A stretch of DNA of 64,000 nt from Alphaproteobacteria bacterium (GTDB lineage Bacteria; Pseudomonadota; Alphaproteobacteria; MPNO01; UBA830), in the NCBI GenBank assembly GCA_965243135.1, contig OZ251539.1:448001-512000 (forward strand), given 5' to 3'. The notes beneath the pieces are model-generated. The model saw only the letters and a program-made list of their open reading frames with translations. It did no database searches and was not told where the DNA came from. Below are positions 1-64,000 of the stretch, piece by piece. The position numbers were made by a program, and so were the translations under genes. How positions within the stretch are numbered: position 1 is the stretch's first letter; each line of letters begins with the position of its first letter.

Positions 1-1048
1 AGTTGAAGATCGGGTCTCACTTTCCGGATGTGGGCGACCTCTTCCGCGATCTGCGCTTTCAGCGTTACCTTGCCGGCTTCCGGCATAAAAATACAATGTT
101 TCCAAGCGATTGCCGTCCGCGTCATGGAAACTGACCGTCCCGCAAGACGCTTCGCGCCAGCATGCTTCTTCGCGCCCGTTGGGGCGAAGCGCAACCCCAT
201 CGAGCGAGACAGCGAAAGAAACCGCCTCCGTCGGCACCGGTTTCGCCTTCCGGATTTCGTCCATGGCCGCCTCGCCTTTCTCCTTCCAGAGATCGCCCGC
301 CGTAACCAAAAGACGTTGCAGATGGCTCGTCGACGGGTTCATGCCCCCCAGTTTTTCGAAGAGTTTGACCGCGTCTCTCGGCGTACAGTGGTCCATGATC
401 AGGAGAGCGCGGTAAGCGGCTGGAACCGTGAGATAACCGTCGACCAGCCCCAGGCTTTCATCGACCGGCGAGATGGACGAACTTCCCGAATGCAACCGCG
501 AGCGGGAGAACGTGACAGGACCGAACAATGTGTGGATGGTCTTTTGCGTCGGTGCAGCCCGGTAGAAAACCTGACCCTCCCGGCGAACCGGGCCTTCCTC
601 CACGTCCCGCGCTTCAATGTAATCGCCTACGGCCGCCCGGCAGATCGCGTAGGTATGCTGGAACAACTCGGTTTCGAAACCGGCGAACGCCTCGGAACCC
701 TGATCTTGTCGTTCCACCCACTCCTGGATGAAGGCTGCGGCTGACTGGAATGCCTCGGCAGTCGCCGCGGGGAGCTTCGAGAAATCGATGGACAAACCGG
801 CCGAAGGCTGTAATGCTGGCATGGGAATGCTCCTGATGTTGTGGTTTGATGCCAACATTTTACCGCATCTTGCGGCTTGGAGCATTCCTTTTTTCGCGCC
901 CCCCCCCCCCGCCATCGTGACAAAATCCGCGCCCGGTTGTCACGAAATCGCTGATTTTGGCCTTGAAGCGCTATCGCGCAAACTTTGTTAATCCTTAAAA
1001 ATCAACACCTTATAGATTTTTCAATTTGGCAATATCAGATTTGCACCC
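1..1048 (-). mobile_element. ISKra4-like insertion sequence, copy A (frameshifted; runs off the left window edge)
   Basis: Terminal IR GGGTGCAAATCTGATATTGCCAAA ends at 1048. Transposase fragments (SLDGV, WREASCGTVSF) lie in several frames. Near base-identical to the reverse complement of 28866-29881. Confidence 0.85.
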
Positions 1049-1249
1049 GCCGGAAGCGGCGGGGAAGCGCCGCAGACAGGGCGTGCCGGTCGCGACGGCG
1101 ACTGCGAGGTCGAGAGCGAGGAAAGATTTGCCGCATTTCGGCTCTCCGATGCCGACCGCCTGTTCGCTCCACAGCTGTTCGACGAGCCAGCGCCGCTCCT
1201 GCGGTTGTTCGGCGAGCTCCGCGGGCCGACGGGTGGGGAAAGCATTCAT
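1049..1249 (-). pseudogene. N-terminal fragment of a RecA-like AAA_25 ATPase, cut by IS copy A
   Basis: RRWLVEQLWSEQAVGIGEPKCGKSFLALDLAVAVATG (Walker A); ends at the IS terminus. Confidence 0.65.
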
Positions 1250-2008
1250 GATCGCGCTCCCCTGCGTTTGTCGGGCGTGAAGATCTCGAAGAACAGTTTC
1301 TCGTCGAGTTCGGTGATCTCGCGCTCGGCGGCAGCGGCGAGCAGACTGTCGGCCATCCTGGTGAGGGAGCGGTAGTTGCCGGCGGCATGATCGCAAAGGG
1401 CGTCCTTGAGGCTCTGCGTCATGAGATTCGGGTTGCCGGCTTGCTCGAGGAGGTGGTTGAGGCAGGCGGCGAGTTCTTTTCGTTCGGCGTTGGCCAGGCG
1501 TTGGGCGGGACTCCAAGGGCTGCAACTCGTCGCGCTGCAGCTTGTCGGTAAGGCGCGCATCGCCCGCCAGCACGATGCTGAGAATGGATCGGGAGTCGAA
1601 CTCGGTGGCGGCAAGCAGGCGCAGTTCGCCGAGCACTGCGGGCTGAAGTTCCTGCGCTTCGCAGCAGGACGGGACGCGCCGCTTCGAGGTGGTCCTGCCA
1701 ACGCCCGCGCAGCGCCTTGAAGCCGCCCCTTATGGGGGCGCAACGGCGCCTCGAACAGTTCGCCCGCGATAGAAGTCGGCGAGATTGGACGCGTCAGGGC
1801 GGCAACCACCGTGGTTGCGCGTCAGCCGGTTTGCAAGCAGCCGCAGAACCACGCTCTTGCCTGCGCCTGGTTCGCCGACGGCGAAGCCGCCGTCGCGGCG
1901 CTCTTCGACCCGCCAACAGAAGCTTTCGACCCGTGACGTGACGAACAGTGCCTCGACCGGCAGGCGAGAATGGGTTCCATTTGAGGCCGTGAAGGGAAAG
2001 CAGTCTAC
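1246..2008 (-). pseudogene. ExeA/GspA-like AAA ATPase of a transposon, frameshifted
   Basis: Fragments GEPGAGKSVVLRLL, ELRLLAATEFDSRSILSIVLAG and CDHAAGNYRSL in different frames. Confidence 0.7.
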
Positions 2009-3362
2009 GTTTCCATGTCCTCGTTGCTTGGAAGGAAGGCAGGGGGCAGGCCGGTCGCGGCCGCGTCGTCCAGGATCTGTTTCAGCAGCGGCGCCCCTGC
2101 CGCTGGCGTGGGATCCGTGTCGACCGGCCGCACATGCCGGCGTTCGCCGTCGGCATTGGCGTTCTTGTCGAGCGGGTAGAGCGCGCACAGCCAGGTTCTG
2201 TGCCTGGGATCGACGAGGTCGATCGTCGACAGGTCCCAAGATGCGAGGTGAAGATCCCGCATGTGGCGGTACTGCGACGGCACCTCGCACGCCTTCAAGC
2301 GATAGCGAGCCGTCGCCGCGCCGCTGTCGGCGTATCGCTCCGGTGCGGAACGCGCGCCGCAGCGCCGGGAGGACATTCGCGACCAACGTGGGGGCTTTCA
2401 AGGAAACGGGTTGTCGGCGTGGCGCCGAGTTCCCGGTGGACACGGTTGTTGTAGTCTTTCTGAACCCACGCTTGGGTTGCATCGTTGAGCTGCGCCAGAG
2501 AAAGCGAGTCGACGCCTTGCAGCATCGCCAGCAGGCGACCCTCGATAATCGACCAAAATCGTTCGGCTTTGCCGTTCTGGTTCGGAGAATAAGGCAACGT
2601 GGTGGCATGCAGGATGCCGAGCTCGTGCAGCCCGTCCCGCACCTCGCCTGCGGTCTCCGCCTTGCCGTTGTCGGTCGCCCGCGGCAAGCCGTGTTTCATC
2701 AGTGCCTGCGACAGGCCGTGCACGAAGTTCTGCGCGGTTTCCCCGAGATACCACTGGAGATGACAGGCGAGGCGGGAGTGGAGGACGGCCAGCAGCAACG
2801 GCGTCCGCCATTGCCCTCGCTTGTCAAGCACGCGGAGCGAGCCGTGATGGAAGTCCGCATGCCACAGGCCGTGGGTATGTTTCGTAACTGCGTATCTCGC
2901 ATTGTTCGCGCCGCGCCGCCGCCGCTGCTTCTCCTGCCCGCCTCGGCCGCCGCTTGCGCTGTAGCCCGTGCGCCCGCATGTAACGCGCCAAGGTGGCGTA
3001 AGACGGCAGCGGGCCAAGCGACGGGTCGTTCTCCACCAGTGCATTGAGGTTGTCGTAATGCAGTTGCGCCGACCAGTCGGGATGTTGTTGCGCCTGCAAC
3101 GCTAGCGGCGCGAACAGCGTGCGCGATCGCCCGGCACCGTACCCGGCGGCGGAGAGCGCCGACCGGGCGGCCCGTCGCGCCTGCCAGCGTTCAATCGTCA
3201 CGAAGGAAAACCGCGTCGGTGCGCCGGTCACGCCGCCACTCCTGTCGCGCCAGCCGCTCGACCTCGACGCGCAGTCCCCCGTGCGGCGGCGGCGCCGCCA
3301 GCAAAGGGCCAACGACGGCAAAGCGCAGCCGCGCCCACCGACCTTCGTCTTGTTGCTTCACT
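2005..3362 (-). pseudogene. rve-type DDE transposase/integrase, heavily frameshifted
   Basis: LWHADFHHGS, TDNG, PYSPNQNGKAERFW, YNNRVHRELG and LCALYPLDKNANA spread over several frames. Confidence 0.8.
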
Positions 3363-3395
3363 TCTGTCCGCTCCCGTTTGGTGAGGACGCGGACC

Positions 3396-3957
3396 CTAAA
3401 TTCCCCTCCTCAATCGCAGAAGACGGCAAGTTCTGCGGGCGCGCCATCGCCAAACTTGCTCGTCAACGGCGACAGCCGCTGCAGAAGAGCCATCTGTGAA
3501 TATCTCGACCAGCGATAGCGGAAGTATCTTCGGCGGTTCCGGAAGACGAGCACGCAGCTTGCGCCACAGGGAGGTCTCGACAAAGACCTCGCGCCACCAG
3601 CGCCGCCACCGCTGAAGCGTGCGTTTGTCGATGCACAGACGATCAACGACCGACCGGAACTCGGGACTTCGCTTCCCCTGCGACATGGCTGTCAGGAACA
3701 TGAAGACGAAAGCTACGTACACCCGCCGCGTACCGCACCGAGGGCGGCGTGACGCGCCGACGGCACCCCGCGCAACAGAAACTCAGACGCCGCGCTCCAG
3801 CGATGAGCGGTCGCTCAACGCCGCGAGGCTTTCGCGGACGCGGCATGCAGATTGCCGCCGCAGTGCGGGCAGGTACGGGCCGCCAGGTCCTCGTCTATGC
3901 GTTCGAGAAAAGCCCAGGTTGTGGAGTCGACGGGAAAATCGTGGGACAATGGTCATG
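3396..3957 (-). pseudogene. Zn-ribbon/HTH accessory ORF of the rve-ExeA element, frameshifted
   Basis: RLSFCCAGCRRRVTPPSVR followed by IDKRTLQRWRRWWRE, directly upstream of the transposase. Confidence 0.5.
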
Positions 3958-4338
3958 TCTTCTGGGTGGTCATGAACCCGGAAGACACCCCCTCGGCACT
4001 TGTCTGGCAAGCTCGCCGAGGGGGATCCTCAAATATTTTGATTAAAATCCACAGGAAACATGTGCATATCCCTGCACAGCCACAACAGCGTTCCCGCTGA
4101 AGCGGTTTCCAAGCGCCTCAAGAGATCTGCGCACGAAGAGGGTGATGTCCTCGCCTTGCCTGCGCGAGCGCAGACTCCCGAACCGGCGAGAGCTGGGGAC
4201 AGGTTCTGTCTTGAGCGCAAATGCCGCGAGCCTGCCTGATTTTTGGATTCTCGCTTTCGTAGTGTATAAGAGCGGCTTTCGCGGCGGCCGTTCCTGTCCC
4301 CCTCCCGGCCGTCAAGCGCAGAAATTGGAGGACAGCCG

Positions 4339-5679
4339 ATGATCGCGAACACAGAAGCTCCCAAAAAAGCAAACGCAGCGCCGACGAAGGAATTCTTCGT
4401 CCGAATGATAACCAAGGACATCTCCTTGGAAGACTGCATTCTCGATCTGGTGGACAACTGCCTGGATGGAGCGAGGCGCGCCCATCGGGCTAGAGACGGC
4501 AATGACAACACCGAAAAACCATATGACGGATATTACGCTAAACTGACATTCGATGGCGATGGATTCACGATCAAGGACAATTGCGGCGGAATCAGTATGG
4601 AAAACGCCATCGATTATGCGTTCCGGTTCGGCAAACGTCCGGGTGGACCCGCAGACTTGGAGGCTTCTATTGGTCTCTACGGAATAGGTATGAAGCGTGC
4701 CGTGCTCAAGATCGGGAAGAGTATCGAGGTCCGGAGTTCTACGGAAGTGGAGGCGTTCTTGTGCACTATATCCGTGGATGAATGGCTAGAGCATGACGAT
4801 TGGGAATTCGACATGGATAACGCGAAAGTTTCTGAAATCTCCGGGACTACGATACGAATCCAAGATCTGTGCCACGGCATCGAAAACGAATTCAGCGATG
4901 CCACTTTCACGAACCGTCTTACCGCTATTACGTCGCGAGATTACGCGCTTTTCATTGAGAAAGGATTTAAGATCACAATAAATGGAAAGAACGTTCGGGC
5001 ACACAAGTATACTGTGAGGCGGAGCAACGATTTCGTACCTCTTCGCAAGATCTATAACGATGGAGACGTTCGAGTAGAGATTTTTGCGGGTATGGTCGCA
5101 CTCCCCAATGATGATCGCAAGCCTTTCGACAGAACGGCAACGACAACCCACGGATGGTACGTTCTATGTAATGACCGCGTAGTGCTTGCGGCGGACAAAA
5201 CGGAACGTACGATATGGGGCGTCGCGGGCTGTCGAAGATGGCATCAGCAATATCACGGTTTTGTGGGGATGGTGCTTTTTTACGCTGACGATCCGAGTCT
5301 GCTGCCTTGGACCACGACGAAACGCGGAGTAGACCTCGGCTCGCCTTTATATCGCAGAGCAGTATTGGAAATGAGAAAAGCGACCGAGCCGTGGATTAGG
5401 TACACGGGCAGTCGCAAAAATAATCTTGAAATGGCAAAGGAACTGGAGCGCGGTGCGGGGCCAATTAGTATACTCGAAATACCTACAAATGCAAGGTTTG
5501 GCGTCCCGGAAATTCAGACTGATGATAAAAATCCCATGGTAAAAATTCGCTATGAAAAAACCCGAGATCAAGTGAAGAAGGCGGCAGAAGCCCTCGGTAA
5601 TACGCAATTACCGAACAAGAAAATCGGAGAGAAAACCTTCGAGTATTTTCTGGAAAACGAGACTGATTGGGAGCAATAA
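4339..5679 (+). CDS. GHKL (MORC/MutL-like, HATPase_c_3) ATPase
   Basis: DCILDLVDNCLDG (N box), DNCGGI, SIGLYGIGMKRA, GTTI, then an S5-like region GWYVLCNDRVV...LPWTTTKRG. GGAGG RBS upstream; AT-richer than flanks. Confidence 0.85.
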   Translation: MIANTEAPKKANAAPTKEFFVRMITKDISLEDCILDLVDNCLDGARRAHRARDGNDNTEKPYDGYYAKLTFDGDGFTIKDNCGGISMENAIDYAFRFGKRPGGPADLEASIGLYGIGMKRAVLKIGKSIEVRSSTEVEAFLCTISVDEWLEHDDWEFDMDNAKVSEISGTTIRIQDLCHGIENEFSDATFTNRLTAITSRDYALFIEKGFKITINGKNVRAHKYTVRRSNDFVPLRKIYNDGDVRVEIFAGMVALPNDDRKPFDRTATTTHGWYVLCNDRVVLAADKTERTIWGVAGCRRWHQQYHGFVGMVLFYADDPSLLPWTTTKRGVDLGSPLYRRAVLEMRKATEPWIRYTGSRKNNLEMAKELERGAGPISILEIPTNARFGVPEIQTDDKNPMVKIRYEKTRDQVKKAAEALGNTQLPNKKIGEKTFEYFLENETDWEQ

Positions 5680-5680
5680 T

Positions 5681-6640
5681 GTGTCGTCCTCCGAGCGAAT
5701 AAATTACGCAATCAGGCCCAACAAGGCGATAGAGCGAAAGCTGATGTTCGAAACCCTTGCTGGTCTCATGCCGATTTGCCCATTTAAAGAATATCGGTAT
5801 ATCGGGTTTGGTTCATTGTGGTTTGTCGATTTCATTCTTGCACATAAAACCCTGTCCATAGACGACATGATTTCCATTGAAAGTAACCCCGATATAGCAG
5901 GCCGCGCAGATTTCAACAAACCGTATCGTTGCATTAGTGTACGAGAAGGAGAATGCAACGGTGTGTTACATGAGTTATATGAAATCGATCACGAAGAAAA
6001 GCGTAATTTGGCTTGGTTGGATTACGACGGTAGTCTCAGCGAAAGTATATTGGATGACTTGGAAATTTTATGTAGAATGTCGATGAGCGGCAGTGTTTTA
6101 ATTGTAACACTTAACGCCAATAAAAATAACCTGCCAAAAATAGATGATGACGGGCAACAGATTCACGGCTTGCAGGGTCGGTTGCTAGCTGCCGTTGGGA
6201 AGTTTAAGAATTTAGTCCCGACCGGCACGAATTTCAAGATTGAACCGTATCGGAAATTTTTGGCGTCTTTGTTGTTGGATCATATGGAGAGTTTGATAAG
6301 ATTCACCGGACAAAAATGTCTACCCTTGTTCAATATTTCATATGCCGACGGTGCGCCCATGGTGACGGTCGGGGTTATCATTGCCGATGAGAAGCTGTTT
6401 GAAGCCGTTCAGTCGAAGTTGAATCAACCAAGCCCCTTGGGTCCAATGGACAGAAATACCCAGGTCTCGATTGGCGTTCCAATGTTGACTTGGAAGGAAA
6501 AAATGGAGTTGGATAAAATGATGCCTAGTTCGCACGAAATCCCAGCCGCGGATTTGAGGTTTCCTATAGATGAAGATAAGATTGAGGACTACCGGCGTTT
6601 CTATAAACATTTTCCAATTTACGGCGAGATCACGATATAG
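5681..6640 (+). CDS. Putative SAM-dependent methyltransferase-like protein
   Basis: Rossmann-like YIGFGSLWFVDF...MISIE...AWLDYDG. Starts 1 bp after the ATPase stop. Substrate unknown. Confidence 0.6.
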   Translation: MSSSERINYAIRPNKAIERKLMFETLAGLMPICPFKEYRYIGFGSLWFVDFILAHKTLSIDDMISIESNPDIAGRADFNKPYRCISVREGECNGVLHELYEIDHEEKRNLAWLDYDGSLSESILDDLEILCRMSMSGSVLIVTLNANKNNLPKIDDDGQQIHGLQGRLLAAVGKFKNLVPTGTNFKIEPYRKFLASLLLDHMESLIRFTGQKCLPLFNISYADGAPMVTVGVIIADEKLFEAVQSKLNQPSPLGPMDRNTQVSIGVPMLTWKEKMELDKMMPSSHEIPAADLRFPIDEDKIEDYRRFYKHFPIYGEITI

Positions 6641-7265
6641 CAGCGGCCGGGCGAGGGCGCAGGGTCGATGAATCAACTTACCGATATGTGTTGGCGATGT
6701 CGTGACGTGCGTTCACATTTTCGCATCATAATCGCTGCTGGTTGTTATCAGTCTTTCTCTGTCGATTGTCGTTGGTTCGGAAAACATTCGGTGAGTGATT
6801 TTCAGGGAATTCTCGAGTCCGTGGGTCGGGGATAATGGACGCCTTGACGCCTTTGCCGACCCTACCGATTCATTCGGGAGGTTTCGGCGGCACGCTAGGT
6901 GGTCACAGGCAGGGCTGGTGCCCGTCGCCCCAACCTGGTCGGCTCCTCACAGCCATTGAGCGAGGCGACCCCGATCTCGCCACCATATTGGCATTCCCGG
7001 ACGGTCGCAGCTCGCCAGCGGGCGTCAGGAAGCGCGCGGCGGTCCCTCTGATCGCGCATCCCGTTGGCGTAAAGCTTGATCTTCCAGAAATCTGTCCGGG
7101 TCGCCAGCGTAGTCTCGCGTACCGGTCCGTGGGATGGCGGTGCAAGAAACAGCCATGAACGAAGCCGACCGCACGATGGAAAACCGGGCGTGCCGGAAGC
7201 CGCCTGTCATGAAGACGGTACCGAAATCCGCGTGCGTGCGGCTTTTGGCGCAGGATCATCTCGGG

Positions 7266-7327
7266 ACGGGTGTCCTTGCCGCGAACGGCCGCGCATGATG
7301 GCCGCCGTTCGCGGCAAGGACACCCGT
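7266..7327. repeat. Perfect 24-bp inverted repeat with 14-nt loop (REP/MITE-like hairpin)
   Basis: ACGGGTGTCCTTGCCGCGAACGGC (7266-7289) and its exact reverse complement (7304-7327). Confidence 0.9.
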
Positions 7328-7834
7328 GTCTGCGATTGCTGATCGCCGCTACGGATTTCTCGCGACGAATTTCGTGGGATATATGGTCGTGGTCAACCTT
7401 GTCGCCATCGTCGGCCTCTTTTTCGGCTCCGGAAGGCTTTTCCGATTGTCGCGGGCTGCGCGGGGGAAACACGCTGCAACGCCGAACTGTCCGTCGAGAA
7501 AGATCCATCGGCATATGGGATCCTCCTGCTCCGAGCCCTTCTGCAGAAATTTGACGGCAATTTTCCATCAGGGTATTATGACTTCCTGAGCTACACTGGA
7601 ACTTGGCGGACCGAGGTTCTTATCGGGTAACTGTGCCGATGACTTGGACTGTGGATGGAATGAAATTCTAATGCGGGAGCGGAGAACGCCTTCTTCCCGA
7701 ACTCAGCTTGCGGCTTGTAACTTAGTTATGCTATGCTTGAAGCGATGGATCGCCGCAACTCCACCACCTCGGATATCTCGGCGCTTTTACAGGATTCATC
7801 AAGACGAGCTTCGAGAAACAAGAGGAATCCTGTA

Positions 7835-8665
7835 ATGCCGGAAATATCCAAAGATAGAGCTGTAGAACTCATTAGGCACCAGCTCGATGAGATCCCGGAA
7901 GTAAAGGCTATCGCTCTGACCCGCGAAGCCTTACCTCCGCCTCTCGGAATGGTGACGGCGATTTTTGGAATAGGTAGTAAATTTTATAAATGGCACAGAA
8001 GTACGCTAGTTTGTATTTCCAAAATTTTTGGAGAACGTTCTGAACATTACAAAGAATTGTTGTCAATAAAGTTCCTTCCAGAGTCTTCAAGTTCCAGCCA
8101 AGAACAAAAAAGAGAGGCGCTCGATGTCGGTTTGAATCAAACCGCGGGGATCCTTGAGTCGATGATTGAAGAAATACAGAATTATTGGGACAAGGAACAA
8201 CCTTCCGTCGTTCGGATCAAAAACAGTTCTCAATCGAAGCAAATTTTCGTTGTTCATGGAAGGGATGAAGGCATAAAAGAGACCGCGTCGAGATTTTTAC
8301 GACAACTGAACCTCGAACCGATTATATTGGACGAGCAGGCTAGTCGCGGCGCAACAATCATAGAAAAATTTGAGCGACACACGAATGTCGGATTTGCCTT
8401 AGTGTTATTAACTCCCGATGATGAAGGCTCCCTTCGGGGAGAAGACATTAATCCTCGAGCTCGACAAAATGTCATTTTTGAACTGGGCTTTTTCCTAGGT
8501 TGTCTCGGAAGGGGGCGTGTCATCGTCTTGAAACGGGGTGAAATTGAAATTCCGTCGGACTACACGGGAGTTCTATATATCGAATTGGATGATAACAATG
8601 AATGGAAAATGGCTCTCATCAGGGAACTGAAAAGTGCAGGATGTGAGGTGGAGGAGAGCGGATAA
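7835..8665 (+). CDS. TIR-like nucleotide-binding domain protein (CAP12/Pycsar-effector-type TIR) with helical N-terminus
   Basis: IFVVHGRD, IIEKFE, FALVLLTPDD, RARQNVIFELGFF, EIPSDY. ATG 7835 is preceded by GAGGA. Confidence 0.85.
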   Translation: MPEISKDRAVELIRHQLDEIPEVKAIALTREALPPPLGMVTAIFGIGSKFYKWHRSTLVCISKIFGERSEHYKELLSIKFLPESSSSSQEQKREALDVGLNQTAGILESMIEEIQNYWDKEQPSVVRIKNSSQSKQIFVVHGRDEGIKETASRFLRQLNLEPIILDEQASRGATIIEKFERHTNVGFALVLLTPDDEGSLRGEDINPRARQNVIFELGFFLGCLGRGRVIVLKRGEIEIPSDYTGVLYIELDDNNEWKMALIRELKSAGCEVEESG

Positions 8666-8819
8666 AGTTTATCTTCTTCTCCCCAAATCTTCTCGGGTTT
8701 TCTAAAAAACAGAACAGCTCATCCGTAGTCTTCTGAGCGTCGGCCGCAGGCGTTAACTGGGAAGGGGATGAGGCGTGGCTGACTGGTTGAATAGGATGGT
8801 CTTGCCAAGCTGAAGGCGT

Positions 8820-9257
8820 GGATTGAACACGGATTGACGCCCCTGCATGCGGCGGCGATGCTCAGGGAGGACAAAATTCAGCTTGACATGGCGCTGCCTA
8901 AATCATGCGATGGCGACCGCCTAGACTGAACGCGGATGGACGCCCCTGCAATTCGCGGACGGGTACAACGAGCACTCTTCCACGGTGGGGATACTGCATG
9001 ATCCGTTGGGTGATACTAGTCCGCGCGGGCATCGCAGGAGGCTTCTGAACGCCCGGGATGAAGACGGATCGACGCCTCTACATTTGGCGGCGGCGTTCAG
9101 CGAGACCCCTTCTGTGGTGGAGAAGCTGTTGGAGGCGGGGGCGAATCTCAAAGCGAAGAACGCAAAAGGCAGGATCCTCTATGATCTTGTCTCCGACGAT
9201 TCTCCCTTCAAGGGAACTGATGTTTATTGGTGGCTCCACGAAGGGAGCTTCGAATAA
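8820..9257 (+). pseudogene. Ankyrin-repeat protein remnant
   Basis: GLTPLHAAA, GWTPLQFA and NARDEDGSTPLHLAAAFS...LLEAGANLKAKN, broken by stops and frameshifts. Confidence 0.7.
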
Positions 9258-9478
9258 CGACCCGATCATCCTGCGGCGGCCAGGTTCGGGAAGGAATCGC
9301 AACGAACCCGGCGATTCCCGCTAAAGCCTGAAACTGCAGAACGAAGGATACGGTAAAGAGCTCGCATAGCGGCTGCCCATGGTGCTGAAGGAGACGTTGC
9401 GGTCCTTTGGACCGACAATCGTGCGGCGACTGACCGTTCGTAGGCTGTCAATTCGGTTGTTTAACTTGTTGCTGGCCA

Positions 9479-9930
9479 GTGGACATGCGATCGCACGGCC
9501 GTCCGTCGCAGGCTCTCGTCGCCGCGGCGGTCGTACCGCGCCGTGGTATGCGGGCTGGGCGGGCTGGCATGTCCGGCGAGATGCTGGACAACCGCGATGT
9601 CGGCACCGGCCTTGAGCAGGTCGCTGACGAACGGCCGGCGCAGGTCGTGCGGACTGCAGGGCGCGATGCCCGCTTGCTCGGACCGCCGGTTCAACTGCAT
9701 CATGACGGCTTGCGGCGTCATGGCGCGCATGGCTACGCGTCCGGCCTTGTCGACCGGGCATAGCAGCGGTCCAGGGGCGGGGCCACGAACGGCGGTCCGG
9801 GCATCGACCTCGCTCCCGCGCAGGCGAATACGGTGCGCTCCCTGCTTTCCTTGCTGAGCACGACGACCGCGCCGGTGCCGTAGTCGGAGAGTCGAAGGGA
9901 GACGGCGTCCGTCCGGCGCAGGCTGGCACC
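9479..9930 (-). pseudogene. Tyrosine recombinase remnant, paralogue of 24445-25440
   Basis: CSPHDLRRPFVSDLL...LAGHASP...TTARYDRRG; upstream part frameshifted. Confidence 0.8.
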
Positions 9931-10017
9931 GCGAAATTGGCGCAGTCGTGTTCTTCCTTGAGCCGAAGTCTCGGCAAGGGGTATTCGGAGCCGAGTGGAT
10001 TGTCCGTCCGCCCGTGA

Positions 10018-10386
10018 ATTCCGAAACCCGGCAATGGCGAAGTGCTCAGACGTTCGCCGTGCGCCGCCTGACGCGCGCGATGGGACATCGTTATCGGATT
10101 CACCGAAGAGACCTGCCCGGCAACCCCGGATCTGGTCTTTCCCGCCCGGAGGAAAGCGATCTTCGTCCACGGTTGCTTCTGGCACCGGCAATCCTGCCTG
10201 CGCGAACGGCGTCCGAAATCGAGGCGGGACTACTGGCCTCTGAAACTCAAGCGCAACAAGGGGAGGGATGCCGATAACGCGGCCCGCCTCCTGGAGATGG
10301 GCTGGAAAGCCGTCGCGTTCTGGGAATGCGAAATCGCGGGTCTCGACTCGGTTCGGGTGCGGACGCGGCGGGCAAAGGAAGGCTGA
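10018..10386 (+). pseudogene. vsr: Very-short-patch-repair endonuclease Vsr, frameshifted near 10125
   Basis: RYRIHRRDLPG / PDLVFPARRKAIFVHGCFWH...YWPLKLKRNKGRD...GWKAVAFWECEI. Sits next to a C5 MTase. Confidence 0.8.
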
Positions 10387-10631
10387 AGGCGACTGTGGGG
10401 ACGACGCGTAGCAGGGTGGCGGCCGAGCAAGCGCGAGCCGCGGCTGTCTCGGCGGGGGACGGTCAGATTTTTCGACTCGACAGATGGGCTGCGCTCGTCC
10501 GCGCCGTTGACGAATTCCGAAGACGCCGGTGCGTGACATGGCTCGTAAATACGGCATTTTGTAGGCGAAAAAAATTCCGATCGACATCTGGCGAGTGATT
10601 CGGTTATTGTAGTTGACGGTAGGGAGAAGAG

Positions 10632-11879
10632 TTGAAGCGGATAACGACCTTGGCGCGACCCATCGGAATTGACCTGTTCGCTGGCGCGGGAGGCCTTAGC
10701 CTCGGTTTCGAGGCCGCCGGCTTCGATGTAGCTGCAGCAGTCGAAATAGATCCCCTTCATTGCGCGACGCACGAGTTCAATTTCCCATACTGCCGGACGA
10801 TATGCGCAAGCGCGCTCGACGTCAGCGGCGTCGAAATCAGGAGGATGGCGGGGATCGAGGGCGAAGAGATCGCGGTCGTCTTCGGCGGCACTCCTTGTCA
10901 GGGATTTTCCATGATCGGCAAGCGGTCGCTCGACGACCCGCGCAACGAGCTCACCCATAGGTTCCTTGACCTCGTTCTCGATCTGCGTCCGGCCTATTTC
11001 GTCTTCGAAAACGTAAGCGGCTTGACCGTGGGCAGACAGCGCCGGATCCTGGACGATATGATCTCCGTTTTCGATTTGAACGGCTATCATGTGCTGTCGC
11101 CGCATCGTCTCCTGAATGCGTCGGACTATTGTGTTCCGCAGAACAGGCGTCGTCTCTTCCTGATGGGCGCAAAAGAAGAGTTGCCCTTGCCGAAGTATCC
11201 CGAATCGTGCGGTAAGCTGGTCACCGTTGCGGCGGCGCTCGACGACCTGCCCGATCCCTACGAATATCCCAAGTTGAAGGCATGCGACTGGACAAGGGCG
11301 GAATTCGGCGAACCGTCCGAGTACGCACGCGAACTACGTGGCGATGCAGTGGGCTTCGGCTACAGGAGGATATTCGACGAATCCCTTCTCACTTCTAGCC
11401 TGCGCACGACACATGCAGCGAAGACGCGGCGGCGATTCGCGAAGACGCCTATCGGGAAGACCGAACCCGTCAGCCGGTTCCGTAAATTGGATCCGGCCGG
11501 TCTCTGCAACACCATCCGTGCGGGAACGGGCAGCGACAGGGGCGCGTTCACTTCGCCGCGGCCGATCCATCCGCGCGCGCCGCGCTGCATCACGAACAGA
11601 GAAGCGGCGCGCCTTCATTCCTATCCCGACTGGTTTCGCTTCCATGTTACCAAATGGCACGGTTTTCGCCAGATCGGCAATTCGGTGCCCCCGCTGCTGG
11701 CTCGGGCAGTGGCGTCGGAGATTATGTCGGCGCTCGGGATCTCCCCGGTCGTGCCCGAGAAGCCGCTCGAACTCGGTGACCCGGCTCTGTTGTCGCTTAC
11801 CGCAACTCAAGCCGCTCTACGCTACGGGATTCCCGTCAACTCCGTTCCCAAACGCTGTCGGGGGCGCGACATCGGTTGA
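10632..11879 (+). CDS. DNA (cytosine-5)-methyltransferase
   Basis: Motif I DLFAGAGG, IV GGTPCQGFS, VI ENV, VIII QNRRR and X RQIGNSVPP in one open frame. Confidence 0.95.
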   Translation: MKRITTLARPIGIDLFAGAGGLSLGFEAAGFDVAAAVEIDPLHCATHEFNFPYCRTICASALDVSGVEIRRMAGIEGEEIAVVFGGTPCQGFSMIGKRSLDDPRNELTHRFLDLVLDLRPAYFVFENVSGLTVGRQRRILDDMISVFDLNGYHVLSPHRLLNASDYCVPQNRRRLFLMGAKEELPLPKYPESCGKLVTVAAALDDLPDPYEYPKLKACDWTRAEFGEPSEYARELRGDAVGFGYRRIFDESLLTSSLRTTHAAKTRRRFAKTPIGKTEPVSRFRKLDPAGLCNTIRAGTGSDRGAFTSPRPIHPRAPRCITNREAARLHSYPDWFRFHVTKWHGFRQIGNSVPPLLARAVASEIMSALGISPVVPEKPLELGDPALLSLTATQAALRYGIPVNSVPKRCRGRDIG

Positions 11880-12520
11880 TGGAAAAGACGCCGCCGCCGC
11901 GCCTGCGTGAGCCGCTGCTTCGAAAGCGGCGAAGTTGGAGGCGTCCGGCATTTCGGATGGAAATCCTGCTGATGTGCCCGATTTCTCAGGCACTCGGTTT
12001 TGGTCGTACAGATGAGCGACCTTGGAGTCGCTGTCGCTTGACGATAAGGCGCAACTGTCAGGAGGCTCTCCGATGATCGTGGATATCCATGCCCTTCGTC
12101 GGCCCAAAGCCGATCCGAAAAAGGGCTTGCTGGTTCAAACGGCAACCGAGGTGATCGCCCCGCGAGAACGCCTTTCGGCTCTAAGCTGCGTACTCTGTTG
12201 ATAATGTCTTGAAATACAGGTGGCATTCAAGGGTGCGAAATTTTTTACCCCGAATTCGGGTACGGAAAACAGCGGATTCTCCACGCTCGGACTACCATTT
12301 TCGCAGCCCAAGCCGCGCCGCGACCGCAACTGATCGCCCGGATCGCGATTCGCTAGCTCTGGATTCGCCGCTCCGCGTCGGTACAGATTCCGTTTCTGTT
12401 CCGACATCGCCCGCCTGCGTGACCCTTACAGGCCTGTCAACAGGCGGCCGAAATGGTTCGCGAGGTCCCGAGCAAACGGCATCCGACAAAAAAATGGCAC
12501 AGGGCAAACGCCTCAGCTCT

Positions 12521-12552
12521 ACCCAGTTATGTTGAATTCAACATAACTGGGT
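12521..12552. repeat. Perfect 32-bp palindrome
   Basis: ACCCAGTTATGTTGAA|TTCAACATAACTGGGT, no spacer. Confidence 0.9.
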
Positions 12553-12799
12553 CCATGCCAGACGCGACTTCGTCAACCTGGAGACCGGCTACCCGAACCT
12601 CGCGCGGTTCGCCCAAAAGTGGCTTCGTCACATTGCGGCATTGTACCGTCTCAACGCTAGGCGTCTGGCACGGCCGGGCAACGCCGCCGCCCAGCGGCGG
12701 CTCGCGAGGTTCGCCGGAACGTTCTTCGCGGCGGCGAAAAAGGCACGAGACGCGCTCCCGGAGAGCGCGGCGCAACGCGGCCCTCTGGACTCCCTGCTG
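12548..12799 (+). pseudogene. IS66-family transposase fragment
   Basis: WVHARRDF motif; 12650-12799 is a diverged duplicate of 13050-13200. Confidence 0.6.
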
Positions 12800-15674
12800 G
12801 TAAGCGTTCGGTTGTGGGGTGACGGTGTTGAGGCTCCACCTCCAAGCAGGGGTTCAACCAAGCAACCAGAATACCCTTGACCGGGAGGGCGCGTTCGTTT
12901 CGGGTGCTTGAGACGGCCTTGGGCCGCCCTTGTGTCGAACTGCGAAGACGACGGAGAACGAGAGTTTAAATCCCACAGCCGCAGGTTTGCTCGGGATCTG
13001 TTCGGGCGCCGCGGCGAGTGGCAGCCTGCGGCACCTGACATAGCGACATCGGCTCAACGCCAGACGTCTGGCGCGCCCTGACAACGCCGCCGCCCAGCGG
13101 CGGCTCGCGAGGTTCACCGGAGCGTTCTTCGCTGTGGCGAAAAAGGCACGGGCCGCGCTTCCGGAGAGCGCGGCGCAGCGCGACCCTCTGGACTCCCTGT
13201 TGTGCCATCGCGACGGCCTGACAGTGTTCGTCGACAACGCAGCCGTTCCCATGGACAACAACCCTGCCGAACGCGGCCTGCGCGGTATCAGCCGGTAGCT
13301 CTCGTTCGGGTCGCATAGCGTGGACGGAGTGCGGTTGGCGGGTATGCTCTATTCCATCTTCGGCACGCTGGCCGGCGTTTTGCCGTACCGCTGGCTGCTT
13401 GGTTATGCCTGCGCCCGACATCGCGGTCCGCCGCCGGAAGGCTCGGCTGCCTGGCTGCCGTGGGGCGCGGGCGAGAAGCGTCTGCGTTCCTGGCGTCCCG
13501 CTCTCGCCCAGGGACCGTGAGCGGCAGCCCCCGCCGCTACTGCGGGCACGACTTCTCCGAAGACGAGATCGACCCGCTCCCTGATCGCGGGTGGCCTCCA
13601 CCGCCGGGCGCTGTCCCGGGAGGTCTGCCGACGCCTCGACTGGCGCAACGGCGGCCCAAAGGATTATGAGCGCGCGCGTCGCCATGTTGTGCATGCACGG
13701 CGTGATCGTCCTACCGCCGCCAAGGCGTGCGCCGGTCGTCCGCTCGTGCCCGGTCCCGCGACCGACAGGCCCTTGGTCCCGACCCCCGAGCGTCTCGCCG
13801 ATGTCCAACCCGTCGCCGTGGAGCCTGTCCGGAATGCGGGCGAAGGCCGCCTCTGGAACGAGTTCGTCGCTCGCTATCAGCATCTCGGCTACTCGCCGCT
13901 GCCCGGTGTGCAGATGCGCTACTTCGTCCGGGCTGCCGACAGCGAACCCTTCGCCGTTCTCGGCTTCGGCGCCACGGCCTGGAAGATCGCGCCGCGGGAC
14001 AAGCTCGTGGAACTCCGAGATCCGCCGCCGCAATCTGCCGCTAGTGGTCAACAATGCCAAGGCCCTGCCTTGGGTGCAGATCTATTTTTGCCAAACTCCT
14101 TGTTTTTATTTACGGAATCGGGATTTCCGCCGTCAGGCGACGTTGAACGCCTGATTGTCGTTCGCAGCCCCAGTCATTGTCCGCCATGCCGACTCGAAGC
14201 GACCTGACCTTATCAACGCTCTGAGGGTGAGGACGTTCTGACCGCCTTCGACGCTCCAGCGCATGCCGGCCCGTTTCATGCGCTGGTTGACCAGCACCTT
14301 GTTGGCGGCTTCCACGACGCCCGACCGCGTAGCCGCTGGCTTTGAGGCTCGCGTAGCGCATGCGGCGCCTGTGCTTGCGGAAAAACTTGAGCTCGCGTCC
14401 GAGAACCTTGAGCGCCGTTTCCGTCGTCGCTTTGTCGCGGAGATAGCGGATCGCCGACCTTGTCGACGCCGTCGGCGTCGTCGCGCAGGACGGCGCGGTA
14501 CTTTTCGTACCAGTTGCTTGCGACGGTCGGAGACCTCGTTGAGATGTTCGCACGCAAAAATCGACCGCCCGCTCGTCGGGCCGGAGCTTGTCGAGAAACG
14601 TCCAGTTGTCGGGCGCAGCGTCGGCAACGGCGACCACCTTCAGGTCGGGCCGCACTTTGGTGGGCGACCTCTTCGGCGAGTTGCGCCTTCAGCGTCGCCT
14701 TGCCGGCCTCCGGCCCGAAACTGAGCGTTTTCAAGCGATTGCCTTCCGCGTCCTGGAAACTGACCGTCCCGCAGGACGCCTCGCGCCAGCACGCTTCCTC
14801 GTCTCCGTCCGGGCGAAGCGAAACCCCGTCAAGCGAAACGGCGCAGGAAACCGCCTCGCACCGTTTCCGCCTCGCGGATGCTTTCCATGGCTTCCTGCTC
14901 CTTTTCCTTCCAGAGGCTGCCCGTCGTCTCCAACAGACGCTTCAGGTGACTCGACGACGGGTTCATGCCCCCCAACTCCCCGAAGAGTTGGGCCGTTTCC
15001 TGCGGCGTGCAGTGCTCCAGAAGCAGGAGAGCGCGATAAGCGGCCGGGTTCAGCCGTCAGCCCAGGTCGTTGTCGACCGGCGAGAACGACTCCTTTTCCG
15101 AGCGCGTCCGAAAATACCGGACCGGACCGAACAGCGTGTGGACGGTCTTCTGCGTCCGCGCAGCCCGGTAGAAGACCTTGTCGTCCTTGCGAATCTGGCC
15201 TCCCCTCTCGTCCCGGTCCTCGTTGCAAATCACCGTCCGGCACAGCGCAGCGATCTGCTTACTCAACCCAAGCTCGAAATCGGCGAACGCCTCGGGACCC
15301 TCCCCCTCCGACCTTTCCTTGAGGAAGGCTCCCCGAACGCCTTGGCGGTCGCGGCCCCTTTCTCGACGATGGACGCGAAAGCTCGCACCGCCTCTGCGGC
15401 CACCGGGGAGAGGCTGGAAAGGGACAAACCGTTCGAAGATTGCGAAACTGACATGGGAATGCTCCTGATGTTGTGGGGTCAAGCCAACATTCTGCCGCAT
15501 TTAGCGGTCAGGAGCATTCCTTTTTTTCGTCCTCCGACCCCCTGATCGTGTCAAAATCCGCGCCCGGAACGGCGTTTTGTCACGAAATCGCCGATTTCGT
15601 CCTTGAAGCGTCGCAGCTCGTACTCGAATAATTGTTGAAAATCAACAGGTTGTGGATTTTTCCTTTTGGCAATA

Positions 15675-17318
15675 CAGCAATTCCCGCTAAGGCTTGAAAC
15701 CCTTGGAAAATATGGGGTCCGAAAAAAAATTTTCGTAGACTTTTCGAGGCGATTCGGGGCTATTTGTCTTCGAGCGGAGAATTTTTCTCTGGAAAATGGT
15801 TCGAAGGCGAGGCGGGATCGTACCAAAATGGCTAGAATGCCAGGCATGCGCAAGACGCTCAGCGCTCCGGGATTGCTGAAGGCGCTCCGGGGGGTTTTTG
15901 ACGGCATTGAGGATCTGACGGCGAGTCGAGGCGTCGCTCTTTCGGATTGCCTGATGTCGGGGATTGCGGTATTTGGTTTGAAATACAAATCTCTTTTAAA
16001 GTTTGATCGCGACGCGCGTTTTGATGAAACGGTTCGCAATAATCTTGCGACGTTGTACGGGATAGAGAGAGCGCCTTCCGATACTAGGTTGCGCGAGCGT
16101 CTGGACGACGTGGACCCCCATAGTTTACGCCCCGCTTTCACGAAGATGTTCCAGTTGCTTCAGCGTGGAAAGGGTCTGGAAGGTTACACATGTCTAGGCG
16201 GGCATTATCTTTTATCCGTTGACGGAACGGGATATTTTTCATCTCACAAGGTGCACTGTAAAAGCTGCTGTGAAAAGCACCACAGGGACGGAACAATCAC
16301 GTACTACCATCAGATGCTAGGGGCAGTTCTCGTGCATCCGGAACAAAAGGAAGTTTTCCCTCTTGCGCCGGAGCCGATCACCAAGAAAGATGGAAAGAAG
16401 AAAAACGATTGCGAACGCAACGCGGCGACACGATTGTTGCGCGATGTGCGGCGGGAGCATCCGTTTTTGAAATTGATAGTGGTAGAAGACGGACTTGCCT
16501 CGAACGGCCCGCATGTCAAGCATCTCAAGGAGTTGAACCTTCGCTTCATACTGGGAGCGAAGCCGGGAGACCATAAATTTTTGTTTGATTTAGTGAACAG
16601 GTCACGATCTGTGAAACGTGCCGAATTCTCCGATGAAGAAGGTATAATGCACGAATTCAGATATCTTAACAAGGCACCACTCAACGATGCGAATTTCGAC
16701 CTTGAAGTCAACTTTGTTGAATACTGGGAAAAGCACCCCGACGGCAAAAAGCAACGCTTTTCCTGGGTTACAGACCTGCCAGTAGGAGATCACAACCTGA
16801 TGGAGATAATGCGTGCCGGGCGTGCGCGTTGGCGTATCGAAAACGAGACCTTCAACACCCTGAAGAACCAAGGTTACAGCTTCGAACACAACTTCGGTCA
16901 TGGTTACAAGCATCTGTCGAATGTTTTTGCTAACTTGATGATGCTGGCTTTCCTGATCGACCAGATTCAGCAGAGATGTTGCAATCTGTTTCAAAGAGCA
17001 CAGAAGAAAGCCGAGCGTTCCATCTACCTGTGGGAGAAGTTGAGAGCTATGTTCTTCAACTTTTCACTACCAGGCTGGGAAGCGCTTTATCGTGCTATAG
17101 CGTTCGGATACAAAAAACCGATTCTGGAACCTTACGATACTTCTTGATATAATAAATTTTCGAAGTGTGTAGCAGGTTCTTCAGGGGGAAACATAACCAA
17201 CGAAAGCTTCGGTCATTAAGCCGAACGTTAGACGTTCGTCCTGACGGTCGTACCTTCTGCCGAGAAAGTCCTTTACATCTGATTTGGCACGACCACTACA
17301 AGTTAGCGGGAATTTCTG
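15675..17318 (+). mobile_element. Intact IS (ISNCY/ISDol1-like DDE)
   Basis: IRs CAGCAATTCCCGCTAA / TTAGCGGGAATTTCTG. 9-bp TSD TTGGCAATA (15666-15674, 17319-17327). Confidence 0.9.
15828..17147 (+). CDS. DDE transposase, 439 aa, intact
   Basis: SVDGTGYFSS, VVEDGL, GRARWRIENETFNTLKNQGYSFEHNFGHG. ATG 15828 lies inside the IS ends. Confidence 0.9.
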   Translation: MARMPGMRKTLSAPGLLKALRGVFDGIEDLTASRGVALSDCLMSGIAVFGLKYKSLLKFDRDARFDETVRNNLATLYGIERAPSDTRLRERLDDVDPHSLRPAFTKMFQLLQRGKGLEGYTCLGGHYLLSVDGTGYFSSHKVHCKSCCEKHHRDGTITYYHQMLGAVLVHPEQKEVFPLAPEPITKKDGKKKNDCERNAATRLLRDVRREHPFLKLIVVEDGLASNGPHVKHLKELNLRFILGAKPGDHKFLFDLVNRSRSVKRAEFSDEEGIMHEFRYLNKAPLNDANFDLEVNFVEYWEKHPDGKKQRFSWVTDLPVGDHNLMEIMRAGRARWRIENETFNTLKNQGYSFEHNFGHGYKHLSNVFANLMMLAFLIDQIQQRCCNLFQRAQKKAERSIYLWEKLRAMFFNFSLPGWEALYRAIAFGYKKPILEPYDTS

Positions 17319-17676
17319 TTGGCAATATCAGACCTGCACCCCCTGCCTTGGGTTCGGATAAAAAACCTCGCGTCCCATCTCCTCGCTCTGGTCGAACGAC
17401 GACTGTCGGACGATTAGGAAGGCCGCTACGCGTTGCGTCCGGTCCTGCTTGAGACTTTCTGCGAGAGCCCGCGCTTCGAAGAGACCTGTTGCCAAGCAGC
17501 CAACTGGACCAAGGCCGGCCGCACTCAAGGGCACGGCAAGCTCGAGGTGCGGAACGAACGCCCCCTCCCGGTCAAGAACGCTGAAGCCCCTGTGCGGGAC
17601 TAGAGGCGGATCCTCAACAAATAAACCGTCACCCCCCGACCGAACGCTTACGACCAGAAATCATAAAGACATGAGA

Positions 17677-18267
17677 TCAATCGCGTTTGATTATCTTTCC
17701 GTAGTTCGAAGGAGTTGTAAATGGGTGTTCATTTTCAGAATCTTTAAAACGATTTGATGCGTCTGACACTTTGCGATTGTGACGACGTTCTGCACTGTGC
17801 ACCATTATTTTACCTTGGACTTCGGCGAGGTTTTGATCTCCGCGAATGACCAAATATGCCCTACAAAAGGTAAGCGTAATGAAAAAAATCAAAATCGCTA
17901 CCGAAATTCGGATAATTGTCCTTTGACTCGCTTCAGAAAACCCGGAGAAAATGATTTTCAAGAACTCATCTACGACTTCTGTTATAGCTAGTCCGATAAG
18001 GGAAACCCCGATGATCACGAGAAAAACGGCAAGTCGTCTAGTTACTTTTCGGAACTCTTTTACCAAATTTTCAATTTCTTGTAATTCAAGATCTTCTACG
18101 TTCATTGGCGGTATTCCACGCCCAAGGCGGAATAGGACAGCGGCGGCCAGAACTGAAAGGACTAAAATAATGTCGGATCTAATATCGCTCCATTGGCTTG
18201 GTTCAATAGAAAAGAACGCGATAATTGCGATAACAAATGGGATCAATATTTGCAGAAGCTTCAACAT
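17677..18267 (-). CDS. Hypothetical membrane protein (~4 TM segments)
   Basis: Four hydrophobic stretches; AT-rich; 24 bp downstream of the 18292-19311 gene. Confidence 0.75.
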   Translation of the reverse strand: MLKLLQILIPFVIAIIAFFSIEPSQWSDIRSDIILVLSVLAAAVLFRLGRGIPPMNVEDLELQEIENLVKEFRKVTRRLAVFLVIIGVSLIGLAITEVVDEFLKIIFSGFSEASQRTIIRISVAILIFFITLTFCRAYLVIRGDQNLAEVQGKIMVHSAERRHNRKVSDASNRFKDSENEHPFTTPSNYGKIIKRD

Positions 18268-18291
18268 AGATATCTGCTCTTTGCCGACATA

Positions 18292-19311
18292 CTAGTCGAT
18301 TCTACCGTCAGCCAAAAAACGCCTGTGAACTTCAAAAAGCTGCTCCCTAACATGCTTCAAGTCTAGCAAGATACCTTTGTTACGTATTTTCTTGAAAGGC
18401 ATAGAAGTCTGTAGCCATGTCTTATCGCCTCGAATTTTACCATCTTTTGTTCTTATGCCGAGTTCTCCGTCTTCAATATTACGTAGTCCGATCGCCAACT
18501 CATTCATAAAAACTCGATCAATATGGCGGCGCGTGGCACGATACCCAATGTTAACTTTAACATCAAGAGCGGCATTAGGAGGTACGCTTTCGAAAATTCT
18601 TTCTGCCTCAATAGAGCCAAAAATCTCTTCGACAATTCTTTTTGCCTTCGACCATATCGTCCCGATTTCTGCAAGAGATCTACGTTCTTCAACTATCCTT
18701 TCACGTTTGGAAATTCCTAGATTTTCAGGTGGTTCTGCCACTGGTTCTGTTGCCAAGCCACCAATTTCAATGGATTTTACCTCATCAATATCAGCCGCCG
18801 ATACGTTGAAGGCAGACTGCAATATAATTTCATCTATTTGGTTTATTATTCCCGTTTTCCGTAAAAACCATGTTAGGTATTCTTCCAACGCTTTGGCTCG
18901 TACTGCGATATTCTGAACAATATAGCAATGGTCACCAATCACGAGCCAGTATACGATTCCAGTCAGATAATCGTTCCCACCCGGTGCATTTTCTTCGCTG
19001 ATACTCAATGTTGTGGCGTCCTGATTAGGACCGGTCTCGATCAACGCCTGCATATCACCGGGTGTGAATGCGCATAGAGTGCCGAACGCAGACTGTGGAT
19101 CAACGTGAACGTGATTGAAAAGTCTGTTTTGGTTGCGATCTTCTGACAGCGTTAGTCTGTATTTCCAGTTGTCTATATAGCGGCCACCGTCGGGATGTGG
19201 GCTATGAAGTGCACCTGCGATCGCTTGCGATAGGGTCACCCCGTTGGCAGCTATCGCACCGTCGCGCAATAACCTGCGATAGTGGACCGTAAAATGCCGC
19301 GTCATGGTCAT
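18292..19311 (-). CDS. Hypothetical soluble protein (~340 aa)
   Basis: Long intact ORF in an AT-rich block with normal globular composition; start codon uncertain. Confidence 0.75.
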   Translation of the reverse strand: MTMTRHFTVHYRRLLRDGAIAANGVTLSQAIAGALHSPHPDGGRYIDNWKYRLTLSEDRNQNRLFNHVHVDPQSAFGTLCAFTPGDMQALIETGPNQDATTLSISEENAPGGNDYLTGIVYWLVIGDHCYIVQNIAVRAKALEEYLTWFLRKTGIINQIDEIILQSAFNVSAADIDEVKSIEIGGLATEPVAEPPENLGISKRERIVEERRSLAEIGTIWSKAKRIVEEIFGSIEAERIFESVPPNAALDVKVNIGYRATRRHIDRVFMNELAIGLRNIEDGELGIRTKDGKIRGDKTWLQTSMPFKKIRNKGILLDLKHVREQLFEVHRRFLADGRID

Positions 19312-19541
19312 CGGAACGTCCAAGGCTCCAAATTATCCGATATTCCGCTGATCTCGGATCTCTCCGCGACCCACCGAGCGAATGAAGAACAGCAAACGAT
19401 ACGCGAGTTTGACCAAGCTGTCGACAGTTTCCGCGATTTGTGTGCTCAAAATCAACTTTGAAAGGGTGCTGACATAGAAACGCAAAGCCAGAAAACGTCT
19501 AACAAATTGATTTTACATGATTATTTAGCTCGGATATCCTG

Positions 19542-19915
19542 GTGTGCCGTGGAAGGGCGCTTTCTTCTGGCGGGTGCGAATTCCACCCAACAACTGCTGT
19601 TCCGATCAACTAGAGCGGTTTACAGAGGTGCAGGCTGAAGCACTCTGGCAGAAGGGCGGCGAAGGCCGCTTGGCGAACATGCGGATCTTAACGAGCGGCG
19701 AGCGTTGAGCAGGCATGGGCAAGGCGGGAGCTGGCCCTCTGGAGGGAAAACCGCTGACAGTCGGGAAGAGAACAACAGAAGCGCCGACTGTTTCCGCCGG
19801 GGTGTCGGCGCGCAGATGAAGGAAGCGGCAACACGGGAGGTCCTGTCGGTGACGCGCACGAGTCAACCGGAACCCCGCGAGGGTAGGCCGGTAGGTGGCG
19901 GGAAGGCTCGTTAGT
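19542..19915 (+). ncRNA. 5' fragment of a group II intron (domain I region), no RT gene
   Basis: Starts GTGTGCCG (GUGYG consensus); contains GGGTGCGAATTCC and GGAAGCGGCAACACGGGAGGTCC, typical of bacterial group II intron domain I. Recognised by eye only. Confidence 0.55.
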
Positions 19916-20619
19916 CCGCTCAGCGTCCTGCCGGTGTAGAAGAGCGTGCGTGCGCCCCGGTTTGGACGCAGGCATTTCTGGAAGACAAAAGGCGATTGCG
20001 CAGCGCGGCTGCAGACAGGTCGAAGACTTTCGCGACCATCGAGCGGACTGACAGCCAACCCCGGCAGCCTCGGCGCGGACGAAACGTTTTCCCGGCTCCG
20101 CTGGTTCGGCGCGTCCGGCGCGCCGGGACGGAACCGTCCATAGATTTTTTCTTGAAAATCTGTACTAAGATTCTTATTTTCCGTTTATGTTTAGAAAATG
20201 CGGCTCTTGGGGCGCGTGCGGTACCCGTTCGACCGCCGTGCTGTCGAAGCACGGCGAATTCTTTCTTCTAGTAAAAGCCCTTTATTAACATGATCTTAGA
20301 TACCAGATCCGGTCTACCTGCTTGGCCGGAGAAGACCGCATGTTGGTCGGAGAAGACCACATGCTTGTCTTTCTGGCGAAAGAATTCCATCAAATCATGT
20401 GGTTACCCAAAGGCTTGAACTTCCTGGCGCTGATTCGCCGACGCCTCCAGCGAAGTCCGCGACTGGTTCTGGATTACTTGCGGATGACTGAAAACGCCCG
20501 TAAAGGCACCCCAGCAGGCAACTACAGAATTAGAACAAATTAGCCGTGCTGTCGAAGGAAGACCGATTGACGATTCGGAGGCTACGCAATTGAAATACAA
20601 TTGGGGAGGGGAATCTGCG

Positions 20620-21694
20620 ATGCATGACGGGCTGCCGGACAAGGCTGGAGATCGACGAGGGCCTCGCGCCGTGAAAGGCCGGACGGCCATCAGCCTGTTC
20701 GCCGGAGCGGGCGGCATGGACATCGGCGTCGACCAGGCCGGCTTCAAGACCGTTTGCGCCGCCGATCCGCACTGCGCCGCGCCGCTGCGGCGCAATGCAA
20801 AGCGGAAGACCGTCTGGCAGGTGGATGTCCGGGCGCTGGATCCCGCGAGGATCCTGGACGCGGTCGGGCTGGAACGGGGACAGTTGAGCCTGCTCCACGG
20901 GGGTCCGCCGTGCCAGCCCTTCAGCCAGATCGGCAAGCAGGCCGGCCTTCGCGACCCTCGCGGAGGGCTGGTCTTCGAAATGGCGAGGTTCGCGGAAGCC
21001 CTTCGTCCGACCGCCGTCCTGATCGAGCAGGTGCCGAACTTCCTGCGGGCCCGGACTCTGGACGGCTCCCCCCTGCTGGACGCTCTTCAGGCGGAGTTTC
21101 GCAGACTGGGATACGACATGCGCGCCGACCTGCTCGAGGCCAGCGAGCACGGCGTCGCGCAGCGTCGGCGGCGGGCGGTCATGGCGTTCGTGCCTGCGGG
21201 CCAGCGGTTCGAGTTTCCCATTCTGCGATCCGGGCTTCAGGTCACGGTCGGCGAAGCGCTGCGGGGTCTCCCGGAACCGTCCGCTCCGGGCGGAGAGCCG
21301 CCGTTTCCGAACCACGTAGACGTGACCCCGCAGCGCGAACGCATCGCCTACGTGCCCGAAGGGCTGTGGCTCTCGAAGGCGCCCGGCGTGCCTCCGGACA
21401 TTCTCAGGAACCTGACCCGCAAGGACACCACGAAGTACAGAAGGCTGGACAGATCCATGCTGGCGCCGACGCTTCGATGCGGCGAAGCGCTCTATCATCC
21501 CACGGCTGACCGCTACATCACTCCTCGCGAAGCCGCGCGCCTTCAGGGCTTTCCTGACGGCCACGTTTTCGTGGGACCCATTCGCCGGCGAACCGGCGTC
21601 GTTCGCGACCTCGACCAGCATCGGCAGGTGGCGAACGCGGTGCCGCCGCCGATGGCCCGTCGCTTCGGATCTGAGAGAGGGCCTGTGCCTGTAG
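20620..21694 (+). pseudogene. DNA (cytosine-5)-methyltransferase, damaged by small deletions and read through into the REase
   Basis: SLFAGAGG, GGPPCQPFS, EQV, QRRRR, RQVANAVPP. Probable original stop TAG 21692-21694 is now out of frame. Confidence 0.8.
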
Positions 21695-24169
21695 TCAGGG
21701 AACTGTTCGGTCAGGTTCTCGACGGAAACATGGATTCGAGCGCTTGCCGCAGCGCACGGTGTCCGTTCTTGGGCGAAATCTGCGACGGCGGGGGAAACCG
21801 CGATATGGCTCGCGTAGCTGCGTCGGATCCGGGACTGGGCCCCTTTTTCGACTACGAGGTCGGCCGCAGGACGCAGGGCCATCTTCCGTGCGGCATCTGC
21901 TCGGTCGAAACCCCGAAGAAAAAAGAGACATGGGCGATTTGCTCCAGGCGACTGTTCGCCTTTTCCTCGAACGGCGTCGCGGACCGACATCGCGAGCTGG
22001 CCGACCGGGTGTTCGCGCTCTGCGGTTTTCTCCCCGGACAGGAAGTATCCGTGTGGTCTGAAATATCCCTCAAGGAGGAGGGGGAGAAAGGCGTGTTCGA
22101 CTATCGCCTCGACTATGTGCTGCGGGCCGCGGAACCCGGATCCGTTCCCGTCGTCGTCGAGACTTGCTCGACGTCTGGAGGGAACAGGGAAAAGGGGACC
22201 GATATCCAGAGCGCCTTTCGCAGGGCGGTTCTGTTCGCGCATTCGGCCGCCGGGGGTCAGGTCAGGGCGCCCGGGGTCAATGTGCGGCAGGTCTGGGCGA
22301 GAATGGCGTCGCAACTGGTCGCGAAAGCGGCGAACAGCTGGGGCGGGCGCGCAATCGTTCAGGATCTTCTGGCGGGTGTGGATCTCATATGGCTAAAATT
22401 GCATAAAGTGCAACATTATCAAGCTGCAAGGACTGTTATTTCCTGATTGTCATTTGCGGCAGGAACTCCGACCATAGCTTGCCATGCTAAACGGCCGGAT
22501 CTTATCAATGCTCTGAAAGTGAGGACGTTCTGACCTCATACTCCAACGCATGCCGGCCCGCTTCATGCGCTGGTTGACCAGAACCTTGTTGGCAGCCTCG
22601 ACAACGCCTGACCGCGTAGCCTTTAGCGTTCAAGCTTGCGTAGCGCGCGCTTGTGCTTCCGGAAAAACTTGAGCTCGCGTTCGAGATCCTTGAGCGCCGC
22701 CGTTGTCGTCGCCTTGTCGCGAAGATGGCGGATCGCCGACCTTGTCGATGCCGTTGGCGTCGTCACGCAGGACAGCGCGGTACTTGTCGTACCAGTCGGT
22801 CGCGACGGTCGGCAACGTCGCTGAGATGTTCGCACGCATGAAAGAAATCAACCACCTGCTCGTCGGGTCGAAGTTTCTCGAGAAACGTCCAGTTGTCGGC
22901 TGCGGCAACGGCAACGAAGGTCGGGCCGCACTTTCGTGCTCGACTTCTTCGGTGATCTGCGCCTTCAGCGTCGTCTTGCCAGCTTCCGGCCGAAATACAG
23001 TGTTTCCAAGCGATCGCCGTCCGCGTCATGGAAACTTACCGCAGGACGCTTCGCGCCAGCACGCTTCTTCGTGCTCGTCGGGACGAAGCGCAACCCCGTC
23101 GAGCGAGACAGCGAAGGAAACCGCACGGCACCGGTTTCGCCTCGCGGATTTCGTCCAAGGCCGCTTCGCCCTTCTCCTTCCAGAGATCGCCCGCCGTCAC
23201 CAGAAGACGTCGCAGGTGGCTCGACGACGGGTTCATGCCCCCCAGCTTTCCGAAGAGTTTGGCCGCGTCTCTCGGCGTGCAGTGGTCCATGATCAGGAGG
23301 GCGCGGTAAGCGGCGGGAACCGTGAGGTAACCGTCGACCAGACCCAGGCTTTCGTCGACGGGCATGAGTTTCGGGTGCGGTACCGAGAACGGCAATACGT
23401 GACCGGACCGAACAACGTGGTTTTTGGCGTCGGCGCAGCCCGGTAGAAGACCTGACCCTCCCGGTGAATCGGACCTTCTTCGTCGTCCCGCGCTTCAATC
23501 GCCTACGGCCGCACGACAGATCGTGAAGGCATGCTCCCTCAGCCTCGAAACCGGCGAACGCCTCGGAACCCTGTTCCTGTCGTTCGATTCCTTTGCAGAT
23601 GAAGGCTGCGGCTGACCGAAGTGCCTCGGCAGTCGTCGCGGGGAGGTCCGAGAAGGACAAACCGGTCGAAGGCTGTGATGCTGACATGGGAATGATGTTG
23701 TGTATTGCTGCCAACATTCTGCCGCATCTTGCGGCTCGGAGCATTCCTTTTTTTGCTCTCCAGCTCCCCTATCGCGACAAAATCCGCCCCTGGAACGACG
23801 TTTTGTCACGAAATCGCTGATTTCGGCCTCGAAGCGCCGCGACACGGACTCGGATAATCATTGAAAATCAACGTCCTATGTAATCTTCGATTTAGCCATA
23901 TCAGATTTGCACCCCTTCTGGCCGACTACACCCATACGGCCCTGCCGCTTGACGATCTGCGCTCGCCGGACTGGACGCCCGGCGAAGTGAACATGGTCGT
24001 TTCCGACCTGAGCGGGCCGGTCGCCCTGTACTCCGGGCCCATAAGGGCGGCGGGCGGAGACAGGAAATGCTGGTTCGAGTTGCTGGGCGCCCCTCACGTT
24101 CCGACGCTGGAATCCATAACGAGGAAGCTGGACGAGATTCCTTCTGTCGCCACGTTTCGGGTGCACTGA
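21685..24169 (+). pseudogene. NotI-like restriction endonuclease, split by ISKra4 copy C
   Basis: Cys cluster RCPF...CDGGG...CGICSV...WAICSRRL, DYVL, STSGG, VWARMASQL. The frame resumes at 23915 (LLADY...). Confidence 0.7.
22374..23914 (-). mobile_element. ISKra4-like IS, copy C (decayed)
   Basis: IRs GGGTGTGGATCTCATATGGCTAAA / TTTAGCCATATCAGATTTGCACCC. 8-bp TSD CTTCTGGC (22366-22373, 23915-23922). Confidence 0.9.
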
Positions 24170-24444
24170 AGCGAATTCCCGTTCGACGGCGCGGCTTGCG
24201 GTCGTCGGGCTTTCCTGAGAGGTCGGTTTCGCGCTTCGCGTTTGTCGGCGCGCGCATGCTCGTCTTTCGCGTTCGGAATCGTCCGCAACCATGCGGGCCC
24301 GAACGGAAGCCGCGGCGCTGAAGTTCGCCGTGCGGATCCCGGCACCACCGTTCATTCCGCGTGGAAGCGCGCGTAGCGCGTCCCGGCGACTCCGCGAACG
24401 CCGCCCGCGCAACCGGAAACCGGGCCGAGGCGGCGTTCGCCCCG

Positions 24445-25440
24445 TTACGGCAGGAATACCGGCAGTTTCCCGGCGGCGCGCCGCATCGCTTCTTCGCCGC
24501 GCCGGTCGTAGCGGGCGGTCGTCTGCGGGCTGGCGTGCCCGGCGAGACGCTGGACGATCGCGAGATCGGCGTCGGACTCGAGCAGGTCGCTGACGAACGT
24601 CCGGCGCAGGTCGTGCGGACTGCAGGGCGCGACGCCGGCCTGTTCGCATCGGCGCTTCAGCCAGATCATGGCCGTCTGCGCCGTGACCGCGCGGATAGCC
24701 AGGCGTCCGGCCTTGTCGATCGGGCAGAGCAGCGGTCCGGGACCGCGGCCGCGGACGGCGATCCATGCGTCGACGGCGCGCCCGGCGTCGCCGGCCGCGA
24801 ATGCGGTGCGCTGCCGGTTCCCCTTGCCGATCACGCGAAGCGCTCCGGTGCTCCGGTCGTAGTCGCCGATCCGAAGGGCGACCGCTTCGGCGCGGCGCAG
24901 CCCGGCACCGTAGAGCAGGGCGAACGCCGCCCCGTCGCGGAATCCGGCCGGCGTCGGATCCGCGGCGCAGGCCGCGAACAGCCGCCTGATCTCGCCCGGC
25001 TCGAGCGCCCGGCCCGCCGGCGGCCTGCTTCCCTTCACGCGGGGGACGTCGACGGCCCGCATGTAGTCCTCCGTTCCGATCTGGCCCAGGCGCCAGCTCG
25101 CCTTCAGGACGCCTCGAAGGGCCGCGAGGTACTTGTTGGCCGTCGCGGGAGCCATTTCCTCGGCGACGGCCGACCTGACGGCCGCGACGTGCTGGAAGCG
25201 GAAGTTCTGCCAGGGAACGTGGGCCGCGCCGGGAAAGCCGGCGAGCGCGGCGAGCCGGTCCAGCGTGCTGCGCATGCCGTCGCGGGCGGGACCTTCCGCG
25301 AGGCCGGCGAGGTAGACGGCGGCCGGGTTTTCGTCCGCCTTGGCGGGCGGAATGCCGGGAACGGCGGGAAAACGGCTGGCGGCGGTTTGCCGAACGGGAG
25401 GAGGGTGCATCGGCGGTTTCCGGAGGCGGTCGATTTCCAT
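24445..25440 (-). CDS. Tyrosine recombinase/integrase (XerC/D-like), intact
   Basis: LLYGAGLRRAE (R), GKGNRQR (K), PHDLRRTF (HxxR), LAGHASPQTTARY (H, Y). Confidence 0.92.
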   Translation of the reverse strand: MEIDRLRKPPMHPPPVRQTAASRFPAVPGIPPAKADENPAAVYLAGLAEGPARDGMRSTLDRLAALAGFPGAAHVPWQNFRFQHVAAVRSAVAEEMAPATANKYLAALRGVLKASWRLGQIGTEDYMRAVDVPRVKGSRPPAGRALEPGEIRRLFAACAADPTPAGFRDGAAFALLYGAGLRRAEAVALRIGDYDRSTGALRVIGKGNRQRTAFAAGDAGRAVDAWIAVRGRGPGPLLCPIDKAGRLAIRAVTAQTAMIWLKRRCEQAGVAPCSPHDLRRTFVSDLLESDADLAIVQRLAGHASPQTTARYDRRGEEAMRRAAGKLPVFLP

Positions 25441-25699
25441 TCAGAATGATAGTTCTGAATACCTATTTTTCACACCCGCCAGATGCTGTGGGCGGCCGCG
25501 CCCGCCGCCACAACAATTCCGACCCGCGGGCTTCCGATGATACCGGGAAAGAGAGAGGTTGCGCTCTGGGCCGACCACGTCGGTCGATAGCTTCGACTGT
25601 TGGCGGTCCGCCCTGACTTCGCGTTCGCTACGTTGGAGGGCCGGTGGTTGCCCCTTTCCGTGACGGTGCGAACCCGACGGGAGATGATCATTCGAATAC

Positions 25700-26300
25700 G
25701 GTGCCGTGCATTCTGTCCGTCTTCGCTGAACGCTTCAAAGGCGGGCAAAGCAGCGCGAAAGCAAGACTGGAAAAGCCGCTTCTCGCTTCATCGTCATGGT
25801 CCGAGCGTCCGGGGGAGCCGGCTACCGAGCGACCGTGCGCTGGATTCCAGGGAAGTGGGACGGCTGTTCGCAGGCCGCGAGAATGACGCCCCTCCCGTGG
25901 GAAAGCGGTTTTTCGCTGCTGTACGGCGTCGGTCCGCGGCAAGGGAAACCGGCGGCGCAGCGTGTTCGCGAGCAACGGCGCGAAACGCGCTATCGATGCA
26001 TGGGACCGCCGCTCTGCCCCGTCGACAAGGCCGGCCGCATCGCCATTCGCCCGGTCACGGCGCAGGCGATGATGATCCGGCTGAAGCGCCGATCAGAGGA
26101 AGCGGGGCTCGCGTCCTGCAGCCCGCGCGATCTCCGCCGCACGTTCGTCAACGACCTGCTCGAAGCGAGCGCCGATATCGCGATCATGCAGCGCCTCTCC
26201 GGTCACGCGAGCCCGCCCGCCACGGCCCGCTAAGATCGCCGGGGAAACGAAGTCATGCGACGGGCGACGACTCGGCTGCGTGTCGACTGGCCGGTTTGTC
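25700..26300 (+). pseudogene. Tyrosine recombinase remnant, divergent from and paralogous to 24445-25440
   Basis: GPPLCPVDKAGRIAIRPVTAQA...CSPRDLRRTFV...SGHASPPATAR*; catalytic Tyr codon is TAA; frameshifts upstream. Confidence 0.8.
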
Positions 26301-26880
26301 CTCTGCACTCCGGCCGAACCGCTGACGCGCCCGTCCTGCTGCAAGATTTGCGAACTTCATTCTTGGTGGGTGGAGATGTCAAACGGTCGGGAACAACCTT
26401 GCGTCCCCGCGCCTTGAACGCTTGGAGAGGCCCGTATCCATATCGTTGGTGTCGATGGGCACTCAGCGGGAAGCTCCAGCCTTCGAGCGCCGGTACAGGG
26501 TTGATGAACGTCGCAGCCCGCTTGCCCTCGCGCTATGCGCCCTCCGCGCCCTTCCAGCTCCGACAAGTCCCGCTCGTTGCAGTACCCGGCAAGCACCATC
26601 GCGGGCTGCGGGGTGGACCTGTCCCTGGCCTCATCGAGCAACCCCACCATCGCGCCCGAGTTGACAGGGAGCATCGTTTTCTACGGCGCAGACGGGGCGG
26701 AGAGCCTTTGCCGCTGTTGGGTCGGATGTCCCCACATGGGTTGCTTTCCTGCGCCTGCCGCTGCGGCAGGATCGGCGGTACCGGTTCGCCGTGCCGGGGA
26801 TCAACCCGTTCGATAGACATCGTCCACGTGTATCGGTAAAGTATGGAACTGAACGAAGAATTGTCGAAGAGGAGAATGAA

Positions 26881-27399
26881 ATGCTATTCGATGTGCATAG
26901 ATTCTTGATCACGAACTTGAAAACTAGCGAATTTTGGAAGGATGTCGATAGAGAAAAACCCGGATTAAGAAAAGCGAGAGGTTGCTATATTTTTTCGACA
27001 AATCACGGCCAAAACTTCAAACCTTGGTATGTCGGAAAAGCGGAAAAATCGGAGTTTGATACCGAAGTTTTTAATAGAAATAACAAGGAAATGTGTCGAG
27101 AAATTTTGAATAAACCGGGAGAAGTTCATCTGTTCTTGTTGCCGAGACTTACTCCCAAGAAGAGAAGATTTGGAAAATCCAAATACTCTCCTCATATACG
27201 ACACCTTGAGTTGCACCTTATTAGTTTGGCTCTAAAACGGAACAAGGATCTCTTTAATGTGCATTACGCAACAAGATTCAGGGAACTGAAAGTTCCGGGT
27301 ATCTTCAACAGCGATCCGGGTCATCCACCGTCGGAGGTCCAAGAGCTCAGGCGCACTCTTGGACTTAGGCCGGCAAAATCGAAGCCGCGGCTTCCCTGA
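26881..27399 (+). CDS. GIY-YIG-like nuclease
   Basis: GCYIF...WYVGKA motif pair, later LELHLI and LFN; AT-rich; GAGGAG upstream. Confidence 0.65.
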   Translation: MLFDVHRFLITNLKTSEFWKDVDREKPGLRKARGCYIFSTNHGQNFKPWYVGKAEKSEFDTEVFNRNNKEMCREILNKPGEVHLFLLPRLTPKKRRFGKSKYSPHIRHLELHLISLALKRNKDLFNVHYATRFRELKVPGIFNSDPGHPPSEVQELRRTLGLRPAKSKPRLP

Positions 27400-28200
27400 T
27401 CCCGTCCCTCCGCCGCCGTAGCATGACACTCAATAGTCGAGCACGGTGGTCGGCGCTTCCGTTTGCGACACAGCACTTTCACGGTGCCTTTACGATAACT
27501 CTACAATAAGTTTGCGGTGTATCGTTGCGAAGCTTGAGCTCGCAGGCGACTATGTCCGCTCCGTATTTTTTCCAGACGTGGTCCTTCCATCCGTTCGTGG
27601 GATCGTGTCGCGGGAAAATTCCCGTCTGCGCCTGCAAGAGTTGCCGTGGTCCGCGTGGAGCGCGAGGCCAACCGCGCCATCCGGTGGGGAGTGTGACCAT
27701 TAACCAGTCCGAATTTCTGACCGCGCTGGCGGACATCAAGCTCGAGGGCCGGTGGGGGTCGGGTTAGGTGGCGGTTGCATCCGTCTGTATCATCCGGGCG
27801 AGTTCGTCGGCAGTGCGATGGAGCTTTGCCCCATCACGGCCGTGGCCTACGACCGGATCGGCGCATACCATGACCCGCTGAATTGGCGCGATGCCGCCGA
27901 CGAAATCGGGTTGGACCATGAAACCGGGAAGGTGATCGCGGAAGCGGCCGACCATGAGGCACCGTGGCCAATCCAACCCGAACGTGCGCGACAAGATCAA
28001 GGCCGCGTGCGGACTGGCGACGTGATGCCTGATTTCGCGCCGCCGGGAACGAGCCTGCTGTTCAGCGACAGCGGCTTGAACCATGTTCCGTTCGAGATCA
28101 ACGGAGACATGGACGCCGAAGACCTGTGCGAACACTTGCAGGGCGTGACCGAGGCGCGGACCAAGTTCCGCGTGAGCTTCAACATCAAGGAGAACGACTG

Positions 28201-28797
28201 ATGACATACTTTCAAGATGCTGACTTTCGCGACATGCGCGAGAACAACAAGGCGCTGGTTCGCAAGGGACTCCAGAAGGCGCGACAGGAAAACCGGACGA
28301 TTTTCCAGTGCATGGATTACCTGACGAACAGCAAAGGCCACGCGATGATATGGACGGCTGCGAACGAGGTCGTTTTCGAGTATGGCGAAGAAACCGTCAT
28401 TGAGATTGTCGAAAAGGAAGGATGGAAGCTGGAAGCTCAGAATCTGATCTTTCGACCGACGACCATGACGAGTCGCGACAAGTTCCTGCAATCCGGGCAA
28501 GACGCGGCGCAAGACGGCGAAGTGATCCTGCTGATGACGTTCCGGGCGTCCGAAAAACTCCAGAACGAGATGCGGCATGAAGCCGCAACGGCGGCGCATG
28601 AGGAGGCTGAGGCTTTTCGGACCGCGCCGACTTTGAAACATCTCAGGAAAGCCGTGGATGATTGCATCGGCAAGATCGGCGCGCCGGGAACCGATTCCTT
28701 GTTGCGCGCCATCGCCGGTACGGGATCTATCGGGGTGATTCCAGAGGACCAATACGGGCGCGTTATCCTTGAGATCAAGAAAAGGATTGGCCAATGA
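28201..28797 (+). CDS. Hypothetical protein in a phage-like gene string
   Basis: AAGGAG RBS; ATG overlaps the upstream stop (TGATG). One of several small coupled ORFs at ~27690-28865. Confidence 0.6.
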   Translation: MTYFQDADFRDMRENNKALVRKGLQKARQENRTIFQCMDYLTNSKGHAMIWTAANEVVFEYGEETVIEIVEKEGWKLEAQNLIFRPTTMTSRDKFLQSGQDAAQDGEVILLMTFRASEKLQNEMRHEAATAAHEEAEAFRTAPTLKHLRKAVDDCIGKIGAPGTDSLLRAIAGTGSIGVIPEDQYGRVILEIKKRIGQ

Positions 28798-28802
28798 CCG
28801 GC

Positions 28803-30438
28803 ATGACCCGCTTCAACCTGCAAATTCCGGTTCAGTTGCTGGAACGCATCCGGGCGGCGGCGAAGGGGTGCAAATCTGATATTGCCAAATTGAAAAATCT
28901 ATAAGGTGTTGATTTTTAAGGATTAACAAAGTTTGCGCGATAGCGCTTCAAGGCCAAAATCAGCGATTTCGTGACAACCGGGCGCGGATTTTGTCACGAT
29001 GGCGGGGGGGGGGGGGGGCGAAAAAAGGAATGCTCCAAGCCGCAAGATGCGGTAAAATGTTGGCACCACAACATCATTCCCATGCCAGCATTACAGCCTT
29101 CGGCCGGTTTGTCCTTCTCGAAGCTCCCCGCGGCGACTGCCGAGGCATTCCAGTCAGCCGCAGCCTTCGAGTGGGTGGAACGACAAGATCAGGGTTCCGA
29201 GGCGTTCGCCGGTTTCGAAACCGAGTTGTTCCAGCATACCTACGCGATCTGCCGGGCGGCCGTAGGCGATTACATTGAAGCGCGGGACGTGGAGGAAGGC
29301 CCGGTTCGCCGGGAGGGTCAGGTTTTCTACCGGGCTGCACCGACGCAAAAGACCATCCACACATTGTTCGGTCCTGTCACGTTCTCCCGCTCGCGGTTGC
29401 ATTCGGGAAGTTCGTCCGCCGGTCGATGAAAGCCTGGGGCTGGTCGACGGTTATCTCACGGTTCCAGCCGCTTACCGCGCTCTCCATGGACCACTGTACG
29501 CCGAGAGACGCGGTCAAACTCTTCGAAAAACTGGGGGGCATGAACCCGTCGACGAGCCATCTGCAACGTCTTTTGGTTACGGCGGGCGATCTCTGGAAGG
29601 AGAAAGGCGAGGCGGCCATGGACGAAATCCGGAAGGCGAAACCGGTGCCGACGGAGGCGGTTTCTTTCGCTGTCTCGCTCGATGGGGTTGCGCTTCGCCC
29701 CAACGGGCGCGAAGAAGCATGCTGGCGCGAAGCGTCTTGCGGGACGGTCAGTTTCCATGACGCGGACGGCAATCGCTTGGAAACATTGTATTTTTATGCC
29801 GGAAGCCGGCAAGGTAACGCTGAAAGCGCAGATCGCGGAAGAGGTCGCCCACATCCGGAAAGTGAGACCCGATCTTCAACTCGTCGCCGACGCCGCAGCC
29901 GACAACTGGACGTTTCTTGAGAGGCTTCAGCCCGACGAGCGGGCGTTTCTTCCATGCATGCGAACATCTCAGCGACGTCGCCGACCGTCGCAACCGATTG
30001 GTACGACAAGTACCGTGCCATCCTGCGCGACGATGCCAACGGTAGGTCATTCGGGCGATCCGCCATCTTCGCGACAAGGCGACGACTGCGACGGCACTCA
30101 AGGATCTCGAACGCGAACTCAGGTTTTTCCAGAAGCACAGGCGCCGCATGCGTTACGCGGCCCTGAATGCCATGGGTTACACGATCGGGTCGGGTGTTGT
30201 CGAAGCCGCCAACAAGGTGCTGGTCAACCAGCGCATGAAACGGGCGCGTTGGAGCATGCGGTCAGAACGTCCTCACCTTCAGGGCATTGATAAAGTCAGA
30301 CCGATTCGGCATGGCAAGCAATGGTCGGAGCAAGCATCGCGAACGACGATCAGGAGGCCATCGCAGCCTGACAATGGAAAACTTGACTTTGGCAATATGA
30401 GATTCACACCCCGGCGAAGGCCGAAGGCTTGAAGCCTA
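28803..30438 (+). pseudogene. Arc/ribbon-helix-helix-like DNA-binding protein, interrupted by IS copy B and truncated
   Basis: MTRFNLQIPVQLLERIRAAAK, continuing AEGLKP after the TSD. Confidence 0.55.
28866..30411 (+). mobile_element. ISKra4-like IS, copy B (both ends present, transposase frameshifted)
   Basis: IRs GGGTGCAAATCTGATATTGCCAAA / TTTGGCAATATGAGATTCACACCC. 8-bp TSD CGGCGAAG (28858-28865, 30412-30419). IGSGVVEAANK motif. Confidence 0.92.
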
Positions 30439-30512
30439 AAGCCCGAGCAGCAACAGGCAGATCGCCGCGGCCGAGCCGCCCGCCAGAAACAGCCGCCTGT
30501 TGTCGTTCCGCT

Positions 30513-32485
30513 GTAAGCGTTCGCTCGTCAAGTGACGTTTTTTGAGGAGTTGCCTCCGGTCCCGGGTTCGGCCTGACTTTCTTGACCGGGAGGGTGCCCG
30601 AGTACGGCGGCGGCGTTGCACCACGTCTGGCGCGCGAACCGGCAGCAGGTTTTAGCGCGGCATCTCGCGGAGCGGCCTGTCCAGCCTGACAAACGCTCAT
30701 GGCCTGCTCGCCCCGTAGCATGCAACTGGTGGTTTTGCTGGCGTCGTGCCGCTCGCCGACATAACCGTTCCGCGTTCGGGCGGCGCGGCGTGAAGACAGG
30801 GCTATACGGGGCAGCCCTCGGCGTCACGCTCCTCTCGAACGGTGAGCGCCGCCGCGAAAAAATCTCGTGGAACGGTTTCGTGCGGCCGGCAGGTAGTTAC
30901 ACAACAAAATTTTGGGCTGGAAACTAGTTTTTGATTCTTGTATACGAACGCCATGGCGTTCGAATCTGCAGGCGCGCTTCTCGGAACCGAGCTGTCGGGC
31001 GGCGGTCAGACTCCACCTGCGTCGCTCCGGGACAACGCGGCCCTCCTCCGGGAGAACGCGGCCCTCACCGGGAAGAACGCGGTTCTCATCCGGGAGATTG
31101 GAGAGCGCGACCGGGCGCTGGCCAAGGGAGCGTCGCTAGCGAAGCCGGAAGCTGCGGAGAACGGCGTAGAGAACGTGAAGGCCCGCAACCGCAGGCTCGC
31201 TCGGGATCTGTACGGGCGCAGCAGCGAGCGGCCGCCTGTGGCCTCCGGGCCGGGGGCGGCGCCCGGGAACGCCGTCGCACGGCCGCATGCCGTTCCCGGA
31301 CCTGCCCGTCCGCGAGGAGGATTCGGTCCCGGACAGGCGCAAGTGCAAGGATTGCGGCAAGGCTTGGGTCTCGAACGGCTACAACGAAACGTACGCCCTC
31401 GAGTACAGGATCGCGTTCGGCATGTTCGACGGCCTGCGCCCGGCCTGCACCTGCGGGCAGGAAAAGGAGGTCCCGGCCCCGGAGCGGGTGTTTCACCCGA
31501 TACGGAGTGTCCGTCTGGGCGTTCGTCCTGGCGGAGAGGTTCGGGCAGCACCGTCCGCTGCGTTCAGTCTGCCGTGCGTTGCGCCAGCACGGGCTTCCGG
31601 TCGCGCCCGGCACGCTGGCAGACGCGCAACGACGCCTGCTGCCGCTGTTCGAACAGCTCGACGAAGAGATCTCCCGGCGTCTGTGGGACGCTCCGGTTGT
31701 CAACGGCGACGAAACGGGGTGGCGCATACGGGAGTTGGGCGAGAAAGACAGCGGCAGCGCCCGCGCCTGGGTGTGGATCGCCCGATCCCACGATGCGATG
31801 CGCACCGTCACCGTCGCGCAGCGCGGAAGCTGCCCGCGAACTGTTCGGGGGCCTCGGCTCGCCCGAACAGGCGGCTTACCTGGTCTGCGACCGACCAGCC
31901 CCTGGTTCCGATCCCCGAACGTCTCGCCGACGTCCAACCCGTCGTTGTCGAACCCTGCCGGAACGCGAGCGAAGGCCGCCTCTGGAACGAGTTCGTCGCT
32001 CGCTACCTCGGCCACTCGACGCTGCCCGGCGCGGCGCTACTTCGCTCGGACCGCCGACGGCGAACCCCTCGCTGTCCTCGGCTTCGGCGCCGCAGCCTGG
32101 AAAATCGCGCCGCGGGACAGGTGCGTGGGATGGAATCCCGAAACCCGCCGCCGCACCGCTGGTGGTCAATAACGCTAGATTCCTGATCTTGCCCTGGCCA
32201 GGAACCTCGCGTCCCATGTCCTCACCCTGGTCGAACGGCGGCTGCCCGACGACTGGGAGCTCCGCTACGCCTTGCGTCCGGTCCTGCTCGAGACCTTCTG
32301 CGAAACGCCGCGCTTCGCAGGAACCTGCTACCGGGCCGCCAGCAAGGTCGGCGCGACCCAAGGTCGCGGCAAGCTCGACACCCGGCGCGAACGCGCTCTC
32401 CCGGTCAAGGATGCTGAAGCCCTTGCGGCGGGACTGGAAGCGGATCCTCAAAAAATAGACCGTCACTTGACGAGCGAACGCTTAC
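30513..32485 (+). mobile_element. IS66-like element with internally deleted transposase and DUF4338 remnant
   Basis: Perfect 25-bp IR GTAAGCGTTCGCTCGTCAAGTGACG. 8-bp TSD GTTCCGCT (30505-30512, 32486-32493). CKDCG Zn finger, VNGDETGWR; RPVLLETFCE...TQGRGKLD. Confidence 0.9.
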
Positions 32486-32932
32486 GTTCCGCTGGAGTTC
32501 CTGCCACCTGTCGAAATCCGCCGCGAACGTGCGGATCCGCTTGTTGAGTTCGGCCGCTGCCGTCTTGCCGTCGTCTTTCGACGGCTCCGGCGGGGCCTGC
32601 TCTCCGGACGATCCGACCGCCTTCGCGAGCCCGGACAGCGCCTCCCCGAGTTCCGCGAAGCGCACCGCCAGAAACTTCGTCGTCCGGGTCTCCGACGCGG
32701 CGAGCGGCGCAGAAACCTCTTCCGGTGCCGCGTCGTGCACTCTTTCGCTCTTCGGAGCGTCCGCCGCTGTCGGCGGGGCCGGCGTTCCCCCGAGATCGGC
32801 CGGCCGGGGCGGCGGTGGAGCGGGTTCCTCAGCCATGGTCGGCGGCCGCCGCCGCGAAAAATTCTTCGATTTGCGGAACAGTTTTCTGTGGCCGGCAGTT
32901 CGGGGTAGGTTACACAACAAATACGTCAGGCA

Positions 32933-34969
32933 TCATGTCAGGAGACCTTTCCAAAACAGTTTACTTTCCGACGGAGGCGTTAGGCCATCATTGTCTCTCG
33001 CATTGTCATCGGTGCCACGGTCGATCAGCACTCCAGCGATATGGTAGCCCTGTGCATAGTGGAGCGGCGTCATGCCGTTTTGGTCCTTCGCATTGATCTC
33101 GCTACCGCCTGCGACAAGAAACTCTGCCGTTTTGCGGGCGCTGCCCATCACCGCATAGTGGAGCGGCTTTCTGCCTTTCTCGTCCTTCGCGTTGACCTTG
33201 GCGCCGGTGCTGACAAGAAATTCGGCGGTCGGGCGGCAGTTGCTCAACGCTGTGCGATGGAACGGCGTCATGCCGTTTATGTCCTTCGCGTTGACCTCGG
33301 CACCGGTGCTGACAAGAAATTCGGCGGTCGAAAGGGAGTCATCTTTTGCCGCGTAGTGGAGCGGCGTCCAGCCGTAGTTGTCCTTCGCATTGACCTCGGC
33401 ACCGCGGCCAACCAGCAATTCAGCGGTCGAGCATGAATTTTCTTGTGCCGCATGATGGAGCGGCGTCATGCCGTTTTGGTCCTTCGCGTTGACCTTGGTG
33501 CCGGTGCTGACAAGAAATTCGGCGGTCGAGAGGGAATTCTCTTTTGCCGCATAATGGAGCGGCGTCCAGCCGTAGTCGTCCATTGCATTGACCTCGGCAC
33601 CGCGGCCAACCAGCAATTCAGCGATCGAGCGGGAATCTTCTTGGGCCGCGCAGTGAAGCGGCGTCAAGCCATAGTCGTACGTTCCACTCATGATGATGGT
33701 AGGGATGGTATCTAACATTTTGTGGGTATCGAAGTACTGATAGGCATCGCAGTGCGGCGCATGATGGAGCCGCGCATCGCTTTTCGCGTTGACCTCGGCT
33801 CCTGCGCCGACAAGGAATTCTGCCGTTTCACGGGCCTTGTGTAGCGCCGCGCGATGGAGCGGCGTATTGCCGTTTTCATCCGTCGCATTGACCTCGGCTC
33901 CTGCGCCGACAAGAAACTCTGCCGTTTCGCGGGCGTCGTCCCACGCCGCGCGATGGAGCGGCGTCATGCCGTTTTCATCCGTCGCATTGACCTCGGCTCC
34001 TGCGCCGACAAGAAACTCTGCCGTTTCGCGGGCGTCGTCCCGCGCCGCGCGATGGAGCGGCGTCATGCCGTTTTCATCCGTCGCATTGATCTCGGCTCCT
34101 GCGCCGACAAGAAACTCTGCCGTTTCGCGGGCGGCGTCCCGCGCCGCGCGATGGAGCGGCGTCATGCCTCTTTTGTCCTTCGCGTTGATCTCGGCTCCTG
34201 CGCCGACAAGAAACTCTGCCGTTTCGCGGGCGGCGTCCCGCGCCGCGCGATGGAGCGGCGTCATGCCTCTTTTGTCCTTCGCGTTGATCTTGGCGCCGGC
34301 ACCGACAAGAAATTCTGCCGTATCGCGGGCGTTGGTCAGCGCCGCGCGATGGAGCGGCGTCTCGCCATCGTCGTCCTTCGCGTTGACATCGGCACCGGCG
34401 CTCACAAGAAACTCTGCCGCATCGTGGGCGTCGTCCCACGCCGCATAGTGGAGCGGCGTCATGCCGGTTATGTTAGTGGCGTTGGCCTTGGCACCGACGC
34501 CGACGAGAAACTCTACCGTTTGGCGGGTGTTGTTGTGTAGCGCCGCAAGATGGAGCGGCGTCTCGCCGTCTTTGCTCTTCGCGTTGATCTTGGCGCCGAC
34601 GCCGACAAGAAATTTTGCCGTATCGCGGGCGTCGTCCCACGCCGCATAGTGGAGCGGCGTCATGCCTCTTTTGTCCTTCGCGTTGACCTTGGCGCCGGCG
34701 CCGACAAGAAATTCTGCCGTATCGCGGGCGTCGTTCCACGCCGCGCGATGGAGCGGCGTCCGGCCTCTTTTGTCCTTCGCGTTGACCTTGGCGCCGGCGT
34801 CGACAAGAAATTCTGCTGCTTCGCGGGCGTCGTTCCACGCCGCGCGATGGAGCGGCATCATGCCTTCGTCGTCCGCCTCATGTTGGGCGAGGCCGTAAGC
34901 AACACGCCTTGGCATGGCACCGTCCCCTATCAACTCTGATGCACAGGCGATCAACGATCCCTGAAACAT
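32933..34969 (-). CDS. Ankyrin-repeat protein (~18 repeats)
   Basis: 33-aa units G.TPLH.AA....ETAEFLV.AGA.VNAKD, encoded by 99-bp tandem DNA repeats. Start may be the ATG at ~34915. Confidence 0.95.
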   Translation of the reverse strand: MFQGSLIACASELIGDGAMPRRVAYGLAQHEADDEGMMPLHRAAWNDAREAAEFLVDAGAKVNAKDKRGRTPLHRAAWNDARDTAEFLVGAGAKVNAKDKRGMTPLHYAAWDDARDTAKFLVGVGAKINAKSKDGETPLHLAALHNNTRQTVEFLVGVGAKANATNITGMTPLHYAAWDDAHDAAEFLVSAGADVNAKDDDGETPLHRAALTNARDTAEFLVGAGAKINAKDKRGMTPLHRAARDAARETAEFLVGAGAEINAKDKRGMTPLHRAARDAARETAEFLVGAGAEINATDENGMTPLHRAARDDARETAEFLVGAGAEVNATDENGMTPLHRAAWDDARETAEFLVGAGAEVNATDENGNTPLHRAALHKARETAEFLVGAGAEVNAKSDARLHHAPHCDAYQYFDTHKMLDTIPTIIMSGTYDYGLTPLHCAAQEDSRSIAELLVGRGAEVNAMDDYGWTPLHYAAKENSLSTAEFLVSTGTKVNAKDQNGMTPLHHAAQENSCSTAELLVGRGAEVNAKDNYGWTPLHYAAKDDSLSTAEFLVSTGAEVNAKDINGMTPFHRTALSNCRPTAEFLVSTGAKVNAKDEKGRKPLHYAVMGSARKTAEFLVAGGSEINAKDQNGMTPLHYAQGYHIAGVLIDRGTDDNARDNDGLTPPSESKLFWKGLLT

Positions 34970-35117
34970 TATCGGGATGGGTCGGCCGGCGAGTCAAGGC
35001 GCCGGGACGGCGCGGGCGTTCGCCAAGCGGCCTTCGTCGCCCTCCGTTTCAGCCTGCACTGCGTCCTGAAAAGAAGACGATCGGATCGACGGGAACCAGG
35101 GCAAGAACGGCTCGCGG

Positions 35118-35714
35118 TCATTCCTGTCCCGCCCCGTCCCGTCGTTGCTTGGCCGGAAAAGCGAGATCGCATTGCGCCTCCTTGCCGGCCCGGCGGCTCT
35201 CGAGCTCGCAATCGACGATTTCGGCGCCGTACTTCGTCCAGACATGGTCCTTCCACCCGTTCGTCGGGTCGCTTCGAGGCAGAATTCCCGTCTGCGCCTG
35301 CAAAAAAAGCCCGAGCAGCAACACGCATATCGCCGCTATCGCCGCGGCCGAGCCGCCCGCCAGGAACAGCCGCCTGTTGTCGTTCCGTTGCAGTTCCCGC
35401 CACCTGTCGAAATCCGCCGCGAACGCGCGGATCCGCTTCTCGAGATCGGCGGCCGCCGCCTTGCCGTCGTCTTTCGGCGGCTCCGGCGCGGCCTGCTCCG
35501 TCGGCGCTTCGATTGCCTTCGCGAGCCCGGACAGCGCCTCCCCGAGTTCCGCGAACCGCACCGCCAGAAACTTCGTCGTCCGGGTCTCCGACGCGGCGAG
35601 CAGCGCCGAAACCTCCTCCAGCGCGCGCTCTCTTTCGTCCTTCGGAGCGTCCGCCGCCGCGGGCGGCGTTCCCCCGAGATCGGCCGGCCGGGGCGGCGCG
35701 GGTTCCTCAGCCAC
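35118..35714 (-). CDS. Hypothetical single-TM protein, last gene of the transfer operon
   Basis: Overlaps the coupling-protein stop; one TM segment; conserved paralogue at 27479-32836. Confidence 0.75.
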   Translation of the reverse strand: MAEEPAPPRPADLGGTPPAAADAPKDERERALEEVSALLAASETRTTKFLAVRFAELGEALSGLAKAIEAPTEQAAPEPPKDDGKAAAADLEKRIRAFAADFDRWRELQRNDNRRLFLAGGSAAAIAAICVLLLGLFLQAQTGILPRSDPTNGWKDHVWTKYGAEIVDCELESRRAGKEAQCDLAFPAKQRRDGAGQE

Positions 35715-37593
35715 GGCCGGCGGCCGCCGCCCGCTTGCGCAGGACGAACGGGTTGGGGTCGGCGAGCCGGCGCGCGTCGGGCCGCAGCCAGTAGCGGGCG
35801 TGGCGCAGATGCAGGGCGTCGCGCGGAACGTCCTTCGCGGCGGCGACGACGTACTGCTCGTCCGGCCCCATGGTCATCAGGTCGTCGGGTGCGACCAGGC
35901 GTTCCTTGACGACGGACAGGGTTTCCCCCCGGGACCGGGACGACCCGGTCAGGCGGGCGTCCTGGACCGTGCCGGAGACGTTTTCCGAGCGGTTCTCGAA
36001 CGTCGCGCTGCCGATCGCCGCCGACAGGTTCTCCGCGCCGGAGACGTCCATGCGCGGGAAGCCGAGGATCTGGACGACCTCGGCGAGATGGACGAGGGTT
36101 CGGCAGCGTTCCGGGCCCCAGGTCGCCTCGAGGGCGCTGAGGCTCTGCGCGAAGCTCCAGAAGTGGATCCCGCGCCCGGCGGCGGTGTTGTAGGCGTCCA
36201 TGACGGGCTGCAGGAAACCGAGCCGCGGCATCTCGTCGAGGATCAGGAGGAGGTCGCGCCCGAGGGCGCGGCGCGACGGGACCGCGTTCGGGATCGCGAT
36301 CCAGAGCCTGATCCATCCTTTGACGCGGTCGAGCGCCTCCTCGGGACAGACGACGAAGAGGTCGACGTCGCCGTCGGCGACGTCTTCCGGGTCGAAGGTG
36401 GATTCCGAAGTGTGCGCCGCGAGTTCGGGATAGGTCATGAAGGCGAGCTGGTTGGCGATCGTCGTGAAGTTCGAGCCGCCTTCCTCCTTGCCGACGCGGG
36501 TTTCCCTCTCGACCGCCAGATGGGCGAGGCCGCCGCAGAAGGGCTCGGTCTCCTTCACGCGCCGTCCGAACATCTCCTGCTCCTTCGCGCCCTTCGACAG
36601 CAGCTGGTGGAGGAAGGCGAGGTTCCGTTTCTCCGGCGGCTCCCGGAAGCGAACCCAGGCCATGTATCCGGCGATCAGCGACCGCGCCGACTCGTAGAAA
36701 TGCCGCGAGTTGCCCTGCTCGTTCGCGGGCGGCGTCAGCAGGGCGTCGAGCAGGACGTCGATGTCGCGGACGGCGGCCGCCTCGTCGTCGCGGATGAAGT
36801 CGAACGGGTTGTAGCGGGCGGATTCCGCGTCCGGGAGATGCAGCGCCTCGCCGAACTGCGCCGCATGGTTGGCGACGACGCCGAAGGGGTCCAGAAGGAT
36901 CGGGCGGCGGCCCATCTCGCGCCTGCGGCGGGCGACGACGCAGAACGTCTCGCCCCTCGGGTCGACGAGCACGGTCGAGCCGGGCCAGCCCCTGCCGCCG
37001 GGCGACAGGTAGTTGAGGGCGATTTCCGCGCCCTTGCCCGCGCGCGGCGGCGCGACGGTGAGGGCGCATCCTTCCATGTTCCAGGCGATCAGGGGCGAGG
37101 AGGCGCCCGGCCCGCGCTGGCCGAGCAGGATGCCGCGGCGCCTGGAGAGCTCCCGCAGGTGCGAAGGGCCGAGAAGGCGGGCCTTGCCGTAGAGGTCCGA
37201 CCGGGCGGGTTTCCTGCGCTCGCCGCGGCGCAGCCCGGCCGCGTCCGCCAGCGCCTCGGCCCACAGCCACAGCGCGGCGGCGGCGACCGCCGGCGAGGCC
37301 GCGACGGCGAGATCGGGGACGTCGAGGCGGTGAAGGGAAGACAGCCACGCGGCGGGACGGTCGCGAAGGGCGGGCAGGACGCCGGTCCATGCCGTCGCCG
37401 CCGCTGCGGCGAACGTCGCCGCGTGCAGCGACAGGCGCGGCGCCGCCGCCTTCCTGCCGAACGCCGCGAGGGAGGCGGCGGCGAACGGGGCCAGCGCGGC
37501 GGCCGCCGCCGCGACGGAGGGATCGCCCCGCAAGAGCCACGCGGCCCATCCGAGGCCGGCGAGGCCCGGCAAGGCGATCGCCGCGCGCGTCAG
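35707..37593 (-). CDS. virD4: Type IV coupling protein, VirD4/TraG family
   Basis: N-terminal TMs, LYGKA, APPRAGKG, VLVDPRGE, YNPFD, LLILDEMPRLG, GIHFWSFAQSLSAL, RLVAPDDL. Start uncertain. Confidence 0.85.
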   Translation of the reverse strand: MTRAAIALPGLAGLGWAAWLLRGDPSVAAAAAALAPFAAASLAAFGRKAAAPRLSLHAATFAAAAATAWTGVLPALRDRPAAWLSSLHRLDVPDLAVAASPAVAAAALWLWAEALADAAGLRRGERRKPARSDLYGKARLLGPSHLRELSRRRGILLGQRGPGASSPLIAWNMEGCALTVAPPRAGKGAEIALNYLSPGGRGWPGSTVLVDPRGETFCVVARRRREMGRRPILLDPFGVVANHAAQFGEALHLPDAESARYNPFDFIRDDEAAAVRDIDVLLDALLTPPANEQGNSRHFYESARSLIAGYMAWVRFREPPEKRNLAFLHQLLSKGAKEQEMFGRRVKETEPFCGGLAHLAVERETRVGKEEGGSNFTTIANQLAFMTYPELAAHTSESTFDPEDVADGDVDLFVVCPEEALDRVKGWIRLWIAIPNAVPSRRALGRDLLLILDEMPRLGFLQPVMDAYNTAAGRGIHFWSFAQSLSALEATWGPERCRTLVHLAEVVQILGFPRMDVSGAENLSAAIGSATFENRSENVSGTVQDARLTGSSRSRGETLSVVKERLVAPDDLMTMGPDEQYVVAAAKDVPRDALHLRHARYWLRPDARRLADPNPFVLRKRAAAAGRG

Positions 37594-38063
37594 CGCCGGC
37601 CGGCGCAATCGAGGATCCTGCGGCGGGCCTCGGCGTTTTCCGCCTCCGGGATGCGGTTCCAGAGCGAATTGTGGCCGTTCGAGACGAGGGCGCCGTTGCG
37701 GAAGGCGTGGTCGACGAGTGCGCGCACGGTTTCGTCGTCGCCGACCACGGGGTCGTGGAAGCCGGAGCGCGGGCCCGCTCGCACCACCGGCCCCAGCCGG
37801 AGGATCCGCCCGTCCGGCGCGCGGACCGCGGCCTGGACCGGCTTGCCGTCCGGGAAGCCGCCGAAGTACAGCCTCGCTTCGAGGTCGCCCGTCCGGCAGA
37901 CCGCGGCGAGGCCGACGCGGGAGGGCGGCAGCGGCGCGTCGAAGCCGACCGCGAGGGTGCGCCCGTCGTCGGCGTAGATCCTCATGGCGTCGGCCTCGGG
38001 CGTCGGGGTCTGCGCCGCGGCGGGGGTCGCGGCGAGAAGGAGGGCGGCGAGGGTCCGGAGCAT
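37590..38063 (-). CDS. Hypothetical exported protein
   Basis: Signal peptide MLRTLAALLLAATPAAA; GAGGA RBS; in operon. Confidence 0.7.
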   Translation of the reverse strand: MLRTLAALLLAATPAAAQTPTPEADAMRIYADDGRTLAVGFDAPLPPSRVGLAAVCRTGDLEARLYFGGFPDGKPVQAAVRAPDGRILRLGPVVRAGPRSGFHDPVVGDDETVRALVDHAFRNGALVSNGHNSLWNRIPEAENAEARRRILDCAGRR

Positions 38064-38066
38064 TCC

Positions 38067-40280
38067 TCAGTTCCGCGGCCCGGCGCCGGCCCGGCGCAGC
38101 GACCCGACCCGGAGCCCGCCCAGCCGGCCGACGCCGCCGGTGACGGCGCCCAGGAGGCGGTCGGCGCCGCCGTCCTCCCGGACCCGCCCGCCGATCCATT
38201 CCATGGCGGCGGCGGGCAGGCCGTCGATCAGCTTGAACGAGGCGTTCAGGAGCGCCCACGCGGTCATGACGTAGATCGCCAGATACGCGAGGTAGCCGAC
38301 GATGCCGAAGCCGTCCGAAGCGTTCGCGTCCCGGAGCTGGGGCTTCCAGACCTCGTTGAACAGCCCCATCGCGGCGAGGAACACGAAATATCCCGCGACC
38401 AGCCCGAGCAGCATCAGGGGCGGGCGGAGGATCAGGCCGGGCAGGAACAGCCAGCCCTGGCGGGTGGCGGGCAGGACGAAGCCGTCGCCGCGCGAGACGT
38501 GCGCGGCGAGGAAGACCGTGACGGCGAAGACCGCCGCGGCGACGTCGACGACCCAGGCGACCGTCCCGAACAGGAACCGCACGAAGGGGATCGCCGGAAG
38601 GACGTAGGCGAGGACGGCGCCGGCGACGAGGAGGATCGAGAGGATGGTGGAGACGAAGAAGTCCGCCACCTGCCAGCCGTGTCCGAACAGGTCGAGGCCG
38701 CGTCCGAGAAAGGGCACGGCCTGGAATCCCCCGGAGACGGTCGCGGCGGCGGCGAGGGCCGACAGCGCGGCCAGGGCGTTGCCGAGGATCTCGTGGCCGT
38801 ACCCCGCGAGGTCGGCGACGGGGTTTCCGCTGTCCGGAATGGCCGCGTCGTCGATCGAGAGCCAGTCGAAGAACCCCCTGCCGACGCCGCCGTCGCCTCC
38901 GGAGGAGGGCAGGGCGCCGCCGCCGAAGACCACCGGCTTCCAGCCGCGGGTCTGGGCGAGGGCGACGGTGAGGGCTTGCACGGCCGCGGCGGCGGGCGGC
39001 GAGGCGCCCTCGAGGCTGCCGGACGGCAGCGCCACGTCGGGGATGCCGTAGGCCGCGGCCTGGAAGCGGCCGGTCCGCCGGGCGAGCGTGTTGAAGAAGG
39101 CCGCTGCGGCGAGCCAGCCCCGGCGCTCCGCGTCCTCGGCGACGGCGCGTTCGAGGGCGTCGCGCTCGTCGCCGGCCGCCTTCCGGAGCCGGGCGTCGAG
39201 GACGCGGGCGTACCCGTCCGCGATCCCTTCGAGAAAGGCGTCGAGGTCCGGAAGCGGATGCCCGTAGACCGGGCTTCCGGGGACGAAACGGTCGCCGAGG
39301 CGGGCCGCGCGCTCGCGCAGGACCGTCGTCCTGAGCCCTTCGAGAGCGGCGAGATGGGCGCGGGCCGCGTCGCCGCGCGGCCCTTCGGCGGGCGCGTACC
39401 CGTCCTGGTCGAGCATGTCGAAGCCGAACGCCGAGCTGCGGTCGACGCCCGGCTTGCGGGCGTGGACGCCGGCGTAGCGGACGGCGCCGCACATGTTTCC
39501 GGGGAGTCCGCGGCGGTCGCCGTCGTAACGCACGACGCGGGCGGTCCTTTCGTCCGCGGTTCGAACGACCACGCGCCGGGAGCGGGCGTTGGCGACGCGC
39601 AGGCAGACTTCGGCGATCAGCGCGCGGGATACGGCGGCGCGCCACGCCGCGGCCCGCGGGCGCGGCGCGACCGGCTTGCCGCCGCGCAGCGCGTCGGCGG
39701 AAAAGGGCGTCCACACCGCGGTCGCGAAGTCGCCGCCGAGATGGGCGAGGCCGACGACGACGTGCTGGCCGCCGTTCATGCCGCCGGGAAGGGGGGTCAT
39801 CAGGGCGACGGCGAGGACGATCCGCAGGATCTCCCGGCCGCCGAGGCCGAGGCGGCCCTCGCGCGCCGTGTCGACCGTGCCGGCGACGACGTGCCAGATC
39901 AGGAGGAAGCCGGCGAGGACGAGGACGGCGGCGTTGAAGGCGAAGAGCATGCCGCCCAGCGCGGAGCCGCGTTCCGTCCGCAGGTCCGCCAGGAAGGAGA
40001 GCAGCCTGCGGGTTCCGGCGTCCTCCTCCGCGAAGACGGCCGGCGTCTGGGCCCCCGCGGCGGCGGCGGCGAACGCCAGCAGCGCCGTCCCGAGAAGGAC
40101 GATCGCGGCGCCGGACAGGGCGCGGGCGCGGAGTCCGCGGGCGAGCGGATTGCGCCATTCCGTCTTCGGCGCGGGGGCGAGCGCGCCGGCCAGCGCGCCG
40201 AGCCGCGCCGCCGACCTCCGGACGTCGCGCAGCGCGCGGCCGAACTCCGGCAGGAACAGGAGCCGCAGCAGCGCCCGCAT
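38067..40280 (-). CDS. dotA: DotA/TraY family membrane protein
   Basis: VVAGTVDTAREG, GWLAAAAFF, LAYVLPAIPFVRF, LILRPPLMLLG, SFKLIDGLP..AMEWIGG. Confidence 0.85.
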   Translation of the reverse strand: MRALLRLLFLPEFGRALRDVRRSAARLGALAGALAPAPKTEWRNPLARGLRARALSGAAIVLLGTALLAFAAAAAGAQTPAVFAEEDAGTRRLLSFLADLRTERGSALGGMLFAFNAAVLVLAGFLLIWHVVAGTVDTAREGRLGLGGREILRIVLAVALMTPLPGGMNGGQHVVVGLAHLGGDFATAVWTPFSADALRGGKPVAPRPRAAAWRAAVSRALIAEVCLRVANARSRRVVVRTADERTARVVRYDGDRRGLPGNMCGAVRYAGVHARKPGVDRSSAFGFDMLDQDGYAPAEGPRGDAARAHLAALEGLRTTVLRERAARLGDRFVPGSPVYGHPLPDLDAFLEGIADGYARVLDARLRKAAGDERDALERAVAEDAERRGWLAAAAFFNTLARRTGRFQAAAYGIPDVALPSGSLEGASPPAAAAVQALTVALAQTRGWKPVVFGGGALPSSGGDGGVGRGFFDWLSIDDAAIPDSGNPVADLAGYGHEILGNALAALSALAAAATVSGGFQAVPFLGRGLDLFGHGWQVADFFVSTILSILLVAGAVLAYVLPAIPFVRFLFGTVAWVVDVAAAVFAVTVFLAAHVSRGDGFVLPATRQGWLFLPGLILRPPLMLLGLVAGYFVFLAAMGLFNEVWKPQLRDANASDGFGIVGYLAYLAIYVMTAWALLNASFKLIDGLPAAAMEWIGGRVREDGGADRLLGAVTGGVGRLGGLRVGSLRRAGAGPRN

Positions 40281-41431
40281 CAGTTCGCGGCGGCGGCGGG
40301 GTTGCCGAGCCCCGGCAACGCGCGCATCTCCTCGGCGCCGAGGGCGAGGCGGGCGGCGTCGATCGCTCCGCGGCGCTCGTCGAGGCGGAAGCGCTGCCAG
40401 TCCAGCTGCAGCTGGAGGCTCAGCGCGACCGCGATCTCGCGCAGCAGGTTCTCGGCGCCCATGGCCTGGAGCCCGACCGCCCACGCCGGATCCTCGAAGC
40501 GGCGGGCGGCCAGCAGTTCGAGGAGTTCGTAGCGGCTGACCGGCTTCGCCGGATCGCGCGCGCCGGGCGCGACCGCCTCGGCCCAGGCTCCGAGATCGGC
40601 GGCCGGCGCGCGCAGCGCCCGCAGCGCGGCGTAGTAGTCCGCCGCGAGCGCGGTCCGGGCGTCGGCCGAACGTCCCAGCAGAACGAGGCGCCGCTCCTCG
40701 GCCGTTTCCGCGGAGGAGAGCGGCGGCGGGTCGTGAACCACGGGCGACGCCAGGTTGCGCGCGAGTTCGACGGCGGCGCGAAGCTCGTCCTGCGACGCGA
40801 TCGTCCTGCGGTCGAAAAGCGTTTCGCCGGCCTTCAGGTCGGCGGCGTGCAGGGCTTCGCTTCCCTTGCAGGCGGCGTCGCCGGCGCGGTCCGCGTTGCA
40901 CCAGGCGGAGGTCACCGCGCCGAACCGCGCGTCGGCGTCGGCGGCCGCGCCGGGAACCGCGGCCACGGCGCGGTCGTTGGCGATGCGCCCGGTCTCGACC
41001 CGGCCGGCGGACAGGCGGGCCGCCTCGGCGGCGGCGCGGGCGGAGCGCAGCCCGGCGGCGCCGGTCGCGACCGCGCAGGCGTTCGCCGAAGGCGCGCGGG
41101 CGCGCATGGCGCGGGTCTCCTCCACTTCCCGGGCGGTCTGCGCCTGGAGCCGGGTCTGCGCCGACAGCGCCTGCGTCAGCGCCCTGGCCGATTGCGCCTG
41201 GTAGCCGGTCTGCTGGGCGGTCTGGAGCCGGAGCGCCTCGACCACCCGCTCCTCCATGACGTCGATGCGGGCGGCGATTCGCGAGATGACGCGCACCGCC
41301 TCCCTGCGGTCGTCGTCGGTCGGATCGCAGCGATGCGCGCCGGCCGGCGCGGCGCGCAGCAGCAGGACGAGAAGCGCGAGGAACGCGGCCGCGGCGGCGG
41401 CCGCCGGAAGCAGAAGCCGCAGCCAGCTCAC
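40280..41431 (-). CDS. TraW/IcmX-like exported protein
   Basis: C-terminal SRYELLELLAARRFEDPAW...ENLLREIA; position upstream of dotA/traY. Confidence 0.55.
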   Translation of the reverse strand: MSWLRLLLPAAAAAAAFLALLVLLLRAAPAGAHRCDPTDDDRREAVRVISRIAARIDVMEERVVEALRLQTAQQTGYQAQSARALTQALSAQTRLQAQTAREVEETRAMRARAPSANACAVATGAAGLRSARAAAEAARLSAGRVETGRIANDRAVAAVPGAAADADARFGAVTSAWCNADRAGDAACKGSEALHAADLKAGETLFDRRTIASQDELRAAVELARNLASPVVHDPPPLSSAETAEERRLVLLGRSADARTALAADYYAALRALRAPAADLGAWAEAVAPGARDPAKPVSRYELLELLAARRFEDPAWAVGLQAMGAENLLREIAVALSLQLQLDWQRFRLDERRGAIDAARLALGAEEMRALPGLGNPAAAAN

Positions 41432-41886
41432 CGCCCGCCTCCGATCAGGCTGCGGAAGCGGTCGCCGCTCCCCGGCGGCGGGCGCGGCGCCGGGGCGTCG
41501 GCCGGCGCGGGCCGCAGCCCGGGAAGCCGGGGCGCCGCGTAGACGCCGGGGTCGAGCGTCCGCCCGAGATAGCGGCCGTAGGCCCGCCGCGCGGCGTCGC
41601 AGACCTTCCGCCGGAGAAGGCCGAGCGGGCGGCCGGGATCGTGGAACACGTGGAACCTCCGGTAGTCGAACAAGTCTCCCGCGCACGTGAAATCGAGGAT
41701 GCTCTCGGGATTGCGGATCCCCTGCGCCGGATGGCGAACGATCGCCGCGTCGCGCTCGACGCCCCGCTTCGCGGCGGCGGCGATCGCGTCCGCGACCTGC
41801 GGGTCGCACGCCGGGTCGGCCGCCGCGGCCGCCGGGAACAGCAGCGCGGCCGCCGCCAGCGCGGCGAGTTCGGCGGGGAATTTCAT
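41428..41886 (-). CDS. Hypothetical exported Cys-containing protein
   Basis: Signal peptide; ACDPQ...LDFTC; coupled to neighbours. Confidence 0.65.
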   Translation of the reverse strand: MKFPAELAALAAAALLFPAAAAADPACDPQVADAIAAAAKRGVERDAAIVRHPAQGIRNPESILDFTCAGDLFDYRRFHVFHDPGRPLGLLRRKVCDAARRAYGRYLGRTLDPGVYAAPRLPGLRPAPADAPAPRPPPGSGDRFRSLIGGGR

Positions 41887-42205
41887 CGTCCGGCGGCGCC
41901 GAGCGTTCGCGGGTTTCCCTCCCGGCCGCCGGCGACGGTTTCCCCGCGCCCGTTCCCGTCCTGCCCGTACCGCCCCCCGGCGGTCGCGGGCCTGCCTTTC
42001 GCGACGGCGCGCTCCGCCGTCCCGGCCCGGCCGCCGCGGGCGTCGGCGCGGCGGCCTCTCCGCGTCCCGGGCGTCCCGGGCGTCGCGGCGGCCGCGCCGC
42101 GCGACGGAAAACCGGGCGGCGCGGACTCCCGGGGACGGCGCCCCGGATCGCCGTCGACCGGTCCGGAAAGAAAGCTCTCGTTGACGTCCGGCATGATGAT
42201 TCTCC

Positions 42206-45118
42206 CTATTGCGCGGCGAGTTCGCCCGCGAGGCGGTCGAGGACGGCGGTCTCCGCGGCGCCGCGCCGGAGTTCGGCGTCGACGGCGTCGCGGGCGGTCC
42301 CTTCGGGAAAGCGGCGGGCGAGCGCGGCGCGGGCCTGCGCGGGCGGCATGCGGCGGTACAGGCGGTCGCGCAGCGCGGCGTCGCGCGGGCTCGTGGTCAG
42401 CGCCCACAGCTCGATCGGTCCGGGCGCGTTGACGACGATGCGCTCGGCGCGCGGGTCGGCGGAGACGAGCAGCGCCGGGGCGCCGCCGCGGCCCGGCCCG
42501 GTCAGGCGGAAGGAGACGGCGTCGGCGGCGGTTTCGTTGAGATCGAAAACCTTCGACAACGCCTCGATCTCGCCGCGCTTGCCGCCGGCCCCGAGGATCC
42601 AGAAGCGGGTGGCGAGTTCGACCAGCGCCTCCCCGAAGTCCTCGATCCGTTGCGAGGCGAGGCACAGGCGGACGCGGAGCTTGCGCGCCTCGCGGACGTC
42701 GCGCTCGACCTGGGCGCGGGCGGCGGGCGACGCGGCGGTGCGGTGGAACTCGTCGTAGGCGAGGCGCTTCGGCGTCTCGCGCAGGTCGCGGAGGCGTTCG
42801 GCGTGGAAGGCGCGGCAGCGTTCGGGGATTTCGCCGAGGTTCTCGTCGTCGAGCCACCAGCTCCGGGTCAGGGCGTGGCGGGCGAGAAGGTACATGACGG
42901 CGGTCTGGCGGTCGGCTTCCGGCGAACCGCGGGGCGCGACCTCGCGGAGGTCGACGGCGGCGACCCGCGCCTGTCCGGCGTCGAAGGCGGTCGGGTGGCA
43001 CATGACGGGCCAGTCGCCGGTCAACGCGGTGACGATGCGGAGGAAGGCGGCGGTGACGGTCTCGCCGCCGTGGCCGTGGCGGGCGTCGCCGACGAGGCCC
43101 TGGACGGCGGGCTGCCGGACGGCCGAGAGAAGATCCGCCATGACCGGGACGGCGCGGCGCTGCGCGCGCTCCGCCGCCTCGAAGGCGCCGGCCGCGAACA
43201 GCGCGTCGACCGCGTCCCACCAGAGCGGACGTTCCGGCAGGTGGCAGGCGTACCGATCGAGGGCGGCGTCGGTCTCGGGATCGATGCCCGCGGCGTAGGC
43301 GTGCGGCTCGGCGCCGGGGACGCCGTCGGAGCGCATGGCGTAGGCCGCGGCGACGGTCGGTCCGATCAGTTCGCGCAGGCCGTCCGGCACGCCGGGCGCG
43401 CCGGCCGGCGTCAGGATCAGGCCGAGCAGGTTCGAGAGGAAGGCTCGTTCGGGCGGCAGGGGAAGCCGGCACCCGAGCTGGGTGTCGAAGGGGTTTATCG
43501 CGCAGTCGCGGCTCATGCGCAGGCGGAACCATCCGGCCTCGCGGCGGCGGTCCTCCGGCAGCGCCTCGCGGAGCAGCGAGATCAGGCCGGACGACGAGGG
43601 GCCGACGTCGACGACGGCGGCGAGCGGCAGGCGGTCGTGCCCCGACTGGAGGGCGTGCGCGAGCGTGAGCGAGTTCATGAGGACGCTCTTGCCCCTGCCG
43701 GGGATGCCGTAGATCAGCTCGAAGCCGTAGTCCTCGCCCTCCTCGTAGCTGAAAGGCAGGAGCTTGCCGTCCGGCGAGCGGAACAGGTGGTTGGCGGCTT
43801 CGAGGCGGGCGGGCGGCGCGGGCCTGCCGACGGGCAGCAGCCGCAACGCCTCGGATAGCGGCGCCGCGGCGGAGGGCGCGGTCGCGCCGCAGGCGAAGCC
43901 GGGAACCGAGGCGGCGAAGGCTTCGAGCGGGTCGCCGGCCAGCGGCGAGAAGGAGGTCTCGCCCCAGCCCTCGGCGATCTGCTGGAGCCGGGCGGCGCGT
44001 TGCCGAAGGACGTCCGGCTCCTCGCCGGTCCAGGCGAGCAGGCCGAGGCGCAGGCGGACGATCGCGGCGGCGTCGGCGCGCAGCGCGTGGAGTCCGGTCA
44101 TGGCGTTGCGGACGGCGGCGCTGTCGTCGCTGCCGAAGGCGAGGAAGGATGAGGCGAGGCGGGCGGCGGCGGGGCGCGGGCCGGCGAGGCCGCCGCCCTC
44201 GATCAGGACGGAGAAGCGGAAGGGCAGCCCGGCCTCCGCGGCGCGGTCCATCAGTTCCGAGAAGGGCCGCGCCCGGCGCGGCCCGAGGGTCATGTCGACG
44301 GGCGCGTAGAGCCGGGATCCGACGCGCAGCGCGGATCCCTCGCGGGCGGGGTCGCGGACCAGCAGCTGCGGCGCCAGCGGCGGCGGGTAGCCGCCCCCGG
44401 CGTCGGCCGGCGTGACGGGCCGCCAGTCCGGGGCGGTCGAGTCCGGGCCGTTGAGCAGGATGCGCATCGCGCGGACGGCCGCGCCGCCGCCGAGGCGTTC
44501 CGCCGCGATGCCGGCGTCGGCGAGCAGCGCCGCGAACGCGCCGCAGAACGCGTCGTGGCGCGGCGCGAGGCCGTCCCAGGCCGCGTCCGGGCACTGGCTT
44601 TCCGAGACGCCGGGAAGCCAGTCCTTCAGCCGCGCCGCGGCGCCGCGGCGCTCGCGCTTCTGCTGCGCCGGGGCCAGGGCGGAGGGGCGGGTCCAGCAGG
44701 CGGCGAGCGCGGTCTCGGCCGCCAGCAGCGGCGCGAGGCGGCGGTTGCGCTCGGCGATCAGGTCGTCGAGGTCGAGGCCGAGCCGCGCGGCCTGGCGGCG
44801 CAGGCGGTCGCCGGCCGCGGCGACCGCGAGGCCGGCCTCGTCGGGGGCGCGCTCGAGGACGACGTGCAGCGCGTGGCCGCGCTCCAGGAAGCGCGAGGTC
44901 AGGGCGCGGGTCCCGGCTTCGACGAAGCGGTCGAGTTCGGCCGCGCCGGTCATGGCGCGGGCGCCGTCGACGCGGAACAGGGTGCAGAGAGACGCGTCGC
45001 GGCCGAGCAGGACGCCGCCGGGCAGGACGCAGGCGGGCAGCATGAACGCCTCCAGCGGCTTGCGCCGCGCCGTCCAGAGCAGGCGCTGCGCGTCTTCGAC
45101 GGCCGCCAGCAGCGGCAT
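42206..45118 (-). CDS. icmB: IcmB/DotO/TraU (VirB4-like) ATPase
   Basis: LFRSPDGKL, GIPGRGKSVLMN, DVGPSSSGLISL, INPFDTQLG, YDEFHR, ASQ, GPIELWALTT. Confidence 0.92.
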   Translation of the reverse strand: MPLLAAVEDAQRLLWTARRKPLEAFMLPACVLPGGVLLGRDASLCTLFRVDGARAMTGAAELDRFVEAGTRALTSRFLERGHALHVVLERAPDEAGLAVAAAGDRLRRQAARLGLDLDDLIAERNRRLAPLLAAETALAACWTRPSALAPAQQKRERRGAAARLKDWLPGVSESQCPDAAWDGLAPRHDAFCGAFAALLADAGIAAERLGGGAAVRAMRILLNGPDSTAPDWRPVTPADAGGGYPPPLAPQLLVRDPAREGSALRVGSRLYAPVDMTLGPRRARPFSELMDRAAEAGLPFRFSVLIEGGGLAGPRPAAARLASSFLAFGSDDSAAVRNAMTGLHALRADAAAIVRLRLGLLAWTGEEPDVLRQRAARLQQIAEGWGETSFSPLAGDPLEAFAASVPGFACGATAPSAAAPLSEALRLLPVGRPAPPARLEAANHLFRSPDGKLLPFSYEEGEDYGFELIYGIPGRGKSVLMNSLTLAHALQSGHDRLPLAAVVDVGPSSSGLISLLREALPEDRRREAGWFRLRMSRDCAINPFDTQLGCRLPLPPERAFLSNLLGLILTPAGAPGVPDGLRELIGPTVAAAYAMRSDGVPGAEPHAYAAGIDPETDAALDRYACHLPERPLWWDAVDALFAAGAFEAAERAQRRAVPVMADLLSAVRQPAVQGLVGDARHGHGGETVTAAFLRIVTALTGDWPVMCHPTAFDAGQARVAAVDLREVAPRGSPEADRQTAVMYLLARHALTRSWWLDDENLGEIPERCRAFHAERLRDLRETPKRLAYDEFHRTAASPAARAQVERDVREARKLRVRLCLASQRIEDFGEALVELATRFWILGAGGKRGEIEALSKVFDLNETAADAVSFRLTGPGRGGAPALLVSADPRAERIVVNAPGPIELWALTTSPRDAALRDRLYRRMPPAQARAALARRFPEGTARDAVDAELRRGAAETAVLDRLAGELAAQ

Positions 45119-45471
45119 CAGTTGAGCTTCGGGCGGGCGACGCCGGTCCCGGGATCGAGGTCGAAGGTGCCGAGGATGGCGTCGATCACCGCCGGGGCGG
45201 CGATCAGCGCGGCGCCGACGACGAGGGCGATCACCCCGGCCCCGACGGTGGCGGCCTGCGGTTGCTCGAAATGCTTCTTGATCTTCAGGAGTCCGAAGCC
45301 GACGATGGCGGCGCCGAGAATCCAGAACACTCCGGACATGAGGGCGGCGACGCCCTCCACCGATTCTTCGGCTTCCGCCGCCAGCTCGCCGAGGGTTTTC
45401 GCGGCGGCGGCGGCGAAAGCGCCGTGCGCGGCGAGGACGGCGAAGGCGAGCCGTTTCAGGATCTTTTTCAA
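45118..45471 (-). CDS. IcmD/TraR-like small membrane (pilin-like) protein
   Basis: Signal peptide plus two TMs around GLLKIKKHFEQPQ; TTG start after AAAGGA. Confidence 0.6.
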   Translation of the reverse strand: MKKILKRLAFAVLAAHGAFAAAAAKTLGELAAEAEESVEGVAALMSGVFWILGAAIVGFGLLKIKKHFEQPQAATVGAGVIALVVGAALIAAPAVIDAILGTFDLDPGTGVARPKLN

Positions 45472-45488
45472 GGCTGTCTTTCCTTTCT

Positions 45489-46067
45489 TCAGTGGACGTG
45501 CAGAACCTGGATTCCCAGGGTGGACTGGACGGCGTCGACGAACGCGGCCATGTGCCACGCGAGGACGCCGCCCAGCATGTGCGTCGCGGCCCGGCCGGCG
45601 GTGGCGCCGGCCCGCCCGTCGGCGGCGGCCCGCAGCAGGAAGACGCCGCGCAGGAAGGCGAACAGGCCGATCCACGACACGATCAGGAACGCCGCGGCGA
45701 TCGCCTCGCTCCAGCGGCCGTCCCGGGCGTCCGCGTAGGCGAGCGCGGCGGAGAGCGGCGGCGCGGGGCCGAACAGGGTCTCGCCGGCCGCCGCGATCCA
45801 GGACGGGAAGGCGGCGAGGACGGCGCAGATCAGGAAGCACAGGGCGGTGCCGGCGAGGGACGGAGCCCGGAACCTGTCCTCGGAGGTTCTGAGCAGGCGC
45901 AGCAGGCCCTGCCCGAAGGCGAAAAACGCGAGCAGCCAGCAGACGCCGGCGACCAGCCCCGACAGGCCGGCGTCGAGGTCGCGGGCGAGCGCGGCCAGGA
46001 CGTCGCCTTGCGCGGCGGCGGGGACGGGCGCGGCGAGCGCCGCGAGGAAGGCGAAGCGGCGGGTCAT
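45489..46067 (-). CDS. IcmC/DotE/TraQ-like membrane protein
   Basis: Four TMs; WIGLFAFLRG...ATHMLGGVLA. Confidence 0.65.
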   Translation of the reverse strand: MTRRFAFLAALAAPVPAAAQGDVLAALARDLDAGLSGLVAGVCWLLAFFAFGQGLLRLLRTSEDRFRAPSLAGTALCFLICAVLAAFPSWIAAAGETLFGPAPPLSAALAYADARDGRWSEAIAAAFLIVSWIGLFAFLRGVFLLRAAADGRAGATAGRAATHMLGGVLAWHMAAFVDAVQSTLGIQVLHVH

Positions 46068-47173
46068 CGCCGTTCTCCCGGCCCGGCGGCGCGAACGGCG
46101 CGCGGAGGGCCGTCGGACAACGCCGGGACGGGTCGCCGGGAAATTCCGGCAAGGGCGGACGCCGGCGGCGCCGCGAACATCACGGCGAGCTCGGTATTGC
46201 GCGGGATGCGGACCGTCGGCCGCTTCGGCGCGTCCTCCAGCAGGATGTCGCCGACCGAGCGCGCGGACCGCCCCAGCCCGGCGTACAGGTCGTCGCGGGC
46301 GGTCGCGGCGCTGCGCACCGCGACGACGTCGCCGCCCGGCAGGCGGACGGTCTCGTCCGGACGCGAGCGGGAGTCGAGGAAGCCCTCCGCGAAGCGGAAG
46401 GCGGCGGGAAGCAGCACCCGCGAGATCCAGTGGCGGTCGCGCTCGGCGTCGACGCCGAAGCAGGCGCAGTCGAGGCCGACCGCCCAGGCGTCGACCGGAA
46501 ACCGCGCGCCGCGGAAGGACAGGCTCGTCAGGCGCAGCGTCATGCGGTCGCGGACGGTCTCGAAGCCGCCGGTCGCGACCGCGCCGGCGAGCGGCGGCTC
46601 GAGGATCTCGAGCACCACCGGGCCGGGGTAGTCCGAGTTCACCTCGTACGTCGCGCGGGCGTAGAACGACCGTCCGGGGCGGATGCCGGGAAGCCGCGGC
46701 GCGGGCCGGGCCTCGTCGGCGGGCGGGTCCGGCGGCTCCGCCGCCGGCTGCGGCGGCGGGTAACGCAGCCGGGCGAAGGCCGGAGGCGCGTTCCAGATTT
46801 CGAGAAGGGCGGCGACGAGCTCCGGCAGCGCTCCCGTTTCCGCCGCCTCCCGGACCGTCTCGTAGGGCGGATCCGGCGGGTCCGGTTCCGCCGCCGGAGG
46901 AGGAGGCGGCTTCGCGGCAAAACGCGCCGGCGGCTCGGGCGGCGGCGCGGCGCCGCCCTGCATCCGCTCGATGAACGACGCGCCCTCGCTCTCGGCGCGG
47001 TCGCGCCGTTGCCGGTCGCGCTGCCGCAGGGTCTCGCCGTAGGCCTGCCGCACCTCCTCGGTCGGATCGAGCCTCGGCGCGGCGTTGTCCGGCAGGGTCT
47101 GCGCGGCGCCCGGACCGCCGAGAACGAGGAGGACGGCGGCGGCGGGAAGCCCGAAGGACGCGTCAGTCCGCAT
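46064..47173 (-). CDS. dotG: DotG/IcmE/TraO (VirB10-like)
   Basis: Pro-rich stalk, then YA..TYEVNSDYPGPV...DRHW...RPTVRIP. Confidence 0.8.
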   Translation of the reverse strand: MRTDASFGLPAAAVLLVLGGPGAAQTLPDNAAPRLDPTEEVRQAYGETLRQRDRQRRDRAESEGASFIERMQGGAAPPPEPPARFAAKPPPPPAAEPDPPDPPYETVREAAETGALPELVAALLEIWNAPPAFARLRYPPPQPAAEPPDPPADEARPAPRLPGIRPGRSFYARATYEVNSDYPGPVVLEILEPPLAGAVATGGFETVRDRMTLRLTSLSFRGARFPVDAWAVGLDCACFGVDAERDRHWISRVLLPAAFRFAEGFLDSRSRPDETVRLPGGDVVAVRSAATARDDLYAGLGRSARSVGDILLEDAPKRPTVRIPRNTELAVMFAAPPASALAGISRRPVPALSDGPPRAVRAAGPGERR

Positions 47174-48041
47174 CGCCGTCCTCCGGAGCGCGGAACGACA
47201 GGCGGGCGACGGCGCCGGCGTTCGAGACCAGCGCGTGCGGCGTGTCCGGCAGGCGGTAGGCCCAGCGGCCGCCGGAGCCGCGCTCGGCGGCGAGCGGCCC
47301 CGGCGACAGGACGTGCAGCCGGGTGACCAGCAGCAGGTCGCCGTCGAGGCGCCAGGCGCGGTCGGAAAGGCCGCCGCCCGCGACCTCGAGGCGCGCCGCG
47401 GACGGCGGGATCGCGCCGGTCAGCAGGCCGAGCAGCGCCGGATCGCCGGCGTGGAAGGCGGCCGGCTGCGCCAGCGCCGCCGGGTCGGCGTTGGGTCCGG
47501 GAACGCCGAGGCGGATCTCCACCCGGAAATCCGCCGTCCCGCCGCCGCCGCCGCGCAGCATCAGCATGACGGGATCGGGGCGGCCGCGCAGCTTGACCGC
47601 GGCGTTGCCCGACAGGAAGGAATGCCGCGGCACGAGGAACAGCAGGTGCTCGCTGCCCGGCGCCCGCTCGTCCTCTCCCGGAAGGAAGCGGGCGTCGACC
47701 AGCGCCTCGGCGACCGGCCACGGCGCGCCCGTCGTGTCGCTGAACGACACCGCGGTGGCGTAGCCGCGCGCGATCCGGATCTCGGGAACGGCGCCGTCCT
47801 CCAGCCGGACGCGGCGGACGCGGCCGGCGGGCGGGCCGCCTCCGGCGTCCGCCGTGGCGCGCCGGGTCTGCCGCAGGAGCCGGCCGAGCAGCTCGATCTG
47901 GCGCCGCGTGAACGGCAGCGCCGCGCGGCCCTCGCGGGCGACCTCGCCGTCGGGCGCCGCGTGGTCCGGCCAGACGTCGGGCGGCTCCTGGGCCGCCGCG
48001 GGGGCGGCGGCGATCAGCGCCGCGAGGAGGACGGGCCTCAT
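47163..48041 (-). CDS. dotH: DotH/IcmK/TraN
   Basis: IARGYATAVSFSDTTGAPWPV, GNAAV, VPGPNA, VLSP. Confidence 0.85.
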   Translation of the reverse strand: MRPVLLAALIAAAPAAAQEPPDVWPDHAAPDGEVAREGRAALPFTRRQIELLGRLLRQTRRATADAGGGPPAGRVRRVRLEDGAVPEIRIARGYATAVSFSDTTGAPWPVAEALVDARFLPGEDERAPGSEHLLFLVPRHSFLSGNAAVKLRGRPDPVMLMLRGGGGGTADFRVEIRLGVPGPNADPAALAQPAAFHAGDPALLGLLTGAIPPSAARLEVAGGGLSDRAWRLDGDLLLVTRLHVLSPGPLAAERGSGGRWAYRLPDTPHALVSNAGAVARLSFRAPEDGDAD

Positions 48042-48670
48042 TTCCTGGCGGCGATCAGCTGGGCGATGCCGATGCCGCCGAACCGCTCGGACAGCGGCAC
48101 CCGCATGACGAGGACGCGGGCGACGAGATCCTGGTCGACCCGCCGCCGGCCCGCCTGGAAGGTGACGAGGATGGGGAATTCGATCTGCCAGCCGGCGCGG
48201 CCGCGGAACAACCTGGTTTCCGTGATGACCGGCGCCCCGCGGGCGACGGTCGAAGCGACCTGGAGGTTGTCCCGCAGCCGCGTCAGGAACTGCGACTCCT
48301 CGAGTCCCTGGAGGAAGCCGTCGTAGCCGTCGTCGGTGAAGAGCTCGCGGACGGCGGACAGCCGCATCCGCCAGTCGTGGTGGCCGAGGGTGAAGGCCTC
48401 GACGACGGCCGAGACCGCCCAGTTCTTCAGGGCGGCGTCGGACATGATCGGCTCGGACAGCGGCGTCAGCTTCACCAGCCGGCCGTCGGGCGTGGCGGCG
48501 ACCGGGACGTAGACCGTGTCGTGGCGGGCGAGATAGAGGGCGAGGGCGGCCGCCGTCGCCAGCCAGCCGGCCAGCAGCCCGGCCGCGCACAGCCGCCACC
48601 AGCGGTGCTGGTCCGCCTGATACCGGAAACTCCGCCCCGCGGCCTCGACGGCCGCCGAATCAATCGCCAT
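48038..48670 (-). CDS. dotI: DotI/IcmL/TraM
   Basis: ATPDGRLVKLTPLSEP...WAVSAV...LFTDDGY...GIGIAQLIA. Confidence 0.9.
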   Translation of the reverse strand: MAIDSAAVEAAGRSFRYQADQHRWWRLCAAGLLAGWLATAAALALYLARHDTVYVPVAATPDGRLVKLTPLSEPIMSDAALKNWAVSAVVEAFTLGHHDWRMRLSAVRELFTDDGYDGFLQGLEESQFLTRLRDNLQVASTVARGAPVITETRLFRGRAGWQIEFPILVTFQAGRRRVDQDLVARVLVMRVPLSERFGGIGIAQLIAARK

Positions 48671-49400
48671 CGCCGTCCCTCCGGAAGGCGCGGCGCAGCC
48701 AGAGGCGCGCGTCGCCGACGTCGCCGACTCGCCAGCCGACCCGTCCGCCGTCGCGCCAGAGGAGCAGCGGCACGCCGCCCTTGCGCCAGCGGTCGAAGAG
48801 CAGGTCGTTGCGCTCGACGGCCAGCGCGCCCTCCGGGCGCGGCTCGGAGGCGCGGGCGGGGTCGAACCAGGCCCGTTCCGGATCCGGGCTCGACGCGATC
48901 GCGGCGGCGCGCCGCGCCGAGGCGGCGCCGAGAATGCCGAGCGGCATCACGCGGAGGCGGAGCGCGCCCCGCCGCGCCTCGCGGGCCAGCGCCGCGACGG
49001 TCGCGTTCGACCAGCGGCATCCCGGGTCGGCGAACGCCGCCACCGTCGGGCCGCGGTCGCCGACCGTGAACCCGAAGGCGGAAAGGGTCGACCGGAACAG
49101 CGCGGCGTTCCCGGAGAAGCCGCTCGCGGGCGGCGTCCGGTCCCCGGGCAGCCCGGCGAGCTGGCGGGCGGTGACCAGCCCGCCTTCCGGATCGTAGAGC
49201 AGCCCGGCGACGGCGAAGCCGCCGGGCGTCAGGTAGAGCGCGTAGGAGGACCCGTCCGCGAGGGTGACCAGGTGGCCGGCGAGGCCGCCGCGCTCGCCGA
49301 GCGGCCGCGCGGTCGCGCCGCGCTCCTTCAGGGCGTCGAGGACGCCGGCGGCCGCCGGGGCGGCGGCGAGCAGCGCCGGAACGAGGAGGAGAAGCTTCAT
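48660..49400 (-). CDS. DsbG/DsbC-like periplasmic thioredoxin-fold protein (CxxS)
   Basis: Signal peptide, LYLTPGG..VAGLLYD, FADPGCRWS, VMPLGIL, GVP. Confidence 0.65.
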   Translation of the reverse strand: MKLLLLVPALLAAAPAAAGVLDALKERGATARPLGERGGLAGHLVTLADGSSYALYLTPGGFAVAGLLYDPEGGLVTARQLAGLPGDRTPPASGFSGNAALFRSTLSAFGFTVGDRGPTVAAFADPGCRWSNATVAALAREARRGALRLRVMPLGILGAASARRAAAIASSPDPERAWFDPARASEPRPEGALAVERNDLLFDRWRKGGVPLLLWRDGGRVGWRVGDVGDARLWLRRAFRRDGDGD

Positions 49401-49975
49401 GGCGCGTCTCCCGGCGGCGGCAGGCGGTGCGTCACGGCGAGGGATCCGGCGCGGAGCTCGCCCGCGGGCGGGCGCGGCAGATGGCTCAGCCCGAACAGGA
49501 GGGTCCGCGCCGCCTCGGCGAAGGTTCCGCGGAACGTCCGCGTCTCGTGCAGCCGCCATTGCAGGTCGGTGAGCCACACGATGCCGACGCCGGCGCGGGC
49601 GCCCCAGCGTTCGAGCGCATCCCGCAGGGTCTCGCCGGCGGCGATTTTCCATTCGGCGGCTTCGTCGCGCAGGTCCGCGTCGCCCGGCGCGATCCCGGCC
49701 GGGCGGACGTGGATCTCGCCGCCGCGGCGGGTCCAGGCGAGGCCCTCGCCCCACAGCAGCGCCCGCCAGCCGGGGTAGTCGCGGGTCACCCGGCGTCCGG
49801 CGTCGACGCGGCGGTCGAAGCGCGGCTCGAGGGCGGGAGCCATGCGCCGCAGCGTCTGCGCGAGGGACGCCGGGTCGTCGGCGACCGCGAGGCTGGGGCG
49901 CGCGCCTTGCGGCGCGACGTAGCGGAATTCCGCCGCCGCGGGCGGCGCGGCGAGGGCGGCGAGAACGGCGGCCAT
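49397..49975 (-). CDS. TcpQ/PilL-like domain protein
   Basis: WKIAAGETLRDALERWGARAGVGIVW...FRGTFAEA. Confidence 0.7.
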   Translation of the reverse strand: MAAVLAALAAPPAAAEFRYVAPQGARPSLAVADDPASLAQTLRRMAPALEPRFDRRVDAGRRVTRDYPGWRALLWGEGLAWTRRGGEIHVRPAGIAPGDADLRDEAAEWKIAAGETLRDALERWGARAGVGIVWLTDLQWRLHETRTFRGTFAEAARTLLFGLSHLPRPPAGELRAGSLAVTHRLPPPGDAP

Positions 49976-50235
49976 CAGCCGTAGTCCGCGAAGCGCCGGA
50001 CGCGGTGGAGCGCCGGACGGCGCCCCGCGAGGCGGGCGCGGACGGCGCGGATCGCGGTCGCGAGGCGGTAGCCCCGGGCCTCCGCGGCGCGCAGCGCGAT
50101 GACCGCGGCCAGCAGCGCCGCCGTCGTCGCCCAGGAGGGGTGGAACAGCCACGGCGCGAACAGGAAGAGCAGCCGGGCGTCGAAGACGAAGAAGCGCACC
50201 GGGCGCATCGAGTCCCGCCACGCGACCTCCCTCAC
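49975..50235 (-). CDS. icmT: IcmT/TraK
   Basis: WRDSMRPVRFFVFDAR...LFHPSW. Confidence 0.85.
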   Translation of the reverse strand: MREVAWRDSMRPVRFFVFDARLLFLFAPWLFHPSWATTAALLAAVIALRAAEARGYRLATAIRAVRARLAGRRPALHRVRRFADYG

Positions 50236-51350
50236 GAATCCGTCCCCGGCGCGAGGGCCTGGACGCGGCCGAGGTCGCGGTCGGAGATCAGTCCGTCGAG
50301 ATGCGCCGCGGCCGCGGCCAGGGCGAGGCCGTTCCCGCGGCGCTCGACCTCGGCGGCGATGCGGCGCGGCCAGTCGGCCGCCGGCCGCTCCATCAGCCGC
50401 GCCTTGAAGGACGGGTCGAAGGTCAGCCACTCGCGGATCGCGACGCGCCCGCCCGACGGGTTCGGCAGCAGCATCTGGGTGGCCGCGAGGTTGAGCGCGT
50501 CCAGCAGCGCCGCCGCCCGCTCGGCGCGCTCGGCGGCCGGGAACTCGGCGATCATGCGCCGGATCGTCGAGGCGACGCCGACGGTGTGGGCGGTGGAGTA
50601 GACGGCGATGCCGAAGTCGGCGGCGCGGACCACCGCCTCGACGGTCTCGCGGTCGCGCGCCTCGCCGACGATCACCGCGGCCGGACGCCGCCGCAGGCTG
50701 GAGCGCAGCCCCTCGGCGAAGGTCGCGAAGTGCCGCGGGATCTCCGACGACGACATCATCGCCGCCGGCGCATCCACGTCGTCGAAGGCGAACTCGATCG
50801 GCGACTCGTAGGACTGGACGCGCCCGGCGCCGCGCTCCAGAAGCCGCCGCGTGCCGGCGGCGAGCAGGGTCGACTTGCCGCTGCCGGGCGCGCCGGTGAT
50901 CAGGGTCAGGCCGCGGCAGTCCTCCCACGCGGCCGCGATCTCGTCCTCGATTCCGAGGTCGGCCAGACGGGGCGCCGCGCCCGGCAGGGCGCGCAGGGTG
51001 AGGTTGACGCCGAACGCCTCCGCCGCCTGCACCGGCGCGAGGTTGTAACGGAACCGCCGCAGGACGCCGCGTCCGACCGGCACCGGGCGCGAGCCGTCGA
51101 TCGCCCTGCCGGACCGCAGGACGCCTTCGGCCGTCGCGTCGTGCACGAGGTCGGCGAGCCGGCTCATGGCCGGGCCGTCGAGGACGCAGGCGGTAGCGCG
51201 GCGCAGCGCGCCGTCGATCTCGACGAAGGCCGGCCGGCGGGTCTGGAAGGAGATGTCGCTCGCGCCGCGGCCGCGGGCCCAGAGCAGGAACTCGTCGAGG
51301 CGCTCCGTCGGGAACGCGAAAGCGGCGGGCCTCCAGAGGATTTCAGTCAT
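50232..51350 (-). CDS. dotB: DotB/TraJ (PilT-like) ATPase
   Basis: ASDISFQT, GAPGSGKSTLL, YESPIEF, VIVGEARDRET, YSTAH. Confidence 0.9.
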   Translation of the reverse strand: MTEILWRPAAFAFPTERLDEFLLWARGRGASDISFQTRRPAFVEIDGALRRATACVLDGPAMSRLADLVHDATAEGVLRSGRAIDGSRPVPVGRGVLRRFRYNLAPVQAAEAFGVNLTLRALPGAAPRLADLGIEDEIAAAWEDCRGLTLITGAPGSGKSTLLAAGTRRLLERGAGRVQSYESPIEFAFDDVDAPAAMMSSSEIPRHFATFAEGLRSSLRRRPAAVIVGEARDRETVEAVVRAADFGIAVYSTAHTVGVASTIRRMIAEFPAAERAERAAALLDALNLAATQMLLPNPSGGRVAIREWLTFDPSFKARLMERPAADWPRRIAAEVERRGNGLALAAAAAHLDGLISDRDLGRVQALAPGTDS

Positions 51351-52131
51351 CGTCTTCTCCCTTCGCCCGCCAGCGGGCGGCGTCGAGCTCGAGGCGGGCC
51401 GGCGCTCCGAGCGCCGCCGTCGTCTCGCCGATGCGCATGAGCCGTCCGTGGCCGGCGACGCCGGCGCGCGCCGCGTCCAGCGACGGCGCGGTGACCATGC
51501 GGGCGGCGCGCAGGCGCCGCCACAGCGCGATCCCCTCGAAGTCGCGGTTGAGCCGGTCGAGGTCGGCGGCGAACACGTCGTCGGCAAGCGTCCGGCCGGC
51601 TCGCCATCCCTCGGCCAGCTGCTGTCGCCAGTCCGCCTTCTCGGCGGCGTCCCTCGGGAACAGCGCCGAGACCGGGGGCTCGGCCGGCCGCCACGACCGG
51701 ACGAGGTAGTCGCGCCACGACGGCGGCGCGGAGACGATCCGGGCCGGCGCGAGGATGCGGATCGCCCGGCGGGCCGCCGCCGCTTCGCTTCCGTCGCGGG
51801 CCAGGCGGAAGGCGTCCGAGGTCTCGGCGAGCACCGGCGGGCGCAGCAGGAAGCCCTCGCGGCGCAGCATCAGGCGGCGGAAGCGGTAGACGCCGTCGAG
51901 GGCCGGCGCGAAGCGCTCGAGCATGCGCCCGATCTCCCAGGTCCGCCGGGCCAGCCCGGCGCGCGAGCCGAAGGAGAGCGCCGCCGCCCGCATGGCGCCG
52001 CGGCGCTTCTCCTCGGCGAACCCGGCCGCGAGGGCGGGGCGCGCTTCGTACAGCGCCTCGAGGGACGGCGGCGCCGCCGCGGCGGCGGCCGGCGCGAGCG
52101 CCGCGAGAGCGAAGACCGGGAGGCGTTTCAC
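51343..52131 (-). CDS. dotC: DotC/TraI
   Basis: AALSFGSRAGLA, LRPPVL, APPSWRDYL, RLNRDFEG. Confidence 0.9.
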   Translation of the reverse strand: MKRLPVFALAALAPAAAAAAPPSLEALYEARPALAAGFAEEKRRGAMRAAALSFGSRAGLARRTWEIGRMLERFAPALDGVYRFRRLMLRREGFLLRPPVLAETSDAFRLARDGSEAAAARRAIRILAPARIVSAPPSWRDYLVRSWRPAEPPVSALFPRDAAEKADWRQQLAEGWRAGRTLADDVFAADLDRLNRDFEGIALWRRLRAARMVTAPSLDAARAGVAGHGRLMRIGETTAALGAPARLELDAARWRAKGEDDD

Positions 52132-52577
52132 GAGTCCCCCGGCGGCAGCCAGTCGAGCTGCACCCGCCCGCGTTCGGCGTCGACGGTGAGCGCGGCGGCG
52201 CTTCCGGCCTGGAGGCCGAGGTCGCGGAAGGCGAGAATCAACGGCGCGCGGTCCGCCCGCAGCTCGGCGACCGGCGGGCGCGGGGGTCGCGGTCCCGCCG
52301 TCGCGAACGCGTAGCCCGCCCGCTCGGCGAGCTGCGCCGCCAGCGTCTCGAGCGGTCCGGTCCAGTCGACCGTGACCCGCCGGAGCAGCCGTTCCGGCAC
52401 GATGCGGGGAACCGGCGCGGGCTCCGCGCCGGCCGCGGACGCCAGCGCCGCGAGAGCGGCCTCGGCGCGCACCGCGGCTTCGGTCAGGCGGAGTTCGGCG
52501 GGGTCCGGCGGCGGCGCCTCCCGCGGCGCCAGGCAGGCGCCGGGAAGGAGCAGGAAGGGGAGGACGGCGGCCTTCAT
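52128..52577 (-). CDS. dotD: DotD/TraH lipoprotein
   Basis: Lipobox-like PGAC; VTVDWTGPLE..LA..AGY; RDLGLQAG. Confidence 0.85.
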   Translation of the reverse strand: MKAAVLPFLLLPGACLAPREAPPPDPAELRLTEAAVRAEAALAALASAAGAEPAPVPRIVPERLLRRVTVDWTGPLETLAAQLAERAGYAFATAGPRPPRPPVAELRADRAPLILAFRDLGLQAGSAAALTVDAERGRVQLDWLPPGDS

Positions 52578-53632
52578 CGGTCGTCGATCACCAGATGCCG
52601 GTTGGCGGGGTGCGCCGTCGCGGTCAGTCGCCGCGGCGCGTCGGCCAGCAGCGCGTCGACCGCGGCCAGGAAGCCGGGCCCGTCGAACGACGCGGAGGCG
52701 TCGATCGAATAGCGGCCGGCGGCGCGCCAGACGATCCGCCAGCCGGCCCGTTCCGCCCACGCCTCCAGCGCCGCCCGCAGCGGGCGGTCGGCGTCCACCG
52801 TCCAGGCCGCCGGGCTCGCGGGCCGGGGCGCGCGCCGGCCCGCGTCGCGGTAGCGGTGGAAGACGATCGCGCCGCCGGTCCAGGTCCAGTCGTAGCCGGA
52901 CAGCGCCGCCGCCCGCCGCAGCAGATCCGGCAGCGCGCCCTCGAAGGAAAGGGAGGCCGGCGGCGGGTCCGGCGGGACGGCGTCGCCGTCCGCGATTCGC
53001 GCCGGGCGCTCCTCGATCGCGACCGGAACGCCGGCGGCCTCGGAGACGCGGCGGGCCAGTTCGGGAAACGGGACCGGGTCGCGGACCGCCAGGGAGACCT
53101 CCCGGCCCGCGAGTTCCGCCGGGAGCGCCGGCGGCGGCGTCCGGATCTCCGTCGCCGCGATTTCCTGGGCCAGCGGCGCGCCGGACAGCGCCGCCGCGAA
53201 GACGAGGCCGGCGCCGGCCGCGAGGCCGGGGCCGAACGGGCAGTAGCCGGCGGCGACCGGGCGGCCGCGCCGCCGCTGCACGCAGGCGCGGTGGGCGAAG
53301 GCGAAGAGGCAGCCCGCCGCCGTCGCCCAGGCGAGGTCGAGGGGGCCGAGCAGCAGCCCGCAGGCGCCCAGCAGCAGGCCGTCGCCCGGCATGACCGGCC
53401 AGCGCCGGCCGCGCAGCTCGGCGGCGGCGATCGGAACCGCGGCGAAGCCGAGGCCGAGCAGCGCGCCGAGGGCGGCCGCGGCGAACGATCCGCCTTCGAG
53501 GAAGCGCCAGGCGGCGGCGATCGCCGCGAGGGCCGCGACGGCGCGCAGGTCGACGACGAAGCGGCGGGCGTCGACGACCGCGATCCGGACGAGGCATGCG
53601 GCGGCGGCGGCGAAGGCGAGGGAGTCGATCAT
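52574..53632 (-). CDS. A24 prepilin peptidase (PilU-like) fused to TcpQ/PilL-like periplasmic domains
   Basis: VVDARRF and MPGD aspartates, PFGPGL; then WTVDADRPLRAALEAWAERAGWRIVW. Confidence 0.7.
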   Translation of the reverse strand: MIDSLAFAAAAACLVRIAVVDARRFVVDLRAVAALAAIAAAWRFLEGGSFAAAALGALLGLGFAAVPIAAAELRGRRWPVMPGDGLLLGACGLLLGPLDLAWATAAGCLFAFAHRACVQRRRGRPVAAGYCPFGPGLAAGAGLVFAAALSGAPLAQEIAATEIRTPPPALPAELAGREVSLAVRDPVPFPELARRVSEAAGVPVAIEERPARIADGDAVPPDPPPASLSFEGALPDLLRRAAALSGYDWTWTGGAIVFHRYRDAGRRAPRPASPAAWTVDADRPLRAALEAWAERAGWRIVWRAAGRYSIDASASFDGPGFLAAVDALLADAPRRLTATAHPANRHLVIDDR

Positions 53633-53898
53633 GGCGTCCTTCCGAAGGTCGCCGGCAGGAACCGGCACCACGCGCCGGCCGCGCGGCAGAGTTCCTCCGG
53701 CAGCGCCTCGCGGCGGCGCTGCGGAAGGCCGCGGTTGCGGGCGAGCAGGGCCTCCTGGGCGGCGGCGACGGCGGTCAGCAGCGCGATCTCGCCCTGCAGC
53801 CGCTCCATCGCGGCCAGCGCCGCGCGTTGCGCCGGCGGCGGCGCCGCCGCCGCGCAGGGCGCCAGGACAAGGAGGAGGAGAAGGAGCGCCTTCAGCAC
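53629..53898 (-). CDS. Small exported hypothetical protein
   Basis: Signal peptide and a Cys pair; overlaps both neighbours. Confidence 0.55.
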   Translation of the reverse strand: MLKALLLLLLVLAPCAAAAPPPAQRAALAAMERLQGEIALLTAVAAAQEALLARNRGLPQRRREALPEELCRAAGAWCRFLPATFGRTP

Positions 53899-54986
53899 CC
53901 GCTGCAACTCCCCACGGCGAGGTTCGCGAAGACGCCGGACGACGCCGAAAGCGTCCCGGTCGCGAGGACGCTGCGGGCCCTGACCGTCGAGGCGACGTTG
54001 GCGGAGCCGGTCGCGCGCACGGAGCGGGCGGCGACGCGGTCGGCCGACAGGCGGGTCGCCCGGACAGATCCCGCCGCCAGGACGCCGGCGATCCGCGCCG
54101 AGGACGCCCGCGCGGCCCCGGCCGCGGTCAGCGAGCCGACCCTGGCGTCCCCCGAGACCGAGAGGCTCGCGGCGGCGACCGCGCCGTTCACCCGGGCGTC
54201 GCCGGCCGTCAGCCGGCCGGATATCGCGGCCGCGCCGCCGACGGCGAGGCCCGCGCCCACCGTCAGCCCGGCCGCCGCCGTCAGGTCGCCCTGGACCTCG
54301 AGTTCGCGGGCGATCGCCAGCGAATCCGCGGTCACCGCGCCGGCGTTCGCGACGTCGTTGCCGCCCATGTCGAGCGCGGTCTCCATGCGGTTGGCCGCCG
54401 GAAACCCCGCGATCGCCGTCCGGTAGAGCGCGTCGCCGTAGACCGTCGCATGGTCGTGGCGGCTGAACGCCGCGAGGGCGTTCGCCGCGGGAGCGCCCGC
54501 GAAGGCGGCCTGGAACGCCGACATGTCGAGGTCGATCAGCGGACCCCGCAACCGGGTCGGCGCCTCCGGCGGCACCAGCCCCAGCCGGACCCCGCCCGAG
54601 TCCGCGAACAGCGCCGCCGACGGGACGATCGAGTCGCCGGCCGCCGCCCGCTGCGCGACCGCGATCCGGACGGCGTCCGCGCCGTCCGCCAGCATCAGGA
54701 TCTCCGGCCGCCGTCCGAGCGCGTCGACGTCCCGCCATCCGGCCGGCAGGACGCCGACGGCGCGGAGGTCGGCGATCGCGATCCGCGACGGACCGCCCTG
54801 CGCGGCCGCGAGCAGCGCAGGGAATTCGGCGTCGACGTAGCCCGCGGTCGCGTCGGCGAGAACCGTAAGCTGGCGCCCGGCGAGGCGGACGCGCTCGTCG
54901 AGCGCGCGGGCGAACAGCCATTCGAAGCCGCCGACCGCGAGGGTCGCCGCCAGCGCGGTCGCGAGCAGGGCGCCGAACGGTCCCAT
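53892..54986 (-). CDS. PilV-like minor pilin/adhesin 2
   Basis: N-terminal hydrophobic helix; LYRTAIAGFPAANRMETALDMGGNDV (PilV constant-region motif); 6-aa beta repeats; ends CSGC. Confidence 0.75.
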   Translation of the reverse strand: MGPFGALLATALAATLAVGGFEWLFARALDERVRLAGRQLTVLADATAGYVDAEFPALLAAAQGGPSRIAIADLRAVGVLPAGWRDVDALGRRPEILMLADGADAVRIAVAQRAAAGDSIVPSAALFADSGGVRLGLVPPEAPTRLRGPLIDLDMSAFQAAFAGAPAANALAAFSRHDHATVYGDALYRTAIAGFPAANRMETALDMGGNDVANAGAVTADSLAIARELEVQGDLTAAAGLTVGAGLAVGGAAAISGRLTAGDARVNGAVAAASLSVSGDARVGSLTAAGAARASSARIAGVLAAGSVRATRLSADRVAARSVRATGSANVASTVRARSVLATGTLSASSGVFANLAVGSCSGC

Positions 54987-54987
54987 C

Positions 54988-56106
54988 CTACCGGCACCCC
55001 GTGCAGGAACGGGTCGTTACCGCGCCGGAAAACCTTGCGGCCGGTCCGCCGGCGGCGCCCGAGACGCGGAGGCCGCGGACCGTCAGCCGTCCGCCCGTCT
55101 CGAGGACGGCGGCGGAGATCAACCGGGCGGTCGCCGTTCCGGTCGCGTCGAAGCCCCGGCCGATCAGCAGGTCGGCGGCGCGCAGCAGGCCGGACGCGGC
55201 GAGGGAATCGGCCGCCAGCCGGCCGGACGCCCGGACGGCGCCGGCTCGCGCCGCGCCCGCGACGCGGAGGCTCCGGGCGGTCAGGCGGCGGGACGCCGCC
55301 AACGACGCGGCGGAAGCCTGGGCGGCGGTCATCGACGCCGCGGACAGGTCTCCCGCGACATCGGCGCCGCCCGCGACGGAAACCGCGGCGCCGGCCGACG
55401 CCGCGCCGGAAACGGCCGCGGAGGCGGCGGCGATCGCGCCCGCCCCGGTCACGGCGCGGCCCGCGGGGGCGCCGCCGAGGTCGAGCGCGGTCTCCATCCG
55501 GTTCAGCCACGGCCGCCCCGGCTGCGCCCGGCGGTGCAGTTGCCCTTCGCGGTAGCGCAGCCCGAAATCCGCCGTGACGTAGAGCGCCCCCGGCGCCGGC
55601 TGGCGGCCCATCGCCGCGGCGATCTCCGGAAGGCGACCGGACATCGGCGACGCCGATCCGACCTCCCCGACGCCGGCGAGGCCGGCCGCGAGCGCGCCAG
55701 CCCGCAACGCCGACGCCGAGGCGCCGGCCGCGGGCTCCAGCACCCCGAACGCGGTCTCGACCCCGGCCCCGTCGTCCACCGTCCCGAGGGTCATGGCGGC
55801 GCGGCGGAACCCGTCGGGCAGGCCGGGCGGAACCGCCGACCCGAGGCTCCGCAGCTCGGCCGGCGTCGCCGCCGCCGGCAGGGCGCGCCCGAGGCGCGCC
55901 GCCGCGCCGCCTTCCTGCGCCGCCCGGTGGACGGCCTGCAGCCAGAGCCCGAACAGCCGCCCGGCGGCGCGGTCCAGCGCCTCGCGGCGTTCGGCGTCCC
56001 GCGCCGCGTGCCAGGCGGCGAGCGACGCGCCGGCGAGGGCGGCGACCAGCATGACGCCCAACGGCGACGCGAGGCCGCGGCGGCGGCGGGCGAGGAGGCG
56101 AATCAT
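54988..56106 (-). CDS. PilV-like minor pilin/adhesin 1
   Basis: Basic leader RRRRG; LHRRAQPGRPWLNRMETALDLGG; beta repeats; ends CTGCR. Confidence 0.7.
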   Translation of the reverse strand: MIRLLARRRRGLASPLGVMLVAALAGASLAAWHAARDAERREALDRAAGRLFGLWLQAVHRAAQEGGAAARLGRALPAAATPAELRSLGSAVPPGLPDGFRRAAMTLGTVDDGAGVETAFGVLEPAAGASASALRAGALAAGLAGVGEVGSASPMSGRLPEIAAAMGRQPAPGALYVTADFGLRYREGQLHRRAQPGRPWLNRMETALDLGGAPAGRAVTGAGAIAAASAAVSGAASAGAAVSVAGGADVAGDLSAASMTAAQASAASLAASRRLTARSLRVAGAARAGAVRASGRLAADSLAASGLLRAADLLIGRGFDATGTATARLISAAVLETGGRLTVRGLRVSGAAGGPAARFSGAVTTRSCTGCR

Positions 56107-56708
56107 CCGAAGGTGAACCCGATGTCGTTGGCGCCGGCGCCGTCGTCGCAGTTGGTCGTGACGTTGGCGATCGACACCGGCGCCGTCAGCGTCTGGCCGT
56201 TGATCACCAGGCTCACGATCCCGGCGCGCGCCCGCGTCCGGTCGGCGTAGGCGTCGCCGAGCGCCGCGCACACCTCGTCGTCGACGTCCTCGAAGGTGAC
56301 CCGGAACTGGTTGGTCGCGCCGCCGGGGCCGCCGAGGATCGTCACCAGCCCGCCGAACGGGTGGCGGATCTCGGTGCGCGCCGCCGCGAAGCCGGGCGTG
56401 CCGGCGGTTCCGACGGCGCCGATCCGGATCCGCGCCGAGTCGGGGATGTGGCCCCGCCGGTCGAGCGTCGGGATCAGGTCGGCGCCGTTGCCGTAGCTCG
56501 GCGACCCCGACCAGACCGACTCGATGCCGGTGCGCAGCTGGTTCAGCAGCGCCAGCGCCTCGGTGCGGTTCGCCGTCTCGCGAGCCGAGTTGTACCAGGC
56601 GATCGTTCCCGCGATCGCCACCGCCGTCAGCCCGAGGCCGAGCAGCACCGCGAAAACGTTCATCCCCCGCCGCGCCCGGCGGCGCAGCCGTCCGGCCGCC
56701 CTCGTCAT
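56103..56708 (-). CDS. pilS: Type IVb major pilin, PilS-like
   Basis: Basic leader ending RRG, hydrophobic helix, HPFGGLVTI, Cys pair (EVC...TNC), terminal FTF. Confidence 0.85.
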   Translation of the reverse strand: MTRAAGRLRRRARRGMNVFAVLLGLGLTAVAIAGTIAWYNSARETANRTEALALLNQLRTGIESVWSGSPSYGNGADLIPTLDRRGHIPDSARIRIGAVGTAGTPGFAAARTEIRHPFGGLVTILGGPGGATNQFRVTFEDVDDEVCAALGDAYADRTRARAGIVSLVINGQTLTAPVSIANVTTNCDDGAGANDIGFTFG

Positions 56709-56721
56709 GTCGATCCCTCCT

Positions 56722-57753
56722 TCATCCCAGGGCCGCGCCGGCGGCGTCGAGAACGCGGAACATCGAATCCATGGCGACGCCGGTGACCAGGGCGGCCGCC
56801 GTCGTCATCGCCGCGTTCAGCCCGGCCGCCCGCGCCTGCATCGTCCGTTCCGACCGCGCCGCCCAGCGGTCGACGAAGCCCGCCAGCTTCGCCGGCCAGC
56901 CCGGCTGGCCGTCGAGCGCCGCCACCACGTGCACCAGCGCCGGGTCGGGAAACCGGTGGCCGGCGTCGACCATCGCCTGCCCCAGCCCCTTGCCGGCCCG
57001 CATCCCGCGCTGGATCGCGCCGATCCGGTGCCGGGCGTAGGGCGCGGCGCTGCGGCGCAGCGCCTCGAACGCGCGGTCGTTCACGTCGACCCCCGCGCGC
57101 AGGAATTCCAGCACCGCGAACAGGAACGCCGAGCCCGTCAGCATGCGGTACAGGTTGAACGGCGGCAGCCGGTCGAGCGCCGTCCGCCCGGGGCCGGTCC
57201 AGGCGAGCGTCGCCGCCGCCAGCAGGCCGCCGAGAAGGAGCAGCGCCGCGAGAAAGGTCGCCGGGTTGCCGTGCAGCCACAGCGCGGCGCCGCGGAACGC
57301 CCGCGCGTGGGAGGGCCAGAGCGCGGGCGGCGCGATCGTCTCCATCACCGGGACGAAATGCCCGCCGGCCGCCCACAGCAGGACGACGACGCCGGCCGCG
57401 AGAAGGCACGGCATCGCCAGCGCCTTCGCGACCGCGGCCGTCTGGCGCTCGCGCAGTTCCGCCACCCGCGCGGCGGCGGCGAACAGCGCCGCCGCGTCCA
57501 CCCGCCCGTAGCCGTGGAAGAGCATCGCTTCGGACGCCGGCAGCCAGCGCGGGACCGTCTCCGCGAACCGTCCGTTCCGGAGCGCCCGCAGCCAGCGCTC
57601 CAGCGCCCATGCCCGCAGCCGCTGCCCCTGGTCGCGCGCCGACCGCGACGTCGTTTCCAGCGCCCCCTCCAGCTCCCGGCCCGCCTCGAGAAGCCCGGCG
57701 ATCGTGTGGTAGATCTCGATGCGGGCCGCCCGCGGCAGCGCGAACGCTTTCAC
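56722..57753 (-). CDS. pilR: PilR/GspF-family platform protein
   Basis: WLPASE, TM, WTGPGRTALDRLPPFNLYR, GHRFPD. Confidence 0.85.
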   Translation of the reverse strand: MKAFALPRAARIEIYHTIAGLLEAGRELEGALETTSRSARDQGQRLRAWALERWLRALRNGRFAETVPRWLPASEAMLFHGYGRVDAAALFAAAARVAELRERQTAAVAKALAMPCLLAAGVVVLLWAAGGHFVPVMETIAPPALWPSHARAFRGAALWLHGNPATFLAALLLLGGLLAAATLAWTGPGRTALDRLPPFNLYRMLTGSAFLFAVLEFLRAGVDVNDRAFEALRRSAAPYARHRIGAIQRGMRAGKGLGQAMVDAGHRFPDPALVHVVAALDGQPGWPAKLAGFVDRWAARSERTMQARAAGLNAAMTTAAALVTGVAMDSMFRVLDAAGAALG

Positions 57754-59309
57754 GCCGCCCGCTCCCCGACCGCGCGGAGGCCCGCCTGGCCGGGACGCGC
57801 CCCCTTCAGCAGCGCGTCGCGCGGGTCGGCGCGGCCCTGCGCCACCCGCTCCCAGATCTTCAGCCCGATCGGGACCCCGCCCATCTCTTCCGTCCAGTAG
57901 CGCCGCGCCGCCCCCGGCTCGACCCGGCGCACCAGGTCGAGGTAGGCGTCGTCGGGACGGATCGATTCCGCCAGCGCCGTCTGCCCGGCGTAGCCGTTCC
58001 ACGCCTTCGCGGCGATCGTCCCTTCGGCGTCGCGGCGGCAGCGCTCGCAGCCCTCCGGGTCGCGGAACCGCGCCGCGGGCCACGCCCGCAGCCGCGCCGC
58101 CAGCCACGGCGGCGGCGGCTCCGCCGGCTCCCGGCGGGCGCAGGACGGGCACAGCTCCGGAAGGAGCGTCTGCTTCATCAGCAGCGCGACGTTGCCCGGC
58201 TTGCAGGCCTCGGCCGCCGACACGCCGAGGTCGAGCAGCCGGAACAGGATCGCGTTCGCGTTGTCGACGTGGATGGTGGTCCAGATCTGGTGGCCGGTGT
58301 CGACGAACTGCAGGACCTGGCGCGCGCCCTCGGCGTCGCGGATCTCCGACACCATGCCCGACGCCGGGTGCACCCGGCAGAAATGCGACAGCGCCTCCTT
58401 GTAGTGCCGCGACCGCTCCTCCCCCGAACCCGAGGTCGGCACCGCGATCTGCACCGCGCCCGGAATCGGATACTCCACCGGGTCCTCCAGCGTCACCATG
58501 TTCAGCGCGCCGCCCGACTCCGCCATCTGCAGGGCGAGGTTGGCGGCGAGCGTCGTCGACTTGCCGTCGCCGGTCGAGCCGCCGATGAACACGCCGCCGT
58601 GCAGCGCCGTCCGGATTTCCGCGAACGCCTCCGCCTCCGCCGCCGAGAACCCCAGCTTCTCCAGCGTCGCGTCCGCCGCCAGCGAATCGCGGTAGAAGAT
58701 GCGCGCGAACAGGTGGTCGCCGTCCGGCTCGTGCGGCCCGCGCTGGCAGCGCAGCGCCGAGACCGCGTCCGGCAGCGGCACCGCGCCGCCGCCGCGGATC
58801 GAGAACCCCTGGAACGACTGCCGCTGGTAGGAGGTCTGCCCCGACCCCTCGTCCTTCGCGTGGAACAGGTAGCCCATCGCCCGTCCGCCGGTTCCGGGAT
58901 CGAGCGGCTCCGCCAGCGGCAGCTTGCGGTCGTTGACGATCGCGAACGTCCGGCAGGCGCCGGCGCCGAGCTCGAAGACCACGTCGGAGGCCCGCGCCCG
59001 CGCGGCGGCGGCGAACAGCGTCCGCACGCGGGCGAGGATGTCCGGATCGGCGCCGTCGACGGCCGCCAGCCCGCCCCACGCGGCCGCGATCTCCTCCGGC
59101 GAGGCGGTTTCCTCCGCCAGTTCGCCGGTCAGCGCGCCTGACCGCCGCAGCTTCAGCAGCGCCGCCCGCAGCGGCGGGTCGAACTCGTGGCCCGGCGCGA
59201 TCTTGCACCGCCCGTCGGTCCACAGCGCGCAATGCGGACGCAGCGACGGGTCGAGCGCCGTCGCCAGCCGCGGCGGACCGGACGCAGGCTTCCTGCGGCG
59301 GAAGTTCAC
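57750..59309 (-). CDS. pilQ: PilQ/GspE-family assembly ATPase
   Basis: ASDV, GGSTGDGKSTTL, TLEDPVEY, SEIRD, TGHQIWTTIH, CPSC...CERC. Confidence 0.9.
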   Translation of the reverse strand: MNFRRRKPASGPPRLATALDPSLRPHCALWTDGRCKIAPGHEFDPPLRAALLKLRRSGALTGELAEETASPEEIAAAWGGLAAVDGADPDILARVRTLFAAAARARASDVVFELGAGACRTFAIVNDRKLPLAEPLDPGTGGRAMGYLFHAKDEGSGQTSYQRQSFQGFSIRGGGAVPLPDAVSALRCQRGPHEPDGDHLFARIFYRDSLAADATLEKLGFSAAEAEAFAEIRTALHGGVFIGGSTGDGKSTTLAANLALQMAESGGALNMVTLEDPVEYPIPGAVQIAVPTSGSGEERSRHYKEALSHFCRVHPASGMVSEIRDAEGARQVLQFVDTGHQIWTTIHVDNANAILFRLLDLGVSAAEACKPGNVALLMKQTLLPELCPSCARREPAEPPPPWLAARLRAWPAARFRDPEGCERCRRDAEGTIAAKAWNGYAGQTALAESIRPDDAYLDLVRRVEPGAARRYWTEEMGGVPIGLKIWERVAQGRADPRDALLKGARPGQAGLRAVGERAA

Positions 59310-59908
59310 GGCGCGCGCCCCGGCGGCGGGCGGTGCGGCAGCGCGGCGCCCTCCGCCAGGACCGCCCCGGACGGACGGATCGCGCCGATCCGCGTTCCGT
59401 CCGGCAGCCGGTCGCCGGGACGCACGAACAGCGTCCGGCGGCCGTCGGTCACGCCCGCCCGCAGGCGGTCGCCCGCCCCCAGGACGGTGAACCAGCCCCA
59501 GGACGGGCGCGGCGGGGGCGTCCGGCGGGGTTCCGCGACGGACGCCGGCGGAACGGCGGGCCGGGGAAGCAGGGCGCGGACCTCGCCCTCCAGCGCCAGA
59601 ACCCGCTTCACCGCCTCCTCGCGCCGCGCGCAAAGCGCCAGCGCCTCGCGCTCGATCGCCAGCGCCGCGATCGTCCCGGTTCCGTCCGACGCCTCGGCCA
59701 GCATCTCCCGCAGAAGCGCCTTCGGACAGCCGGACGGCGAGGACGCCGCCCGGGACGCGGGCGGTTCGGCGGGCGGAATCGCGTCCGCCGTGCCGGACGA
59801 GGCGGGCGTCTCCGCCGGCTCCGCTCCGCCTTTCGCGGAAAGCGGCGGTTCCGCGGCCGCCTGCGCCGCGAAGGCGACGAGCGCGGCGGAAAGAAGAAGG
59901 CGCGTCAC
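59306..59908 (-). CDS. PilP-like pilus assembly protein
   Basis: Signal peptide, coiled coil, C-terminal VRPGDRLPDGTRIGAI; position before pilQ. Confidence 0.65.
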   Translation of the reverse strand: MTRLLLSAALVAFAAQAAAEPPLSAKGGAEPAETPASSGTADAIPPAEPPASRAASSPSGCPKALLREMLAEASDGTGTIAALAIEREALALCARREEAVKRVLALEGEVRALLPRPAVPPASVAEPRRTPPPRPSWGWFTVLGAGDRLRAGVTDGRRTLFVRPGDRLPDGTRIGAIRPSGAVLAEGAALPHRPPPGRAP

Positions 59909-60005
59909 GGCGAACCCGCCGCCGCCTGCCGGCGGGCGAGGCGGCGACGCCGCCGGGAGAGAAGCGGCCCTGCGAATCCCGCGTTCATGTTCCTGCCTTC
60001 CCCGC

Positions 60006-61322
60006 CTATACGTCCTCGCCGCCATGGCCGGCGTCGTCCCCGGAATCGCCGGAGTCGTCGCCGTCGTCGCCGCCGAAGCCGTCCTGCTCGCCGGTGTCGT
60101 AGTCGTAGCCGGCGTCGACGCCGCCCGGCCCGCCCATGGCGCCGCTCTCGTCGTCCTCGGGCGGCGGCGCGCTGCCCATGGCGCCGCTCTCGTCGTCGTC
60201 CTCGGGCGGCGGCGGGCTGCAGTCGGCTGTCCGAACGGTCGCCCATGCCGTCGGCGGAATCGCCTGCACCGAACGCCCGCCGAACGAGAACGAGATCGTC
60301 CGCGTCCCCGGACCCGTCCGGACCTCCAGTCCCGCCGTGCCGCTCCAGCCCGCCGGGCACGGAATCGCCCGCGTCTCCCGGGATCCCGCGGCCTCCGTCA
60401 CCGTCGCCTTCGGATCGACCGCCGCGGTCGCCGTCCAGCAATTGTCCTCCACGACCCGCCACGCGCCCCACGACGTCCCCGCCGCCGTCACCGTTCCGCG
60501 CCGCCGCCGGATGCGTTGCGGCAGGTCGGCCGCCGCCGCGCTGCCCTGCCAGCCGGCCGGGACCGGACAGGGCTGCGTCCCGGTCTCCTCGACCGCGTAG
60601 TCGGCCCGGCAGTTGTCCGCGATCGTCCGCCACGCGCCGAACGAGGGAGCGCCGATCGCCTCGCCGCGGCCGTTCACCGTCTGCCGGACCTCCCGCATCC
60701 GCCGGCGGCCAACCGTCTCCCCCGGCGCTCCCGCGTGCGACGCATGGAACCCTGCCGGACACGCCTGGACGCGGGTCTCGAACCGCACCCGCCGGCCCCT
60801 GTGCGCCGGCGCCCACGGGTCCTCCACCCGCCCGGCCCGCGCCGCCCGGCCTGTCGGCAGCGCGCCGCCGAACCGCGTTCCGGACAGGCAGGCCGGAAGG
60901 GCCGCGTCGTCGCGCCCGACGCCGCCGCGGGCGACGGATCCGTCGAGCCAGTGCAGCGCCGGCGCGCGTTGCGTCCGCGGCGCGTGCGTCCACGGCGCCG
61001 CCCGGACGGCGCGCTGGTCGAGGCCGACCCCCTTGAGCCGCGCCGGCGCGAAGTAGACCAGCAGCGCGTCGCCGCAGTACCGCGCCCGCAGGCCCCGCTC
61101 CGTCCATACGTCCAGCCAGCCGACGGACGCCGGCGGAATCGAACCGGTCCACGAGGTCGCCGCCGCCGAGCGCCGCAGGACGTGGTCCTCGAGCCGCCGG
61201 TACGCCGCCTCCAGCGCCTGCGCGTGCGCCAGCGCCTCCTCGCGGAAGATCCGCAGGGTCTCCGCGGACGCGGCGCCGGCGGCGAGAAGCGCGGCGAGAA
61301 CGAGAAGAAGCGCGCGGCTCAC
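60006..61322 (-). CDS. Exported Cys-rich protein with acidic repeat tail
   Basis: Signal peptide; repeated CP(A)GW/F...G...R...W...C modules; tail PPPEDD(D)ESGAMG x2. Confidence 0.7.
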   Translation of the reverse strand: MSRALLLVLAALLAAGAASAETLRIFREEALAHAQALEAAYRRLEDHVLRRSAAATSWTGSIPPASVGWLDVWTERGLRARYCGDALLVYFAPARLKGVGLDQRAVRAAPWTHAPRTQRAPALHWLDGSVARGGVGRDDAALPACLSGTRFGGALPTGRAARAGRVEDPWAPAHRGRRVRFETRVQACPAGFHASHAGAPGETVGRRRMREVRQTVNGRGEAIGAPSFGAWRTIADNCRADYAVEETGTQPCPVPAGWQGSAAAADLPQRIRRRRGTVTAAGTSWGAWRVVEDNCWTATAAVDPKATVTEAAGSRETRAIPCPAGWSGTAGLEVRTGPGTRTISFSFGGRSVQAIPPTAWATVRTADCSPPPPEDDDESGAMGSAPPPEDDESGAMGGPGGVDAGYDYDTGEQDGFGGDDGDDSGDSGDDAGHGGEDV

Positions 61323-62503
61323 CGGACCGCCTCCAGTTCGCGGAACCGCGATTCCGGAAGCGCGGCGGGAGTCGCGGCGCGGCCTTCGAGCCTCCAGCCG
61401 TCCGGCTCGCGCGACAGGCGCACGATCTCCAGGCCGGGAACCGCGGCCACGAGCGCGGCGACCCGCGGCAGCGGATGCCCCGTCCGCAGCGTCACCCGCC
61501 GTTCCTTCGGGGCGTATTCGAGCGCGACCCCGGCCGTCCCCAGCCGGCGGTCCAGCGACCGCCGCAACCGGCGGTAGGTCGGCGGCTCCGCCGGCGCGAT
61601 CCGGAGCGCAGGCGGCAGCGCCGCCACCGCCCACGCCGTGGCGTCCACCACCGCCGCCGACGGCCAGTCGGCGAGGCGCGCCTCGGCGATCTGCCGGTGC
61701 AGCGGCCGCGGACGGCCGGGCGGCAGCGTCCACCGCGCCGCCAGCGCCGGGCGTCCCGCCAGCCGCGGATGCAGCGGCGCGAGGACCGCGTCCGCGAACC
61801 GCGCCTCGCAGGACAGGCTGTGCAGGTCCCAGGCCGGAAGCCATGGCGGGCGCGCCGCCAGCGCCGCCCGGCAACCCTCGATCAGCGCCGGGCCGTCGAC
61901 CGCCGCGAGAACCTGCGGCTCGGCCGGCGGCGGCGGTTCGGGCGGCGGCCCGGCGCGCCAGCGCCGCAGCGGCTCCTGCCAGTGCCAGGCGGCCCCCGCG
62001 CCAAGGAGAAGGACGAGGAACCCGGCGGCGGCCGCCTCCGGCAGGCGCGTCCGCGGCGCGGCGGACAGCTTCGCCGCCGGCGCCGGCGGGTCGAGATCGA
62101 CCGCGCCCTCCGCCAGCCCCGGCGTCGCGTACGGCGCCCAGCCGCCCGCCTTGCGGGCGCGCTCGAACGCCGCGACCGCCGCCTCCCTGTCGTCGAAGAC
62201 CTCGTCGCCGTCGGCGAGAATCGATCCGTCGCGGACCCGGACCAGCGCGAACCGTCCGCCCTGGCCGCCGGCCAGCGCGACGAAGGACGCGACGCCGACA
62301 TGGGCCGACAGCGCGGCGGCCAGGCTCGGCAGGCCCTCCACGCTCTCCGGGCCGCCCGGCCCGAAGCCCGTCTGGTTCCGCCAGTGCGCGACGAACGGGC
62401 GGCCGAGCTCGCGGGCGCGGCGCGCCGTCGCCGAACGCCCGGCGCGGTCCATCCAGTCGAGGCCCGCGGCGAAGCGTTCGCCGCCGAGAACGACGACGCT
62501 CAC
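61319..62503 (-). CDS. PilO-like type IVb pilus accessory protein
   Basis: FAAGLDW, SLAAAL, VRDGSILADGD, TM, PAWDLHSLSC; GTGA overlap with the pilN stop. Confidence 0.75.
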   Translation of the reverse strand: MSVVVLGGERFAAGLDWMDRAGRSATARRARELGRPFVAHWRNQTGFGPGGPESVEGLPSLAAALSAHVGVASFVALAGGQGGRFALVRVRDGSILADGDEVFDDREAAVAAFERARKAGGWAPYATPGLAEGAVDLDPPAPAAKLSAAPRTRLPEAAAAGFLVLLLGAGAAWHWQEPLRRWRAGPPPEPPPPAEPQVLAAVDGPALIEGCRAALAARPPWLPAWDLHSLSCEARFADAVLAPLHPRLAGRPALAARWTLPPGRPRPLHRQIAEARLADWPSAAVVDATAWAVAALPPALRIAPAEPPTYRRLRRSLDRRLGTAGVALEYAPKERRVTLRTGHPLPRVAALVAAVPGLEIVRLSREPDGWRLEGRAATPAALPESRFRELEAVR

Positions 62504-64000
62504 AGCTCCTCTCCCTCGGAAATCCCCAGCGGGTCGCCGATCTCCGCCGACACCAGGAGAACCTGCTCGAACCGCCGCAACGACGCCTCCCGCCCGCCCT
62601 CCGGCGCCGGCAGCGTCGCGAGGAAGCTGCCCGTCCGGTCCGACGACGCGGCGCGGTCGCGGAACCCCGTGACCACCAGCGTCTCGCCCCGGCGGACGCG
62701 CTGGGTCACCTGGACGGCGCGCGCCGCGTAGGCCGGCAGCTGGATGCGCTGCGACGCCGACGCGAACTCCCGGAACGCCGGACGGTCCTGAAGGCTCGCG
62801 AACAGCCGCACCAGCACCTCGTCCGGACCCGTGATCCGCGGCAGGTACGACAGCGAGAACCCCGACGAGATCGTCCCCGGGATCAGCTGCGTCTGCGCCG
62901 CCCCGTCCGTCACCGTCGTCCGGACTTCCTTCAGGTACGATTCGTTGAACAACTCGAAGAACTGCGCCGGGCGCCCGTTCAGCGACGGCACGTCGGCCGT
63001 CAGCGTCCGCGAGGCGTTGCCCGCCTGCGACAGCGCCCGCAGCGTCGCCTGCAGCGTGTCCTCGGCGCTCCGCCCAGGCTTGACCAGCGCGACCTTGCCC
63101 TCGCCGACCTCCACGTTGAAGCCGCCCGCGCCGCCCCGGCCGATCCGCTGCAGCGCCGCGAGGACGCCCAGCTCGTAGTCCGCCGACCGTTCGTAGCGCA
63201 CCGTGTAGACGTGCGCCGTGAGCGAGACCGGGCGCAGGACCTCCCGGTTCAGATGCGCGAGGAAACGCCGGACGCGCGCGATCTCCCGCGGCAGTCCGCG
63301 CACCGCGACCGACGCCGAGGACGGCGCCACCGAAACCCGCGTGCCCTCGTCGAGCAGCGCCTTCAGCTGGCCGGCGATCTCCTTCCACGGCTCGTACTGC
63401 GCCCGAGCCGCCACCTGCTGCCGCGTCAGGTTCGCCGCGCCGTCCTCGCCCTCCCGGTCCTGGGTCGACGAACTCGCCTCGTAGCTCTGCGACCCGGCGA
63501 GCGCGTTGATCCGGAAGATCGCCGTCCGCGAGCGAATCACCGCGACCCGCTCCGCCTCCGGGTCGTGGCGCCATTCGTAGCCGCGCGCCTCCGTCCAGGC
63601 GTCCAGCAGGTCCGCCGGCGGGCCGGTCCACAGATCGCCCGCCGGCGACAGCGCGTCCCGCGAAACCCCCAGCGCCGGGGGAACTCCTTCGGGCGCGGGA
63701 CCCGCGAACGAAACGCGCATTCCGTCGAGCGCGGCCTCGAGCCGCCGCGCCAGAACCCCGTCCGTCTCGTCGCCGCGCAGCGGCAGCGTCACCGGTTCCG
63801 CCGGCAACAGGCCGCGGCGCTGGAGATCTTCCGGAAGCGCCGTCAGCCCGACGTACGGACGGTCCGCGACGCGAATCGACGAATAGCGATCCGGCGGCGC
63901 CTCAAGCCGTTCCGCGATCGCCCGGCCGGCCTCCGCCGCCGCCCGGTCGGCGGTTTCAAGCTCCGGTTGACCGCAGGCCGCCAGCAGGGCGAGCGGCGCA
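62500..64000 (-). CDS. pilN: PilN/BfpB-family liposecretin (start beyond right edge)
   Basis: Frame is open to the edge with lipobox LLAAC; SLNGRPAQF...SYLKEV, GFSLSYLPRI, IQLP, GETLVVTGF. Confidence 0.85.
   Translation of the reverse strand, partial: APLALLAACGQPELETADRAAAEAGRAIAERLEAPPDRYSSIRVADRPYVGLTALPEDLQRRGLLPAEPVTLPLRGDETDGVLARRLEAALDGMRVSFAGPAPEGVPPALGVSRDALSPAGDLWTGPPADLLDAWTEARGYEWRHDPEAERVAVIRSRTAIFRINALAGSQSYEASSSTQDREGEDGAANLTRQQVAARAQYEPWKEIAGQLKALLDEGTRVSVAPSSASVAVRGLPREIARVRRFLAHLNREVLRPVSLTAHVYTVRYERSADYELGVLAALQRIGRGGAGGFNVEVGEGKVALVKPGRSAEDTLQATLRALSQAGNASRTLTADVPSLNGRPAQFFELFNESYLKEVRTTVTDGAAQTQLIPGTISSGFSLSYLPRITGPDEVLVRLFASLQDRPAFREFASASQRIQLPAYAARAVQVTQRVRRGETLVVTGFRDRAASSDRTGSFLATLPAPEGGREASLRRFEQVLLVSAEIGDPLGISEGEEL

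What the first reader, a model, noticed from the sequence alone, without database searches (positions are those of the whole stretch)
1..32485. Sequence-specific erosion: 5-7 bp deletions starting at 5'-AT(C/G), recurring independently
Seen: IS copies A (1-1048) and B (28866-) match base for base apart from the G-tract, but B lacks six short blocks. These are ATCAA (A 846-850), ATCGAT (784-789), ATCCAG (724-729), ATCTC (470-474), ATCAG (398-402, other strand) and AGGAGC directly after an ATC (829-834). The diverged copy C has two of the same deletions (~23654, ~23693). Since A retains them, they arose independently. C and D both lack ATCGG in GY(A/T)IGSG, which B keeps. B lacks ~7 bp starting at the Ile codon of NGIDK, which C keeps. 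Where B has ATT in VIRAI it is intact, while C and D lost 5 bp there. Inferred from family consensus: missing Ile-initiated dipeptides in the NotI-like, MTase and AAA_25 remnants. Intact ORFs full of ATC codons (ICE, ISNCY transposase, ATPase) show no frameshifts. Inference: a motif-directed nick/excise/rejoin or modification-linked repair process, seen only where selection is relaxed. I know of no described bacterial mutational signature like it. The responsible genes need not be in this window.
Basis: partly seen in the sequence, partly recalled or inferred. Interest (0 to 1): 0.9.

Follow-up and report, generated by a model that had tools for sequence, protein, structure and literature searches.

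The report
Motif-anchored 5-7 bp deletion signature
Dead jumping genes and other duplicated DNA in this sponge-associated bacterium are being eroded by hundreds of tiny deletions, almost all 5 to 7 bases long and mostly starting at the letters AT(C), a pattern that no known bacterial mutation process explains.

Summary
IS copies A and B differ by six 5-6 bp deletions and no substitution outside the C-tract. Six near-identical copies differ only by 15 deletions of 5-9 bp.

Among clean gaps between paralogs, 878 of 1,242 unique events are 5-7 bp long, against 51 of 3-4 bp. Of 189 events from pairs at least 97% identical, 135 start 5'-AT; local controls gave a mean of 17 and a maximum of 29. Microhomology is not in excess.

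The same deletions recur in lineages 20-27% diverged, where the flanking identity is too short for gene conversion. Contigs from three independent studies carry both the deleted and the undeleted forms, so a consensus artefact is unlikely.

I found no Ku, ATP-dependent ligase, type IB topoisomerase or TnpB. There is no transcription-strand or replication-strand bias.

A sister species shows a weaker version. Four genomes of other genera in the order do not.

Verdict: a real, lineage-specific, sequence-anchored microdeletion process. The mechanism is unknown. I favour concerted short-patch excision and resealing, but that is inference only.

The parts
1..1052 (-). IS copy A. This is the last 1,052 bp of a 1,600-bp element that begins 548 bp before the window. 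The transposase reads on the minus strand. The copy has an 8-bp target duplication (GCCGGAAG). It keeps the six segments that B lacks. Within the window part it lacks four others itself, at about 87, 197, 495 and 937.
398..850 (-). The six segments kept in A and missing in B: 398-402, 470-474, 724-729, 784-789, about 829-835 (the Shine-Dalgarno-like AGGAG box) and 845-850. Read on the transposase strand they are TGATC/CTGAT, ATCTC, ATCCAG, ATCGAT, CAGGAG and ATCAA.
28866..30412 (+). IS copy B, inverted relative to A. It is identical to a copy at genome 417603-419170. It carries all 15 deletions seen among the six near-identical copies. The junctions lie at about 28977 (9 bp), 29066, 29077, 29115, 29169, 29398, 29418, 29486, 29883, 29946, 29987, 30044 (7 bp), 30246, 30258 and 30302.
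22374..23914 (-). IS copy C, about 79% identical to A. It has about 19 gaps of 5-7 bp relative to less eroded relatives. Several fall at the same alignment columns as in A, B, D or other subfamilies.
14124..15674 (-). IS copy D, about 73% identical to A. It has about 15 gaps of 4-7 bp. A 1,644-bp IS4-like element with a 9-bp target duplication directly follows it at 15675-17318.
1149..3837 (.). Another eroded repeat stretch. The window copy lacks 13 segments of 5-6 bp relative to paralogs elsewhere in the genome; 5 of the 13 are AT-type.
13369..14139 (.). An eroded repeat stretch upstream of copy D. It has several 5-7 bp deletions relative to paralogs, for example CTCGAT, ATGAT, ATCGCG and CGCGAT.
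19744..22161 (.). A stretch that includes a C-5 cytosine methylase gene (ORF 20590-22446). The window copy lacks 5-6 bp segments at 19744, 19804, 20761, 21337, 21657 and 22161 relative to a paralog; 5 of the 6 are AT/GAT-type.
30702..32413 (.). An eroded repeat stretch after copy B. It has about 20 listed deletion placements of 5-7 bp; some are alternative placements of one event.

Best explanation
This bacterial lineage has a real, heritable mutational process that removes 5, 6 or, less often, 7 bp from double-stranded DNA. The deleted block usually begins at a 5'-AT followed by C, A or T and preceded by C or G. It tends to end C-purine, just before another purine.

The process does not use microhomology. 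It is not tied to the transcribed strand or to the leading or lagging strand. It hits the same sequence positions repeatedly in independent lineages. Its products survive in DNA that is not under selection: dead IS copies, remnants in defence islands and duplicated segments.

Inferred, not shown: one strand is nicked just 5' of the A, a short oligonucleotide of 5-7 nt is removed, and the ends are rejoined without fill-in by an enzyme or complex that holds both ends. That would be a transesterase-type or repair-patch-type excision. It would not be a free double-strand break joined by NHEJ.
For: Size spike:
- Unique clean gaps between paralogs at least 90% identical number 1,242. Their length counts are 1 bp 205, 2 bp 56, 3 bp 35, 4 bp 16, 5 bp 335, 6 bp 470, 7 bp 73, 8 bp 10 and 9 bp 11; the other 31 are 10-12 bp.

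Motif:
- 135 of 189 events start with AT (control mean 17.2, maximum 29 of 200). ATC starts 91 of 189 (control 6.5).
- Start trinucleotides are enriched: ATC 10.4x, ATA 7.9x, ATT 6.0x.
- The 3' edge prefers C-R|R. A logistic model on flanking sequence reaches AUC 0.77.

Not slippage:
- 111 of 189 events have no placement ambiguity, against 101 expected.
- 17 of 878 are tandem-unit events.
- Flanks are not complementary.

Heritable:
- B and the copy at 417603 share all 15 deletions. Two other copies share exactly one.

Recurrent:
- A differs from c5409 by zero substitutions, yet lacks CTTCG, TGCAT and CGCGAT. Copies 20-27% diverged lack the same segments, and the identical flanks there are only 0-7 nt long.

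Very fast relative to substitutions in some families:
- 15 deletions against 0-2 substitutions in 1.6 kb.
- 8 deletions against 0 substitutions in 2.3 kb.

Present in reads:
- Contigs from runs of three studies carry the undeleted forms at B's sites. At 29945 they also carry the deleted form, at depth 385 of 1,343 in X7 and 15 of 59 in X6.
- A 2022 sponge-metagenome contig (X1) has the deleted form at five B sites.

No NHEJ or obvious nuclease:
- Ku, ATP-dependent ligase, type IB topoisomerase and TnpB were not found.

No strand bias:
- Sense 21 against antisense 17.
- Leading 133 against lagging 160 among single-copy junctions.

Lineage-specific:
- Sister species G002 has 42 events of 5-9 bp, 11 of them AT-type (control 4.3, maximum 10).
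- Four genomes of other genera show 658 substitutions but only two 5-bp gaps.
Against: - No enzyme has been identified. The excision-and-reseal step is pure inference.
- Sealing a 5-7 nt gap without fill-in is not a known activity of bacterial repair enzymes.
- 54 of 189 well-supported events are not AT-type, and the sequence code is weak (AUC 0.77). This could be more than one process.
- Active IS families with many copies show none of these deletions: for example a 1,649-bp family with 21 full-length copies and 18 substitutions between subfamilies. A 29-kb duplication with 312 substitutions has only 5 such gaps. The rate is therefore uneven, or those sequences are young or under selection; I could not separate these possibilities.
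- All events were detected by comparing paralogs, so unique neutral DNA was never sampled.
- The runs were available only as contigs, which cannot give allele fractions or anchor a deletion to a unique flank. Two of the runs may be the assembly's own source data.
Confidence: 0.6

Rival explanations
1. Dedicated genome defence, in the spirit of RIP. A system recognises mobile or repeated DNA and disables it by AT-anchored microdeletions. On this reading the concentration in IS copies is targeting, not just relaxed selection.
For: - Some IS families have 8-15 deletions for 0-2 substitutions.
- The transposase ribosome-binding box is deleted in B, in C and in another subfamily.
- The same sites are hit repeatedly.
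- A 29-kb non-IS duplication with 312 substitutions has only 5 such gaps.
Against: - Active multi-copy IS families are untouched.
- AT-type 5-6 bp deletions also occur in non-IS segmental duplications.
- Event sites have the genome's average GC content (65.4%) and lie in 51 of 62 100-kb bins.
- No candidate system was identified.
- Substitution divergence between IS copies is a poor clock, because it can accumulate in active master copies.
Confidence: 0.12
2. Sequencing or assembly artefact. For example, a polymerase or basecaller skips about 5-7 nt at a bulky DNA modification, or a polishing step produces mosaics in repeats. The deletions would then not exist in the DNA.
For: - The events are sequence-specific and of narrow size, as systematic errors can be.
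- The genome encodes many putative DNA-modifying modules: 77 DruA/DUF4338-like matches and several methylases.
- Two of the runs laid may be the assembly's own source data.
Against: - Copies identical over more than 100 bp on either side differ in state, so local sequence alone cannot cause the deletions.
- Two pairs of copies share exactly the same set of states.
- The states follow a largely nested pattern.
- Old diverged copies carry more deletions.
- k-mer contigs of three studies hold both forms, at depths close to whole copy numbers. A contig from a different study's metagenome has the deleted form at five sites.
- Other near-complete assemblies of the same order (1-20 contigs) lack the spike.
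- Conserved genes that I checked have no stops.
Confidence: 0.1
3. A staggered double-strand break followed by trimming. A nuclease or transposase cuts both strands 5-7 bp apart, leaving 5' overhangs as integrases, Cas12-type or some restriction enzymes do. The overhangs are then trimmed and the blunt ends ligated.
For: - A 5-7 bp distance matches cuts made across the major groove by many DDE enzymes (recalled, not tested).
- Both edges of the deleted block show base preferences, each strand's 5' edge following a C.
- The genome is packed with transposases.
Against: - Fill-in of such ends would give 5-7 bp tandem duplications, yet only 17 of 878 events are tandem-unit type.
- No Ku, no ATP-dependent ligase and no TnpB were found.
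- The abundant IS families make 8-9 bp target duplications, not 5-7 bp.
- The motif is asymmetric. Only 13 of 135 AT-type events can be read as AT-start on both strands.
Confidence: 0.1
4. Ordinary deletional decay. On this reading the apparent recurrence comes from shared ancestry and gene conversion among IS copies, and the motif is a by-product of composition.
For: - Bacterial pseudogenes generally lose DNA (established knowledge).
- Some sharing is clearly by descent: A's six deletions are all present in B.
- G002's events show more microhomology (10 of 42 unambiguous against 21.5 expected).
Against: - Lengths of 3-4 bp and of 8 bp or more are nearly absent beside 5-7 bp.
- The AT enrichment is 8-fold over local controls.
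- There is no excess microhomology in G000.
- Identical flanks around shared deletions are 0-12 nt long in 18 of 21 comparisons between diverged copies.
- The splits are mutually incompatible: {C,e3386}, {C,e5958}, {C,D} and {A,B,C,e3386}.
Confidence: 0.05

Closest known systems
Topoisomerase-I-dependent 2-5 bp deletions at genomic ribonucleotides in RNase H2-deficient yeast. Cited in passages of PMC5676920; the details of the model are recalled.
   Same: Both give short deletions of restricted size, made by incision and religation rather than by end joining. In both, an enzyme that holds the ends can seal across a small gap. RNase HII nicks exactly 5' of a ribonucleotide, and rA is the most commonly misinserted one (passages). 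That would fit a block starting at A.
   Different: - The yeast events lie in short tandem repeats and are 2-5 bp long. Here 861 of 878 events are not tandem units and the sizes are 5-7 bp.
- No type IB topoisomerase was found here.
- RNase HII is intact here.
Repeat-induced point mutation (RIP) of Neurospora and relatives (recalled)
   Same: In both, copies of mobile or duplicated DNA accumulate many context-specific lesions in a short time and are inactivated.
   Different: - RIP makes C-to-T transitions in a premeiotic eukaryotic nucleus and depends on duplication.
- Here the lesions are deletions.
- Dependence on repetition is not shown here, and active IS families are untouched.
Deletional erosion of bacterial pseudogenes, including microhomology-flanked deletions with a 3n size bias in leaf-nodule symbionts. 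Named in an earlier scan note; I did not read the paper.
   Same: In both, deletions accumulate in DNA released from selection in host-associated bacteria with many IS elements.
   Different: - The known cases have broad size distributions and use microhomology.
- Here 878 of 1,242 events fall in a three-length window.
- They are anchored on AT.
- They show no excess microhomology.
Ku/LigD non-homologous end joining in bacteria (recalled)
   Same: Both give small deletions without microhomology at the junctions.
   Different: - Ku and ATP-dependent ligase domains were not found.
- NHEJ gives variable sizes and templated additions. It does not give a fixed 5-7 bp.

Membership tests
Topoisomerase IB / ribonucleotide-dependent short deletions | A type IB topoisomerase is encoded | tested here: not met
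   PF01028 gave no match in the 98.8%-complete genome. The control rang in Deinococcus.
Topoisomerase IB / ribonucleotide-dependent short deletions | Deletions remove one unit of a short tandem repeat, 2-5 bp long | tested here: not met
   17 of 878 events are tandem-unit type. The lengths peak at 5-6 bp, with only 51 events at 3-4 bp.
Bacterial NHEJ | Ku and an ATP-dependent ligase (LigD) are present | tested here: not met
   PF02735 gave no match and PF01068 gave no match.
Replication slippage / microhomology-mediated deletion | Direct repeats or microhomology at the deletion borders, above chance | tested here: not met
   The ambiguity ('shift') distribution equals that of local controls: shift 0 in 111 of 189 against 101 expected.
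Hairpin or quasi-palindrome-directed deletion | Flanks of the deleted block are complementary | tested here: not met
   Stems of 3 bp or more occur in 3 of 440 events, against 9.3 expected.
Consensus or basecalling artefact | The deleted form is absent from independent read data, and the state depends only on local sequence | tested here: not met
   Both forms stand in contigs of runs from three studies, including the deleted form in X1, X6 and X7. Identical local sequences differ in state between copies. Raw reads were not available, only contigs.
RIP-like repeat-directed inactivation | Lesions are confined to repeated sequence and triggered by duplication | tested here: inconclusive
   The detection method sees only repeats. 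Dead IS copies are heavily hit, while active IS families and a 29-kb duplication are barely hit.
Transposase target-site footprint | The deletion size equals the target duplication size of a resident, abundant element | tested here: not met
   The abundant families make 9-bp duplications and this IS makes 8-bp ones. None of those examined makes 5-7 bp.

The most novel reading that the evidence does not exclude
The bacterium, and to a lesser degree its sister species, has an enzyme system that acts as a genome defence against invading DNA. It excises 5-7 bp oligonucleotides at S|AT(H) sites in mobile or newly acquired DNA and reseals the strand. This progressively and irreversibly disables transposases and raises GC content. 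It would be a prokaryotic counterpart of RIP that works by microdeletion instead of base change.
Probability: 0.12. Interest if true: 0.95.

Novelty: categorically new. Interest (0 to 1): 0.82.

Why it matters
If the signature is real, and the evidence here says it is, some bacterial lineages have a dominant, enzyme-like deletion process with a defined size and sequence anchor.

- It would change how pseudogene decay, IS inactivation and GC enrichment are modelled. The deleted blocks are 52.5% GC, against 65.9% in their flanks.
- It gives a concrete assay: hot-spot sequences that are lost again and again.
- It points to an unknown DNA-processing activity in an NHEJ-free cell. That activity could be of interest as a tool for small, programmed deletions.
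- It warns annotators that frameshifts in such genomes are not random sequencing noise.

Tried and rejected
Strand effects:
- Coding-strand coupling. A codon-usage model placed 34 events on the coding strand and 23 on the other, out of 57 confidently framed events among 135. In ten Pfam- or ORF-oriented elements the split was sense 21, antisense 17. The apparent 'Ile codon' start is explained by AT dinucleotides sitting mostly at codon positions 1-2 in GC-rich genes.
- Replication-strand bias. None was found: 133 against 160. The origin and terminus come from GC skew only.

Structural models:
- Hairpin-loop excision was rejected.

Candidate genes:
- DruA/DUF4338 (Mom-like) transposon modules as the agent. 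G000 has 77 matches and G002 has 34. But G048 (15), G036 (9) and G056 (7) also have them and show no spike in my small sample. The Mom family itself gave only one sub-threshold match.
- NucS/EndoMS. Only weak partial matches in long unrelated frames.

Comparisons that did not work:
- Homologue search for a NotI-like remnant. It gave one weak hit, and the query was probably an antisense ORF.
- Relatives of this IS in other genomes. Identity was at most 34%, too distant to use as controls.
- The abundant 1,649-bp IS was found in no other genome of the order (0 of 77).
- Orthologous native regions in the same genus are only 67-77% identical, too diverged to read a neutral indel spectrum.

Sequencing runs:
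- Depths of contigs at sites where only the undeleted form was laid (for example 29114) say nothing about absence.

Literature:
- Four searches (listings and abstracts only) and passages of one paper turned up no description of such a signature.
- Three look-ups of earlier scan notes found none either.
- Supplementary files were not consulted.
Full report
**What the window is.** The window is bases 448001-512000 of a single 6.10-Mb contig with 65% GC. Marker-gene completeness is 98.8%. Its first 33 kb is a patchwork of lower-GC DNA. It holds IS copies, two C-5 cytosine methylase genes, a TIR effector gene and an ATPase/methyltransferase pair. Just beyond, at 32933-34969, lies an ankyrin-repeat gene. 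Public runs that hold the region are labelled sponge metagenome or two coded organisms, so the bacterium is sponge-associated.

**The observation in the window.**
- Aligning A (1-1100) with the reverse complement of B (28800-29900) shows identity at every base of A 1-1048 except the C-tract.
- The 6-bp one removes the AGGAG box seven bases before the transposase ATG.
- The statements about copies C and D are also correct.
- Within window 1-33000, copies in the window lack 43, 55 and 13 segments of 5, 6 and 7 bp relative to paralogs elsewhere. They lack only 5 of 3 bp and 1 of 4 bp.
- 72 of those 111 segments can be placed to start or end with AT. Some rows are alternative placements of one event.

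**The pattern is genome-wide.**
- The IS has five other near-identical copies. All six differ only by 15 deletions of 5-9 bp and by C-tract length. B equals the copy at 417603 in all 15 states. Two other copies share a single deletion.
- A self-comparison of the genome gave 5,977 non-redundant repeat alignments. Their gap lengths peak at 5 and 6 bp in every identity class.
- I required clean flanks and collapsed identical contexts. Pairs at least 97% identical then gave 196 unique events: 81 of 5 bp, 95 of 6 bp, 13 of 7 bp and 7 of other lengths.
- Pairs at least 90% identical gave 1,242 events, of which 878 are 5-7 bp.
- These 878 lie in 51 of 62 100-kb bins, at sites of average GC content.

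**The sequence anchor.**
- I allowed for every equivalent placement and for both strands. On that basis 135 of 189 events start 5'-AT and 91 start ATC.
- Re-placing each event within 150 bp, 200 times, gave means of 17.2 and 6.5 and maxima of 29 and 14.
- In the larger set, ATC is 10.4-fold enriched as a start, ATA 7.9, ATT 6.0, GAT 3.4, ATG 2.5 and TTC 2.4. GC-only starts are depleted.
- The base before the block is mostly C or G.
- The block tends to end C-purine, and the next base is a purine.
- A logistic model on 30 positions separates deleted AT sites from undeleted ones with cross-validated AUC 0.77. There is therefore a code, but a loose one.
- 54 of 189 events are not AT-type. Many of these start TTC.

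**What it is not.**
- Microhomology is at the control level.
- Tandem-unit events are 17 of 878.
- Flanks are not complementary.
- The block's orientation is not tied to the coding strand: 34 against 23 by a codon model, and 21 against 17 in elements oriented by Pfam hits or ORFs.
- It is not tied to the replication strand: 133 against 160.
- The frequent in-frame 'Ile codon' look arises because AT dinucleotides in GC-rich genes sit mostly at codon positions 1-2.
- The resident abundant IS families make 8- or 9-bp target duplications.
- Ku, ATP-dependent ligase, type IB topoisomerase, TnpB and a credible NucS were not found.
- RNase HII, MutS and Pol I are present without internal stops.

**Recurrence.**
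- I aligned seven members of the IS superfamily: A, B, c5409, C, D and two others, 73-82% identical to A.
- The same blocks are missing in sets of copies that no single tree can explain. CTTCG is missing in A, B, C and e3386. TGCAT is missing in A, B, C, D and e3386. ATCGAT is missing in B, C, D and e5958. Others are shared by {C,D}, {C,e3386} and {C,e5958}.
- c5409 keeps CTTCG, TGCAT and CGCGAT, yet it differs from A by no substitution.
- Around these sites, A or B and the diverged copies share runs of only 0-12 identical bases.
- Gene conversion would have carried neighbouring differences along. These are therefore independent hits at the same positions.
- At one site three lineages lost 5, 6 and 7 bp with one shared border.

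**Rate.**
- In several families deletions far outnumber substitutions: 15 against 0-2 in this IS, 8 against 0 in a 2.3-kb element, and 8 against 4 in a 1.7-kb element.
- Other sequences show the opposite. A family with 21 full-length copies and 18 substitutions between subfamilies has none.
- A 29-kb duplication at 76% GC has 312 substitutions and 5 such gaps.
- Three readings fit this equally well. Young active copies and selected genes may simply not retain deletions. The process may be uneven. Or it may prefer mobile DNA. I could not separate these, because the method sees only paralogs.

**Is it an artefact?**
- Contigs from four runs of three studies were laid on window 12000-31000.
- At B's deletion sites, contigs carrying the missing blocks (ATCGAT, ATCGCG, CATCT, GTCGCT, ATCGA, ATCGACA, CGATT) are present, as expected from the other copies.
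- At 29945 the remaining depth without the block is 385 of 1,343 in X7 and 15 of 59 in X6. That is about two copies and one copy at the unique-region depths of about 160 and 15.
- In X1, a metagenome of another study and year, one 990-nt contig has B's deleted state at five sites.
- X1 and part of X7 also carry a 5-bp deletion at 16956 that this assembly lacks.
- Together with the copy-specific but heritable states, this makes a consensus or basecalling artefact unlikely. I put it at about 10%.
- The limits are these. Contigs are not raw reads. None was shown to bridge a unique flank. X6 and X7 may be the assembly's own data.

**Relatives.**
- In sister species G002, 42 unique 5-9 bp events were found among 27 loci (8 of 5 bp, 14 of 6 bp, 12 of 7 bp) and none of 3-4 bp.
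- 11 of the 42 are AT-type, against a control mean of 4.3 and a maximum of 10. G002 shows more microhomology than expected.
- G004 gave only three clean gaps.
- In four genomes of other genera in the order, 30 IS loci gave 658 substitutions, 16 gaps of 1 bp, 2 of 2 bp, 1 of 3 bp, 2 of 5 bp and 1 of 26 bp.
- The sample is small, but the spike looks specific to this genus.

**Mechanism.**
- Shown: the size window, the anchor, the lack of microhomology, the lack of strand bias, the recurrence, the absence of NHEJ genes and the near-absence of matching duplications.
- The last point argues against a free staggered break, because fill-in would give 5-7 bp duplications.
- Inferred: a nick 5' of the A, loss of a 5-7 nt oligonucleotide and resealing by a protein that holds both ends.
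- Known enzymology offers pieces. RNase HII nicks 5' of a ribonucleotide. rA is the commonest misinserted ribonucleotide. Excision repair cuts 4-5 bonds 3' of a lesion (passages of PMC5676920).
- It offers no bacterial activity that seals such a gap.
- A lead from an earlier scan note, the Mom-like DUF4338 modules in transposons, did not track the signature.

**Novelty.** Four literature searches (listings and abstracts) and three look-ups of earlier scan notes found no description of such a signature. The closest known processes differ in size, context or enzymes, as listed under Closest known systems. I rate it as a new kind of mutational process. The mechanism is open, and there is a residual artefact risk.

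Noticed in passing
window 35198-64000 (and beyond, to genome 512109): A 28.9-kb stretch of very GC-rich DNA (about 76% GC) is duplicated at genome 5533877-5562740. The copies are 98.6% identical, with 312 substitutions and 38 gaps. It holds very long reading frames, for example 35707-40158 on the minus strand.
   Followed up: partly
window 32933-34969 (-): A 678-aa ankyrin-repeat protein is encoded by a DNA array of 99-bp units (14 copies reported). Such proteins are typical of sponge symbionts.
   Followed up: partly
genome-wide; in the window at 13806-14009, 17343-17555 and 32068-32382: The genome has 77 matches to the DruA/DUF4338 family. Many lie inside IS elements, including a 2.8-kb IS family with at least six copies that pair at 100% identity. 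Sister species G002 has 34 matches. Some genomes of another genus in the order have 7-15.
   Followed up: partly
genome 5407674-5409306 and 5424277-5425909: Two inverted copies of the IS have swapped their 8-bp target duplications (GTTCTGGA and GGCGTCGC). The 15 kb between them has therefore been inverted by recombination between the copies.
   Followed up: no
window about 895-910 in A and about 29005-29025 in B: A poly-C tract upstream of the transposase start varies from 12 to 18 C among otherwise identical copies. This may be real phase-variable length, or homopolymer error.
   Followed up: no
window 4339-8665: A defence-type gene set looks intact: a GHKL-type ATPase (HATPase_c_3), a Methyltransf_35 protein matched over its full length, and a CAP12/Pycsar-type TIR effector.
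   Followed up: no
window 16956: Contigs of run X1 (all depth) and X7 (about 30% of depth) lack 5 bases here, inside an otherwise uniform, apparently active IS4-like family. This may be a deletion of the same kind segregating in the population.
   Followed up: no
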